64,000 nt of DNA from Moniliella sp. 'wahieum'. Taxonomy: Eukaryota. Positions 1 through 64,000 of this stretch are shown here, in pieces. Each line of letters begins with the position of its first letter. The first letter of the stretch is position 1. The notes beneath the pieces were generated by a model. It saw only the letters and a program-made list of their open reading frames with translations, searched no databases and was not told the DNA's origin. The stretch covers positions 124,001 to 188,000 of the forward strand of contig RSEE01000035.1 of the NCBI GenBank assembly GCA_003971905.1. The letters are read 5' to 3'. The position numbers and the translations under genes were made by a program.

Positions 1-523
1 AATAAGCCATGTAATATCCTTGGCAACGCTTTAGGTACGCAGAAGCGAAACGCTAGAGCAGATCTATTGGACATGCCAACAATCTAGATGGGAGGGGAGA
101 CCCCACCGCATGCGACGTCGCAACACTTGGGCATGGCCAAAACAGCTCGTATGCCAAGCAGTCGGTTGAGGCCTGAGGTCACGTGTGTGTGGTTGCCCCG
201 CAATTAGACAACAAATCTGCAACGTTGCAAGTGAAGCATCATGCATGGCCAGGCGTCGCAATTAATTCCGCTGCCTCTTCCGCCGGGGCCACGCGCTGCT
301 GATGCACAGGGATGCGAGGAGCACTCGAGGCGGGATGGATGCCTCACCAGATCTCTCCAGCCCGCTGCCGCCGCCACCATCGCCACCACCACCACCCCAC
401 CCCATCCCCAGCATGGTACGTCCTGCGTCTCTACCCTCATCCGCCATCGTGTTCTCCATGCTGATCTTCTTGCGTTAGTTCCGTGGCTCTCCTTTCGACC
501 CGTTCAGCGCCCCGCCTCCCGGC

Positions 524-1888
524 ATGGACCGCTTTAATCAGCTGCGTCAGCTCGCCGCTGGCGGGTTTGACTCGCGCTTTGGTGCCCACCCCTCTGCGTT
601 TGACCAGTACTACACGGCGTACAGCATGGCCATGCTTGCTGGTCAAGAGCACCGTGATAATGTTGTCTTTGGAGGCAAGGTCATCCTGCCACCCTCGGCG
701 CTTGCGGAGCTAACTCAGCTCGACATTGAGGGCCCGTGGCTATTTAAGTTGCGCAACCCCAATCCTGCTGTGCCACCAAAGGATACTCTGCCCGTCCGAT
801 GCGACTTCTCCCTCGGGTACCAGCACCCCGGCCGAATCCAGTGCCAGTGCCAGTGGCGTGCGGCGGAGGGCAGCCGTGCGCTACACGCGCGAGAGCTATG
901 CGGGCGTGCTGGAATTTATTGCCGAAGAGGGCAACGTGCACCTTCCCGCATGGCAGATGCGAGCCTTGGGGCTCAACGAAGGTGACCGACTTCGCGTGAC
1001 GGGCACGACGCTTCCCAAGGGCCGACTGGTCAAGATTCAACCGCAAACCGTTGACTTTTTGGAGATTTCCGATCCCAAAGCCGTGCTGGAACAGGCGTTG
1101 CGCAATTACTCAGCCCTTACTCCCGGAGACATTATTGAGTTCAAGTACAATTGCCTCACGTTCGAAGTGCTCACCTCAAGGTCGAACCCGAGGCACCGGC
1201 CATTGCCATTACCGACACAGACTTGGTGGTTGACTTGCTGCGCGAACCGAAAGGGTACGTGGAGCCACCGCTCGGGTGCGCACGCCTCCGCCCACAATGG
1301 CGAGCAAGCTCAAGATTGATACCGAGGCGGCCGATACCATCACGCCCGATGGTTCAGGGGGAACGGGCACGGCGCTGGGGTCAGCAGGCGCCACGCTCTC
1401 GTTTTCAGGGGCCGGGCAGACCTTGTCGGGCCGCAAGCCGCGCAAGTCGAAGAACCGGGATACGGAGCCTGTCGAGCCAAGTGTGGTGCGTCGAACCGAA
1501 CAAACATTGTGACCAACGACACTGCTTGAGGAAAAGAAAATCCCCAAAGCACTTGAGCTGGAGTTTGGGCGACTGTTCTTTGGGTACCCTACATCCCGCC
1601 TGATGCTGGCGAGGGCAACGAACCAGATGAAGCGTTGGAAGGCGAGCGGCGCATCACATTTTCCGGTGTTTGGGCAAACGTTGTCCGGCCGAGCCCGAGG
1701 CCGCTGGAACCGCCTCCCAAGCCTGCCTCGACTACGGCTGCCAGCATCTTCTGCGCCGTTTGAAGGAGAGGCCGAACGAACGTGGGCAGGCGCAACTCGA
1801 CGAAACGCACCGCGCCGGATGCTTCTCACGATGGTGGCAGCGATCGAAACGCAGCCCAACTTACATCGTGTCCGACGACTCGGACTAG
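524..1888 (+). CDS. UFD1: Ubiquitin fusion degradation protein Ufd1 (Cdc48 cofactor); split across frames by apparent indels
   Basis: GGKVILPPSALAELTQL, YAGVLEFIAEEGNVHLPAW, VKIQPQTVDFLEISDPKAVLEQALRNYSALTPGDII, DTDLVVD..EPKGYVEP and SHP-like FSGAGQTL motifs spread over ORFs 524-985, 726-1319, 1151-1603, 1276-1512 and 1670-1888 (acidic end IVSDDSD*). Confidence 0.93.
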
Positions 1889-2894
1889 GCCGGTCTGGCC
1901 TTTGGAATCGCATCGCTCCGACTCTGGTAGTACTGTGTATATACGTGTTGTGTATGTGTAGTGGGATGGGCCTGAGGTGGCTAAACAGAGCGAAGATAGA
2001 TTGCCGCCCGTTCTCCATGATTGCGTCGTTTCCCGTTCCACTTTGACCTGCGTCCTCGTTCGGCTATTTCTCTTTTGTCCTGCACCGCCTTCTTCACGCG
2101 CGTGCATGACTGGGTTGGAGGCTACCACAAACCCAATATCAGAGGAGACGTAATAGCCACGGTCACGCTGGTCGAGTGGTGTAAACTGCAGAGAACCGAG
2201 AGAAGGAGAACGACTGGCACTCCAGATGAGAGCGTACTGACTAATGTAAATGGACCCGGCGCCATTAGCAGCAAGGAAGACACTGGTGGGGCTAAATGCA
2301 CCATACAGCAGTTGCCCGGTTTCCCTCTCGAGACCGACCTTGACAGAAACATCTCACCATCACCAGGCATTTCGCCTTCGAAGTAGGAAAGGAGGATGAA
2401 GAAGAAAAAGTACTATTGGTGTGAGAGGAGGTGAGGGACGCAACGGGTTGCATGTACAAGGTATGTGCGTGGATTCAAGGCAGAGGGGAGGGGCAACAAA
2501 AAAAAGACACAAAAAGGAAAAGGAGGTTCATCACGTTCATCAAATGAGGATCCGTCCAACGGGAGGCGTAACAACAGGTGGGTCCGTTGTGACGGAGACA
2601 AAAATCATCACTTCATCATGTCGACATCCGTCTCATCATCATTATCTCATGCAAAGCAATGCAAGGAGTAAGGGTATAAACAAAAAGGGCAAAGAAGTGG
2701 GAGGCGAAGAGGTATCGGAATCTTGATGTCATCACGCCTCAGGGGCAGTTAACCCCTCCATCTTGAAGGTGGTATAGATAACAAAACAAAAACCGGGTAT
2801 ATACCGATCCCTCTTGGTATTTACAGTAAACTGGCTGCCAGGCTAGCCACGCCCAGTAGAGTCAGGAAGGGGACCGACAACCTCGTGCCGGCGC

Positions 2895-3567
2895 TATATG
2901 GGGGGATCAGAACAGAAAAAGCTCGTTAGGCCCTCGCTCAACACACCAATCGCACACAGGAGGCAAAGGGACAGACCTCGACTGGCTGGTGGAGCTGCTG
3001 TGGGAAGGATGCTCGCTGCTGAGCTGCCCGAGGAGGCAGAGCCGAGGCAGATGCAGATGAAGGTGAGGCCGATTCAGAGCGCGAACTGGACGTGTGAGTC
3101 GAACTGCTGTTGTGGAGTTGCAGGGGAGGTGGAGGCTAGGGGCTCAGGGATGATGACGGCGCGATGACCGTGCTCGATGTCGGTACCGACGAGGCGGTCG
3201 TGGCAGACGTAGTAGCACCTAGGCAATCGGTCGGACCCGATTGGATGTCGAAGGGTGAGGTGTATTGCTGGGCGCCAGTAGCGTCGCTGATGGCCAGGGT
3301 AATGCTCTGTGGAGGTAAGTTGACAATCCAGGTGAATTGGGTTACATCCTGGTTGGAGATAAGCGACTCAATCATGTCGGAGGTGGTTCCACCCTGGTTG
3401 ACGTTGAGGTAGTAAGGGCCTTGGCCTCCGCTCCAGGTGATGAGAAGGGGGACACACGTGAGCACCGTCTGTCCGGGGGTATTGATCGTCAGGGGTTGCT
3501 GGGCCAGGGCGCCCGTGGTCAGGGCCAAGGAGCCGAGGGCGGCGGCGGTGATGGAGAAGGTGCGCAT
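2895..3567 (-). CDS. Secreted Ser/Thr-rich, probably GPI-anchored cell-wall protein of a common basidiomycete family; 3' end approximate (frameshift near 3136)
   Basis: Signal peptide MRTFSITAAALGSLALTTGALA; small two-Cys domain LTINTP..TCVPLLITWSGGQGPYYL..FTWIVNLP..SITLAISDATG..IQSGPTDCL; S/T tail; hydrophobic tail (SRGLSLCLLCAIGVL) in another frame near 2930-2985. Confidence 0.8.
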
Positions 3568-3683
3568 GGCGAGAGAGAGAGAGGCGAGAGAGAGGAGATG
3601 AGAGAGTGCTTGCAAGTGCCACAGAGACACAGGGGAGAGAGTGGATGAGGTGGGGAGAGGCGACAGCGGGTGGGAGGGGGGTC

Positions 3684-3691
3684 TATATATA
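3684..3691 (-). promoter_or_regulatory. TATA-like element upstream of the secreted-protein gene
   Basis: TATATATA ~120 nt upstream of ATG 3567 in a GC-rich context. Confidence 0.45.
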
Positions 3692-4485
3692 CACGCAGGT
3701 GTTTGGCTATGCCATCAACAGTATAATAGGCTATCCAGACGGGCGTACTGGCCGTACATACCTGCCAACAGATGCAGCCGGTGCCTCCGTGGGGGCGGCG
3801 TGTGTTGGCGCATTGCGATTGCGCATTGGCGCTGGCCATCTCCCGAGGGCAGGGGAGACACAGGCGGAGTAATAAAGTTACTGCTGTGGTTGATATGGCC
3901 ATAGGAGTGCCTGCTGATGGGGGCTTCGGCGCAGGCTGGGGATGCTGGGCGCGGCAGGGCCAGCAGGGCCGAGGGGCGTAGACACAGTGCCCCCATGCGC
4001 CCGCCTGCCGCCTCCTACCCCACCGCACGCGCAGCCCGCGCTTTCGCCTGCTTCCCGCCCCACATGTTGGGCGGCGTCTAGCATACCCTCTGGGCCCACC
4101 CAAAGCCTGGCGCAATGTGGCCCTGTTTCGTCCGGCCGTACGCAACAGTTCGGGGGTAAGCTAAGTGGCTTAGGCTACTAAAACCCGAATGGTATTCAAC
4201 TGACAAGCATGTGACAGCGAGTTTATCTGCCCACCCCCTCTCATCGTGCCTACACGGGCGGCACTAACTTGGGTTGCCTCAACCACCTTTGTTATATGGT
4301 CAAAGGTACTTGCAGAGGCTTAGAGAGAGGGGTATGTTGGGGCTGGAAAGGATGGCGGATAGTGCATTGCATGAAGCGAGACTGATGGCAGATGGAGAAA
4401 TCCCATCGCTGCATTATCACCATCATCGCTCAAATCGCCTAGCTGGTACAAAGACTGTCTCTCTAAAAACGCATTCCAAGTCAGT

Positions 4486-5185
4486 TCAATCGGTCCCGCT
4501 GAGAAAAGGAGGGCCACCAGCGGACTCCAATGAGCGCACGTACCTAGGATTTACAGCGACTTGTCGACCATTCGCTCGGACCGTCTCTTTCTTCTCGTCT
4601 CGTGGCAAGGCCTTGCGCATATCTGGGGAACCAAAGACCGGGGTACCGTCAGTCCACTTTCTTGCACCAAGCTAACGACACATGTCACAAGGGGGGGAAA
4701 GCTAGGCACGTACCAAATGCATCCTCATCCGAGTTGCCCTTGCCTCCACCAGAATAATACTCCGTCACAGTGCGGTACACTGAGTAGCCCAACTTTTCGT
4801 AAAAGTTGACCGCTGTTGAATTGGACGGCCTGACGAAGAGATCGACAAAGTAGGCATGGTACACACGGGCACTAATGTCCTCCAGCAGACGCATCATCCG
4901 TTCTGCCAGACCGATCCGACGGTACTCCGGAGCAATGGTGATGGCTGTCACATGGCCGTGCCGTTCCTTGGGCGGAGCGTTGGGGCCATGGTCTACCCCT
5001 TCGCCTTTGCCAATCACGTAGCCCATCGTGCGTCCAGTGGGCGAGCGCTGGATGAAAGACAGATCGGGCCATTGGCTGAGGTAGTGCAGGTAGAAGGAGG
5101 TGTTGTACGTCTCGGTCCAGTTGTCGAGGTTGACATTGTTGAAGGAGAAGAGGTCACGGGCGTGAAAGGAGCAGAGCTGCGACAT
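4486..5185 (-). CDS. NAT3: N-terminal acetyltransferase B catalytic subunit (Naa20/Nat3); introns 4623-4713 and 4499-4543
   Basis: DLFSFNNVNLDNWTETY, HGHVTAITIAPEYRRIGLA, FVDLFVRPSN..A..FYEKLGYSVYRTV..YY, DEDAF|DMRKALPRD; both introns are GTACGT...CAG. Confidence 0.95.
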
Positions 5186-5339
5186 GATGGGGTGGCGGCC
5201 CGGTCGTCCAAGACGAGCTTGTACAAGCAAGGAAGGGCTAGGGAGGGCAAGAGGAGAAGCGCTAGTCGCTTCATGGCGCTCCCAATCGCCCGCCCGACGT
5301 TTCCGCTGCGGCCTATTTCCGCCCCGGCCTTTTTTTTGA

Positions 5340-6609
<1,270 letters not shown>

Positions 6610-6846
6610 AATCCATCTATTCCCAGGCGTTTCCCCCACTAACGTATGGCTAGAATGGGAAGATGATACTGCCAATTTACGTAGGGCATCGCGAGGCGAG
6701 AGAGAATATATGATTGCATCAGATAGTAGTTATGGAGAAACGCAGCACAATTGCAAGATAGTCGAACTGTTTTTTTCGTCCTTTGAGACGGCAATGTCGG
6801 CGCAAAGAGGGATCACCATTTCTCGGATCCCTTCCACTTTGAAGCA

Positions 6847-9567
6847 TTACACTTGAGGGACGAACCGAGTGCGCACCGCCGGTTCATCCGCCACACGCTT
6901 GAGAAGGCAAATGTCCGCCCACTTGCGCGCAAAGGGACCCAAGATCTCCTCTGGAAGGGGAATGAAGAATGCACGACCAAACGCGGCCGCAGCACGCGCA
7001 AACAGGCTGCTTCCCTCGGGGGCGACCGTCGCATCCCGGTCCAGCAGAAAGTCGCATTTGACCGTAGTGAATAGGTCGCGGTGGTCCGATGCGTACTTGG
7101 TCGACGACCCCGAACCGGAGGATGACTTGTTCGCCGGCCCACGGGACGGGATAAAGTCTGTGTCGACAATGTAGTCGCACTCCCACGGCGGAATGGTGCG
7201 GCCCTCCACAGGCTCGTTCAGGGCGTTGGCCAATTCGTCCTGCACTCGCGTCGCAGGGTTGGGCCAATACTGGTCGGCCCGGGCTAGAAGACCGGCAGCC
7301 AACGGGTCTTGCTGGAACGTGGGCCACTCTGGCCATTCTGCTGTTGCTTCGGATTGGGGTGGGAAGTGGCTGGGGAGTTGGTGCTCGTACGAGTTCCACG
7401 TCCATTCGGGCGCAAAGTGCGGCGGAAGCAACCAGCGGCTTGGGTACCGGTGCCACGCATCGCCCCAGCACACAGTACGGCGCGGACCACGAAGCCCATT
7501 CGAGCTTGATGTGTCGTTGACCCGTTCCAGCAGCGCCACCAATACGCGACGCATCTCGCCAGTATACTCTAGGTAGGCCGCCTCGTTGATCGCCTCGAGA
7601 TCGGTAAGGCCATGGAGCTTGGCCACCTCGGCTTGAGAAGGGGGCAACCAGTTCGGTACCTCCACCCCTGCCTCGGCCAACACCGCTTGCGCCTCACTCT
7701 CCCATAGGGGAGCCAGGATGGATTGAGCGCTGTTGTACCCCTTGCGCACGCCCATCACTCGCGAGCAGCTCAACAACGCATACACAGCCAACACACCATA
7801 CGAGAACTTGAGTGTCGGGGTCAACTTTTTGTACCATGGTTTGGGGGCTTCCTCTCCCTCTTCTTCCTTGGTGGGGCGGAGAATGGTGCGCGGCTGCTCA
7901 GGCGGCGCTGGGGAGAGCGATTGCAACAGGGCCGAGACCTTGGGCCAAGCAGCGGAAAAGAGGCGGGAGGCAAACCAGAGACCGACCGCGCCGTTGAAAG
8001 CAAGCAGCGTGTAGATCGGGTACAGGAATCGTTCCTCCTTATGAGCCTGGAGTAGCACCACCACCAACCAAAGGTATGGGCCAGAGAGCCGGATGAGGAG
8101 CACAGCCACAGTACTTCCTCGGCCGCCAGGGGTGGTGTTGACCAAGACCCGGGGAATCAACCAAGCGGCAAGAAGAACAAGGGGAACAGAGCCCAATGCC
8201 AGAGGAAGAAGAATGTTAAAGCCGAGCGCCAAGGTGCGGAGGTAGAAGGAGGCGGGCTCGATGCCGTACAGATTGGGTCCTGCTGCACTCGAGGGCACCG
8301 AAGCCAAACCGGCAGCACTGTGGACGAGGTGCTGGATCAGACTGCCGTACACACCCAGCCAGCGCAAAGGCGACTCGGCATCGGGGGGGAGGGTAGCTAG
8401 GTCGCCCAGAGTGCGATGGAAGAGGTTGTAGAGCACAATGTTGGCTGAACCAAGCGCGGTGCGGCCATAGGCGAGCGTGTCGACAAATGTGGCAGGCACG
8501 ATTACCATGACTGCAGCAAGCAGTCCAACGAGGGTCAACACGAACACCCGCACCAGCGAAGCAGGAACGAATTCGGCCACGTTGTTGCGCGCATAGACGA
8601 GCAGCATGGGACGTAGAACCAACTCTTCTGCCACAAAGGGGAGGATCAAGACCGCAGCAAAAGGCCAACCGAGGATACCACCAATGGCAAAGGCAAAGAC
8701 GACTTTGAGTTGCCGCCCGACACTGCCATTGGCAAACGGCGGGCCATCTGCAGGGCGCAGGAAGGCAGCCCAGGCAAATGTAACAAAATACATAGCATAC
8801 GAAGAGGGTAGCAAGGCTGAGGCAGGGACAGGTCAACAACAGGATCCAGAGATAAGGTGATCAAGAACGACGTACCGGGAGTCGCGTCAAAGAGAGCAGC
8901 ATTGGCAAAGAGGATGACCAGAAGGTACTGGGCCACTCGGTTGCCCAGAATTGCGCGGGTCGATTGGTAGAGGAACCCTTCCCCCAAGGCCGAGAGGAAG
9001 GCAAGGAAGGCGCGGAGTGTAATAAACACGTTCTGGTCGGGCATATCAAAGCCAGCTGCATACGGACGCAGGGGCAGGAATTGGAGCAGGTACGCCCACG
9101 AGCGCAGGGCAAAGTTCGAGTCGTACTCCCATGCCTTGAAAGGAGGCGTGTTGTCCTTTGTATACACCTCCCCACGCATGAGGGCAAAGAGGGGATCCCA
9201 ATAGTTGAGCACCTCGTCGCTATCGGCCAGGACACGGAGCGAAGCACTGGCGATACGAACGATGAGGAGGACCTGAATGGCCCAGTGCAGATCGGGAGCC
9301 CAGACCTTGGCGCCATTGGAGACGGTGTACTCCTCGTCGATGACCAAGGGAAGATAGACAGTGCCCTGCCTGGGCCTCGGCAGCGCGGCGAGCATCGGCC
9401 AGGTCAGCGGCAGCCTTGGCGCGGCCAATGCGCTTGCTCATGTCCCCCGAGCCATAGTCGGCAAACTGCGGGGCCTTCTCTTCCTTGGCCGAGGCCTTGC
9501 CCTTGCCCTTGGCATCGGCAGTGGGAGCTAGCCCGCGCGTATCCGCAGGAGCAGCGGAGGCAGACAT
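6847..9567 (-). CDS. ALG9: Alpha-1,2-mannosyltransferase Alg9 (GT22); intron 8817-8875; frameshift near 9365
   Basis: DSDEVLNYWDPL, AWEYDSNFALRSWAY, ALLPSSYAM, GGILGWPFA, NIVLYN, GPNLYGIEP..FY, QAHKEERFLYPIY, CWGDAWHRYPS, CDYIVD; multiple TM segments. Confidence 0.93.
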
Positions 9568-10380
9568 TTGTGGTGGACCAGCAGCAGCGGGCGGTGCTAG
9601 AAGAGGTGGTGGTGAGGCAGAATCTTCGTGTCCAGCTATGGCACCAGGTCTATCACCAAGTGACGCGAGTGCCTAGTGACGAGTGACTGACTACTGGTGA
9701 CTAGTGACTGCAAGCCAAGGCACCAACCTGGCTACTCGAAGGTCTCACTTTGTCTAGCTGGCATAGTGCATAGGCTGGAATTCCCACCAGCCAGGATCTT
9801 CGTTGCGGCCGAGGCGTGCCAGGGCGTGCCGCGTCAAAATGTGTTGGATGGACTCAGGGCCTCTCCGATCCAAGGCCGCAGAGGGCTTGGGCGCTTGGGG
9901 GCTTCGGCGCTCTTCGGCCTCCTCAGGCCCCAGGCCTCATGGCCTCACGCGCGAGAGGCGTCAGACTGACACGTGAGGCCCACGCGCTTCCTGTTCGCCG
10001 GGTGGTACTTAGTCTTCAAGCTTCAGCTTCATCAATCATTAATCATTCCGCACTTGGCACTTGGTGCCGAACAGCTGGGCGCCGGTACATTGCACGTGGC
10101 ATCGACGTAATACTCCTGACGCGGCAGGACGCGGCTTGCTAAAAAGTTTGTGGGCCTCAGGGGCTTCAGGGCTTCAGGCCGCCTCAGGGTCACACAGGGC
10201 CTCAGCAGGAGGCCTGGCCAGAAACGCGCGCGAACACCAGGACAGACTCTCACTATGCCCCCGTACCAGTACCAACCTCCCAGCTGCGCTACCACGAGCG
10301 TCTCTCCTCTGGTTCCTCTCGCAGATTCTCACAGTTCAGCCTGGGCAGCAGTCAGGCTGACGCGCGGACCAGAGCTCAGC

Positions 10381-10402
10381 TGAGCCTCAGCGCTGAGGCT
10401 CA
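10381..10402. repeat. 22-bp perfect palindrome TGAGCCTCAGCGCTGAGGCTCA
   Basis: Read directly; lies in a CCTCAG/CTGAGG-rich intergenic stretch. Confidence 0.9.
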
Positions 10403-11404
10403 ACAGCGCTGACCGGAGGATCTTGGTCAGCAGACACGACGGATGTGTTGAACGTAGGTTGGGAATGAACGTTGAACGTTGCATGTTGAACTTCAATCTT
10501 CAAGACAGCCTCAATCTTCCAACGCATCGTTCGTCGTCACACGTCACTAGTCACTCTTCGCCGCCCGAACAGCCGCCGAGAATCATTAATCAGCCGTTAA
10601 TCATCCAGCGTCACGCGCGTCACGTGCGTATTATCGCTCCGCACAACGGCACGAAGCAGGACAGATAGGAGACGATGGGCGACGAAAAGTGACTCGTTTT
10701 GCGTACTTAAGTAGGGGGAAATCCCAAGGCTTAACCGGATAAGCCCTCTCCCAGACTTCTGGGCGGGACGTACATTTCCGTGGGGCAAAAATGCGTCCGG
10801 AAGGGTATGAACTAAAAAATGAGCTCCGATAGCGAGAGAGGGGGGACAAACTCTTGACACGTTTCGAAACAGTTGTTGGAAGTGGCGGGTTGGAAGTGGC
10901 GGATAAGCGGGGGACCCCCTCTCCTATCCGTCTGGAAGGGAACGCACGCTGCCGCTGCTCAAAAATGCTTCCGTGCAGCTCGATGCGAAAACTGTTTTTT
11001 GGCCGTTCCCTGTGAAAACGGGGTTTTTTGCAAGTCTTCGTTTGTGCACTTCACCATCCCCACAGCCGGTCGGCCCAGCCTCAGAGACGAGATATAGGCG
11101 GTTTCAGCCCTTGGCGCTTACTATGACCGCCTGCAGACCGTTGCGAAAACTGAACTGTCCAGCTGACCGGGCCGTATTAGGCCCCGTGGCCTCCTCGTCA
11201 GGAAAGAAAAGAATTATAAAATTGAAATCCTGTTTGGGTGCTTTAAATGTTAAACGTTTAAACCATCTCGGGATTGGTTGCGTTCCACTTAGATGTTCTG
11301 CCCCCACCATCGCCTTCTCCCGCACCCCAGCCTTACCCAAAGGGCGGCGTGCCTTGACCTGCACCGCCGTTGCCGTCGTCTTACGCGTCGATCCTTTGGT
11401 GTTA

Positions 11405-12218
11405 ATGAGCGTGGTACGGAGCATTCGCACCACCCTTCGGGGTCCCAGCGACCCGGGCTCAGCACCAGGGAGTTGCGGCTGGCTTGTGCTCGCGTTCACG
11501 CCACCTGATGTGTCATCGTCCATCAAGGCAGAGGACGAAGAAAAAGAAGCGCCCTCTCACCGGGCGGACCAACACGGATTGTTGTGTTACGTATACCGCG
11601 TACACCTTCCGCCTTAAGCCAGATCTGGCGGCCACTGTGGATGGGGACGAGTGGAGGCCGTGTTCGCTACAAGAAGTGTGGCACCCAGGCGGGGTGAAAC
11701 TGACCTTGACCTCCCCTCGCGATGGGGGTGGAGGCACCCTTACTGTGACTAGGAACGGAAAGGATCTTCGACTGACCCTGTTCCCCTTGCGGGAAAGCGA
11801 GGCTGATTCCGAGGCAAGGATGGCAGCTTGGCTCGTAAGTCTTGGTCTTGGTCTTGCTTCCCCCCCCGCGCTCAACTTGGCGAAGCCTACTGCTGACCCT
11901 CTCCACCCCCACCTTGCTTTGCTTTGTTCGTTTTGCTTCAGGAACCAGAAGGAGGCAGTGCTGCGCAGCTGATGAACCAAAAGTTGGCCGAAGCAGGAGC
12001 GTTTACGCAAGACGCGAAGTTTGCTCCAAGGAACTAGCAGTGCCTCTGTCTCGCGCCCAGGTCGTTCGCGCGGAACTTTCAACTCCTCGCTTGCCCCCCC
12101 TCGGCCGGTGCAGCGATCGGTCGAAATTGCCAGTCCGGCTGTCAACCCCCCACAGCCGGATGCCAAGCGACGACGCACTGCAGAGGAGGAGGCTGAACTG
12201 GAAGGCTTTGAAGACTAA
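11405..12218 (+). CDS. Uncharacterised spliced gene (~235 aa), possibly PAXX/XRCC4-superfamily-like; intron 11835-11941; about two indels needed to restore frame
   Basis: Protein-like segments MSVVRSIRTT...LCYVYRVHLPP / KPDLAATVDGDEW...LRLTLFPLRESEADSEARMAAWL / ...LRKTRSLL...AVNPPQPDAKRRRTAEEEAELEGFED*; canonical GTAAGT donor, GCTGAC branch, pyrimidine tract and CAG acceptor. Confidence 0.6.
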
Positions 12219-12426
12219 TCCAGCAGTGTAATAATCGAGAGACTCATCTGATCTGTATCATCCTTACTCTCTCTCTCCTAGTTTCCTCCCCCGCCTATAT
12301 GCTTGTTGCTGTCACTAGGGTTTTCTCTCTTATGTTGCTGCATACCACATGTTGTTTTGTGTTTACCCAAGCCTGAATGATGAGAACTCCAGTCCAGATG
12401 GTCCTCGAGGGTGATGCAATCGCACT

Positions 12427-12471
12427 AGTGGTGGTAGGGGTGGCAGTGGTGGCAGTGGTGGCAGTGGTGGT
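12427..12471. repeat. Short tandem repeat (GTGGTGGCA)n
   Basis: gtggtggtaggg-gtggca-gtggtggca-gtggtggca-gtggtggt. Confidence 0.75.
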
Positions 12472-14557
12472 CCAAGTCAACCAACAACACCTACAGAGGG
12501 ACATCAAGCATCCAGTTGCCACCAGGTGCTGCGGAACAGGGAAAACAGAAGCGACAAAATCCTACTAGTGGGCCTGAGGAGGGAGACTGAGATTAAGAGA
12601 CCTTTTGGCCACACACGACCCATCCGGCGGATCAACGATCAAAACACTGAAGATCTCTCTTCCTATTAACATTTGTGGTGCACGATTTTCTCACACAACT
12701 TCTTACTGATAGTTACTAGCGATACCAAACGAGTGTACAGAACTTACACAACAGCAGCTGCCCTCCCTGTTTTGGAATATGCGCCAATAGCCTGTATACC
12801 CCGTTTTGGAACGGAAGTGGTTGATGTCCCAACAAGAATGGTTTCGGGGTGGTGATTATGGTGCAGGCACACTGCACAGGTATCACGGTTTCTCGCGCAT
12901 CATCATCTCTGTACAACTATCATGGGACTAGCGCAGCTAGAGAGACGCAACGAAGGAGCTTGCCTGCCCTGGAGGAGACACACAGTAGAACTTAAAGAGG
13001 ATGTATGGAAAAGATGGATACTGCAGATGAAGATCGAGACGTGTGCGAGACCGAATCTGCCCTGATTTCAGCTATTGGCGCGGATGGTATGTGTGGTGGT
13101 GTGCACAGAGGCTCTCCATTCCATGTTGCTGTTCGTGGTAGACAAGTAGAGATGAACGATGATCGATGATGTGGGCAAGAAAAGTGCTGACAGCGGCGCA
13201 GAGATGATCGATGAGGGTTTGACGATTGGACCCGCATCACACTTCTGTTTATTAGCACTGAAGTCGTGGTCCGCTGGGGTCGGGATTTGGGGTTACCGGT
13301 TAGGGCGTTGGACGGTGGTTACAGAATCCTAAGCGAAGATCATCGACGATCATGTGCAAAAGAGGGGGGATTGGCCAAACGACTGAGGGGACTGGGCGCG
13401 CAGGAGAGAAGAGGTGCGATGGCGCTCATCGCAATACCATGGCCTCTGATCGGCGCCTTATGGGGTGGGTTTGGCCTGGTGTGTGTGGCTGCGGGAGAAA
13501 ATCCTCTTGTCCGCTAGTCGTACATAGTGGGGGTGGACTGGTGTGGGACGCGGAGCCGACGCCCACCAGTATGCACCAGTGCACCAGAGTACACTAGCAC
13601 CACACCCACCAATATCCAATCCTCTCCTCGTGGCGGCCTGCCACTAGCCACTGGCCTGCCCTGTTGCGGCGGTGGAAAAAAAAAGCAGCCAGCCACGTTG
13701 CCAGCCTGCACACCTGTCTCATTCCGCCCGCGGCCATGCGGGGAACACTGCTGCGCTGCGATCATGCATCATGCGTCACGTGGGCGGGCGGTGGCGGCCA
13801 CAGGCGGGAGGCGCTGGGCTAGCGAAGACCAGCGAGGCTGCTGCCGTGGCCGCTCCGCCAGGGGTGAGTGTCGGGATGTGTCGGGGTCTGTGTCGCAGGC
13901 GGCGGGCGGGTGGCCCAGACGACTTGGGCGTACGCGGGGATGGGTTGGGGGGGGAATAACGCAGTGGCGACTTGATAGGTGCGCCTTGGGGCTTGGGCTT
14001 GGGGCTAGCCAGGTGGGGCGGACACGTGGGGGCACAGGGGCGCTCGAGAGCGGTGGCGCGGGGCGAGCCATGCAGGTGCTGGTCATCGGTCGCATGGCAT
14101 GCATCATGCATGCCACCGAGGAGTACTGACCGGTGACCGGTGAGCATTGCTCAGCGCTCCATCTGATCTGGACGGCAGGCGCCCCAGGGCGCAGCTGCTG
14201 GATCGCTGTTTGTGCGTGGGCTGGCGCAGCACACGCGGGGCAGCACCTGGCAGCGCAGTGGCACGGGAGGGCAGCGCCTGCGTGTGCAGTGGGCGCCCTG
14301 GGAGGCGCATGCTGGGCGCAGAGCAGAGCACTGGCAGAGTCTGGCAGCGCTCACACAGCTCAAAGTGCGCCCTCCCGTCCCTTGCATGCATCATGCATGC
14401 GCACTGCGCCTCAGCGCTCGGCTGCCACGCTTTATCTCGGAGCTCTCCGCACCGTCGGGGCCTCTCTCCTCTGCCCCGCGCCAGTCTTGCTCTGCCTGCA
14501 ATAAAAGATCCCCGCACCGCCCGCGGCTCGCCCCCCCCCCCCATCCCCGCCCTTGCC

Positions 14558-16988
14558 ATGGACGTCCTCAGCACCCTCCCCTTCGACGTCGCCTGCGATG
14601 TCCTCGCCTGCGGCGTCCTGTCCCCCGCCGACGTCGCTGCGGCCGCGCGTGTGTCAAGGCCTGGTACGCCATTGCCATGTCCGAGCCCGCCTGGTACCAC
14701 CTCGCCAAGCGCAACCGCCTCCTCCCGCCCCGTCCGCCCCCGCTCAAGGCCCACACGCCTGCATCCACCACCACGGCGAGACGGGTGCCTTTGCCTCGGT
14801 GCATTCCTGGCGCGCCGCTTGTCTCCCTTCGTCATGTACTCGCCCGCCAGTGGGGCACCGGCCTCGCTCGCCACGCCCGAGTCCCTGTCCCCTTGCCCGC
14901 GGTCCGCCATGTCGTCTCGCTCTATGGCCCGCAGTCGACCGAGGCTGCCATCGCAGGCCCATCCGAGGATCTTGTTGCCACCTTCCGCGAGTGCATCGCT
15001 CGCAACCGCCTCCAACGCCACATCATCCCCTTGCCCCGCCACCAGGCCTTGTTGGTGCCCGGGGTTCAAGGCGATGTCTGGGTCGTCGATACCCAATCCA
15101 AGAGCTTCTCTGGGGTGCGCCCCCTCCCTCGCTTCCAGCTCAGGTGGAGGATGACACGTGGGCTGCCGCTGCCGACCCGGCCGCAACCGTCCCCCTGGTC
15201 GCTGCGGTCGACTCGGATGGGGATCAGTTCATTCTCACGGCTCACGTCTGGGGATGGGATACCTGCCAAGTTGATGTTTTCCGTGCTGACCCGTTTCCAG
15301 GTCAACGTGGCAACTTTGTGCACGTGGGGGAACTTCCCATGCCCGAGGGGCTGGAACACAGCTACCGCAACCTGCTCAAAATGCACGCCACCTCGGCTGC
15401 CATCCTGGCGGGGGACGCACCTTTGTCCAAGGGACTTGGAGACGATGGAGTGCACCAATACCATTCTCATTGACGATGCACTCTCTCCAGTCATGGACAC
15501 GCTGTTGCCTCGGTCGTTTGACTATGACGACCAATACATCTACCTTTCTGCTACTCTAATCCCATCCGGCAGGCAAGGCTGGCCGCCTGCCACCTGGGAT
15601 GATCTGTTTGTCTTCCGCCGTCCCCAGAAGCAAGGGGGGGTAGCGACATTGGTTTGGTCGCTGGGGGAGGCCACTGCCTCGGGGTCGCTCCTTGGTACGG
15701 AGCCGACTGTTTGGACGGCTGTTTTCGATGCTTCTGTTCCGGTGGCTTCGTCTCGGGTAGCTCCCGAGGCACGGATTGTCCAAGGTCCCCACGTGGGTCG
15801 CATGACTCCGTTCGGCACTGTCTTTGCTCGCGATCCAACAACGGATGCAATTTTGATCGCGACGGGTCGGGGGATTCTGATTATCCGCGGCTGTTCTACC
15901 GTCTTTAGCCCTCTTAACAAGGGAGAGGAAGAGGAAGAGAAGCATGAAGAGAAAGGAACGGCTTCGTCCGATGCCTCTGTGCCTTCGCAGCCTTTGGTAG
16001 TGATGCTGGACTTTGGCACTGATGACGATTCTGATGGCGTGCCAACGTACTGGCCAGGGACCGGGCACGCCCAGCTGTCCCTGTGCCAAGGTCGCGGGTT
16101 GTAGGTCCCCCACTGGACGGAGTTGGTGGACTATTACACACGCTACCAGTCCCAGCCAAGTTCGTGTTGTGGACTGAGCGCGGCCAAGCGGCCATATGGC
16201 CAAAAGAGCACCAGTGTAATTCCCTTTGCCCCCATTGCCCCAATCTCAGCCTGCCCGCCCCCGTCGGCACCCACACCGCTTCCGCTGGCCCCTGCGCCTT
16301 CGGGACGTACCACTGCCCCCCCCACCCCGGGCGCCGCGGCCACCTCGCTAGCATTGACCATGACGCAGCGTCTTCCCTCGATGCAACCCTTGTCGCGGCG
16401 ACCCTCGTTTGCCTCCATGTCGCGCCGCACGTCCCGTTCCGTCTCTCGCCGCCGTCGGGACTGGCACCAGCCCCGTTGGCTGCGCTTCGAGCGATGGCAG
16501 CCGAGCCAGTGACGGGCGACCTGGCTATGGGGCCCAAAGGCAAAATGCGCAAATTTAGCCTCAACCGGGACGCTCAGGGCCAAGCAGCCGCAACGACCTT
16601 GAGCCTCTCACTGTACCGTGCCGCGCAGGACCAAATGCTGCAACGGCTGTATGGCGTTTTGCCCGGCCGGCCCTGTGCGGCCGTAGCGCTCACTCCCAGT
16701 GCTGCCTACCTGTTCAGCGTGCGGGTCGATGGTCATCCAGCTCGACACGCTATAGTGCAAGTGTGGGACCTAGCTTCGTCCGCCTTGGTGGCCGTCAACC
16801 CCTCGGTTGCCGCTCGGGCCTTGTCGGCGCGCACGGTCCTGTCCCCCATGGACGTGGATACCCATCTCCTCTCCCATCCGTCTCACCAGACTGTTGCGCC
16901 AGCCTCGTCGACTCCCCTTCCTGTTCCTGCCCAAGAGCAGGCAGGTCGGCTTCCAGGTCAGGAAACGCCCATTCTGCTTGGCGCCTGA
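14558..16988 (+). CDS. F-box domain protein (N-terminal F-box plus long C-terminal region); several frameshifts
   Basis: MDVLSTLPFDVACDVLACGVLSPADVAAAARVS / KAWYAIAMSEPAWYHL matches the F-box consensus LxxLPxEl...l...dl..l.rVsk.w..l...lW; continues in ORFs 14212-16104, 14553-15473 and 16083-16988. Confidence 0.75.
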
Positions 16989-17993
16989 GCCCCTCCCCAC
17001 CCCCACCCTCACCGACTTGTCGTCTTTCACTTTGTACTCCTGTCCCGCCTGTTTATGATACGGGGCTTGCCCGTTCGTTCGTTCGTTTGGTTGGTTCGGC
17101 ATGACAAAGGGTATGGGAATGGCAAAAAGACCACGCGTTTATTTGCGCTCCCCCCTCACTGCTTACCGCTTACCGCTTCCCACTTACCGCTTCTCACTCT
17201 CCCTTCTCGGCTTCCCGGTTCGGTTGATACCCTGTTACTATACTTGGGACTTTTGTTGGCGATGAACTGTTTGTGCCTCTTCGCCCTCTTGATATGTTCT
17301 TCCCACCCTTCTCCCCGGTCATCTTGGATTTCATCGCTTGTTTCTTTTGTCGCCCTTACGCACCTGGTTGCCCATCGCTCATCTCACGTCCCGGTCCTTC
17401 TGTCGCATTTGAACCTTTGGTGTCTGGTTATGGATTCTCTGTCGCTCTGGAGGGTGGAGGTGGCTGATGCACTGATGGCTGGTGATATATGATAGGCAGA
17501 TATAGGCGCCGGGTTTTTGATCGCCTCTACAGCATCTGGATCAAGCACATGCTCATGTGCCAAGAGGATCGAAAGGAGAGTAAGCCGGCGCGCAAGGACT
17601 CTCAGTACTTACGGACGCGTGGTGCGACTGCTGCGTTGCGTCAGTCTGATCGCACGTTGGTTGCGTTGCTAGTAGAAATGAGAGAGGTCGAGGGTGGGGT
17701 GGCTACTAAAGCTTAAAGCCCGTACTGTACAAGACCATCTATAAGAATACCACGGTCTATGCAAAACCTCAGTTCCGTTGTGCCAGTTGGGATGCCACAG
17801 TGCCTGCCGCGGTGAGGGTGAAACAAAGGTGGGTTCATTCAGAGCAAAGATGAGATCATGAGCACTGGCATATGGGTGGACACATGGCGAGCAGTTCGAA
17901 GTGCGATAGATACAGGGAGGAAAGGTCGAGAACCCAAGAGTCGAGAGCCCAAGAGTCTCGAGATTGGAGAGAGAGCGAGGGAGCCTTGGTCTC

Positions 17994-19593
17994 TCACTCG
18001 TACTTGGCAATAAAGTCGCGGTGGAATTTACTAAAGCGGTCGACGAACGCGTCGGACTCTTTGGCGAGGAAGGTAGTGCGGAAGAACATGCGTCCTGAGG
18101 TGGTAGGGTCCTTGCCAAATCCCGATCCTGGAATGACACAGATCCCAGTCGCATCCAGCAGGGAGAAGCAATAAAATTCATCAGGCTTGCGACCGGCCTG
18201 CTCGGCGGCCGCAATGGCTTGGCTGGGCAAGTCGACCTCAGGGAAGAGGTACATACTGCCTTGCGCTTCACCACACGCCATGCGCGGCAGAGCATGGAAC
18301 GCACTTTGCATTTTACGCGAGCGCGACCGGAGCGTGTCCATGATGGCCTCGCGTTCCTTGACCCACAGCTCGTACGACGGTTCTCCCTCCTTGGGAGGCT
18401 TGACCATAATGTCTACCCCGATCTGGCCCTGGAGCGGCGGGCAGAGACTGATGGAAGCCATCTTATAAATCTGGGCTTGGACAACCGGATCAAAGTTGGT
18501 CAATTCAAAGTAGCCACCTCGCCGACCGCATTCGCCCGAGAAGCCCTTGGAGATGGAGTGGAACGAAGCCAGTTCCACCTCCTTGGCAATCGCTTGGTCG
18601 GCCGGGTCAGACGACTTGGAAAGGTCCAGGAGGACCTTTTTGAACGAAACAAACGGTCGGTTGGCCGTGTAAATGTTGGGCTGATACACTTCATCAGCAA
18701 AGACGACCAGACGCTTCTTGTGCGCAAGACGGAGAACATCCAAAATGTTGTCGTACGACATGACGATGCCCGTCGGGTTTCCCGGGTTGATCACCACCAC
18801 CGCACGAACATCGATCCCCTCCGCAGCCGCCTTGTCTACCTCCGTCTCGAGAAGGGGCACATCCAACTCCCATTCCTTGTCTGGGTTCAGCTGGTAGCGC
18901 ACCGGATGAGCCGAAAGCACACGCAACGAGGCGCTATAGAGAGGGTATTGAGGGATGGGGATCGCTACCCACCTTGGGGGAAGAAATCAGGACTTGAAGA
19001 ATAAGTTGGATACCGGCAGATGCCCCAGCGGTGAGGAAAATGTGATTGGGCGATGTGACATGTCCGTCGCGCTCTGGAGAGGGGGGATGGGGTTGGGGGA
19101 GGAAGAGTAGTTAGTAGGGTATAATAATCGGAGCCTAACGGATACATGGAGACGTACCCGTGATATACTCGGCCACGTGTTGGCGAATGGTGTTAGCACC
19201 CATGGACTGGGAGTAGGCCCCAACGGAGCCGACATCAGCTAGGATGTCCTTTGCGCGCTGGATGGCGTCCGAGGGGAAAACACCTGCGCTGACCAGGGCG
19301 GGGTTGGTAATCAAATCAGGAAGCTCGGTGAGAGCAGCGACCTGGCGCCAAAAGGTGAGAGGAGGCTGAGCCAAGGCAGGTTGCTGTTGAGGGTTGCCAA
19401 TGTTGCAGTAGACAACCGAGTCAAAAGGGAGACCATCATTGTCCGTCTTGCCTGCGGCATGTGCCTTGGCAAGCCGCTCAGCATACGTTTGCGCACGCAC
19501 AGCCAGCTCACCCCGAACGGCGTACTGGGCCTCGCGCACGGCGGGGTTGATGCTCTGGAGCGTAAGGACGGGCTCGTGCTTGGTAGCAGACAT
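17994..19593 (-). CDS. ALT1: Alanine aminotransferase (class I/II PLP enzyme); intron 19074-19157; frameshift near 18965
   Basis: INPAVREAQYAVRGELAVRA, CNIGNPQQ, SVGAYSQSMG, IPIPQYPLYSA, VINPGNPTG, ADEVYQ, PLP-lysine motif SFHSISKGFSGECGRRGGY, GICVIPGSGFG, FRTTFL. Confidence 0.96.
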
Positions 19594-19669
19594 GGGGAAA
19601 ACGTTGGACAGTGACAAGAGGAGACGGGGGTTCGGGATGAGGGGATGTGGCGGTGGGCCAAGAGGTGCC

Positions 19670-19680
19670 TATATATATAA
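19670..19680 (-). promoter_or_regulatory. TATA box of the alanine aminotransferase gene
   Basis: TTATATATATA on the minus strand ~80 nt upstream of ATG 19593. Confidence 0.55.
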
Positions 19681-21139
19681 CGCTGGCCAGGGCCGGTGTG
19701 GACACAGGAGGTGGGATACTCAGCGGGTCGGTATAGCCATCTAGCCGTCTAGTCATCAGACCTCTATGAGCGGGGGTAAGGACTTTCGTTGGCTGGTCGG
19801 CACCGCCCACATCGATCAGGGGCACAAGAGAAGAAAGCGCGAGGGCAAGCGGCCATATAATGACGTCGTTGTGGAATGCATCGTATGATCCTGTCCTGAC
19901 ACTTATTTGCGGAGGGATGTGCGGGGAGATGTCTCAAGAGAGCAAGAGTGACTAGTGACTATCTGCCTAGTGAACTAGTGAAGCTTCAAGTCACTCGTGA
20001 CTGGCTTGACTAGTGACGTCCTAAGGCACATGATGTGCCGCTGCAACCGCGCGCGCTGCCTGCGCCCCTACATTGGCGTAGCTTTTGGCGTTGCCGTCGC
20101 CAACGCCGCCGCCGCGGACGCAGCGGGGTGTATGTGGTGGGAAGATGGGTGCTGCCGGTGGGAGAGATTTGCTGAGGAGATCAGGACGTATAGTTGTGTT
20201 GATATTTATGTACCCCGGGCCCCACAGAGTCCAGGGTGGTGGCGGTGGTGGGGGTGGCGGGGTGGGGGTTGCGGGGGGTGGACCTGGGCGCAGGGAGGGA
20301 GGACGAGAGCCGAGGGCGCAATGCGTTGTTGCGAAGAGCGACTGGCCGGGACTGGCTCAAAGGCGGCTGCGCCGCTTAATTGCTCTCGCCGCGTGTCTGG
20401 GCCGCCGGGGCGGGGGAGTGAGGCGGTCAGGGGCACAGAAGGTGGCGCCAGGGTCTTTTGCTTCCCATGAGCCAACTAGTCCACACTGGCCTGCAAGTGT
20501 CCTCCCAATCGTTGCAGACCCCGACGCGCTTCTGCGCCCCCTCGCCGGCCCCACCAGCCATGAGGTTCTGAGATGTTGCTGCACTGCGGTCACCGCGGGG
20601 ACCACACACACACAGACACCCAAAGTGCTAATGGCGGGGACGCTGCCGCGACGTTATATCCACCACAGTCCCGTAAGACGCCACACGTGTGCCGCACTTG
20701 CGGCACACAAGCTCCCCCGCCCATCAAGCCAAGAACCTCATCGAGGCAGGCCTGACACGCCTTTTAGGTGACATGTGACAGGGCACTCCTATTGGCCTAC
20801 ACCTTTCCCCAGGAGTAGGCGGTGAGTGGCTAGTGAAGCGCCGTGGGAAATCGCCGCCTTAAGAAAATTCTTCCTCCTCATAAACCTACTCCCCCTGGGA
20901 GAAACTTGCCGGCCTGTACCCTCCTCATATGGGAGCGTCAGATGGAGACACATTCCATCATTCATACGATTCTTGGATCAGGCGTGGGACTGCCACGTCT
21001 ACTAATGCATTGTGCACCCAGGTGCTGATTGTCCTGCTTTTCTCCCTTTGGGTTGCATGCTGACGCGCTGACGCAAGAGAAAGAAGAACAGCAACAAGAT
21101 GAGGTAACATGCCTTAGTCAAAGACTAAGAGATTAATGA

Positions 21140-21668
21140 TTAGCTCCGCTTCGCTTCCACAATCTCCACCCAGTACATGTCCGGGTCGTAGATGAAGGCA
21201 ATGTTGCGCATGCGTCCGTCCTCCGGGCGCTGGGGCAGAGAGGAGCGGTCAGGTTTTCCAGCTCACACAAGGGGCATCGGGGGTGGGGTATAGGATGAGG
21301 AGGAAACGTACCTTCTTAAAGCGTACGCCATGCGCGTCAAAGTGCTTCACAGCCTCCTCGAGCGAGTCAACAGAAATGCAAATGTGGCCAAAGCCCTGCT
21401 TCTCCTGTTCGTTGCCGTTCACGTATACCTGGCCCTCCTCCTTCTCGGTCCCCTTGTTCCAGGTGAGCTCGAGGACAGCCTCACGAGCAAAAACGGAGGC
21501 TTCCTGAGGTCCATGCTTGTACCCCAGGAAGTAGAGGACAAAGGAGCCATTGTCAGACTCGCGCAGCAGGTCCATGCCCAACACGTCCTGGTAAAAGGCG
21601 AGGGACACCTTAGGGTCCTTGACCCGGATCATGGTGTGGTTGAAGCGGAAGGATGTGCGAGGGTCCAT
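21140..21668 (-). CDS. GLO1: Glyoxalase I (lactoylglutathione lyase), single-domain form; intron 21230-21311
   Basis: FRFNHTMIRVKDPKVSLAFYQDVLGM, LELTWNKGTE, NGNE..QGFGHICISVD, FKK|RPEDGRMRNIAFIYDPDMYWVEI. Confidence 0.95.
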
Positions 21669-22984
21669 TGTGGGCGAGGGCCGGGTCGGCAGGACTGTTG
21701 CGTGTGGTGGTGGTGTGTGGGTCGCGCCGCTCAAGTCCAACGCTTCCACTTCAGGCTTCGCACTGGGCGCTTCGAGAGCCCGCTGGGGTGGGCATTGGAG
21801 GGCTGTGTGCACGGATGTCGCACGACGCTGGAGGACCGGTCTTACATAACATTACGTCAACGTTGCCGAGCTCCGGACATTGGAGCGCGTAACCTCCGCA
21901 TTTCCCGCTTGCCCTTTTGTTCATTTTGCCTAGGCGGGATTTGTGCGCCGTAGGCCCGGCTCTGCCTGTCCAAGTCGCACTCGTCCTTCTCTATTGGGCT
22001 GGCTGCATCTCTATTCTACGACAACGGGTGCGATCTACTGGGTTATCAGGTTGAGCTGTCTGTGTACTCAGGTGGTCCTCAGTGGCGGGGGCATTCGCGT
22101 AAGGGTTGAACGTACGTTGAACGTTCAGGCGCCAGACTCGGTGTTGGTGCTGGAATGGAAGCGCGCCCGTCCGCCTGCTGCGAAACAATGATGGCTTCGC
22201 GCACCCGTCGAAATGCATTCGCAACCTGCGCATTGCGGTCCTCCGGGACAGGGGCAGCTTCAGCTCGAAAATGGGGGCGGGCCGGTCAACTAGGGCAGCA
22301 AGGGAACATGCCTAGGACCCACAGAGAGAAAGGGCGACTACAATACCTATTGGGGTTGGGTGTGCTGGGAGCAGAGAGAGTGGCCGTGGGAGAGTCGTAG
22401 GTGCACCTGTGTTCGCCAGTAGGGGGGATTATAACGCCACCAGCCTCACATCGCAACCGAAAAGAGCACGGAGCCAACAGTATGACTGAGTTGACCCAGG
22501 CTGCCCCCAGCACTCGTTCAACCTACAGGATCCATGTCACCCCGCCACAGTGCCTTTTTATACACCTCGTGTTTGCGTCCTCTTCTGCCTATCCTTTTTT
22601 CCATGTTGCACATGCTGTCCTGACACTTTTCTTCTTAGCGCATGGCCAAGCCATAGCTGACAGTCCTACGCTATTTCCACGGATAAATGTGGACTGGCCA
22701 TGGGGGGGTTAACGTTTATACATGTCGATCCTGTCACTCACACTGAAAGAGGTGAATAACAATGATGCTTACAGGCCAGTCAGGGCTGTGCGGTATGTCG
22801 CACCAATCTATATCGAGATCAAAGAAGATGGTGGGGGTCGACGACCGTAGAAATGCATATGTAGGCCATAGACAGTCTTGGGCATACAGACCAACTTTTG
22901 GGACGCCCCCTTAACCCATTAACAGCACTGGGGCCAAAGGGCAGGGGGACTGGAGACAGGAGTAGATGAGGGAACGATATGCGT

Positions 22985-23383
22985 TTAGTCGAAGAGACCA
23001 AAGCCCATGTCGTCGTCAGACTCCTCCTCCTCCTTCTCCTCCTTCTTCTCCTCAGCGGCGGGGGCGTCACCGGCAGCGGCAGCGCCAGCAGCAGGGGCAG
23101 CCGCGGCGACGGCACCGCCAGCGGGGACCGAGGCGAGCTTCTCAGCGCCCTGGGCAATCAGCTGTGCAGGGGAAAGGTCAGTTTTGTGTTCGTTGGGCGT
23201 CATGTAGGAGGGGAGGGGATAACGTACCTCCGAGACGTCCTTGCCGGAGAGCTCGGCGACGACCTTCTCGAGGCGCTCAGCGTCGGCCTCAATGCCGACG
23301 GTGGCAAGAGCAGTGACGTCCTTGGCCGAGGGGGCGGCGTTGCCACCGGAAACGAGCAGGAGGTAAGCGGCGACGTGCTTCAT
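22985..23383 (-). CDS. RPP2: 60S acidic ribosomal protein P2; intron 23162-23227
   Basis: [53 protein letters not shown]...[14 protein letters not shown]. Confidence 0.98.
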
Positions 23384-23925
23384 CTTGATCAACTGGAGGT
23401 GTTGTTGGTAAGGAGGCTGGTGTGGCATGGCAGGAGATGGAGGTAGACGACGGATCAAGTTAGGGTTGGGGCGCTTCAATTAATTCAAAATATACAGTGG
23501 CCTCGTGCCCGGCGTTGCCGCAGCAAGCTCTGCTGGAGAGCCGGCTGGGGCTGGCACCTGCTGGCGCCGAACATAATAAGGCGTCTTGCCGGTGAGTACG
23601 ATCGATGATCATCGTCTGCCCCCTTGCCTGCAAATATTTCTACCCCACAGTTGTATCGAAGACTTTCCATCCACCTGTGCGTCGTCAGCAGGTCTGCGCC
23701 TGGTGGGAAACTCAGCGCTCGCGCAACGCTGCTCAACAATGCCCAACCTACCGGTTCTCACCTGGCAAATGTCTTCCCGACGCAGTGAACTTGCTCTATG
23801 AGCGCCAACCCATATTCGGCGCATCCCCTCAATAGCTATGTGCCATCTATGGTAGCCTCAACCAACATCGTCAGGCCGACGAGCACTGTTCGATCAGAAG
23901 CACGATTACCAGCACATGACGCTGT

Positions 23926-26152
23926 CTACTCCTCGACCGCCTTGATCTCCTCCGGCGAAGGCGTGTAGCCACGTTGCACCACCTCCACCAGCACTGCACG
24001 CCGGACCCACTTGCGGTGGCGGGTGTACTTGCCCATACCAGGGCGAGGGGTCATGTTCTCCCAGCTGTTACCACCGTATTGCCAGCCGTCGGGATCGACC
24101 TCCACCGTGTCGGGGGCAGAGGTAGGCGCCTCGGCACCAAAGGTAGAGAGAGCCAGTTGGTTGGTAGCCGTCAGCCGCGCACGGAGCGAGTCGCTCAAGG
24201 TGCCTGCCAATGCAGCCGCCTGTCCGCCCAGACCACTCACCATGCCCCCGGCGATGGTGGAAGCTCCGTCGTCGTCCTCATTACGTGTGACGTACTGGGG
24301 CATGGCCGAAATGTACCCGGTTCCGGCAATCGTCCACTCCGAGTCGATCCACTCCCAACGGGAAAGACGTTTGACGTACAGCCCATCAGTCCCAACAGGG
24401 TTGAGTTGCAACTTGGGGTCTGGCAGGGTAAAGGAGGTCGGGGGTACGGCATTGTTTTGCTCGTCCGACCTGCAAGAAGGAACTGACGGGTCAGGATGTA
24501 CACTCAAAAGTGGAAGGCAACGTACCAGCTCGCTCGTTCTTGGGGTAACAGCGCGGCAGTCCAGTCCAACCCGACCCACCACCGCTGGTTTTCGTAAATG
24601 GAGAACTGGTAGACAACATCGCGGAGTTCTTCGATCTTCCTCCCACGCCCATGAGAAATGGACTTGAGAATGTCCTCAGGCAAGGCGGGACCAATGATCG
24701 GACTCGGCTGTTCTTGGTCGTCGAGATGGAAGGGATCCCGATCGTTTTGCTGGTCCAAAGGCTCCACCATATGAGAAGACTTTAGGGGGCCAGCCACATT
24801 GTATGCCCGCTTGACAAAATGTCATGCAGTTTGTAGTAGGTCATGTCCTTCTGCCCCAGGTAGCCTAGGGTCACTGCGCTGGCCGCGCGGCGAGTTAGAT
24901 AACGTACAAGAGCGCTGCTCCATAAGGCGTGGCGAATGAGAACAAAGACAGGGGAGCACCAGGTGAGCACCAGGGTTCCCACGATAAGGAGCACAGTCGA
25001 TACGTCCAAGCTGAAAAGAGGGAAAGGCGGGGCAAGAGGGATGGCAAACGCATCTTTCCCACGTACGGTGTGAAGTACCCGAAGGCTCACGGTACGGCTC
25101 AGAGCGATTCCCTGTCTGCTTGCAGCACGAACATAAGGGTGCACAATGGACCAGTAGTGCGTCACCGTGCCAATCACAGGTTGAGCACTTCGAACGAGCT
25201 GTTCGCCCTTCTCATACTGAGAGACCCAGTTGATCACATAGTCCGCCCCCTCCGCGGTAAGAAGGGCAATATGGCGCCAGGCCCAAGAAGATGCGAGGCA
25301 TACTGCGCCCACCGCTCCAGTACCAGCGGGGACAAAGACGAGCGCAGCCCGAGGGAGGCCGAGATGACTCCAAGGGAACACACAAGCCAAATAGAGAGGA
25401 TAGGTGACGACCAAAAACACGGCCAAGGCCAGGGTGGCTTGTGGGTCAGACCAGTCAACGGCTCGACGCAGGGGACGGATCAAGTGCGAATAGATGGTGC
25501 TAGCGAAATCCGCGAGTTCTTCCAACTGGGCAATGGTGGTGGCCAAGCTTGCGGCATTGTCCACAGTGATAATCTGGTCCTCTTGGTCCCCCTGAACAAC
25601 AACGCGTTCACTGCCCATTACGTCCCCAATCTGCTTGGAGTGGGACGCGTTGGGCAGCGGCGCCCAATGGGCTTTGAGGTAGTACCATCCGATCGATGTG
25701 AGGAGTAGGAGTTGCGGCGCGTACCGGATCAGAGGGTACGCGAACTTGCACACTGCCCACCACGCAAGGACGAGGAGCACACTCAAAGGAGCGCTATGAG
25801 GTCCAGCAGTCCATGTGGCCAAGCGAACGGCCCCATTGAGCGAAGCAATAACGGGACGAAAGGTGGATAGGAGCCTGACAACTCCAGTGGGGAGGTTGAC
25901 AACATCAAGGTCTGATAGAGGCTGGAGGTCCAGGTCGTAGCCGTCGCTCTCAGAGACGATCTCTGTATCCGTCTCGGATTCCATCTCGGCCTCGGCGCCG
26001 GCCTTGGACTCGCCCACCACATCCTCCCGGGTGGGCATGCCTGCTTCCAAGGCATCAGTAGCAGTGGTGCGTGGCAGCCGTCCCATCTTGCCACGGGCGT
26101 CAGCCTCGTTGAAAGCGTCGACAGCGCTGGGGGGGGCTCCAATGGAAGCCAT
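23926..26152 (-). CDS. Pex24/Pex30-family integral membrane peroxin with C-terminal dysferlin (DysF) domain; intron 24470-24525; frameshift near 24790
   Basis: TM/reticulon-like region (SVLLVLAWWAVCKF; VGTLVLTWCSP); YQFSIYENQRWWVGLDWTAALLPQERASW|SDE; WEWIDSEW; DPDGWQYGGNSW; KYTRHRKWVRRAVL. Confidence 0.88.
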
Positions 26153-26517
26153 GGCGGCAGGGTGGTGGTGCAGAAGGAGCAGACCCTGCGCCCGTCATCA
26201 CGATGCCGGCTGCCCCGCACGTCTTGGCCCGGTCCCCGCCCACGCAGGCCCTGGCACATGCTGAAAACCATCGGAATCGAAATGTTCAACGGCTGTGTTT
26301 GTCTACCGTGCCCCCGTTCCCACCGCGATTCTGGCCCGCAGGCTCCCACCTTCATTCCACCCACTCCGTTTGGCTCGATCCGGCCGTGCTGTAGAAGCCA
26401 TCCATCACCTGGCGATACCTATCTGTCTGGGCCAGAACTCAGGCTACAAACTCAACCATGCGCCAGAGAGAACGCCACCCCAGCCAATGTGAGGGGCAGG
26501 GTACATAGTGTTACAGG

Positions 26518-27191
26518 TTATTCCTCACCGTCTTCGCGCGGGACGAACGCAATCTCCTCGGCATCTGGCGCGACCGTTTTGCGTTTTTTGGCAGCTGGCT
26601 CTTCCGTCTCCGGGCGTGATGGGTGCTTGGCAGGGGAAGATGCGGGCACACTGGCTCCGGCCGCTTTGGCCGCCTTGGCTCGTTGCTGCGCAGCCTTGCG
26701 CTTGTCACGCTTGGCCTTGTTTTTGCTCGTCTTGTCCTCCAGGGCAGCTTGACGCGCCGCGTGCTCCTCTTCAAACGCTTTCTGCTCCTTGGTCTAGAGA
26801 CTGGCTCGTTAGTATTGCATACCGAGAAGAACAATCCGACCAGCAAAACCTGGCGAGGGCAACCCATCTACTCTCCCTGGCAAGTGATCAGTAAGACGGA
26901 ACGCACCCTGGAATCTGTCATCTCCATAATCTTGACACGTTCATACTCCCTGCGACGCGCATGCTTGTAGACATGAAAGTCCCCGCTGCCGGCGCCAGCG
27001 GAAGAGCCGGAAACGTTCTTGATAATATCCTTGGGTGGGCGGAGTGTGGGAATGCTGTTCTTGGCCGCTGGTACAGGAGCCAGTTTCTCCGGGTTCTTCA
27101 TCAACCGAGCCAGCTCGGCAGCCTGCTTTTCGGCTGCTGTCTGGGGGTGCCTGCGCACCGCTCCTTCTTCGCCTGCCTCGGTCCTGGGCAT
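26518..27191 (-). CDS. PRKR-interacting protein 1-like (DUF1168) spliceosome-associated protein; intron 26794-26906
   Basis: NVSGSSAGAGSGDFHVYKHARRREYER signature; exon 2 has EDKTSKNKAKRDKRK and stays in frame to TAA at 26518. Confidence 0.92.
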
Positions 27192-27494
27192 GGCGATGGC
27201 ACGTCGTAGCATCGCACCCTCATCAAATTGGCTGGCTGGTATTTCGAGCCGTGGTTAAATGAAGCACCCTAATTCCGCTGCGGAAGCAGCCTTCCACGTG
27301 GTGCGCCCCTCCTCACCCACATCATCAGCATCAGCTGAGTACGGTCAACGTTCAATAGTGGGTTGAGGCCTGCGCTTGCTAGGCCCACCACCAGCGTTTA
27401 CTCTGCCCAAGCGCTTCCCCATCTCGGTGCTACTTGAGCCCATCCCGAACCAGACCCTCCTCTCCTTCAACCCCTTTCTACCTCGTTTTGCATC

Positions 27495-27874
27495 ATGGCG
27501 GGCGCAAGGGACATTCGTGCTAAGAATGAACGGGTAGGTGACCCCGATCCCTGCCACCCTCTTTTGGTCCCCGGCATGCTGCGGTCCTCCCTTGCCATGC
27601 ATCGCGTACTGGATACTGACGTTCCTGTTCTCCAGAATGCCGCAACTATGCGTGCAGGCAAATCCGTTGTCCGCCCCACGCGGGCGGAGAAGAACGCGCG
27701 CAAGCCGCCCATCTCTGCCGGTCTGGTCTTCCTGCTACTGTTCGTCGTAGTAGGCGGAGGTGCGTATCCCCCTTGTCTATCTATTCCTTGCGGCCCATAC
27801 TAACCTCGTTTGATTCAGTCGTCTTTGAACTGGTTCGGTTCTTCATTCCGGATCCGCCAATGACGCGCAAGTAA
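27495..27874 (+). CDS. Ribosome-associated membrane protein RAMP4/SERP1 (Ysy6-like); introns 27534-27635 and 27760-27818
   Basis: Spliced product MAGARDIRAKNER|NAATMRAGKS...KPPISAGLVFLLLFVVVGG|VVFELVRFF...; branch sites ACTGAC and ACTAAC; family tail-anchor motif LFVVxGxxxFE. Confidence 0.88.
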
Positions 27875-28472
27875 CGCATTCAGGAGACGCGAACGGACAG
27901 AACCTACGACATTGGAACCCCACCGGCCTTCCGTTCCGGACTCTTGCCTGCGTTCTTGCTACACTTCACCTCCAGCCTCGGACCAGGAAGCGTGTCTGAC
28001 CAACTTGCCCATTCCTTACCGCATGCATGTCCTCCCTACCGATACTCGCTCCTGGGCGGGCCTGCTTGATATTCTTTGCCTTCACCTACCGAGCTAAGCT
28101 CGGAGAGGCTGCCACAAATTCTTACCCTTTGATTCTGACCCTAGCATCGAAACAACGTTGCTGAACTGCAGTAGAACCTAGCTGCCGAGTCCCAACAGTA
28201 GAAACCGAACGGAACCAAATGCCTCGCGTAGATTCTCAAAGGAAGGTAGTTGTTTACTGCGCCCAAATCAGAGCCGGAGTGAGTCGTGTGTGACAACTCG
28301 GTGGGGCCCAGGCAAGTTCGGGAAGGAAGCCGGCTACCACACCTGCACGTAGCGTTCCAAGTAGAACAACAATACTGAACGTTCATGCAGTGGCGAGATG
28401 AAAGGGAAGGGAGCAGGGGGGGGGGAAGGAGTCCATACCCAAAAAAAGGTGGGAGCAAATGCTGGGAACAAG

Positions 28473-28949
28473 TTACGCCAGGGTAAACAAGACGCCAGCC
28501 AGGCTGGCCAGGAAGGCCATGCCGAGTGCGGGGTGGAGCGAGGGTGCTGGCGAAGAGCCGACGGCCGAGGACTGGTCCTTGTTTCCACCACCAAAGTAGA
28601 CGCCCCCCTGGGTGGCCTGCACTAGCCCGGCCTGCGTGCTCCATCCGGGAATCTCGTTCGTGCCTGCCATCACGGAGCCGGCGGCAACGGAGGGTGTGCC
28701 GATCTGGGAAGAGGGGGGGGGCGTATACCCGGAAATTGTTTGCAACACGGCTTGCGTCGACGTAGGCGCCGCACCGCCACCGAGAGCCTAGGAGAGGAGT
28801 CAGTTGCTGCGGCGCAGAGCGGGCAGGCACGAGGCACTGCAGCGCGTGGGCTGGCGCGGCTGGAGAAAAAGACATACCTGGGCGGAGACGGAAACAGCGA
28901 GGAGCAAGACTGATGCCGCAAAGGCAAGAAGAATGGACCGACCAAACAT
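28473..28949 (-). CDS. Small secreted, probably GPI-anchored protein (128 aa); intron 28788-28877
   Basis: Signal peptide MFGRSILLAFAASVLLLAVSVSAQ; GTATGT...ACTGAC...TAG intron joins in frame; S/T/G-rich body; C-terminal SSA...MAFLASLAGVLFTLA*. Confidence 0.8.
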
Positions 28950-30284
28950 GGGTATGAGGGGGTGCGGGCGGTGGACGGAGGGCAAAGAGGAGGAGTGGTG
29001 GTGGTGTGGGAGGGGGCAGAGGCTACCAGGGCCGAGTGGTGGGCATGGCGGAGCGAGACAGGGACGGCGGCAGTCTGCCACCCAGCCACGGCCGAGCAAA
29101 GACGGGGGGCAGGCACGGCGCCTGTCGCGCGCGGCGGCGTGGCGGTCAGGGTGTCGGTGGTCAGCATCACCGCTCCGATGCGGCGCTGCCCAGCCGCCGC
29201 GCCGTCGCCTGCATGGCACAGCAGCGCAGCGCGCACCGCCACGACGCCGACGCACAGGGCGGACACCGGTGGGCTGCAGCGGCCCAGGCGGCGATCTACG
29301 TCTCATTTCGATCGCCACCCTGACGCGAGCACCGCAGCGTTTCTTCATCACACAGTGCGCCTGTGCCCCCGGCCCCAGAGCCACGCAGAGCCCGGCCTCC
29401 GTGCAGCAGCAGTTCAATCTACTGTGCTGCGAGCTGCACTCTGCTGCCCCCGGTTATACTGCCCCCGTTCAGCGCGCGATGGAGGGGGCACGGGGCCACA
29501 GCATGCCGCAGCCACGATGCATAGCCGATTGAAGCGTTGAACGTTGAACGTTGAAGTTGAAATGTGAAGGTGCGTTGAAGCGTGCATGCGCTGCACGTTG
29601 GTGCATGATGCATGATGAGTGGCGGATACATTTCAACTTTCAATATTGGCCACAACTTGCTCGGGCCGTCGAACTGCCGCACGTGAGGGCTGGCTTGGTT
29701 GGGTGGGCTGGCATGGCGAAGCGGCTGGCGCTTGCTTCTGGCTCGGCTGTGGCGGCCTCCAGGTTATCGTCAGGCGTCAGGGAAACACGCCAACCACCCA
29801 ATCGCTGGATCCGTCGCATTGCAAGTCCAACGGTAGTGGCCACACGTCACTAGCTTCACTGCTCTTCCGTCTTCCATTCATCACCATCCGCCTCTTCGGC
29901 TCCACTCGCGCGTGGCAGCGCGGTGTGGCTGCGCCACTATGCGCCATCTCTCGAGCGCACGCATGGCCGTCACTGGTCACATATCACCCTCAGGTTAGGA
30001 CGTGGAGGCAGCGACGGGGCGGATTTGGATGTTGTATTACGTCATCTTGATTTTGTTCCGGGCCTTGGAGGAGGGAAAAACTTCTTCAGATGCCTGCTTC
30101 TCAACTTCTTGTCTACCACCACCCCTCCCACCCACGCAAGAACACTTGTCCCTCGTTGGTCTCTGGCTGTGGCACCGCCCGCTTCCTATGTCTTTTCCAT
30201 CCCGACTGGTCCTCTGTTGGCACCTTCGTCTTGTTTTCGTTTGCTCTCTTGCTGGGTAAGTTATACTCTCTTGTCCTCATCCTT

Positions 30285-30402
30285 TCAGGATGACAAAAGG
30301 CTATACGCCTGACTTCTAACCCAGCTCTTCGCACGCCTGATTCCTCTCCTCGGAGAGTTGAGTCGGCTATGAGAACAATAGTTACCTCACTGAGCTTTCT
30401 GA
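30285..30402 (+). ncRNA. Candidate intronic box C/D snoRNA
   Basis: Inside a 187-nt GTAAGT...GCTGAC...CAG intron (30256-30442): C-like AGGATGA (30287), CTGA (30337), hairpin CTCTCC-TC-GGAGAG, C'-like CTATGA (30367), CTGA (30390); AACCCAGCTC and ATAGTTAC are complementary to conserved LSU rRNA segments. Confidence 0.4.
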
Positions 30403-31435
30403 TTCATGACTTCGAATTGGTTGCTGACCCTCAACTCTTCAGATTGTTTCCTGCTGCTGCCATACTATCTCTCGGAGGGCAACCTCGAACATCATCCGGC
30501 AACCACAAGAACCCGCGCTCCGGGTCATATCCATCTATTTCTACCATTTACAGGCGTTCCTGGACTTTTTTTCCCCCCGGTACGTCTCCTTTCCGATTAA
30601 CCCCTCTGGTGTCCTGTCAATGCATTCCTACACCCATCAGCTCCTAGCCCATCCCATTAGTTCTTTTTCACCAGGCTTCCACTGTACGAGCTGGAACTCA
30701 TAGTAGTGAAGTGTTCTTTTGCCAACGTCCTTATCGGTCCTACTCTCCCGAATCAATGGCCGCGATGCTGAGACTGGCAAGGCCGCGGGGAGAGGGCACA
30801 TGAGAAGGACTCCTGCATCGACAATGAGAATCGGGTCCGGGAACGGCAGAGGGCGAGGGAGACCTCAACGGCGCGTTACATGAATTGGCAAGCCGGGCCA
30901 TCCGAGAGCGGACAATGGGTGAAAAGCTCCCGCCGGTCTCTCTGACGAAACGATGTGCCGACGGTGAACCTCGGTTCCCTAAGATCCATTGGACCACAGA
31001 CCCTCAGAAGGCATTAGGAGGCATCAGGAGGCCTGGGGTGAGGATACCGGCGGCATGATCTCCAGACGATGCGGCTGGAGCGGCTGCGGAGCCAGTAGGT
31101 AGTCCCTTTCCCTCAAGTATTAGGCCTTAGGCCTTAGGCCGTCATGGACGCCTTGCCTCTGGCCGATGTGATGATTCATCACTGCTGCTACCATGTTCGA
31201 AGCGCCGTGGTGAAAGTTTCATGCGTGGGCCGGCTGGCGAGAAGAGCCGCGGGCCCACTGGGGAGGCACACGGGCAGTGGGGCGCCAGTTCGACCGACGG
31301 CCTGTCGCGAAATTTGAAGTGGGAAGGGTTCCGTGCACGGCAAGTCGCCGTCGTTTAGCGCTGAGCCTGCTATAATACTGCCCGACTCGCCTCTTATCAT
31401 CTTCCCCACCCCGTCCCCCCTGCTCCCCACGCGCC

Positions 31436-32990
31436 ATGCCTGTCGACGCTGCCACGGCCCTTGCCACCGTTGCCCGCCCCACCCTCTTCATTGATGGGCA
31501 GTGGCGCCACGCTGCCGATGGCGCCCTCCGCCCCACCATCAACCCGTACGACCGCTCGGTCATCCAGCAGCTCGACGAGGCTGCCCCCCAAGATGCCGCT
31601 GACGCTGTCGCGGCTGCCCGTCGGTTCTTTTCCACCTCGCCGTGGGCGGACCACACCAAAACGTCGTTTTCAGCACGTGCCAAAAGTCTGCTTGCCATTG
31701 CTGATCTGTTGCAAAAGTACAAGGAGGAGCTGGCAACGATCGAGACGATTGATACGGGCAAGACATTTGAGGAGAGTAAGATTGACATTGACGATGTGAC
31801 TACTGTCTGCCGCTTCTATGCCAAGGAGGCTCTCAAATACGACTCGCCTCGCACCATCAAGGACGATGCCATCCCCGAATCGGTCGTGACGACTGTCAAT
31901 GCTGAACCGGGGGGGTGTGCGTGCTGATCATGCCGTGGAACTACCCCATTCTGCAATTCTTCTGGAAACTGGCTCCCGCCTTGTCGCTGGCAACGCGGTG
32001 ATCATCAAGCCTAGTGAGGTCACGCCCCTCTCGACTGTCTATGTGGTGCGCAAGATTCTGCTCGACCCCAGTGTTGGGATCCCGTCAGGCGCATTCCAGC
32101 TTCTGACCGCTGGCGGGGCTCGCGTGGGTCCTACCATGACAGAGAGCCCCGATGTGGATCTGGTGAGCTTCACAGGTGGCCTGACGACAGGCCGGCGGAT
32201 CATTCAGTCGTGCGCTGGGACCGTCAAGAAGACCTTGGTCGAGCTGGGTGGAAAGAACCCGAATGTGGTGTTTGCGGATGTGGATCTTGATTGGGCCGCC
32301 GATGTGGTGGCAACGGGTGTGTTCTTGCACTCGGGTCAAGTGTGCAGCTCGGGTGCGCGCTTGATTGTGGATGAGACGATCGCAGATGCGTTGTTGGAGA
32401 AGGTGATTGAAAAGGCACGCAACGTCCGGATGGGGTCGGGTTTGGACCCCAAATCAGAGACGGGGCCGTTGGTTAGCGCTGAACACCTCGAGAAGATTAA
32501 GGCGTACGTCGAACTGGGCAAGTCCGAAGGGGCCAAGCTTCTGGTTGGCGGCACGCAACCTGACCCCAAGAAGTTCCCCGACTTGGCCAAGGGCAACTTC
32601 TTCCTCCCTACCATCTTTGACGCTTGCAATGGCAAGATGCGCATTGTCCAAGAGGAAACGTTTGGCCCCATTCTCACTGTCGAGCGCTTCCCCCACAACG
32701 ATGAGGCAGAGGCAATCCGCCTGGCCAATGACACGCCGTTTGGCTTGGCTGCGGGTGTTCAGTCGAAGGATCGGGCGCGTGCTGAGCGTGTCGCCAAGAA
32801 GATCCGTGCAGGCACGACGTGGATCAACACCTACGGCCCCTACACCGCTGCTGCTGAGTGGGGTGGATATGGCATGTCGGGTACAGGACGCGAGTTGGGC
32901 GAGGAGGGGCTGCGTGAGTACCTTTCGGTTAAAACGACCTTTGTCGAGTCGAAGCCTGCCCCTCCCGGCTGGTTCACATCTAAGCTCTGA
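31436..32990 (+). CDS. Aldehyde dehydrogenase, GbsA-type betaine-aldehyde dehydrogenase-like; intronless; frameshifts near 31910 and 31980
   Basis: LFIDGQW, ETIDTGKTFEESKIDIDDV, PWNYP (third frame), KPSEVTPL, SFTGG, catalytic VELGGKNP and SGQVCSSG, EETFGP, EWGGYGMSGTGRELG, PAPPGWF; TATAATA at 31371. Confidence 0.9.
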
Positions 32991-33301
32991 GTACTTGATC
33001 GGGCCACTGCGTGTGCAGTTCTGTTGTTCCTACCCCTTCCTCCCACCTGTCACATCTTTATCTTCTGTTGTCCACCACGACTGCTGTGCTATACCACGTC
33101 TTTCTCTGCCTGTTGCATGCCCCGTTGGTATATATAGATCGTATAACCGCTAGGAGGTGAAACTAGTTCGGGCCAAGACTGGAACGAGGGTGCGGGATCA
33201 TTTAGATATGCAGATGAGATCGATGAGATCCTTTAGATGGTGCAATACCGCAAACGTGGCAAACCTTGAATATCGAGATGCGGACGAAGAGATGCGGACG
33301 A

Positions 33302-36300
33302 TCAGGGGGAGAGAAAACGCCCAGCCCTACTTACGAGCCTGGGGGGCGACTTTTCCTCTTCCCCCCAGAAGAGATGCAAGACGTGTGCGAGTGGTGGTTG
33401 AGTCCAAGCGCTTTCCTCGGCGGTTGGACGTTTAGGTGACTCGCCCGAAGGCTCCTTTCCACTCGGGGGCACAGGCGTGCCGTTGGAGGGGAACGAAACT
33501 GTGGTTCCTCCTGTTGCCCCCACTGTGGCCAACGCCGGGGACGGAGTGGAGTGAGAGTGGGCCAGCTGTGCACCAGGGGAGAAGGAGGACGAGGGCGACG
33601 CGGAACCAAAAAGATTGGAGTGTGGGTCTGGCAAGGGGACCAGTGGCGCTGACTTGTGAGAAGCAGATCGGCTCAAAGTCAAGCCAAGTCGGGATCCTGC
33701 AGAGTGGAAAGAGGCAGGGGGATGAGATGATCCCAACAACGGAGCGATCACAGGAGCCAAACGTGCTGACGCCCCATTGACAAATCCATGAGACGATTTC
33801 CTCGAGTTCTCACGAGATGAAGGGTTCGGGCCCATCTCGGGAGGCGATGGGCCTGCCTCCTCATCGGCTTCACGAAGCGATATGTGACTTGAAGCGGGTG
33901 AGTTGAAAAGTTCGGTCTGGTCCGAAAATAGCAGGCCCACCTCTTGCTCGCCCTGTGGGGAAGAACCTTCAGGGGTAGAGGGGCGGGCGGATGAGTCAGT
34001 GGTGGATAGGGAACCAACGAGTACCACAGGGGGTTGCTGGTTGACAACGTGCGGGGGGAATTTTGGGGAGAAAGAAGAGCTTGATCCAACCATTGCTCAT
34101 TGTATTCACCCTCGTCATCGAGAATGGTCATGCGGGCATCCTTATCGGACGGTTCCCGATCAATTGTCTTTTGTAGGCGTCCCGCCTGGGAACGAGTCTT
34201 GTCTAGCATGGCTAACTTGGCCGAGATCTTGGTGGGTCGTTGAGTGAGGAATCCTCGTAAGAGAGTAGTTCGCTGGTTCCAGGCAGCACGGAAGAGCTCT
34301 GCGAAGCAAAACCAAGGTCAGAAAAAAGTACGTGCGTAAAGAAAGAAGGACATACTCCGTTTGTAGTGATTGACCAGATCTTCATACGACCAAGTCTGGT
34401 TGTGGTATTCAAATTCGGGTGACTTGACCACGACGTCGTACAAGTCAGTGATCGATTTGTCCTTAGCACCCTTGAACGAAAGGCAAAACACGGTTTGAGG
34501 AATCCGCACCAGGATGAACGTTCGGTTCATGGCGGCTCGTTGGCGCATCTCAAGGGCGTTCCGTAGAGCAATCGCACGGCCCTCATCCTGAACCGAAATA
34601 CCAAACTGGGACACCACGTCGTTCCGCTCCGACACAGGCAATCGATTCATTGTCGCTGATCGAATCACGGTGGGAGGAAGGCTTGCTGTAGGGCCGAGCG
34701 AGTATGCTCTTGCGGCGGGTGAGTAGCGGTGTTGGAGATTGGGCCTGGACAGGCACGCCATGGGTCGAATCCGACATCGGGATCGATGTTCCTGATCCGG
34801 CAACACTCTCATTATCCGTATGAGTAATAGGGGAGAAACGGTCTCCGCCAGCAAGCGCAGTGTTGGTTGTCTTTCTTCCATCACCTTCAGGAACGGCAAG
34901 AGTCAACGTATCCACCGAAGCCTTGGCGCGAGGCAAATTAACCTTTAGCAACGATTGCGACTGTGTGCGCAGTGGGGCGTGAAGTGATGAGAGGGATGGG
35001 CCCGCTCCTAGCTTGCGCTTGTTGTCCAAGTTTCCACTCCGCGACACACCACTTGCAGAGGGAGAGGGAGTTGAGGGCCCCATGGTCGTAGCTCTGCGTT
35101 TGACCCCGTTGGGAATGGGAAGGAGATTTTGAGATTGGGATTGGGCGGGGCCTGAGCCATTGCCCTTGCCAAAAATGTAGCCCATGATCTCCCTTCCCAC
35201 CGCAATCTCGAGCTGCACGCGAAGCGGGTGCAGCTTGAGCTCGAACTGCTGGATTAGCGAAATCCCACCCACGGGTGCAAGAACGGCCCATGTCACATCC
35301 AAAAAGCGACGCTGCTCCACCATCCAGTTGCCCTGTTGGTTCTTGGTATATTTGGAGATCATGTTACCGAAAAGAGCGTCAGGGCGATTGTTCCGAGCGT
35401 GAAGGCTGTCAACCACCAACCGGTTCAGTGCTGAGTTGTCCGCCTTATTGAGCCACTGGAAATGAACCCCACGGATACGGACATCGGCGATGGACTGAGT
35501 GGAGCCAGCGATCATCATTGCCCATCCCACCTCGCCTGCCTCAGCTTCCAACAGTAGTGCTGACCGCTTCTCCTTGTCCGACCCAGAGCGACGGTCTTGA
35601 GCAATGGAGATGGCTGCATTGAACAAGCCAAGTTCGCGATGTAATTCAACCATGTAGCGGTACGAGCTGATCGCCCCCATATAATGCTCTTGGGTGGGTG
35701 TTGCGCTGTACATCGCCTCGGCAAAGCTGCACTCACGCTGAGCGTGATGGATGCGATTTTGAAGCGTCTCGACAATGTCGGCCAACTCCTCAGGGTCATG
35801 AAAGTTGTAGGCGAAGAGAATGGTCTCCAGTTGCTTGGTCTGCGCCTTGAACGCTGGGTCACGGTAGAGAACGAGACCGGTAATGACACTGTATAACGCC
35901 GCAAATTGTTCATGGTTGGCACTGATGGAGAAGTGGGGACAGTGGATGCGAACAAGGTCCATGTTGTAACGCAAATGATCTTGGTCAGCAGGTAGCTTGT
36001 CCAGGTCGGCGCATGGCTTCGAAGCATCTTGAAGTCGAAGCTTGTTGAACTTGTCGTATTGCAAGCTGCAATTCGTCCGTGGAATGATGGGCTCGAGCCC
36101 ACTTACACCCTTTTCGCCGCTCAACAGCTGTTCGAACTGAAGGCCGAGCTTATATCGTGGAGGAGGATGCCAGCATTGCATCTGGTCGAATACGATCATG
36201 TTGCGATGCATGACCTGTTGGTTGATATCATCGTCAACAAAGTCGTAGTCGCGAACGGTGTAGTTGTGCAGTCGGGCACGGGTGGCGCTCAGCACCACGC

Positions 36301-39300
36301 TGGAATCCTCCTTCTCGTTTCGCAAAACAATCTGGGGACGCAACAAGACGCACACAGTGCTCATGCGCACATCAAAGTCAGGGTGGATCCCAGACGTAGC
36401 GTCAAACTGCTCCGGAACCGAGGTCTGTTGGTCCAAGCCCAAGCCCGATGCGCTTTTGTCTCCCAATGGGTTAAACGATTGCATGGTATCGCGCAGCATG
36501 TTACGTAGCTGTCCGAGACCCCCTTCTTCCGGATTGTGCTCTCGTTGACCATGCCGCCGTGAACCTGCTGGGGATCCAACCAAGTCCTCCATGGACGGTC
36601 TTCCCTCGCTCGGTAAATCCAACGAGCGAGAGCCCAAGTCCAATTCGCGGATGGTGCGAAGGGCCTGGGCCTTAAGGTAATGGGCAAACCCTCTCCGATC
36701 ACGATTGCTGTGATAGTACTTGGTCAAGATCCCACGAGTCACGTCACTAACGAGAACAACAGGGCAATGGAACAGGTACCGATTGGAAAACAAGGACCAC
36801 TGTTCTTGAATCTCCTTGACTTCTTTTGCCCATTCTTGCTCGTCCAAACTTTCTCCCAGGCCGGACACGTTGATGGGGAGGGGGAGGGGGCGCGGTCGAG
36901 GTTGAAGAGGAGAGAAGGTCCTCTGCGGTTGAGGAAGCGAATCGGCCTCTTGCAAAATGGTATAATATCGCGTCAACAGGTTCATGTTGCGCCGTTCCTA
37001 AAAGAGAGAACGGGGTCAGTGCTCTGATTCCTCCAACGAAATAAGTGCCATAGAAAAGGTAACATACCTCGACCGATTGATCCGTCTGTTGACGAAGGTC
37101 GCGCAGTCGCTGCCGAACGATCTTTTGCTGGTACTGATTGACCGTGGGCGTATGTCCAATCAAGCACGTGTGGGTATCTTCGTAGCCAAATTTGCTCTCG
37201 GTGGCAAACATGACACTGCGGTGTGTGGGACGAGGCCGGGTTGGATCCCCCCCGTCTTCATCCGTGTCGGAGAGACCACTCTCGGCCAACTGCTCGGTCA
37301 CCTCCTTGCGGGTACGCAGCTTCTTGTAGTAGTTAAACGCCGGGCATCGCAGCACCGTCTCGGTACGGCCACGGCTGGTTGGAGGAGCCGACGTACGCCG
37401 ACCGACATAGGCTCCCAGTTCAACATAATCGTCCAAGTCCCACCAACCATCGTTGCTATCCGAAGCATCCGGTCCGCTCCGCAAGAACCGGTCAGCAGCC
37501 GTCTCTTGAGCCTCGTCATCGTCCTCATCGACATGCTCGCCGTCTCTGCCCGGGTATGTGGATTGAGGGAAGCCAGTGACCGGGTCGGCCATCTCGGCAC
37601 AGACAGCCCGCACTTCAAATCCAGCAAAGTTGACCTCGAGCTCATTAATGGGTTTGTGCAAGACCTTCTTTTTCTCACCTAGACCCTTGCGCTCGATTTC
37701 CGTGGCCTGTTGCCGTTGATGCACATCCACATCAAACTTGTCGACACGGCACTTGAGCCCGACATAGAGTGCCGCATTCTTTTCGTACCGCTCGATGTCT
37801 TGCTGGAGGTAAACATGGCTGAAGTAGAGAGGGGCTAAATCCAGACGGTATTTGATGGTGGCCAGGTGAGGGCCAAACTTGGGTGGACGTTGAGGAGTAT
37901 CAAACAGCTTGCCTTGCCGAATCGGCAGACCCAAGGAGCTGCTGCGATACAAGTTCATCCATGCCCAAAAGTGAGCCGAAGTCAACGGCGTGATGTGCAG
38001 GCTGTTAGCCTTGGTGTCCGACGCAGGTTTCGCCACTTCATGCGAGCGCACCCCAATGGTGAAATGAATGTGGTCGTGGCGCCAACCCATGTACGAGTCC
38101 CGCTGTAAAAAACATATCCAAGTCAGTTACCCGAAGCAGAAGAACAGCGGCTAACATACGCGTTGCTCCACAGGCCGATTTTTAAGGTAGTCAGGTGCCT
38201 TGGTGACTACTTGCCAGTGGGAGATGTGGTCCCAGAACCGGCACTTGCGGTTGAAGGGTTCGCCTTGGCAACGTGGCGTGTTGCGACAGTCCCACTTGCT
38301 GCACGTACGTTCAAGACGGAAGCCCAGTCCCCAGGTGACGACTCCGGCCAAGTGCCAGACAGTTTTTTGAAGGCGCAAATCGATCTCGTGCCAGCTCATG
38401 TCCGTCCCGTACGCATTAAGAATGGGCAGACCAGCCAAAGAGTGGGTTGGGTGCAAATCGAATCCAGCAGGAGAAGTGGGGCCGATGTCGATGCCAAGAC
38501 CTTGGCTCGATCGCTGAGCCTCCTGGCTTGCAGCACCATCGGGACCATAGGAGGTCAAGTCGGGAATGCCAAGGATAAACTTGCTCGACTTGAACTGCAG
38601 CACCTCTTTCTCTGGATTGTCGCGGCCAAAGGTGACGGTAACGCCCTTGTGCCAGCACATGACCCAGCCAGCGCCATACCCATCGAGAGCGTACGGATCC
38701 CGCAATTTGAGGTACAGACGAACTCCACTTTGCGACATTCCTTGCCGTTCCCCTTCGGTGGGGGGAAGACGAACGAAAGTTCTCCATGAAAGAGAAGGGG
38801 AAGTTTGTCCCAGAAACCAATTTTGGGGGAAGGGTCAGTAGGAGGTCGTGAGAAAGAGTCAAACGTTCGGACCATGTCTGCCACTGCCGCCTGGTAGCTT
38901 GCACCCCACGATACATGTAAGGGCCGGCCACTTCGGATGGTCACGACCGGTGCACCAAACCACTTGGTAGGCAAGGAGACCTTGGGAACACTGATCGTAT
39001 ACGAGGCCAGGTGGGCTCTGTGCCGAAAGCGACCCCAAAATGGAGGCAGGCACATACCGTGTCGACTCGGGACCGCCCATTTGCTCAGCGATGCAAATGT
39101 CGCCCTCCATCACCACAGGTACAGGTGCGCGTCCGGTCGCCCGTCGATGAATCCGAAACAGCGATATCGGAAGAGACATGGACCAAGGGGAGAGGGTAAT
39201 CGCGAATCTGCATCAGCGCCTCGTCCATCTCCCAATGGAAATGAAACGGGACACAGATCGCGAACCGCAAGTGAGGGGAATGGGTCCCCCGTGCTTGGTG

Positions 39301-42300
39301 ATAAACGCACGCGTGTTCTCACGGGAAAACAACGGCTCAGACAGGTTGATCAAGGGATTGGAAAAGACCATACGGAACAGAGGAGGGGCAGCGGGGCGTG
39401 AGACCACGTCGACGAACCACGGATGGCCCATACTCTTGTCCTTTTCCTTGGTCCTGATCCGGCTGACCGGCCGCACCATGTGGAGACCGGTTATGGCTGC
39501 GAGTCGGGGTACGCTGGAACAAACGGGAGCGGAAGGAAACTTCGCGCTGTTGTTGAATTTCCGTCACGGTTCGAATTCGCCTCATCCACGAGATTGCGTC
39601 GTACTCGGCAAGGCGGGAGGCAGCTTCGCGGACAATCGTAGCAGGATCCACCGGAGGGGGGTTGGATGCCAACGTGCTCACCCCTGTGGAAGTGGAACTG
39701 GGACGAGAAGAGCCATTGTGTGTGTGCTTGAAGACTTCTGTCATCTTGTCGTCAAAGGCGGCTGCGCGTTCGAGGCGACGCAAACCTCCTGCTTACCCGC
39801 ACACAGGATTCGTCCCAAGGCCGATTCGAATGGGTCATCCTCGCCTTCTAGGACGACTTGGGCAAACGCCAATTGGATTCGAGGCATTCGGATAGGCGCT
39901 TGCTCGGTGGGCGACAACCAGTTGCCCGAATGGCCCAAGAGAATCTCGTGAACCAATTGCTTGATCGCCTTGATGCTCACCGTCGTGGCGTCCACCAACT
40001 CATACAAACGGTAGTTGTAAGGGATGGACAACAGCAAACTGTCCCCATTGACGGTGATAGCGGTTGGGTACCGCCCTGGAACAAGGGGAAGCGTACAACG
40101 GCCGTTCCATTCTTGTTACGAACCATCTCACTAAACGTGGATTCGAATGGCAAGTTGGCCCCGCCAATCGGCGGCGGGTGGATTCGCTTGGGAGCACCAA
40201 CAAGTTCCTCCCAATGGACCTGCAAGGGTGTGTGTGGTCGCCACACGGCTCGGAGCCCACGAGCACCAACAAAGCACTCCATGCCCAATGGCAATGAGAT
40301 GGGGATGTTAATGTGACGCACCGTCACATTTACCTCCCACGTTCGCTTGAGGGGCGTGGGCGTCTCCCCCGAGGCGTAGACTCACCCGATTCCACAGAGG
40401 GGGAGGGGAAGGCGAGTGTGTCTCTGGATCGATAGGAGCAGGAGAGGAGAGGCTCTTGCGCAAGCCGGCAATTCGTCGCAGCCCCGCCCCGGCCATCAAG
40501 AGACAGTAAATATGACTTAATCGGATGAACAGGCCCAGCGGCTCGGCCAAGTCGATGTTGAAGCTGACTAGCGACTGGTCTTCCAACCCAAATCCAGTGG
40601 GCGTTCGGCCTCGTCGGCTGGCGTAAATATGCCGCTGCTTCTCTGCCAAAACAGGACGGAGTGTGAGGATGAGGCGGGTGCTGGGCAAATCAAAGATGGT
40701 CTTGTCGGAAGGGTCGATGGGTACCGGGGTGCAATCCGGGTCCAGATCCGGAACGACCGCTTCTGGCTGCACAGCACTCAACTTTAACCCGTTGAAAGTG
40801 AGCAGTGTGGTTGAGGTGCGAGGCCCGTAGACCCCAGTCACGGTAGCAGCTCGATCCAAAGCAGTTTGTTCCAACCCGAACGTTTGGCGCGGGTCCCAAG
40901 AAAAGCGAGGTGTCTTGGAGGGACGAACAGGGCATTTTGCCGTTTCGAGCGTAGCACGAGCAAGGAAGACGCTGACACCCACCGAGGAAGGAGACCGGGC
41001 CTGGTCCACCGTAGCCAAAACCAGTTCCGCATCACGCAGAGCCAAGGTATGGACGTACTTGCGCAACGCCCATCCTGCCGTCGTAGTCTCAGCCGACACA
41101 GTAGGGGTTACATCCTTCGAGGCAGGCAGAGCCAATCCCAGAACCATAGCTGCCAGGACGTCCCAAGCGTCTGAGTTGTTGACGCGAAGGGTCAATCCCT
41201 CAATGAGGGTATGGGACGAGATTTCGCCCTGGTCCAACGCAACTACAGGCAGTCGATGGATGGGCCACCCTCCCGTGGACGGACCTGAACCCGGGGGCAA
41301 TAGACCCACTGGCTGCAACGAGGATAGGAGGCCTCGAGCGCACCTGAGCACCGCGCCTCGATGAGCGGGACACGGACCAGTGAGGTGAACACAGACCCTC
41401 CCTGTGGCCCTCCCAACAGTTTCCACCGGTCCCAATTGAGCGTGGGTGTCAAACACATACTGGGATAAGGAGCACATCTCATCGCGCTGAGTTGGTGCCG
41501 GGGCAAAGTGTCCATGCAAAGCCAGATCCACCGAAGGAAGAGTGAGCCGAGTCAGCTGTCGCCCCACAGACAATGTACGAGAACGTCGACGGCGGTGCGA
41601 CTTGGACTCCGTCGGGACAGCGGGGGCTGTCGCTGGAGGTGGAGCAGGAAGTTCCGTCTCCATTGACACCTCCCCGATATGCAAGCCCAGGTGGAGTTGT
41701 GGTAATCGGACTGTGGGAGAGCCAGAGGGAGGGGGGGGGAGCTGCGACGTGGCTTGGGGGCATGTTCACGTGCCCGCAGAATGGCCAGAAGCGGTTCGGG
41801 AAGACAGATTGTTGCCTTGTCAACCGCCACATCCGTATAGACAGTGCATTGGGGGTAATCGTGTGGCTCAGGCCTGTCCCAAGAAGGATCTGGTTCCGCC
41901 TCGATCGGCGTAGACGAAGATGGGACGGGAGGGACGGGAGAGGGTGATCTGCTAGGACGGTGGGACCAGCGTCGGCTCCGCTCCACTCGAGGCGGGAGTA
42001 ACATGCGCGCCGGGATGGAAACCGCCGACGTGATTTGGATCGGCCCAATTGAGGCAGCACAGACCCCCCCCGGGGCCAGACGGACTTGGACGGCTTGCAT
42101 AGACAACGTGCCATGCAACAAGATGGGTGGTATGGGGCGCGGAGATTTTCGTCCAAGCCTATGCGGCCGGGGCAAGTGGGATAGGGAGCCTCGAGAACGG
42201 CCAACCGATTGTGGAGGTTGCGATGAGGCGAGCGAAGTAGATGGCGCAACTGCTGTGCCCGGCCGCTTGGTCAGTTCTTGCTCGGTCGGTGCGGTGACTG

Positions 42301-43918
42301 TGGGTAGAAGTTTCGAGCCACTGAACACAGAGAGGCTCGTCGGGAGCAGCCCGCCGCACGGCCACCTTTGCCGATCGAACATCAGACGCCAAAGCCTGAA
42401 ACCCGCCTGTTCCAGTGGAAGCAGGCCCATGAATCGAAGAAATATGCCGCACGAAAGGAAGAGACAGAGAAGCCCTTTCCAATGCCGTGACAGCATCATA
42501 CAATCCCGATGATGGTGGACGCAAGGGAGCTGGCTTGGCCGGCTTTGGATCCATGGGACTTGCGGGCCAAGAGGTGGAGCGCATCCACGCCAACCACTGT
42601 TGGGGCCAAGCGGACATCCAGTTTCACCGGGCCCGGTCGAGGTGATTGGGGGCTGGGAGACCGGCCACGAGGCGTGCTCAACTTTGGTACATCTGGATCT
42701 CCGACGCGGAGGGACAAGGTTGCCTTCGTGGTGTCTGGGGCAAAGATGATTCGTTGTTCGCATGGGATTGTGTTGGGCATCCCCGAAGAGAGTGTGCCAG
42801 GGTGAGATGGTTGCTGTCCCACGTGCGCGGATGACAGCCAGGGTGTTCTCCGGGAACAGTCCAGAGCGCTTCAAGAGATCGCTTGTCCGCGGGGACGTTC
42901 AACTCAGCCAACGCTGTCGTGGTGTATGTCGCGACGGTGGTGATAAACAACTGGATCGACAGCGTGCCAGCTGGCAAACGGGAAAGCCAAGTGGTTGCGG
43001 TCACCTTGGTGGGAGTAAGACCGGGGCCTGAGAGTGTGTACGTTGCCGCCACACGAGCCTGAGTGATCCTTGTGATGACGGGGGGAAGCGGATCCACTTC
43101 GAGACCACCCTCTGAACCGACTTGCCCGGCCGCGGACCCATAATGATCTCGCCGCCTTCGAGACGAATGTCGATCACGCGGGAAGCAAAAGGAAGAGCGT
43201 GCATCGACGCTCGCAGAGCCGCAGCAACCAATTTACTCGCCACCGAGGCACACTTCCCTGCAGCAATCAACACTGGGCGCGGGACGCATGTTGCGATGCT
43301 ACGCCAGACCGAAGCTTTGTTCCGGGTAGAAGAAGGCCTCTGCGTGGGGGTAGGTTGGCTGTCTGGGTGAAGGTAAATATGAGTTCTTGACGATCAAAGT
43401 GAGCCACGGTTGAGGCGTATGGGGCTCTGTTTTCGTATGTTCGTCCCCCTCTGTATCTGGGCTCGAGTTCGATGGAACGACTGGAGGCTGCTCCGCGGCT
43501 GGGGCTGATTCAAAGGCAGGGCAGGACATGGATCAGATGCAATTTAGTCCGGGGGGGGGGGTACAGACAGAAGAGGGGATGCGTACCAGATCTGTTCACA
43601 CGCAGGGCAATGTGCTCGACGTGCAACTCAGCGGAAGCCAGGGTGAGGTGCAGGCGGTGGATGCCGCGGGCGCCGATGCGGCCGATGCGGACATGGGGGC
43701 GGATGGCCAAGGCAATCGCGCGCGGGGTGACGTAGGGGATGGTAAAGCGGAAGACGACGGCAAGGGCAATGAGGACAGAGAGGAAGAGGAGGAGACTGCG
43801 GGTGCCAAACAAATACGCGCCCAACGCAGCGGCCAAGACAGCGAAGGTGGTGGCGGTCCAGCCCAGCTCGAGGCTGCTGTTGGGCACCGGGGGCAGGTGG
43901 GGGGGAGGACGGGATCAT
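33302..43918 (-). CDS. FMP27: FMP27/Hobbit (BLTP2, KIAA0100/SABRE/APT1 family) bridge-like lipid transfer protein; at least three short introns, many frameshifts; ends approximate
   Basis: N-terminal TM anchor; AISWMRRI (SW domain); IRDYPLPL; PPTDPSPKIGFWDKLPLLFHG; LRDPY..DGYGAG; PPKFGPHLATIKY; Apt1-type end FILVRIPQTVFCLSFKGAKDKSITDLYD...EYHNQTWSYEDL; GTATGT introns near 38103-38159, 36998-37067 and 34300-34355. Confidence 0.9.
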
Positions 43919-44413
43919 GTTCAGAACGCGTGCACGCCCGCGGGCGAGAGGAGGAGGTTGCGGCGGTCGCAACAAAGGCCACGGCAGGGATGGTGGCGAT
44001 GGCGGTGGGGGTGGGGGTGGTGGGGGTGGGGTGATGGCGGTGGGGCGAGGCAGGCAGCTGTGGCCAAAAAAGAGGCAGCCAGAGCCACGCCGCAGGGCAG
44101 CCATCCATGCGCACCCCAGCGCGCGGGAACAAGCCATGCCACATGTGACGCATGTGTGATGTGTGCTACGTCCCAGGCGGCACGCACACGGCCCCACGTC
44201 ACACATCTGTCACAACCGCTGGCCCCTACCTAGTCCCACGCACTTGCCCGTCCCAGCCTGGCCTCCGCAAATCCTATCCGGCAGAAGCGTCCACGTCGCA
44301 ATGTCCTCTGTCCCAACACCTCCAACGCATCTGGCCAGACACAGGGTGTATAGTAATAGCAGTAGTAGTAGCGGTAGTAGTATATGCAGAACGCCACCCG
44401 CGCCTCCGCCCGC

Positions 44414-46398
44414 CTAGTCCAACCTGGGCGACGGTGGGCGATGCGTGGGACACCGACGCCGCGAGCGAGCCAAGCTTGGAGGCACGGCTGGTGGAACACG
44501 CACAAGCACGCCATGCGCGCCACCGCTTGCCCCACCTCAAACTCCTCCATGCAAATCGGGCACTCGTCACCGACCAGCCGGTTGCCGGGCGCAAGCGTGT
44601 CGGGCGCGTAGCGCGAGTAGGTCGCCTGGTGCGTGTTGTGCAGGCGCGGGTGCGGCCGAGCAGGCGTCGGCACGGCCATCTGGCGCGGGAAGCGCACGAA
44701 TCCCACTGGCGGTCAACAGGGCGGTAGTGGAAGACTCGACGCAGGCTCGCACGTGCTCCTCCAGCTGCTCCGTCTGCCCCACCGGTGCAACAGGTAACGT
44801 GCACACGGGACACTCTAGCATCGCCGCTCGAGCGGCAGGGGGGCGACGAGGCACAGACGAAGGTACTGGCGCGCGTGCGTGGGCGTGGTCATGGGCATGG
44901 GCATGGGCGGAGAGAGCGGGATACCGGGGTCGAAGGGGGTCCAAACAAGTGAGAGGAAACGTAGTGCGAAAAGCATTGCGATCCCGCCCTTCGTAACTCG
45001 TCGAACTGCTCGAACGCTCGATCCTTCGCGCCGTCGCGGGCGCGGTGGAAGGGGCGGTCCGCATGGCCCCGGAAGGTGAACCAAGAGCGTGCGGAAAAGG
45101 ATCCGTCGGCTCCACAGGCTGTTGGGGCCCTAGAATCAGAGCACAGTCGTCACACACCCGTACGGATCAGACTCCGTGTCGTCAGGTGGGGACGGTATAG
45201 GTGGCGGTACGGAGATGCTGCGGGTGTGGGTCGGAGCAGAAGAAGCCATGCTGCGGGGCGAATCATAATCCATACTGGGAGGAAGCGCAATCAGGTGCTG
45301 GGGAGAATCGCCCGACAACGAGTACACTGTGCACAGCACACGCGTCCGCACGAACGACAATGGTGTCGTCGAGTAAAGAGGCTGAAAATGTGGTGGCAAA
45401 GATGACATTCGGATGTGGCCGAATCGGGCTCCCATGCGGCAGGGCCCTCCAGCCAGACGGGCCGAGAAGGAACCAGCGACGTCGGAAATGAAGAGGACGA
45501 GTGATCTGGCTGCGAAATAGACATCCACGGTGCAGCTGGGACTGGCACCGATATGGGACCAGGTGGTGGTGGCGGCAGTCGTGCGGGGCGCGCGATTGCA
45601 TCAACGCGGCTCTCGGGGGAGTCTGGCTCAGTTGGTACAGATGCCGACAGACCCCTCGTCACACCTTGGCTGTGATTGGGGCTGCTAACCAAGATAGGGG
45701 ACGATTGGGACTGGGCATCCCGAGGATCGGACATGGCCTGTCCCACCGAACTTGAAGTAGGGCGAGAAGTGCTGCATGCGGATGACGGTTCAAAACTCAA
45801 AGTGGACGAGATGGAGACGAAGGATCAGGGGCTGGAATATGATTCAAGGCGGAGCCCAAGACGTCTGGCTCAGAGTGGGACACACGACGAGTCTCATCGG
45901 TAGGAACAGAGGCAGACGCAGTAGACGAAGCATGCGGCGGGGCAGGGAAAGGCGGGTCGTCCAGCGAAAACGAAACCAGCCTGTCCTCCTCGAGGGTGGG
46001 AGGAAACAGGTGGGTATGGGTCAGCTGGAAGGAACGTGAAAACCATCTGCGGCTGGGACGGCAGCAAGGGCGGGTAAAGTGGGATGAGAGAGGACGGATG
46101 GCTCGGGGTAGCTGGGTTGGTTGGGCTCTGAATTGGTGGAAGAATCGCTGGCGGACAAGGAGGACGAAGGAGACGAGTAGGCGGACAGATCAGCATCAGT
46201 AAACTGGGAGGGATCAGGCAGTTGCGCAGACGGCAGGTTGTCTGTCAACGTGCTCGTCGTTGATGGGTGTAGTGGAGGCGCACAAGCCGGGCGCGAGGGG
46301 GAGGCGACCGCCTGATCACACGTGGAGGAGGGGGACATGGACGCCTTGGCCGCACGCAGAACAGGTGGTCGCCGCGGGAGATGGTCGAGGGTGCTCAT
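44414..46398 (-). CDS. PIB1: FYVE + RING-H2 E3 ubiquitin ligase (Pib1-like); start uncertain; frameshifts
   Basis: FYVE: WEPDSATSECHLCHHIFSLFTRRHHCRSCGRVCCAQC...VCDDC; ECPVC..EEHVRAC; RING-H2: ECPICMEEFEVGQAVARMACLCVFHQPCLQAW..CPTH. Confidence 0.88.
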
Positions 46399-46875
46399 GG
46401 CGGGAGTAAGGAGCAAGGCGGAGGGTGGTGGTGGTGGTGGGGGGTGGGGGTGGGGGGGTGTGGTGAGGGGGGCGACGCGACAATGGCTTGCGCTTTGGCC
46501 TGGGCAGGCTGCCGGTGTGGGAGCGGGAGGGGTGCCCGGTGCGTACCCTCGTGTGGGTCGCAGTCGAGAGGCGCCATGGGCTCTGACAGTCACCGATCGG
46601 TGGCGCCGCGGGGGGAGGCCGAGTGCCAGGCGCCTCGCCACAGCCCCCGCAGAGCCACCGCTTGCCACCGCTCGCCCCGTGCTGATGTATGCAGGGGTTA
46701 CCGGTTATATTTGATCGATGATCCATCCGCTAGTACAGCAGCTATCACTTACCAGCAGAGCAGCACAATTCTACAGTCTGGCCAGCGTCCCCACCGCATC
46801 TCCCTCTTCTTACTACAACCCCCCAATCATTAATCAACCCCCCCCTCCATCCACACATCAGAGATATATGCGCGT

Positions 46876-49634
46876 TTACAGATCATCAAAGAAGCCCGCC
46901 TTGGCGCGCTTGGACCCGGTGCCTTCGCCTGCGTCCTCCTCGTCGCTCACCGCGCCCCCGCGCTTCCGCCGCCGCTTTGCCGCCCGTTCCTCCGCCGCCC
47001 AGTCGTCCTCGTCGTCCGAGTCGGACGCATGGGCCGTCTGGGCGCGCGTGGCGCTCTGGGCTGCTCGTTGCGCGTCCTGCGCCGCCGCCTCCTCCGGGTG
47101 CGCCTTGCGCCACGCCCTCTTGGCCGCCTTGAGCGTGCGCCGCTTGAGCTTGATTTCTTGCCGCCGCTTCTTGTCGCTCCAAGCCGCGCCGACCACCACC
47201 GAGGAACCCTCGGCGACCGGCGCGCCCTTCTTGGCTACCTTATTCGCCTCGTCCTCCGCTGCCTTGGCTGCTGCCTCGGCTGCCTTGGCTGCCTTGGCCT
47301 CCAGCTCGCGCTGCCGCTTAGCTTCCTTGGCCGGGTTCTTGTACAGCACAGCATCCATCTCCGCGGGAGAGAGATCGTCAAAGTCGAGATCGGGCGCCTG
47401 GTTGGTCGTATCCAGCGCATCCTTTGCTGTCTCGGGGGAAGGCTCACTGTCTTGTACCGTGGGTGCCTCCTCTTCCTCCTTGGCATTCTTCACGTCCCCT
47501 GCCCCGTTTCCACCATGGGCATCGACAGTCTCCGCCTCGCCGTTGGCCACCTTGGCCGTAGCCGTAGCCTTGGCTGCAGCTGCCAGTTCAGCTCGAGCAG
47601 CAGCTCGCTTGCGCGCTTCTCGTAGCTCCGGCATCGCCGGCAGACGAAGCAAACCGTATGCATGCGCAAGAGCCTGTAAGCGCAAAGCCGGGAGAAAAGG
47701 AACGCAGTCTCGTGCTTGCTGTACGCCCGGACGTAGCTCACGAACGACTTCATGGCCCAGTCGTGCACTTGCCGGTCATCCTTGGCCATCTGTCGTAACC
47801 TTGTGCGAAGTTCCTGTGCATACTCGTCTTCTGCCTCGGGTTCCTTCCCTACAACAGGGACCGAGTCTGGACCGCTCACCCTGCCTGTCAGGTACGGGTA
47901 GGGGTACAACGGGACCCTGCGAACGCGTAAAAACGTAGTGTAGCCTTCCTCTGGCCCACGATGAAGCAGGACCACAGCCCTGCCCGTCCGGCCCGCACGG
48001 GCAGTGCGTCCGACACGATGGGTAAAGGTTGCGGGTTCCAAAGGCGGATCAAACTGCACTACGCACCCAACTCCAGGCAAGTCCAACCCGCGAGCAGCCA
48101 CATCCGTACAGAGCAACACGCAAGGTCCAGAGCGGCCAGTAACGTCACCCCCCGTATCGCCTTCGGCTGGGCCCAGTGCTTCCAAGAGCTCGTCCGACGT
48201 GTCATCGTCCCTTCCGGGGACGCGAGCTTGGGCAAAGTTGTGAAAGACGGCACGGCGGCGAATAGGGCTCTGCTGACCATGCAAGCTAAAGAGCCGGATC
48301 CCTGGTAAGACCTCGGCCCTGGTCAGAGCATGATAAAAGTATTCCACCTGAGCACAGGTGGCAAAGTAGACAATCACCTTGCCTGCCCCACTTGGCCTCA
48401 GGCCACGCTGGTCCGAACTGGATGGGGCAGGTGGGAGTTTGGTTTCAAAAGATAATATGCGAACCAGTTCTGCTAGTCGGTTCTCCTCTCGACAGACCAA
48501 AGCGTAGTTCTCGAGCGTAGAGGGTACTGCAATGGTGGCAGGCTTGTTGTTTGCCGTAGCTTGTTGCTTTGCCGTGGCGGACTTGGCCTGCACCGCGACG
48601 CTGATCCGGGCCGGGTTGCGCATTCCCATAGCAGCCAGACGATTGACAACGGGCGCAATGGTCGCTGAGAACAAAGCCGTACGCCGCTGCGTAGGAAGTG
48701 CATTCATAATCACCTGCAGTGCATCCGCATTCTTCTCGTCCAGCATTCGATCGGCCTCGTCCAGAACGAGGAGCTCCACCCCCTGCGCATGTTTTCCAGG
48801 CCGAGACAAGAGTGCCACGATCCGGCCTGGTGTGCCGATCAACACATCAGGCCGTACATCGCGGTATCGAGACCAATCCTCAGCGGGGGACATGGCCGCA
48901 CCATTTCCACTGCCCGCCGAGCCACCGACAACCAACTGAGCAGTCAAGGGCGGAGTGGACCGCAGGTAGGCCAAATCGGCCTCGGAATCAGCAGGATCTT
49001 CCGAAGGTGCCATACCGCGCCGTATCCGCTCTACATCGGTACGCTCGACATAAGCTGCGGCTTCGTCTTTCCCAAGTTTGCCCTTTCCCTTGTAGGCCTT
49101 GATGGCCGCTTGGATGCGCTTGTTCTTGCGAGCCAAGTACCCAGCCTCGAGTGCCGTGCTCGGATGAGCCTTGAGCACATCGGAAACGACCCCATGGATC
49201 TGTCGAGCAAGCTCACGAGTGGGAGCTACAATGACCGCCATCAAGGACCGGTTCGAGCGGCGCTCCGAGGGAGTAGGCAGGGGGGCAGTCAAGCCAGCTT
49301 CTTCAGACTCCGAGGGAGGAGCCTCTCCATAGAAGGCAGCGCGCTCGCGGATTTCCTCCAGCTTTTCTTTGCGGGAAGCGCTTTCAGCTTCGGCAGCGAC
49401 AGCATGGAGAGATTCTGCTTTCTTGGCCAGAAGCGCAGCAAGAGGCGTAGCAAAGGCGAGCGTCTTGCCGCTGCCCGTAGCCGCCTCGGCAACAATGTCT
49501 TTGCCGCGGAGGAGGAGGGGGACCGCCGATGCCTGGACGGCTGTTGGGACGGGGCCCACAGCGGAGACCAGGTGGTCGGCCAACCAAGCCGGCAAGCCCA
49601 GTCGCTGCCAGGCGTTGTTGTCGGCAGTGCTCAT
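46876..49634 (-). CDS. SPB4: DEAD-box RNA helicase Spb4/DDX55 (60S biogenesis); frameshift near 47690
   Basis: PTAVQA, AEAATGSGKTLAF, APTRELARQI, GTPGR, LDEADRML, QRRTALFSAT, YFATCAQVEYF, TDVAARGLD, HRVGRTARAGR, FVSYVRAYSKHE, LAHAYGLLRLPAMPEL, C-terminal GFFDDL. Confidence 0.94.
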
Positions 49635-49852
49635 CGTGCTGGCGGCAGGTGTCGTCGACAGGACCCAGAGTGGGCTCGCTGCGCTGCCACCCGATGCTAA
49701 AAAATTTAGCGCCGCCGGATCGGTGCAACGCATGGGGCGTCTCGCACCGATTTAGTAGGCCAGCAACAGCGAAGCTGTCCAAGTTTCAACATTTCCACCC
49801 GGCCTTTTTGCACACCCTGATGCCTTGATTTGGCCATAGCCGCCGTTCAGGT

Positions 49853-49888
49853 GGTGGAGGTGGAGGTGGAGGTGGAGGTGGAGGTGGA
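49853..49888. repeat. Microsatellite (GGTGGA)6
   Basis: Read directly in the divergent SPB4/kinase intergenic region. Confidence 0.9.
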
Positions 49889-50431
49889 GGGGGGGGTGCG
49901 CGCTACGCGGGATGGCGTTCGGCGACCGTTGGAAAGCAGGGCGTGTTGGATGGTCGAGGGGGGTTGCCGGTTGCTTGGGGCACTCGCCTGCACCGCAGCA
50001 CCCGCCGGGGGCCCCACATGGCCTCAGCCCCGGTGGGCCAGCTGCAACGTTCAAAAGGATCAGCAGTCGGCCTGCCTGTTTTAAGTTGGATCAGATCAGA
50101 ATAAGCTCGATTAATGGCCACGCCCCTCGGCCCGCCCCGGAGCTCTTCTACACCGAGGCTATAGCCAAGCACCCCCTATTCTGCCTTTCGATTGAAGCTT
50201 CAATCGTGAGCCCCCCTGGCCCAGCTCGGATGATCGATGACGACGCCACCCCGTCTTGTGCTGGTCAGCACGCTCTGCTCCCACCACCGCACCGCCTACT
50301 ATCTGACCACCTCGCACATCGGTCCAGTCCAGCAGGGACAACTCGAGTAGACGAGACCTGCCACCCTCTCACCAGTCCTGTCCGCTCCCAGCTACAGCAT
50401 TCATCCCTCTGTTTCTGCCTCTCCGGGAGAC

Positions 50432-52053
50432 ATGGACTTCGAGTTCGTCCCGCCTCCCTTCTTTGATCCATACGGGGTGAGTCTCTCGCGCTCAATGGAG
50501 AGGAGGGAGAACAAACGTCAATGAACCTCACCTCGTATGCTGCCCGCCGCCTCGGGATGGGGAAAGCATTACCCCACTCAGTCCAGGTCGACACCCATTC
50601 TGTTCCCCCCGCCCCTTTCTCTCCCTCAATCCAACAGAAGGAAACGACATGTGTAGGTGAAATCGCATCCGCTCCAACACCGCACCATGAACCACCAAAA
50701 TGCAAGCCAGGTACGAACCATTGCAAGTCCATCCTCCCCCGTTTTTGCCAAGTGACTCACTTTCCGTATCTATGCAAGTCGGATCGAGACATGGTCTCTG
50801 CTGTCCCGCAAGAGCGCCCTCACAAGAACTGGGACGCGTGTGGTTCGGGCCTCACGATCAATACTTACTAGCAGGGAAGATGGCTCGACACTCCCTTGAC
50901 ACAGCCATCCACTTGGCACACTATTACGAGGGGGGCATAGACCCAAACGCTACATCCACAGCCAAGAACCCAGCGTATACGTTGGTCTGTAAGCTTGTTT
51001 ACAATCAGGGAGAAGGTGTCAGTCAAGAACAGGCAATATGGAGTTCCCTTCCTTCCAACGACCATCTTCTTCCATTAGTGTGGTCCGACAGGACCCCCCT
51101 TGAACGAACGTGTTTGCCCAAGCACATTGGCCGGTCCTGGTCCCATGTCGACATTTTTCTTTCCCCCCTTTGCAATATCGGGTCCTTGATTGACTTTGTC
51201 AATCGGGGCGGAGATATTGTCCCCAGTACCGCTGGCCTAGGGACGACCGCACCTTCTGCTAGGAATGGTCGACGCCGAGCAACCATCACTTCAGGCTCTC
51301 CTGTGCTCCCGCCACCGCCGCTACCTACCTCACGAGGACGATCTGCATCCGTACTTCAGACGGAGTTGACCAAGCGCGGGGTGGCCTTGTCGGTCGCTCG
51401 ACATGTCATGGTCCACCTTGCCCGGGCCGTCGAAGCGTTGCATGGGCATGGCATCGTGCACAACGACATCAAGCCTGACAATATCTTGGGTACGTTGGGT
51501 ACGGTCCCCCCTGGTGGTACTGAGAGCCAGGAGCAAATTCTTTGGCGCCTAGCCGATTTTGGACTAGCCCAGTATGTGCCGATTTCAGCCGACGTTGCAG
51601 CCAGGGACGCCACGGTCAGTGGCACGGCACCTCCTTCCAACGGACGCGGGGCTCGGTGCTCTACCTCGCACCTGAGGTTTTGTCTTCGGATGCGGACCTA
51701 TTTATGGGAAGCAAACAGGCCGACATGTGGGCTGTAGGATGTGTCCTGTTTATCCTCATCAACGGCTCCCTCCCTTCAACGACCGTCTGTCCAGTCGCCT
51801 GCAAGCTAAAATTCGTTCAGCCAAATGGGAGATGCCGTTACGCCTGTGGTCAGGCTCACCCCCGCCGTTGGTCTCGCAGTCGGGATCACTTGCTACGTCG
51901 AACTCGTCCGGCGACGGGAGAGACCGGTTGTGGGAAGGGACGGTCAGTGAACGAGCCGCTGCACGGGAGGCACTGATGGGATTGCTGAATCCAGACCCCA
52001 CCCGCCGCTGGGACATTGATCGTTTGATCCATTCCACGTGGCTTGCCTCCTGA
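50432..52053 (+). CDS. Ser/Thr protein kinase, CAMK-like, non-RD; start uncertain (50432 or 50521); frameshifts
   Basis: LVCKLV, EQAIWSSL, LHGHGIVHNDIKPDNIL, LADFGLA, RGSVLYLAPE, DMWAVGCVLF..NGSLP, LLNPDPTRRWDI..HSTWL. Confidence 0.85.
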
Positions 52054-52719
52054 CCTTTCTCACTGTGACTCGGGCAATCGCCGATACCATCAAGTGTGGT
52101 CTGGTGACATCGCGCACAGCAGTACGTCGGATGGTAAGAAATGCATACTACCAGTACAGCCTTTGAAAGAGACAGTTTGATGGTTGTTGGGGCACGATTC
52201 AGATCAGAGCCTTTTCGAAAGTGCGACAAACAGATGCCGTCTCGCTTGCATAGATCACGTAGCGCTGTACCACTTCGTGCGGATGGGCATCCACATAGAG
52301 AATTACACCTTACGAGGCACCGCGTGAGAAAGGGAGAGGTTGGGCAGTGTTATAGGATGAGAAGCTGGAAGAGGTAGCAGATCGCATGGCTGCCCAGCGG
52401 CTGGTCCGTGGATAATATCAAGGTAACGCCAATTTATACTCCGCGTATATTGTCCAGCTGCCAGGCCGGTGAACCAGGATTACGCAATGATTATATCAGC
52501 TCCCCCCTACGGCGCTGAGCTGGTGGGATTTCCAGCCAGCTTTTTATTCGGCTCGGGGAGGGCCATGTGATAGACAGAACCCTACTGAAAAGGGAAAATA
52601 CGCCGCAGCATTTGCTGCGCTGTCCAAGTCGTCTGGGCGGCTCGGGACTCGACTGTTGCTGCTGCTCCCACCCACCCACCAAGTTTTCTTCTGTCTTGTT
52701 GGTCACCGCTGATTCCGAT

Positions 52720-53184
52720 ATGAGTTACGTCGCCAAGGACCCCAAGGCCGATGCGCAGCCCCAGGCTCAGCAGCACAAGATCCGCATCACGCTGACCAGC
52801 CGCAACCTCAAGAACCTCGAGAAGGGTACGTGTTGGTGTCTCTTGTAGCGCTCCCGCGCTCGGCCTGCGTGCTGGCTGGGACGCACCGGGGACTAATACT
52901 GACTTGCTTTTTTTCCTTGGTTCCAGTTTGCTCGGACCTCGTTACCCGCTCCAAGGACAAGGGCCTGCGCGTCAAGGGCCCCGTCCGCCTGCCCACCAAG
53001 GTGCTCTCGCACGTCGTGCGCAAGTCGCCCTGCGGTGAGGGCTCCAAGACCTGGGACCACTTTGAGATGAAGATCCACAAGCGTCTCATTGACTTCCAGG
53101 GCACGTCGGAGGACGTTCGTCTGATCACCCGCTTCAACCTCGAGCCCGGGGTTTGAGGTTGAGGTCACCATCATTGATGCCTAA
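52720..53184 (+). CDS. RPS20: 40S ribosomal protein S20 (uS10); intron 52826-52926; one-base frameshift near 53150
   Basis: [68 protein letters not shown]. Confidence 0.98.
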
Positions 53185-54633
53185 ATGGTGCGTGTCAGGG
53201 CGGACACTCCTTTGGCTTCTTGCGGCTGAATGCTCGGGTGAGCAATTTGTGTTGCCTGTATGGCTTTGAGCCTATGCGCATCTGAACACCCTTCTTTCAG
53301 AGCTGTGTTCGCATACAAAAAAATCATCTTTTTGATGCTACCAATCACCATTGCTTCCCAGGAGGATGCGATCTCCCTTTAGCCTACAGTTCCTCACCTT
53401 GCCTTCAGTTTGCGTAGCTCGTAATGTTGGCATTTCAATTTCTTCCGCTTGCGGTTACGAGATGCACTAGGAAGTGGCTGAGGGTGGGAAGCGAACACCT
53501 GATCACTATACTGAGTCCCAAGGTACGTTTGGTGCGTTAATACAGCCACTACGAACAGTCCGAGTAAGTTCCCAGCTTATTAGATTGAACCGCGTACGTC
53601 TCGTATACGATCATCCCGATTGAGGCGAAGAGTGCTGGTCTTTTTCTCGACTACTCGCATTTTCTTGACGCTCTTCCCAGTGAGAGGTTTTCAAAGTCTT
53701 ATCATCCCAGTGGGCTGTGCCCCTCGAATCCGCCTTTGGATGCCGTATTATGCAATCGCATCGCATCCTTCATGTCAGATCAGATCGCCCTTCACAGTAG
53801 CTCCGTCAGTATAGCCTCTCCAGCTGCACACTTCTCCTGAAAAAAATATCCGCCTCCATCAAATTCTGGATCGTTCTTCTCAGGAGATTATGTAGTCGGT
53901 CTGATGGTGCGGAGAGGGACAACTGAAAAAACGTTAACCGGGGTTCAAAAGCGTTTTGACGTCTTCGAGGGGGAACTACTAGATACACCTTTCGGCAGAC
54001 AACCTTCCCCTGTCAGTGAGTCTGAGCGTCCACCCATCTTGGCCATTACCTCTCATCCCTCATCCTCCCAAAAAAAACGCAACGGCGAGCGAAGAAACGA
54101 GAACCTGCCACTGGCATTACTGCAAGAACGTACCGTCTGTTTTGACGTTGCACCCACAATAGCTTCGTCAGTGCGTCGTCAATACTCAATACTCACTCCA
54201 GCCATCAGCCGTACCACACCGCCTCCCATGTACGCGATGCAGGCCCACCGCCCCAAGTACAGCTTGAAAACCACTGGATACCACTTGTTGTAGCACGCGC
54301 CCACGGCCACTAAGGTTCACAATCCTACAACACTACTATCGCTATCGTTTTATACGCAGCGCCCATCGGCTCTCGTTGGATTGCCGTGGGCGCCAGTTTT
54401 CCAAACTTTGATCCGTCATCAATCTAGTCCTACCAGATGCTGGACTGTGGCCAGGCTGGGACAACAGAACAACCCGAACGAAGCGGCCCGTCACGTGCCA
54501 ACGCAGGGAAATACGGCATCGGGCCCACCCCAGGACGAAGGCTTGACCGGACGAGCACGAGAAAAAAAGAGCAAGAAAAAGAGTAGGTGGGGGGGGGGAG
54601 GGGAAGCCTACATCGAAAAAAAAAACACGTCTT

Positions 54634-57149
54634 TCACCGACACACGATTAAAGGAGGCACGCTGCGGCTCCCACCACAGCCAACAAGACCGTCGGCACGG
54701 TCAAGAGAGCGGCCGGCTGGGCTTGGAGGACGTAGCGGAACCACCAGAGCCGAGGGGGCGTTGCCGCCGTTGGAGCCCCAGGGGGAAGTGGCATTGGAGA
54801 CCACGTTGTGGCTCTCCACGTCCCACTGCGCCAGAGCAACGCTCGGAGGCTGGGTCGTGTCACCGGGACCAAGGTTGTCCCACTGCGGCTGCCACCAGGT
54901 CTGCAACGTAACATCCGATGTGGTGGGCAAGTCAATGGTGAGCAACGTGACGTTGGTGTTGACAGGGTCGCCAAAGTTGTTGACGTAGACGCCCGTGTTG
55001 CCCGCGGGGGGGCCTTCGGTCTTGAACGTGGCGTTGGCCGGCTCGAGGATGGTAATCTTGAGTTGCTTTTCAGGGAAGGTGTAGTACAGCTCCTGCGTCG
55101 CCGCGTTGGGGTTGGCCAGGTCCGAGATGGAAAGGGTAGCCGTGTTGCCGTTAATCTGGACCGTCGCGTTGGTCTGGACGTGCCACGAGAGCGATTTCTT
55201 GGCCACTCCACCCTTAATCTCGTCCTGCAGCAGCATCTGCCGACGCGCGTTCAGGAACCGGATGCCACGCTGCACCGAGCCGAGCCGACTGGTTGTAGGC
55301 GAGCTCATGTCCGTCACAAAGAACGCCGTGTCGTTGACACCGGGCGCGTAGTCCACCGATGCCGACTGGGTCACGTTGGTCGAACCAAACTTGTTGACCG
55401 GGCGCAGTTGACCTGCTGGTTCAGACCGTCGACCAGGATCGTGTTCTGGCCCTGGGTCATCTTGCGGAAGTAGGTCCAGCGCTGGGACGTCTCCACCTCC
55501 GTCGAGAAGTAACCGTCGGAAAGGTACTGCGCCGACCCGTACTCACCGGCCCAGCGCGTTCCCATGGCATCAAACACAAAGTCACCACGTCCAAGTCACC
55601 ATGGGTCTGGTGACCGGTCAAGTTGGAAGCCTTCATGCCAATGTAGGTGCCGTTCCAGTTGGTCCACGACGAGCGCATGGAAACCCAAGAGCCACGCGTG
55701 TCGTCAAAGAAGCGGTCGAGCGCAAGACCGTTCCAGAAGGCACCCTTGGCCGACTCGTCGTACCAGAACAGCGCGAGCGGTCACCCAGAGCATCTGCACG
55801 GTCGCGCTGGAAGAGGGAGAGAAGGGTTTGGTTGTACTGCTTGCCCCACCAGAGCATGCCGTTGGCGTTGGTGGAGAACTTGTTGGGACCGTGGTCACCG
55901 TACGCCATCATGCCGGCCATGCCCGAACGTACATGTGGAAGAAACCAGTCTTGTAGAACTCAGTTGAGGTTTTGGTTCGAACCGGTGGCCGAGATGAGGG
56001 CGACTCGACGCGAGCGGCGGCGTTGGTGCCAAAGTACCAGTGTTGGGCGTTTCAGGCCAGGTACCGTCGTCAAAGGGAGCCTGGAAGCAGTTGTCGCGCA
56101 AGTTCTCCAGACCCTTGGTCAAGACCTGGGACGAGGTTTTGCGGGTCATCGCCATCGTCGCCATTGATCGCCAAGGCACCGAGCAGCAGACCCGAATTGC
56201 ACACACAGTTCCAGTTACCATCGCCGTTGGCCGGCTCGGTCCACCAGCCAATGGTGCCGTTACCATTGTAGGATTCGAGACCAGGCGTAAGACCAAGAGT
56301 GATGATGGACCAACGGATGGCCTCACGCTGCTCGGGCGTCCAGGCATCGTAGAGCCAATCATAGCCAATCGCGAACGCAGCGGTCATCTCACCCGTGTCA
56401 AGGAAGTGAACCGGGTTCCAGTGCTGGTCTGGCAGCGGGGCCGGGCCTTGGCCAAAGGGTTGGGACGTGTTGCCGGCGGCGGTCTGGAGCTCGGTCCAGG
56501 TACGGTCGGCCCACTTCTTGTCGCCAGTGACACGGTAGGCATAGCCCCAAGCGCGCACGCGGCGTTGCACCTCACGGGCCACGTCGAGGATACCCGAACC
56601 AGCGTAGCCACCGTCGATGGAGTAATTGGTGGGGGGCATGTTGTACCAGTTGGTCGCATTGGTAAAGACACTGTCGTTCATCAGCGTCAGATAGCCATCC
56701 TTGGAAATGCGCTGCGAGAGGCAGTCCCACTGGTAGCCGGGGACCATGACACGCGGGTGCTGGCGCAAGTTCTGGAGGGACAGGCCGGTGGCGTTGTCCT
56801 TGCACTGGGTGGCCGCGTCGGCGTGGAAGGGAGCAGCGGGGTCAAAGTCGTTGAGGAAGATGGGGTTGCCGTACAAGTCGGTGCTGCCGTAGAAGGGCGT
56901 GTCGGCGTTGCCAGCCTTGGCATGGTTGTTGGCCAAGTCCCAGAGGTCAGTGTTGACGATGGAGCTGGTCGGAGCACCGCCGTTGGAAGGGGAGGAGGAG
57001 CCCTTGGCGGCGACGCTGGCCACCGCGACAGCGGCGGTAGCAGCGGCGCACAGGAGCGTCTTGGGCCCCGTGCGGGAAGCTGGCGAGCGGCGGGAGGGGT
57101 CAGCACTGGGCGACGCAGGGGCGGACGAAATGGGGGACGTACAAGGCAT
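54634..57149 (-). CDS. Heparinase II/III-like polysaccharide lyase (alpha-toroid plus beta-sandwich); no intron evident; several frameshifts; 3' end approximate
   Basis: HPRVM, SGILDVAREVQRRVRAWGYAYR, WNPVHFLDTGEMTAAFAIGYDWLYD, GNWNCVCNSG, DGTWPET, YGDHGPNKFSTNAN, GHQTHGDLD, FDAMGTRWAGE, YFRKMTQGQNT. Confidence 0.85.
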
Positions 57150-59814
57150 GGTGGTGAACGAGTGTGGGTGTGGAGGAGAAAAGGAAGAGGGACGCAAAGG
57201 AGCGGGCAGCGGTGGGGAGGTGGTGGTGGCGGCGGCAGTGGGGTGGGAGCAATGCTGCGCTGAGCTGAGCCAGCAGTGTGTGGATGCGCCTGCTGCGTGG
57301 CCACACACTGCCCCCGTGCGGGCGGGGCAGGCCGTCGTACGCCGCGCCGGGGTTGGGTGGCTGCGGCGGCGGGTGGTGGTGCGGGGCGGGTGTGGCCTGG
57401 TGCGGCCGCCCAGGGGCAGCCTGCATGCGCTCCGACACGGCGCATCCCCTGCATCCGCACCGCCCCCTGCAGCGCACGCTGGCGCAGTGCGTGCCCGCCG
57501 GTGGCCGCCCTGCCGATCACCGTCCAGGCCCATACCGGCGCCATGCCGGCCGGCGCAACCGCGTCGTGGGCCCACCCCCGCACTGCCGCTGTGCGCGCGG
57601 GTGGCACGGGTGCTGGCATCGGTGGAATGGGGCACGAGGGTAGTGTCACGCTGGCGCGGGCGGCTGCGGCTCCCTCCCGGACCACAGGACGCCGGCTAGC
57701 TACGGCAGCGACTGGCCACTCAGCGTGCCTAAACCTTCGCACTCGCACTGCGTCCCTGCCCTCAGCCCCACCTGCTGGGGCTGAGCTGAGCGCGTTTGAT
57801 CCGATGCATGATGAACTGCAGCGCGGATCGGTTGTGCATGCCACACTGCTTCCGATCGCAGTGACAGTGTTCGTCGTGACATTGACACGTAACGCGCGTG
57901 ACGCCGGACGGCACGTGACGCGTCGCGATGGTCGAGAAAGAGCGTGGGCACAGCGCATTTCTCTCCATCCAGACCAGATATAGATGCCTGGCCAAAGAAT
58001 GGGGGCACCTTATTACTACTACTGGCCCCTTTCAGACACCCTCCCGTCCTCCCCTCCATTGGTACCAACCCAAACGGAGGCGTGACATGCGGTGCACGTC
58101 TTTTGTCTCGCAGTAAAACGCACTGTATTACCAGAGTATGCATGGCTATTCTTTGGTGGGTCCAGAAGCGAGTTCGCATCGCAAACGGCAGCACCGCTGG
58201 GCCTCCAAACAGCATCACCCCACGTATCCAACAACAGCAACTGACACATCGCCCCTCTCCCATCACAACAGCACCACCAAAAGTCCCCGTGTATCTCTTG
58301 TGGGCGAAGGTGCCAAGAATCCTTGGTTCGCCTCCCGCTTCGTCCGGGTGAAACAGAGATGATGTCCTCTCCATCGGCGAAGCGAGCCACGAACTGTAAG
58401 GCCGGAGAAACCCAAGGATTTGGGTGGAGAACCTCTGGAAATGTGTAGAGCAATGCTGTCGCGATGGTGGTGGTTGCGGTTGAGGGTTAAGTTGAGGTCT
58501 AAGCAGTCTGTCACACCTAGAGGAGACAGGGGTTTGAACAAGCCAGAGCATACGCCTAGAGGCTTCGGAGGTCAAATAAGGGGCAGAGGATGATCATAAG
58601 GCGCCTTGGCCTACATACAGGATCGCGGGTCCCAACACCATCACGACAGTCATCAGCTTATTGGCCCGGTAAAAAGGATCCGTCGTTGCCCTTCGAGAGC
58701 ATCATACATCCCCCTGTGCTCAGTGGGGAAAGAAAAGTAAAGTGCCCTGCAGTGAGATTCACGTTCTCGCTTGAAAGGTAAGGGCCCACAGGCTGTGATG
58801 TGTGGCATTCAGCTATTATGCCACACATTCGCAGGTGCGCCACCGGCAGGAAGCGTCAGAATTTGGTGAGGCAATAGCGAACGTGGTGGGCCCAAGCGGC
58901 ACGAAAATAAAAGGAGAGTCTGCTCTGGGTATGACGTGGTCTCCGCCCAGCGGCAGCAGATTGTTGTTTTGCGGCACACCTGTTCTTTGCTGTACAAACC
59001 CAGGCAGAACCGCCTTATTGTGGTCCTCCAGAGTGGGTCAGACGTATTGAAGAGCCAGGTTCATTTCGACATGATAGAAGGGGGAACAGTGTAGTGCTTA
59101 TAGCACGAGGGCTTCTGCCCCAGCCTCAAGTAGCGGCAGAGACGACATAAAACCTGTCGGGCGAGTTCAACAAACAAGTGAGTGAACGGTCAGAACAGCA
59201 TATGTGAGAGCAGTCGCAAACTTAGTACCATCACCGTTCCTTTTCGTTGCACCTATATTATAGCAAGTGAGCCAAGTGGGAGCTGGCTGGTATACACTAC
59301 TGCACCTCTCCGCCATGGTGTTGTATAGTGGTGTTGTGATGCTGAGGGTTGGCTACCTCGGGACGGTCGCGGGGAACAGTGGATTGAAGGGATCGCACTA
59401 GCTCGCCAGTGAGTTCCCTATACACCGCACGAGCACATTTATACTACCTTCCTTTGCACAAACTGCAATGCATAATGTGTTCCCTCCTTCTTGCTCTCTC
59501 ATCCCGAAGGCATCCAGACTCCCATTCCACTGGATCTCTCTTAACAGTAATCAGGCTCAATATTCCGTGCGGGGAACAGGACCGCTGCTCCAAGACGGCA
59601 GCGCAGCCGTCGCCAACGACCTGCGATCTGGCAATGCATCGGCCCCCCGATGGGCACTAGAAGGTCAGGTCCCGTGTTGTGCACGGCAAGTCGGTGTAGG
59701 GTGGTATTAGGCCGAGTCCTTAAGGGATTGAATCGGGCGGTTGTCCGGTAGTCGACAAGTATGAAGGTGTACTGTTGGGGCAAAGAAGAACGTCATATGA
59801 GACTGGCTCAACGC

Positions 59815-60529
59815 CTACCCCTCGACGTTCTTGATGTTTTCCGACGAAGTCTCGAGTTTGGCCTGGTTGAATTCTTGTGAGGTAGGCAGGTCGACATGCA
59901 CTTTGTTCGCGACGGCAATGTGGATAGTAACGTTTTCCGCCTTCAGGTCGAGCACGTGGCCGCCGGCGTCGCGCTGGTCCGTGATAAAGTGCAGGTGTTG
60001 ACCAGCAACGGAGAATCCCTGCCAGGAGAGCGGGGAACGGAACCCGACAACCGTGCCGTGTTGGTCGGACAAGCTCATGATCTTCTGGGTCTTGTGTACC
60101 TCTACCAGTGGCTGACCGTGGTACTCTTGACCACAAAGGGACCGCACTTGCAGATGAGGGTAGTGCCCGCCTTCAAAGCGGTAGGAAACAAACAGGTTGT
60201 CTTGCCCGGGCACGGCCGTCCAGGATGGCATCCAAGTCGGCCTTAGAGGCCAATGTCACGCCACGTAGGGTGGTTTGGGCTTCAAAGTGGGTGGCCATGA
60301 CAAAGGGGATGGTCTCCTCGGGACCTGCCACGCGCACCGACCCATCATACAACAGCTGATACACCGCCCCGTCCAACAAGACCAGCTCCCCGCGCATGCG
60401 GGAAAAGGTTCCGAGGCCTTGATTGCCGTGCTGGATCACAGCGGAAACAGTGGTGCCCTGCTCAACGACGCCAGCCATGAGCGCGTTGATCAGACTGAAT
60501 TGGTACACCTCGTTAGGCACAGCAGTCAT
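59815..60529 (-). CDS. Alpha-acetolactate decarboxylase (AlsD/BudA family); intronless; one frameshift near 60200-60230
   Basis: VYQFSLINALMAG, HGNQGLGTF..RGELVLLDG..YQ, PFVM.THF, NLFVS, VRS, GTVVGFRSP, Zn-binding VAGQHLHFI...GGHVLD, terminal E in IKNVEG*. Confidence 0.92.
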
Positions 60530-62108
60530 CGTGAAGGCCACGCACGGAGGAAGGGGGGGGGGGGGGTGAGGCTAAGGGATGGGGATGGGGAGAAGGGCAG
60601 GGTGGGGGTCACAACCAAAGATGGTGCGGCATGGGGGAGAGCTGATGCGCTGATGCGCGTCTTGGCTCTTGACGCAGCTGCCGGAGGCCCTGAGGCCCTG
60701 AGGCCTGATGGCGAGCACAATAGGGCAGAAATGCCCAGATGAAGGTGGCCGAAAAGCCACCCACGTCAGTAGTGCTCGGTCAGCGGATGGGATGTGTCAG
60801 CGCATCGGCTTCATCGATCTGGGTCATCGATCATCGACTTGAACAGGGCCGCTGCATTCAGCACAGGGCGTCAGTCGTGCTGGGCACTGCGCTGAGGCTG
60901 AGGGCGAGGAGGTTTTGTGGTGGTCATATCACCCCGGCGGGCTCTGGCGATCTGGCGGCCCTCGAGAGTTCGAAGTCACTAGTCAAACGCGGCCGCGGCG
61001 ATTCTTGATTCAGGCTCGGGCGGAATGAAATGAATGTTTTCCCAGCTGAAATCTGAGATCTGAACTAAAGCCCGAGAGAAGCTGCAACATTGCAACGGAA
61101 ACAGAACCCAACGCATCGAATCGAGTTTTGAGCTTTGCCCATCATATGCAGAAAAGGCCACCATGATGTTGCGTCAGGTGTTCAAGACGGACTATACTGT
61201 TTTTGCATTTGTATGTGTTGGTAGCCGTGCTGCTGTGTTGGTTGTGTTGCATGGTGAGCCATAGAAGGGTGGCTCTTGCGTTTGGCCAAAACATCTGCGG
61301 CCGCGAGGCTCTGCTGTCTTCGCGCTTCTGTCGTCGTTATCATGATCTTTCCCCAGCAACCATCAGGCCTGCCAATGGCGAGACTGTTGCTGCCTAAACT
61401 ATTAATTTTGATGTAAGGAAGGGAGTGACAGTCAGTTGCAGCTGCGTATATGCGTGGATCGTCATCAAGACCCGTTAAAGGGGTCCAAGTATTCTGGGGT
61501 AGTATATGAAATCCTTGGTCGGTCTGGTAAAGCGGCAGAGAAGGCACGGGGTGTGTAGGCAAGATTCAGTCGTGTTAAGCTGCGCGACAGCCAAACAATA
61601 AAGCTACCGACAATAGCACGGTACTGTGGTGGTGCTCAGAGGGGGTAGTAGCACGCGCCCCGTTGCCCCGGCACTAACGCCACTGCGGTTAGGCAAGACA
61701 GTGTGCCGATGCGTAGCGTGGACAGCAAAGTCGCGGTGATAAGGGATTGCATACAAAAAGTACGCTACTTCTACTTCATGAGGAGAAGGATGCCATCCAG
61801 GTGGGCTTCGAAGTGTGCGCCGAGGAAGGTAGGCATAGGGGGCCGGAGGAGCTCACAGCGAGGCCGGCTTCCTTCGGTTGCTTACCAAACCTCTAGGAAC
61901 ACTGCATCCGAAGTGCGCGCGCATGGAACGTCATCCACAAAAATACGAGGACAGCTGCTCCCGCTTAATTGGATGCCGGTAAAGCACCATGGTTCGCTGA
62001 GGTGTTGGCGGATGCCTAATTTCTTGCGAGCAGCCCAACGGAGAAAAGATACCACGCACGACCGGATTGACACAGGCTGTAGAGTGCTCGGGCGCGACAC
62101 TTGATGCA

Positions 62109-62421
62109 TTAGACCGTAGAGTGTTCGGGCGACACAACGGAGGCATATTCCCGCGGGCATATTCCCGTGGGCAGGTGTCCTCCGGGCTGTCCGAGGCTAA
62201 GGCGAGAAGACCCAACCGTGAGATTCCGTGCATGCAGCAGCTGGGCAGACAGTGTTAGTGGCAGGCAGGACAACTCCAATAGGCGCGAAGGACGGCGGAC
62301 GTACGATGGCAAGGCAAGACCAGCCAAGCGAGAGGACCACAAGCGAGGCAAACCACGTGAGCGACACAGCCCAAGTGAGCAGACGAACAAGAGCGCGTCG
62401 AAGGCGAGCGAAACGGTGCAT
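62109..62421 (-). CDS. Candidate 82-aa small membrane protein in a multi-intron transcript (intron 62241-62304)
   Basis: Spliced ORF MHRFARLRRALVRLLTWAVSLTWFASLVVLSLGWSCLAI|LLHARNLTVG...PEHSTV*; GTACGT donor, ACTAAC branch, CAG acceptor; no recognised homologue. Confidence 0.35.
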
Positions 62422-63751
62422 GCACAGCACGCATGCGCCCACAAGGTCAGCAGAAGCGAGGGGAATGCGGAGGAAGCGGACACGTACAATGGCGCTGCGG
62501 ACCAACAGGTGAAATGAGGACGAGATATGACCCTCGAGGGGAGTCTGTGTAGGCGGCAGGCCGGGTCAATAACAGAGCGCTGGCGGGCAAAAGAACACGT
62601 ACGACAGAAGCAATGCAGATAGTGAGAGGGGGACGGGGCGAGAGGCAGAGGGGGCGTCCAACAGCGAAGATACAGACGAGACGAGGACGTTGTGTGGCGG
62701 GAGAGGGAATGGAGACGTGCAGCAGCAATATAGACCAGGCGAGGAGAGGACCGAGCTATGGGGGCGGGACGAGGAAGGCGGGCAGCAGGCGGTGCTGGCA
62801 GCAATGATGGTGACGTTTTGGTGGACAAGGGAAGAAATGGTGCAGTTGCGCCGTGGCACAGAGCACTCCGCGATGTGCTGGCTGCAGAGATGGGATACCA
62901 GTTGCTACGGGCGCAATGAGAGGGTCGGTTATAAGGCAGCAATCCATCAGCCACAGTCGCGCGAGCCTTTTCCTGTAGCCGCGTTGATTTCAAGTCTCTG
63001 CGCGGTCTCCGTTAAGGCAGTGTTTGCCCACCGCTGCCTGCTCCCGACCACAAGTCCCCGAGGATTCAGACACGTTAGTACGACCCAAAAAGCTCTGGTG
63101 CAGCCGCAGCCTTGCCACACGTGCAGCCGCCCCTCCAATGGCCTCTCCTCGCCCCTAATAGCTTCGCTCGGATCCACCAATCAGCCCAAGTCCGAAACTA
63201 CGGTGATTCGACCTACCGTCTCCTAAGGGATTGTACCCGCAAAGCCTGGGTGTGCCCCTTGGCGGGGCCCGCTCCGTGACAGCACTGAACTTCTCGACGG
63301 AAGGCGATGAAATGGAGAAACGGTCAGAAGTCCAGTTCCTGACCAGGCTCACTAGGCGGGTGCACCAGGAGGCAGTCCAGCTGGGCGACAGCCCGGCCGC
63401 GGCGAACCCACCACGTCCCACTTTTGCTCATCTGAACCATCTCGCCAGGAGGCGATCTGCCGGCACCAGGGGGCATACCAGCTTGGCAATACAATGACTA
63501 ACTATGGGTAACGACAAGGATTCAGCTATCTATCTGAGGGAAGCACCAGAGTGCAGGCGATATGCCGGCGCCAGAGAGGGCATACCAGCTCGGAAATACA
63601 ATGGCTACCCACGTGTGAGCCCACGGGACCAGGTCTCTCTTGAGGGCGGGACCAAGGGGCAGGCCTGTTCTTCCGCTATAAGCCGGCACCAGTCTGCTGG
63701 CCGGCTCGTGGCTGGAAACCACACCTCGCTGCCCGTGCCCTCAGTACTTAT

Positions 63752-63813
63752 CCTTCCCTCCTTCCTCCTTCCCTCCTTCCTCCTTCCCACCTTCCTCCTT
63801 CCCTCCCTCCTTC
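63752..63813. repeat. Polypyrimidine low-complexity repeat (CCTTCCT / CCTTCCCT units)
   Basis: ccttccctccttcctccttccctccttcctccttcccaccttcctccttccctccctccttc. Confidence 0.85.
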
Positions 63814-64000
63814 AACTCTGCGTTTGTGGTGTGACATACGTCCTACTATCGTATCCTGTTTCATTCGCATCACTTTTGCAAGGCTTACAACTGGGGCAAA
63901 GAAACGCTGCCCGCATAGACACCTTCCTCTTTCTGTGCGTGCTATATTTGTTGGTACTACTCAATTCGGAAACCAGAACTATATATAGAGTAACTAGTAA

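Follow-up and report, generated by a model that had tools for sequence, protein, structure and literature searches.

TGA-palindrome-TGA repeats in non-coding DNA of Moniliella sp. 'wahieum' as probable transposon excision footprints

Non-coding DNA of Moniliella sp. 'wahieum' contains many 10-mers in which two TGA triplets flank a palindromic tetramer. Judging from the sequence, we suspect with a probability of roughly 0.7 that this motif is the commonest form of excision footprint left there by a cut-and-paste transposon. The window analysed is one stretch of 64,000 nt (assembly GCA_003971905.1, contig RSEE01000035.1, positions 124,001-188,000, forward strand), and all coordinates below are positions within it.

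An exhaustive scan of the window found TGA-N4-TGA or TCA-N4-TCA 54 times, in 27 cases with a palindromic spacer. The first-pass annotation had listed 26 of these, with every coordinate and spacer correct; the scan adds one at 17483 (TATA), which raises its count of spacers used from 10 to 11 of the 16 palindromic tetramers. The spacers are not used evenly: CTAG and TCGA each account for 5 of 25 independent sites. The earlier estimate that composition alone would yield 1-2 sites is borne out by Markov simulations, which gave 1.0 +/- 1.2 for the whole window (order 3, 20 simulations) and, for the non-coding-like part alone, 0.84 +/- 0.98 (order 3) and 2.1 +/- 1.3 (order 5; 100 simulations each). 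Generic palindrome enrichment does not account for the excess, as perfect 10-mer palindromes in the window number 73 against about 68 expected. The sole raised class of near-palindromic 10-mers has its mismatch at positions 2 and 9 (219 vs about 185 expected); inside it T-S-A contributes 27 and T-W-A 7, and every other class at most 8. Among the flanks tested, enrichment is limited to T-N-A, with A-N-T, C-N-G and G-N-C at background level, and among spacer lengths to 4 nt, palindromic spacers of 2, 6 or 8 nt showing none in the window. The TSA...TSA spacing profile of non-coding-like DNA has its maximum at gap 4 (50 vs 11.9 +/- 3.5), with lesser excesses at gaps 3, 6, 8 and 11.

Coding-like sequence was approximated from Pfam hits and codon statistics (36,011 bases coding-like, 27,989 outside). 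All 27 palindromic-spacer sites fall outside this mask, in agreement with the earlier placing of all hits outside called CDS, and none of the four TGA-N4-TGA occurrences in the coding-like bases has a palindromic spacer. About 42 strong footprint loci were counted, 41 of them outside the mask and one on its edge.

The 10-mer sits within a larger scar in which a 7-bp word, nnT[N]Ann, is present twice and the junction carries the reverse complement of the adjoining flank. A full copy is followed by the reverse complement of its final 2 nt, and then by a copy without its first 2 nt, or the arrangement is mirrored; the scar reads T-N-A N1N2 N2'N1' T-N-A N1N2. Of the 25 independent sites, 19 have the periodic run extended by at least 2 nt on exactly one side, 3 on both and 3 on neither, and left and right extension are anticorrelated (Fisher p = 0.017). 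Since 13 of these 19 one-sided extensions measure exactly 2 nt, the unit is a 12-mer rather than the 14 nt of a tandem duplication. Of all 5-mer direct repeats at period 7, 36 of the 54 whose word starts with T-N-A have a flank-complementary 2-nt gap, vs 19 of 374 others (Fisher p = 3.5e-25). T-A-A and T-T-A versions obey the rule as TGA sites do, and TGA-X-TCA sites show the predicted one-sided 2-nt extension in three of five cases.

Inserts between the copies follow the flank as well. When the perfect nnTNAnn 7-mer direct repeats of the window are listed without bias, seven loci have no insert, all four 1-nt inserts are the complement of the adjacent base, and all three 2-nt inserts match the reverse complement of the 2 nt beside them. 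The one 4-nt insert is the left copy's P2 followed by the right copy's P2; the one 5-nt insert is not of P type. Classed by P nucleotides and trimming, and compared with 40 Markov-3 simulations (both strands counted, so that symmetric cases appear twice), the variants number 29 for P2/trim2 (0.07 expected), 17 for P1/trim1 (0.15), 10 for P0/trim0 (0.2), 6 for P2/trim1, 5 for P2/trim0 and 6 for P1/trim0 (0 expected for each of the last three).

The locus at 165..178 has the plain form of a full 7-bp copy, 2 P nucleotides and a copy minus 2 nt (A:P2,trim2; L0/R2; it contains the first-pass site 167, and such sites are bracketed hereafter). Further P2/trim2 footprints lie at 10542..10555 (10544), 13760..13773 (13762), 17481..17494 (the added site 17483), 20767..20780 (20769), 46710..46723 (46712) and 60822..60835 (60824), with a T-T-A-centred one at 13291..13304 and a T-A-A-centred one at 17705..17718. 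Another ends a degenerate period-7 array at 9668..9709 (9698), and one runs into a short period-7 array at 10464..10491 (10466). Mirror-class footprints occur at 10014..10027 (10016; B:P2,trim2), 10581..10594 (10583), 13158..13171 (13160), 13203..13216 (13205), 46825..46838 (46827), 50229..50242 (50231), 60974..60987 (60976) and 61052..61065 (61054), and a T-T-A-centred one at 46696..46709 is the locus on the mask edge. One nucleotide is both added and trimmed at 12630..12643.

Variants occur at other periods too. At period 8, a single P nucleotide separates two 7-mers at 10164..10178, 21059..21073 and 60641..60655, and 2 P nucleotides accompany the loss of 1 nt at 19969..19983 and, from the other copy, at 17463..17477 and 11249..11263 (the last T-A-A-centred). 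At period 9, two full copies enclose 2 P nucleotides at 2526..2541 (16 nt, with no 18-nt tandem duplication), 10609..10624 and 33213..33228; the last run reaches 18 nt, so that a 9-bp tandem duplication is equally possible there. The 4-nt insert lies at 22105..22122. T-S-A sits exactly mid-7-mer, as TCA, in the exact 14-nt doublings at 10034..10047 (10036) and 29768..29781, the latter with non-palindromic arms and no P nucleotides, and doubled 7-mers are also found at 19947..19960 (19949; palindromic arms) and 29604..29617 (29606). Bare 10-mer cores, extended on neither side, stand at 20007..20016 (20007) and 27345..27354 (27345). Two footprints overlap at 14125..14145 to give three TGA at period 7 (14127, 14134), and two succeed each other, P1 then P2, at 60689..60710 (60699). 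A T-T-A-centred 12-mer of the same form as the scars closes the window at 63989..64000.

We suspect a 7-bp target-site duplication with P nucleotides from flank hairpins because the anatomy of the scars matches such an origin. In this scenario, a cut-and-paste DNA transposon would insert at nnT[N]Ann and duplicate 7 bp (t1 t2 T N A t6 t7). Its excision may seal each flank end as a hairpin exactly at the border between element and flank, by analogy with known flank-hairpin transposases. A host nuclease of the Artemis/Pso2 kind could then open the hairpins, usually 2 nt beyond the tip, to give a self-complementary 4-nt 3' overhang; by end joining, the overhang of one end would be ligated to the recessed strand of its partner. 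A full copy, 2 P nucleotides and a trimmed copy yield a 4-nt spacer that is arbitrary yet palindromic; both triplets share their middle base, and the period stays at exactly 7 however many P nucleotides are added. Other choices of opening and trimming would produce the variants at periods 8, 9 and 11 and the plain doubled 7-mer, and a P tract of at least 4 nt would produce TGA-X-TCA. Scars would persist only where a change of +7 bp is tolerated, and hence outside coding sequence. Flank hairpins are reported for hAT, Transib, RAG1 and the MULE Muta1, and the Muta1 hairpin contains both flank strands in full (available portions of PMC5499845).

Like the scars, the footprints of flank-hairpin transposases (those of Ac/Ds and other hAT elements, Transib/RAG coding joints with their P nucleotides, and those of Muta1) retain both copies of the target-site duplication and carry short flank-templated palindromic additions with variable trimming. 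However, Ac/Ds palindromes are odd, centred on the complement of the element-adjacent base, whereas the Moniliella scars are even, with t7 and its complement both there, and the canonical hAT signature stands at chance (5 left, 2 right and 1 both among 67 sites; about 4 by chance). Given even palindromes and an unenriched odd hAT signature, no characterised superfamily combines all three features. Set against the 7 bp of the scars' duplication, hAT normally makes 8-bp duplications (T at position 2, A at position 7), Transib/RAG 5-bp ones, and MULEs usually 8 to 11 bp. Galileo/1360 elements of the P superfamily in Drosophila do have 7-bp duplications and a palindromic target consensus, but they belong to an animal lineage, their consensus has a different centre, and P-type excision leaves long 3' overhangs instead of flank hairpins. 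PIF/Harbinger elements insert, as proposed here, into a short palindrome centred on T-N-A. Their duplication, though, is 3 bp (in the portions available of PMC12730594), and their excision is largely precise (abstract of PMC4561436), as is most Muta1 excision (sections of PMC5499845). In yeasts, Ac/Ds footprints show deletions and P-nucleotide palindromes, and short P tracts predominate for Ds in Candida albicans, as in the scars (PMC5873905, in part). Among basidiomycetes, 7-bp duplications are reported for hAT7 (Pucciniales) and Kyakuja (Agaricomycotina) elements, which are described from other subphyla than the Ustilaginomycotina-like source of the window; the text and supplementary file searched gave neither target consensus nor footprints for them (PMC12730594).

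The likeliest alternative is a palindromic-unit microsatellite. Tandem Repeats Finder (TRF) returned 18 period-7 arrays, reaching 4 to 6 copies, mostly of nnTSAnn units with complementary arms, and there are 155 odd-palindromic 7-mers with TGA/TCA at their centre (110 +/- 9.5 expected). Such units could be microsatellites that expand by replication slippage, their self-complementarity stabilising slipped hairpins. We consider this unlikely, since at most sites the run measures 12 nt, whereas a 7-bp duplication of any kind would need 14, and single-strand folding at 10 of 10 sites was no better than for shuffles (z from -1.6 to +1.9). Hairpin help would also leave the restriction to T-N-A unexplained, and it predicts neither the 1-, 2- and 4-nt inserts, templated by the flank, that separate perfect 7-mers nor doubled words with non-palindromic arms (29768, 17161). 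The annotation's proposal of a promoter-restricted mutational process thus stands as to its mutational kind, but not as to slippage or template switching; the anatomy, with its need for a T-N-A centre, fits target-site duplication and hairpin-derived P nucleotides instead. Under transposon excision, arrays would arise where a regenerated target is hit repeatedly, perhaps with help from slippage, and those of 4 to 6 units do require repeated hits or extra slippage. Examples are 29529..29561 (4.7 units; 29538, 29545), 17161..17192 (T-T-A-centred, non-palindromic arms), 31118..31138 (three T-T-A-centred units, as footprints or array) and 54179..54195 (2.4 units of a TGA-containing 7-mer with non-palindromic arms). 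Two 21-nt CTAG-type arrays, 848 nt apart and identical at 19 of 21 positions in inverted orientation, are unexplained by independent events.

No transposon is visible in the 64-kb window, hAT7/Kyakuja-type elements and transposases included. No transposase domain was found in the 262 ORFs scanned, and a check of 706 pairs of TNA-centred 7-mers for enclosed inverted termini (a match at 9 of 12 or better) yielded none. With about 42 loci in about 28 kb of non-coding-like DNA, the scars are also far denser than in any described footprint record that we know of. Both points would suit breaks driven by the host without any mobile element, in which a domesticated transposase or other nuclease, acting repeatedly on T-N-A sites in open chromatin, would cause staggered, hairpin-forming breaks whose repair gives the same scars. 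Yeasts do have nucleases of this kind, domesticated from hAT and MULE elements, whose breaks are hairpin-capped. Even so, this origin seems distinctly improbable: from transposition chemistry, a doubled 7-bp word would normally need insertion between staggered nicks and gap filling, a break alone would re-anneal or delete, and a 64-kb window is so small that the absence of an element weighs little.

A cis-regulatory role, with proteins binding promoter TGA repeats 7 bp apart and favouring a symmetric spacer shape, finds some encouragement in placement. The sites are all non-coding, many lie 100 to 1000 bp 5' of start codons, they cluster (for example, 10 loci in 9696-10624 and 7 in 60641-61065), and the two CTAG-type arrays are near-identical inverted copies. 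The earlier description of the sites as mostly upstream of genes is nevertheless only partly right, given that others lie between convergent 3' ends (17161-17718, 33213); the events are not confined to promoters, and orientation is mixed inside single intergenic regions. The spacer takes 11 forms and goes with the flank, whose reverse complement it always is, rather than with the TGA triplets. The variants with flank-templated inserts, at periods 8, 9 and 11, preserve this rule and not the spacing, and T-A-A and T-T-A versions share it. A protein reading TGA half-sites and spacer symmetry, as first proposed, is for these reasons very unlikely. A barrier of stop codons, suggested by TGA clustering on one strand at a period coprime to 3 and so placing stops in successive transcript frames, is scarcely credible, being contradicted by unenriched TAG-X-TAG (1 of 10 palindromic) and by junction rules (palindromic spacers, flank-templated inserts) that it leaves unexplained, while the two TGA present at most sites cover just two frames and the TGA strand has no consistent relation to adjacent genes.

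If the motif is an excision scar, as we suspect, it records the mutational history of these intergenic regions and is probably not a regulatory signal.

The motif, in which TGA or TCA recurs on either side of a palindromic 4-nt spacer, is real and very strong. An exhaustive scan of the window returned 54 TGA-N4-TGA or TCA-N4-TCA sites, and the spacer is palindromic in 27 of them, using 11 of the 16 possible tetramers; Markov simulations predict 1.0 ± 1.2 palindromic spacers window-wide and 0.84 to 2.1 in non-coding-like DNA alone. The coordinates and spacers listed in the first-pass annotation are all right, and one extra site, at 17483, had been overlooked. Its expectation that palindromic spacers would stand out from non-palindromic ones is amply borne out, and so is the avoidance of coding sequence, since none of the four TGA-N4-TGA sites within coding-like DNA is palindromic. 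By coding-like we mean a mask of 36,011 bases judged from Pfam hits and codon statistics, which leaves 27,989 non-coding-like bases; this mask is approximate, given that a codon-usage gene finder, with Pfam-supported ORFs as its training set, performed weakly. A generic excess of palindromes, which that annotation had named as a possible cause, is absent (73 perfect 10-mer palindromes against about 68 expected), and palindromes with arms of at least 3 nt centred on TGA or TCA are mildly raised (38 against 27.7). Among flanking triplets, TGA/TCA (hereafter T-S-A) are raised, TTA/TAA (T-W-A) more weakly, and no others. Near-palindromes mismatched at positions 2 and 9 number 27 for T-S-A, 7 for T-W-A and at most 8 for every other class. 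With spacers of 2, 6 or 8 nt, palindromic forms in the window are at chance level. Of the 27 non-palindromic spacers, 21 retain one of the two complementary pairs, where about 11 would be expected; many of these sites adjoin perfect ones, and they therefore look like decayed or variant copies.

The anatomy of the repeat constrains how it could have been made. Merging tandem pairs left 25 independent sites. Period-7 identity runs at least 2 nt past the 10-mer on a single side in 19 of them; 3 are extended on both sides and 3 on neither (Fisher p = 0.017). For 13 of the 19, the single-sided extension measures exactly 2 nt, giving a 12-nt run. The typical unit is a 12-mer: a 5-mer T-N-A-N1-N2, the dinucleotide N2'-N1' and the same 5-mer again, or the mirror form. 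Given that a lone 7-bp tandem duplication or slippage needs a run of at least 14 nt, most sites were not made in that way. When all 5-mers directly repeated with a period of 7 are considered, the gap of 2 nt is the reverse complement of the adjoining 5-mer end for 36 of the 54 words starting with T-N-A, against only 19 of 374 others, the latter rate being at chance level (p = 3.5e-25). Slippage of palindromic 7-mers, as in micro- and minisatellites, is thus an unlikely origin of the repeats: the 12-nt run of those 13 sites falls short of two full units, and slippage accounts neither for the T-N-A specificity nor for inserts templated by the flank.

Such inserts are seen between repeated 7-mers with T-N-A at their centre (nnTNAnn). 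A complete listing of the window gave 15 loci at which a perfect nnTNAnn 7-mer is directly repeated with an insert of 0, 1, 2 or 4 nt. Seven have no insert; the 1-nt insert is the complement of the adjoining base at 4 of 4 loci, and the 2-nt insert is the reverse complement of the adjoining 2 nt at 3 of 3. At the single locus with a 4-nt insert (22105-22122, GTTGAACGTACGTTGAAC), the insert consists of the reverse complement of the left copy's last 2 nt followed by that of the right copy's first 2 nt. A lone locus with a 5-nt insert falls outside this rule; it is a 12-bp repeat and possibly coding. Two exact 14-nt doublings fix the phase, with T-S-A central in the 7-mer in both. In one of them (29768-29781) the arms are non-palindromic, which indicates that the palindrome arises at the junction and not in the duplicated word. 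Simulation falls far short of the observed number for each variant, whether 0, 1 or 2 nucleotides are templated by the flank and whether 0, 1 or 2 are trimmed; T-A-A and T-T-A centres follow the same junction rules. In non-coding-like DNA the spacing of same-strand T-S-A pairs peaks at a gap of 4 nt (50 against 11.9 ± 3.5), and the lesser excesses at gaps of 3, 6, 8 and 11 nt are the values predicted from the variants and arrays. By inspection, 15 of 18 period-7 TRF arrays contain T-N-A.

A target duplication of fixed length, loop-free junction nucleotides templated as the reverse complement of the flank, and variable nibbling are together the marks of an excision footprint left by a transposase that forms hairpins in the flanking DNA. 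In the window, two direct copies of a fixed-length duplication abut, the nucleotides at their junction are P nucleotides (copied as the reverse complement of the adjoining flank), and the copies are variably trimmed there, by 0, 1 or 2 nt. The motif is probably, with a confidence that we put at roughly 0.7, a dense record of excision footprints of a candidate element with a 7-bp, T-N-A-centred target duplication. The scar is of an already known kind, in an unfamiliar variant and at unusual density. Flank hairpins are known for hAT, Transib, RAG1 and the MULE Muta1, and host nucleases such as Artemis have been proposed to open them (PMC5499845). Footprints of Ac/Ds in Candida albicans and budding yeast are described as short deletions and P-nucleotide palindromes, with Pso2 implicated and a P-tract length that varies with the host (PMC5873905).

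In this scenario, judging from the sequence products, the transposase would seal the flanking DNA as hairpins when the element leaves. If both hairpins were opened k nt beyond the tip on the 3' side, the left end's top strand would gain k P nucleotides and the right end's top strand would lose its first k nt. Ligation of the two top strands would then yield 7 + k + (7 - k) = 14 nt for any k, and the period would remain constant at 7. Openings of 2 or 3 nt would generate the TGA-palindrome-TGA motif, and an opening of 1 nt would leave complementarity in the inner spacer pair only, as at sites of the 12630 and 29768 type. At k of 4 or more the second triplet would turn into its complement, giving TGA-X-TCA; five such sites are present against 0.7 expected, and three of the five have the predicted one-sided extension.

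Judged on these 64 kb, a host nuclease acting without a mobile element is quite improbable as the sole agent, given that a duplicated target is not its natural product. Slightly less credible again is a direct repeat bound by a protein such as a transcription factor. It retains a little weight because loci gather around promoters and because of two 21-nt inverted copies described below. The half-sites and the main spacing are indeed fixed, but the spacer is dictated by the flank, and shifts in spacing obey the arithmetic of P tracts. A barrier of stop codons is very improbable, as TAG-X-TAG is not enriched. Hairpin or cruciform structure was rejected because, of 10 sites folded, none surpassed its shuffled versions, and an origin of TGA from CGA/TCG by CpG deamination or a RIP-like process was rejected by reasoning, as it yields no direct repeats.

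The putative excision footprints are unevenly distributed. The coding-like mask excludes 41 of the 42 strong loci, and the remaining one sits at its edge. The 11 weak loci, of deletion type with a period of 5 or 6, have a chance expectation that is not negligible, and five of them are inside the mask. Strong loci appear to cluster at 9696-10624, 13158-14145, 17161-17718, 19947-21073, 29536-29781 and 60641-61065. Some are found upstream of genes and some in promoters shared by divergent genes (27345, 50229); others separate tandem genes (46696-46838) or convergent 3' ends (17161-17718, 33213). Such clustering would agree with a preference for accessible chromatin, with local re-insertion and with the fact that every scar doubles its target. 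Few or no loci were found in the non-coding-like stretches 27800-29500, 58594-59814 and 61100-63900, some of which may be unrecognised genes. Seventeen strong loci fall in 9570-14160, an interval of about 4.5 kb in which coding statistics are weak and Pfam supports no gene. It may correspond to an extended regulatory region, to a gene that evolves fast or to a non-coding transcript.

Other repeats accompany these clusters. An inverted-repeat scan found two 21-nt stretches built of CTAG-type TGA units, at 9667-9687 and 10536-10556, that are 19/21 identical in inverted orientation and separated by 848 nt; their outer borders show no matching 7-bp duplication. These copies are too similar to be independent scars. 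They might stem from an inverted duplication or from gene conversion, or mark a real element or cis-site. Near footprint clusters there are also long perfect palindromes at 10377-10398 (22 nt), 20026-20040 (15 nt) and 50189-50206 (18 nt), and two odd palindromes of nearly the same sequence centred on TCA, at 14096-14116 (21 nt) and 14385-14401 (17 nt). The long palindromes may represent footprints whose P tracts are long, a form reported for Ds in budding yeast, or may have another origin. Low-complexity G-rich tracts of the GGTGG/GGTGGA type are found on the plus strand at 20224-20290, 43981-44047, 46413-46470 and 49848-49908, with C-rich counterparts at 361-410; some of these tracts are intergenic and adjoin footprint clusters.

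It is of interest to consider which transposon could leave such scars. Duplications of 7 bp, the length also seen in the window, are described in basidiomycetes for hAT7 (Pucciniales) and for Kyakuja (Agaricomycotina), whose termini are CA..TG without inverted repeats; the supplementary table of the same paper contains no duplication sequences for either (PMC12730594). Within the window, no candidate element was found among 706 pairs of TNA-centred 7-mers or by an inverted-repeat scan with border duplication, and the Pfam scan of 262 ORFs detected no transposase or reverse transcriptase domains. Canonical hAT elements duplicate 8 bp at a target nTnnnnAn, whereas the duplicated word here has 7 bp, its T falling at position 3 and its A at position 5. 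The centre of a canonical hAT footprint is the complement of the base adjoining the element (PMC5873905). Among 67 sites, the odd palindromes that this would leave occur on the left in 5, on the right in 2 and on both sides in 1, which is about chance, and even P tracts occur in 30, which argues that the hairpin formed exactly at the element border. This would be as in RAG/Transib and apparently Muta1; the Muta1 hairpin product is described as containing both flank strands in full (PMC5499845).

A Transib/RAG-like 5-bp duplication with 2 P nucleotides was nevertheless rejected, as whole 7-mers are doubled and P tracts templated from the T-S-A side are not seen. With P nucleotides from either flank, such a duplication predicts spacers of the form NNCA or TCNN; of the 27 non-palindromic spacers, only 2 have the first form and 1 the second. 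Duplications in the RAG/Transib and MULE families measure 5 bp or 8 to 11 bp. PIF/Harbinger, with a 3-bp TWA duplication, was set aside because the duplication here is 7 bp; directly adjacent T-S-A pairs (gap 0) number 24 against 22.1 in non-coding-like DNA. Footprints retaining transposon terminal nucleotides (a 3-bp duplication plus 2+2) were rejected by reasoning, as 11 spacers would demand many families. To our knowledge, no characterised family makes a 7-bp duplication centred on T-N-A as well as hairpins placed precisely at the element border. It is possible, if less likely than not, that a very active hairpin-forming transposon, or a domesticated derivative, outside the characterised superfamilies has been a leading source of intergenic insertions in this Ustilaginomycotina lineage. 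Separately, an exact canonical (Ac-like) hAT footprint is present at 29970-29983, with both junction-adjacent bases complemented between two TCA-centred copies; one such footprint among 67 sites, against about 0.26 expected by chance, may be real or fortuitous.

The genes of the window (58.6% G+C) are ordinary eukaryotic ones by Pfam. In approximate models, they comprise UFD1 (479-1316, plus strand), a GNAT acetyltransferase with a TRM8-like methyltransferase (4685-6422), an ALG9-like mannosyltransferase (6847-9568, minus), an aminotransferase (17994-19668, minus), a glyoxalase, a 60S acidic ribosomal protein, a Pex24-like protein, DUF1168, RAMP4, an aldehyde dehydrogenase (31376-32990, plus), a very long Hobbit/FMP27 homologue (34583 to about 43400, minus), a FYVE/RING protein, a DEAD-box helicase (46876-49751, minus), a kinase, RPS20 and an alpha-acetolactate decarboxylase (59815-60571, minus). 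Scans of the window for tRNA and Rfam families found nothing. The aldehyde dehydrogenase matches Ustilaginomycotina relatives at 61-75% identity (the nearest named being Tilletiaria anomala, 71%, Pseudozyma flocculosa, 70%, and Testicularia cyperi, 69%) and then actinobacterial enzymes (Kineococcus and others) at about 57-61%; fungi outside Ustilaginomycotina do not appear among the matches, and these similarities suggest that this fungal group acquired the gene from bacteria long ago. The nearest named matches also identify the source of the window as a Ustilaginomycotina-like basidiomycete, to which no named species in the database is close. Alpha-acetolactate decarboxylase is typically bacterial, and its gene here is possibly another horizontal acquisition; it is split across two overlapping frames, probably by one short intron. 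Upstream of 38126 the Hobbit/FMP27 homologue breaks into many short ORFs with changing frames and correctly ordered Pfam pieces, which could reflect many small introns, frameshifts or assembly indels.

The literature covered, which is incomplete, contained no paper with at least two of six motif strings, and the part of it that concerns Ustilaginomycotina palindromic repeats, 7-bp duplications and genome-wide footprints does not describe the pattern. Taken as a mutational phenomenon, the pattern is in our view of moderate to high interest; its interest as a possible regulatory code is low. If the excision reading is true, what appears to be an unknown regulatory code would instead be the densely preserved traces of past transposon insertions and excisions, and a warning to motif-discovery pipelines that footprints can pass as strongly enriched 'palindromic direct repeat' motifs. 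The scars would reveal the element's target rule (nnTNAnn), its duplication length (7 bp) and the way in which the host opens hairpins (mostly at 2 nt). They would also form a large category of +7 bp insertions, tied to a specific sequence, in promoters and elsewhere between genes; this bears on how indel mutation and cis-regulatory turnover are modelled in fungi. Should the source be a very active transposon or its domesticated derivative, non-coding DNA would carry a recognisable scar about every 700 bp, and promoters would be continually rewritten; if the rate in the window holds genome-wide, a genome in which few transposons would otherwise be expected would contain some ten thousand scars, to an order of magnitude.
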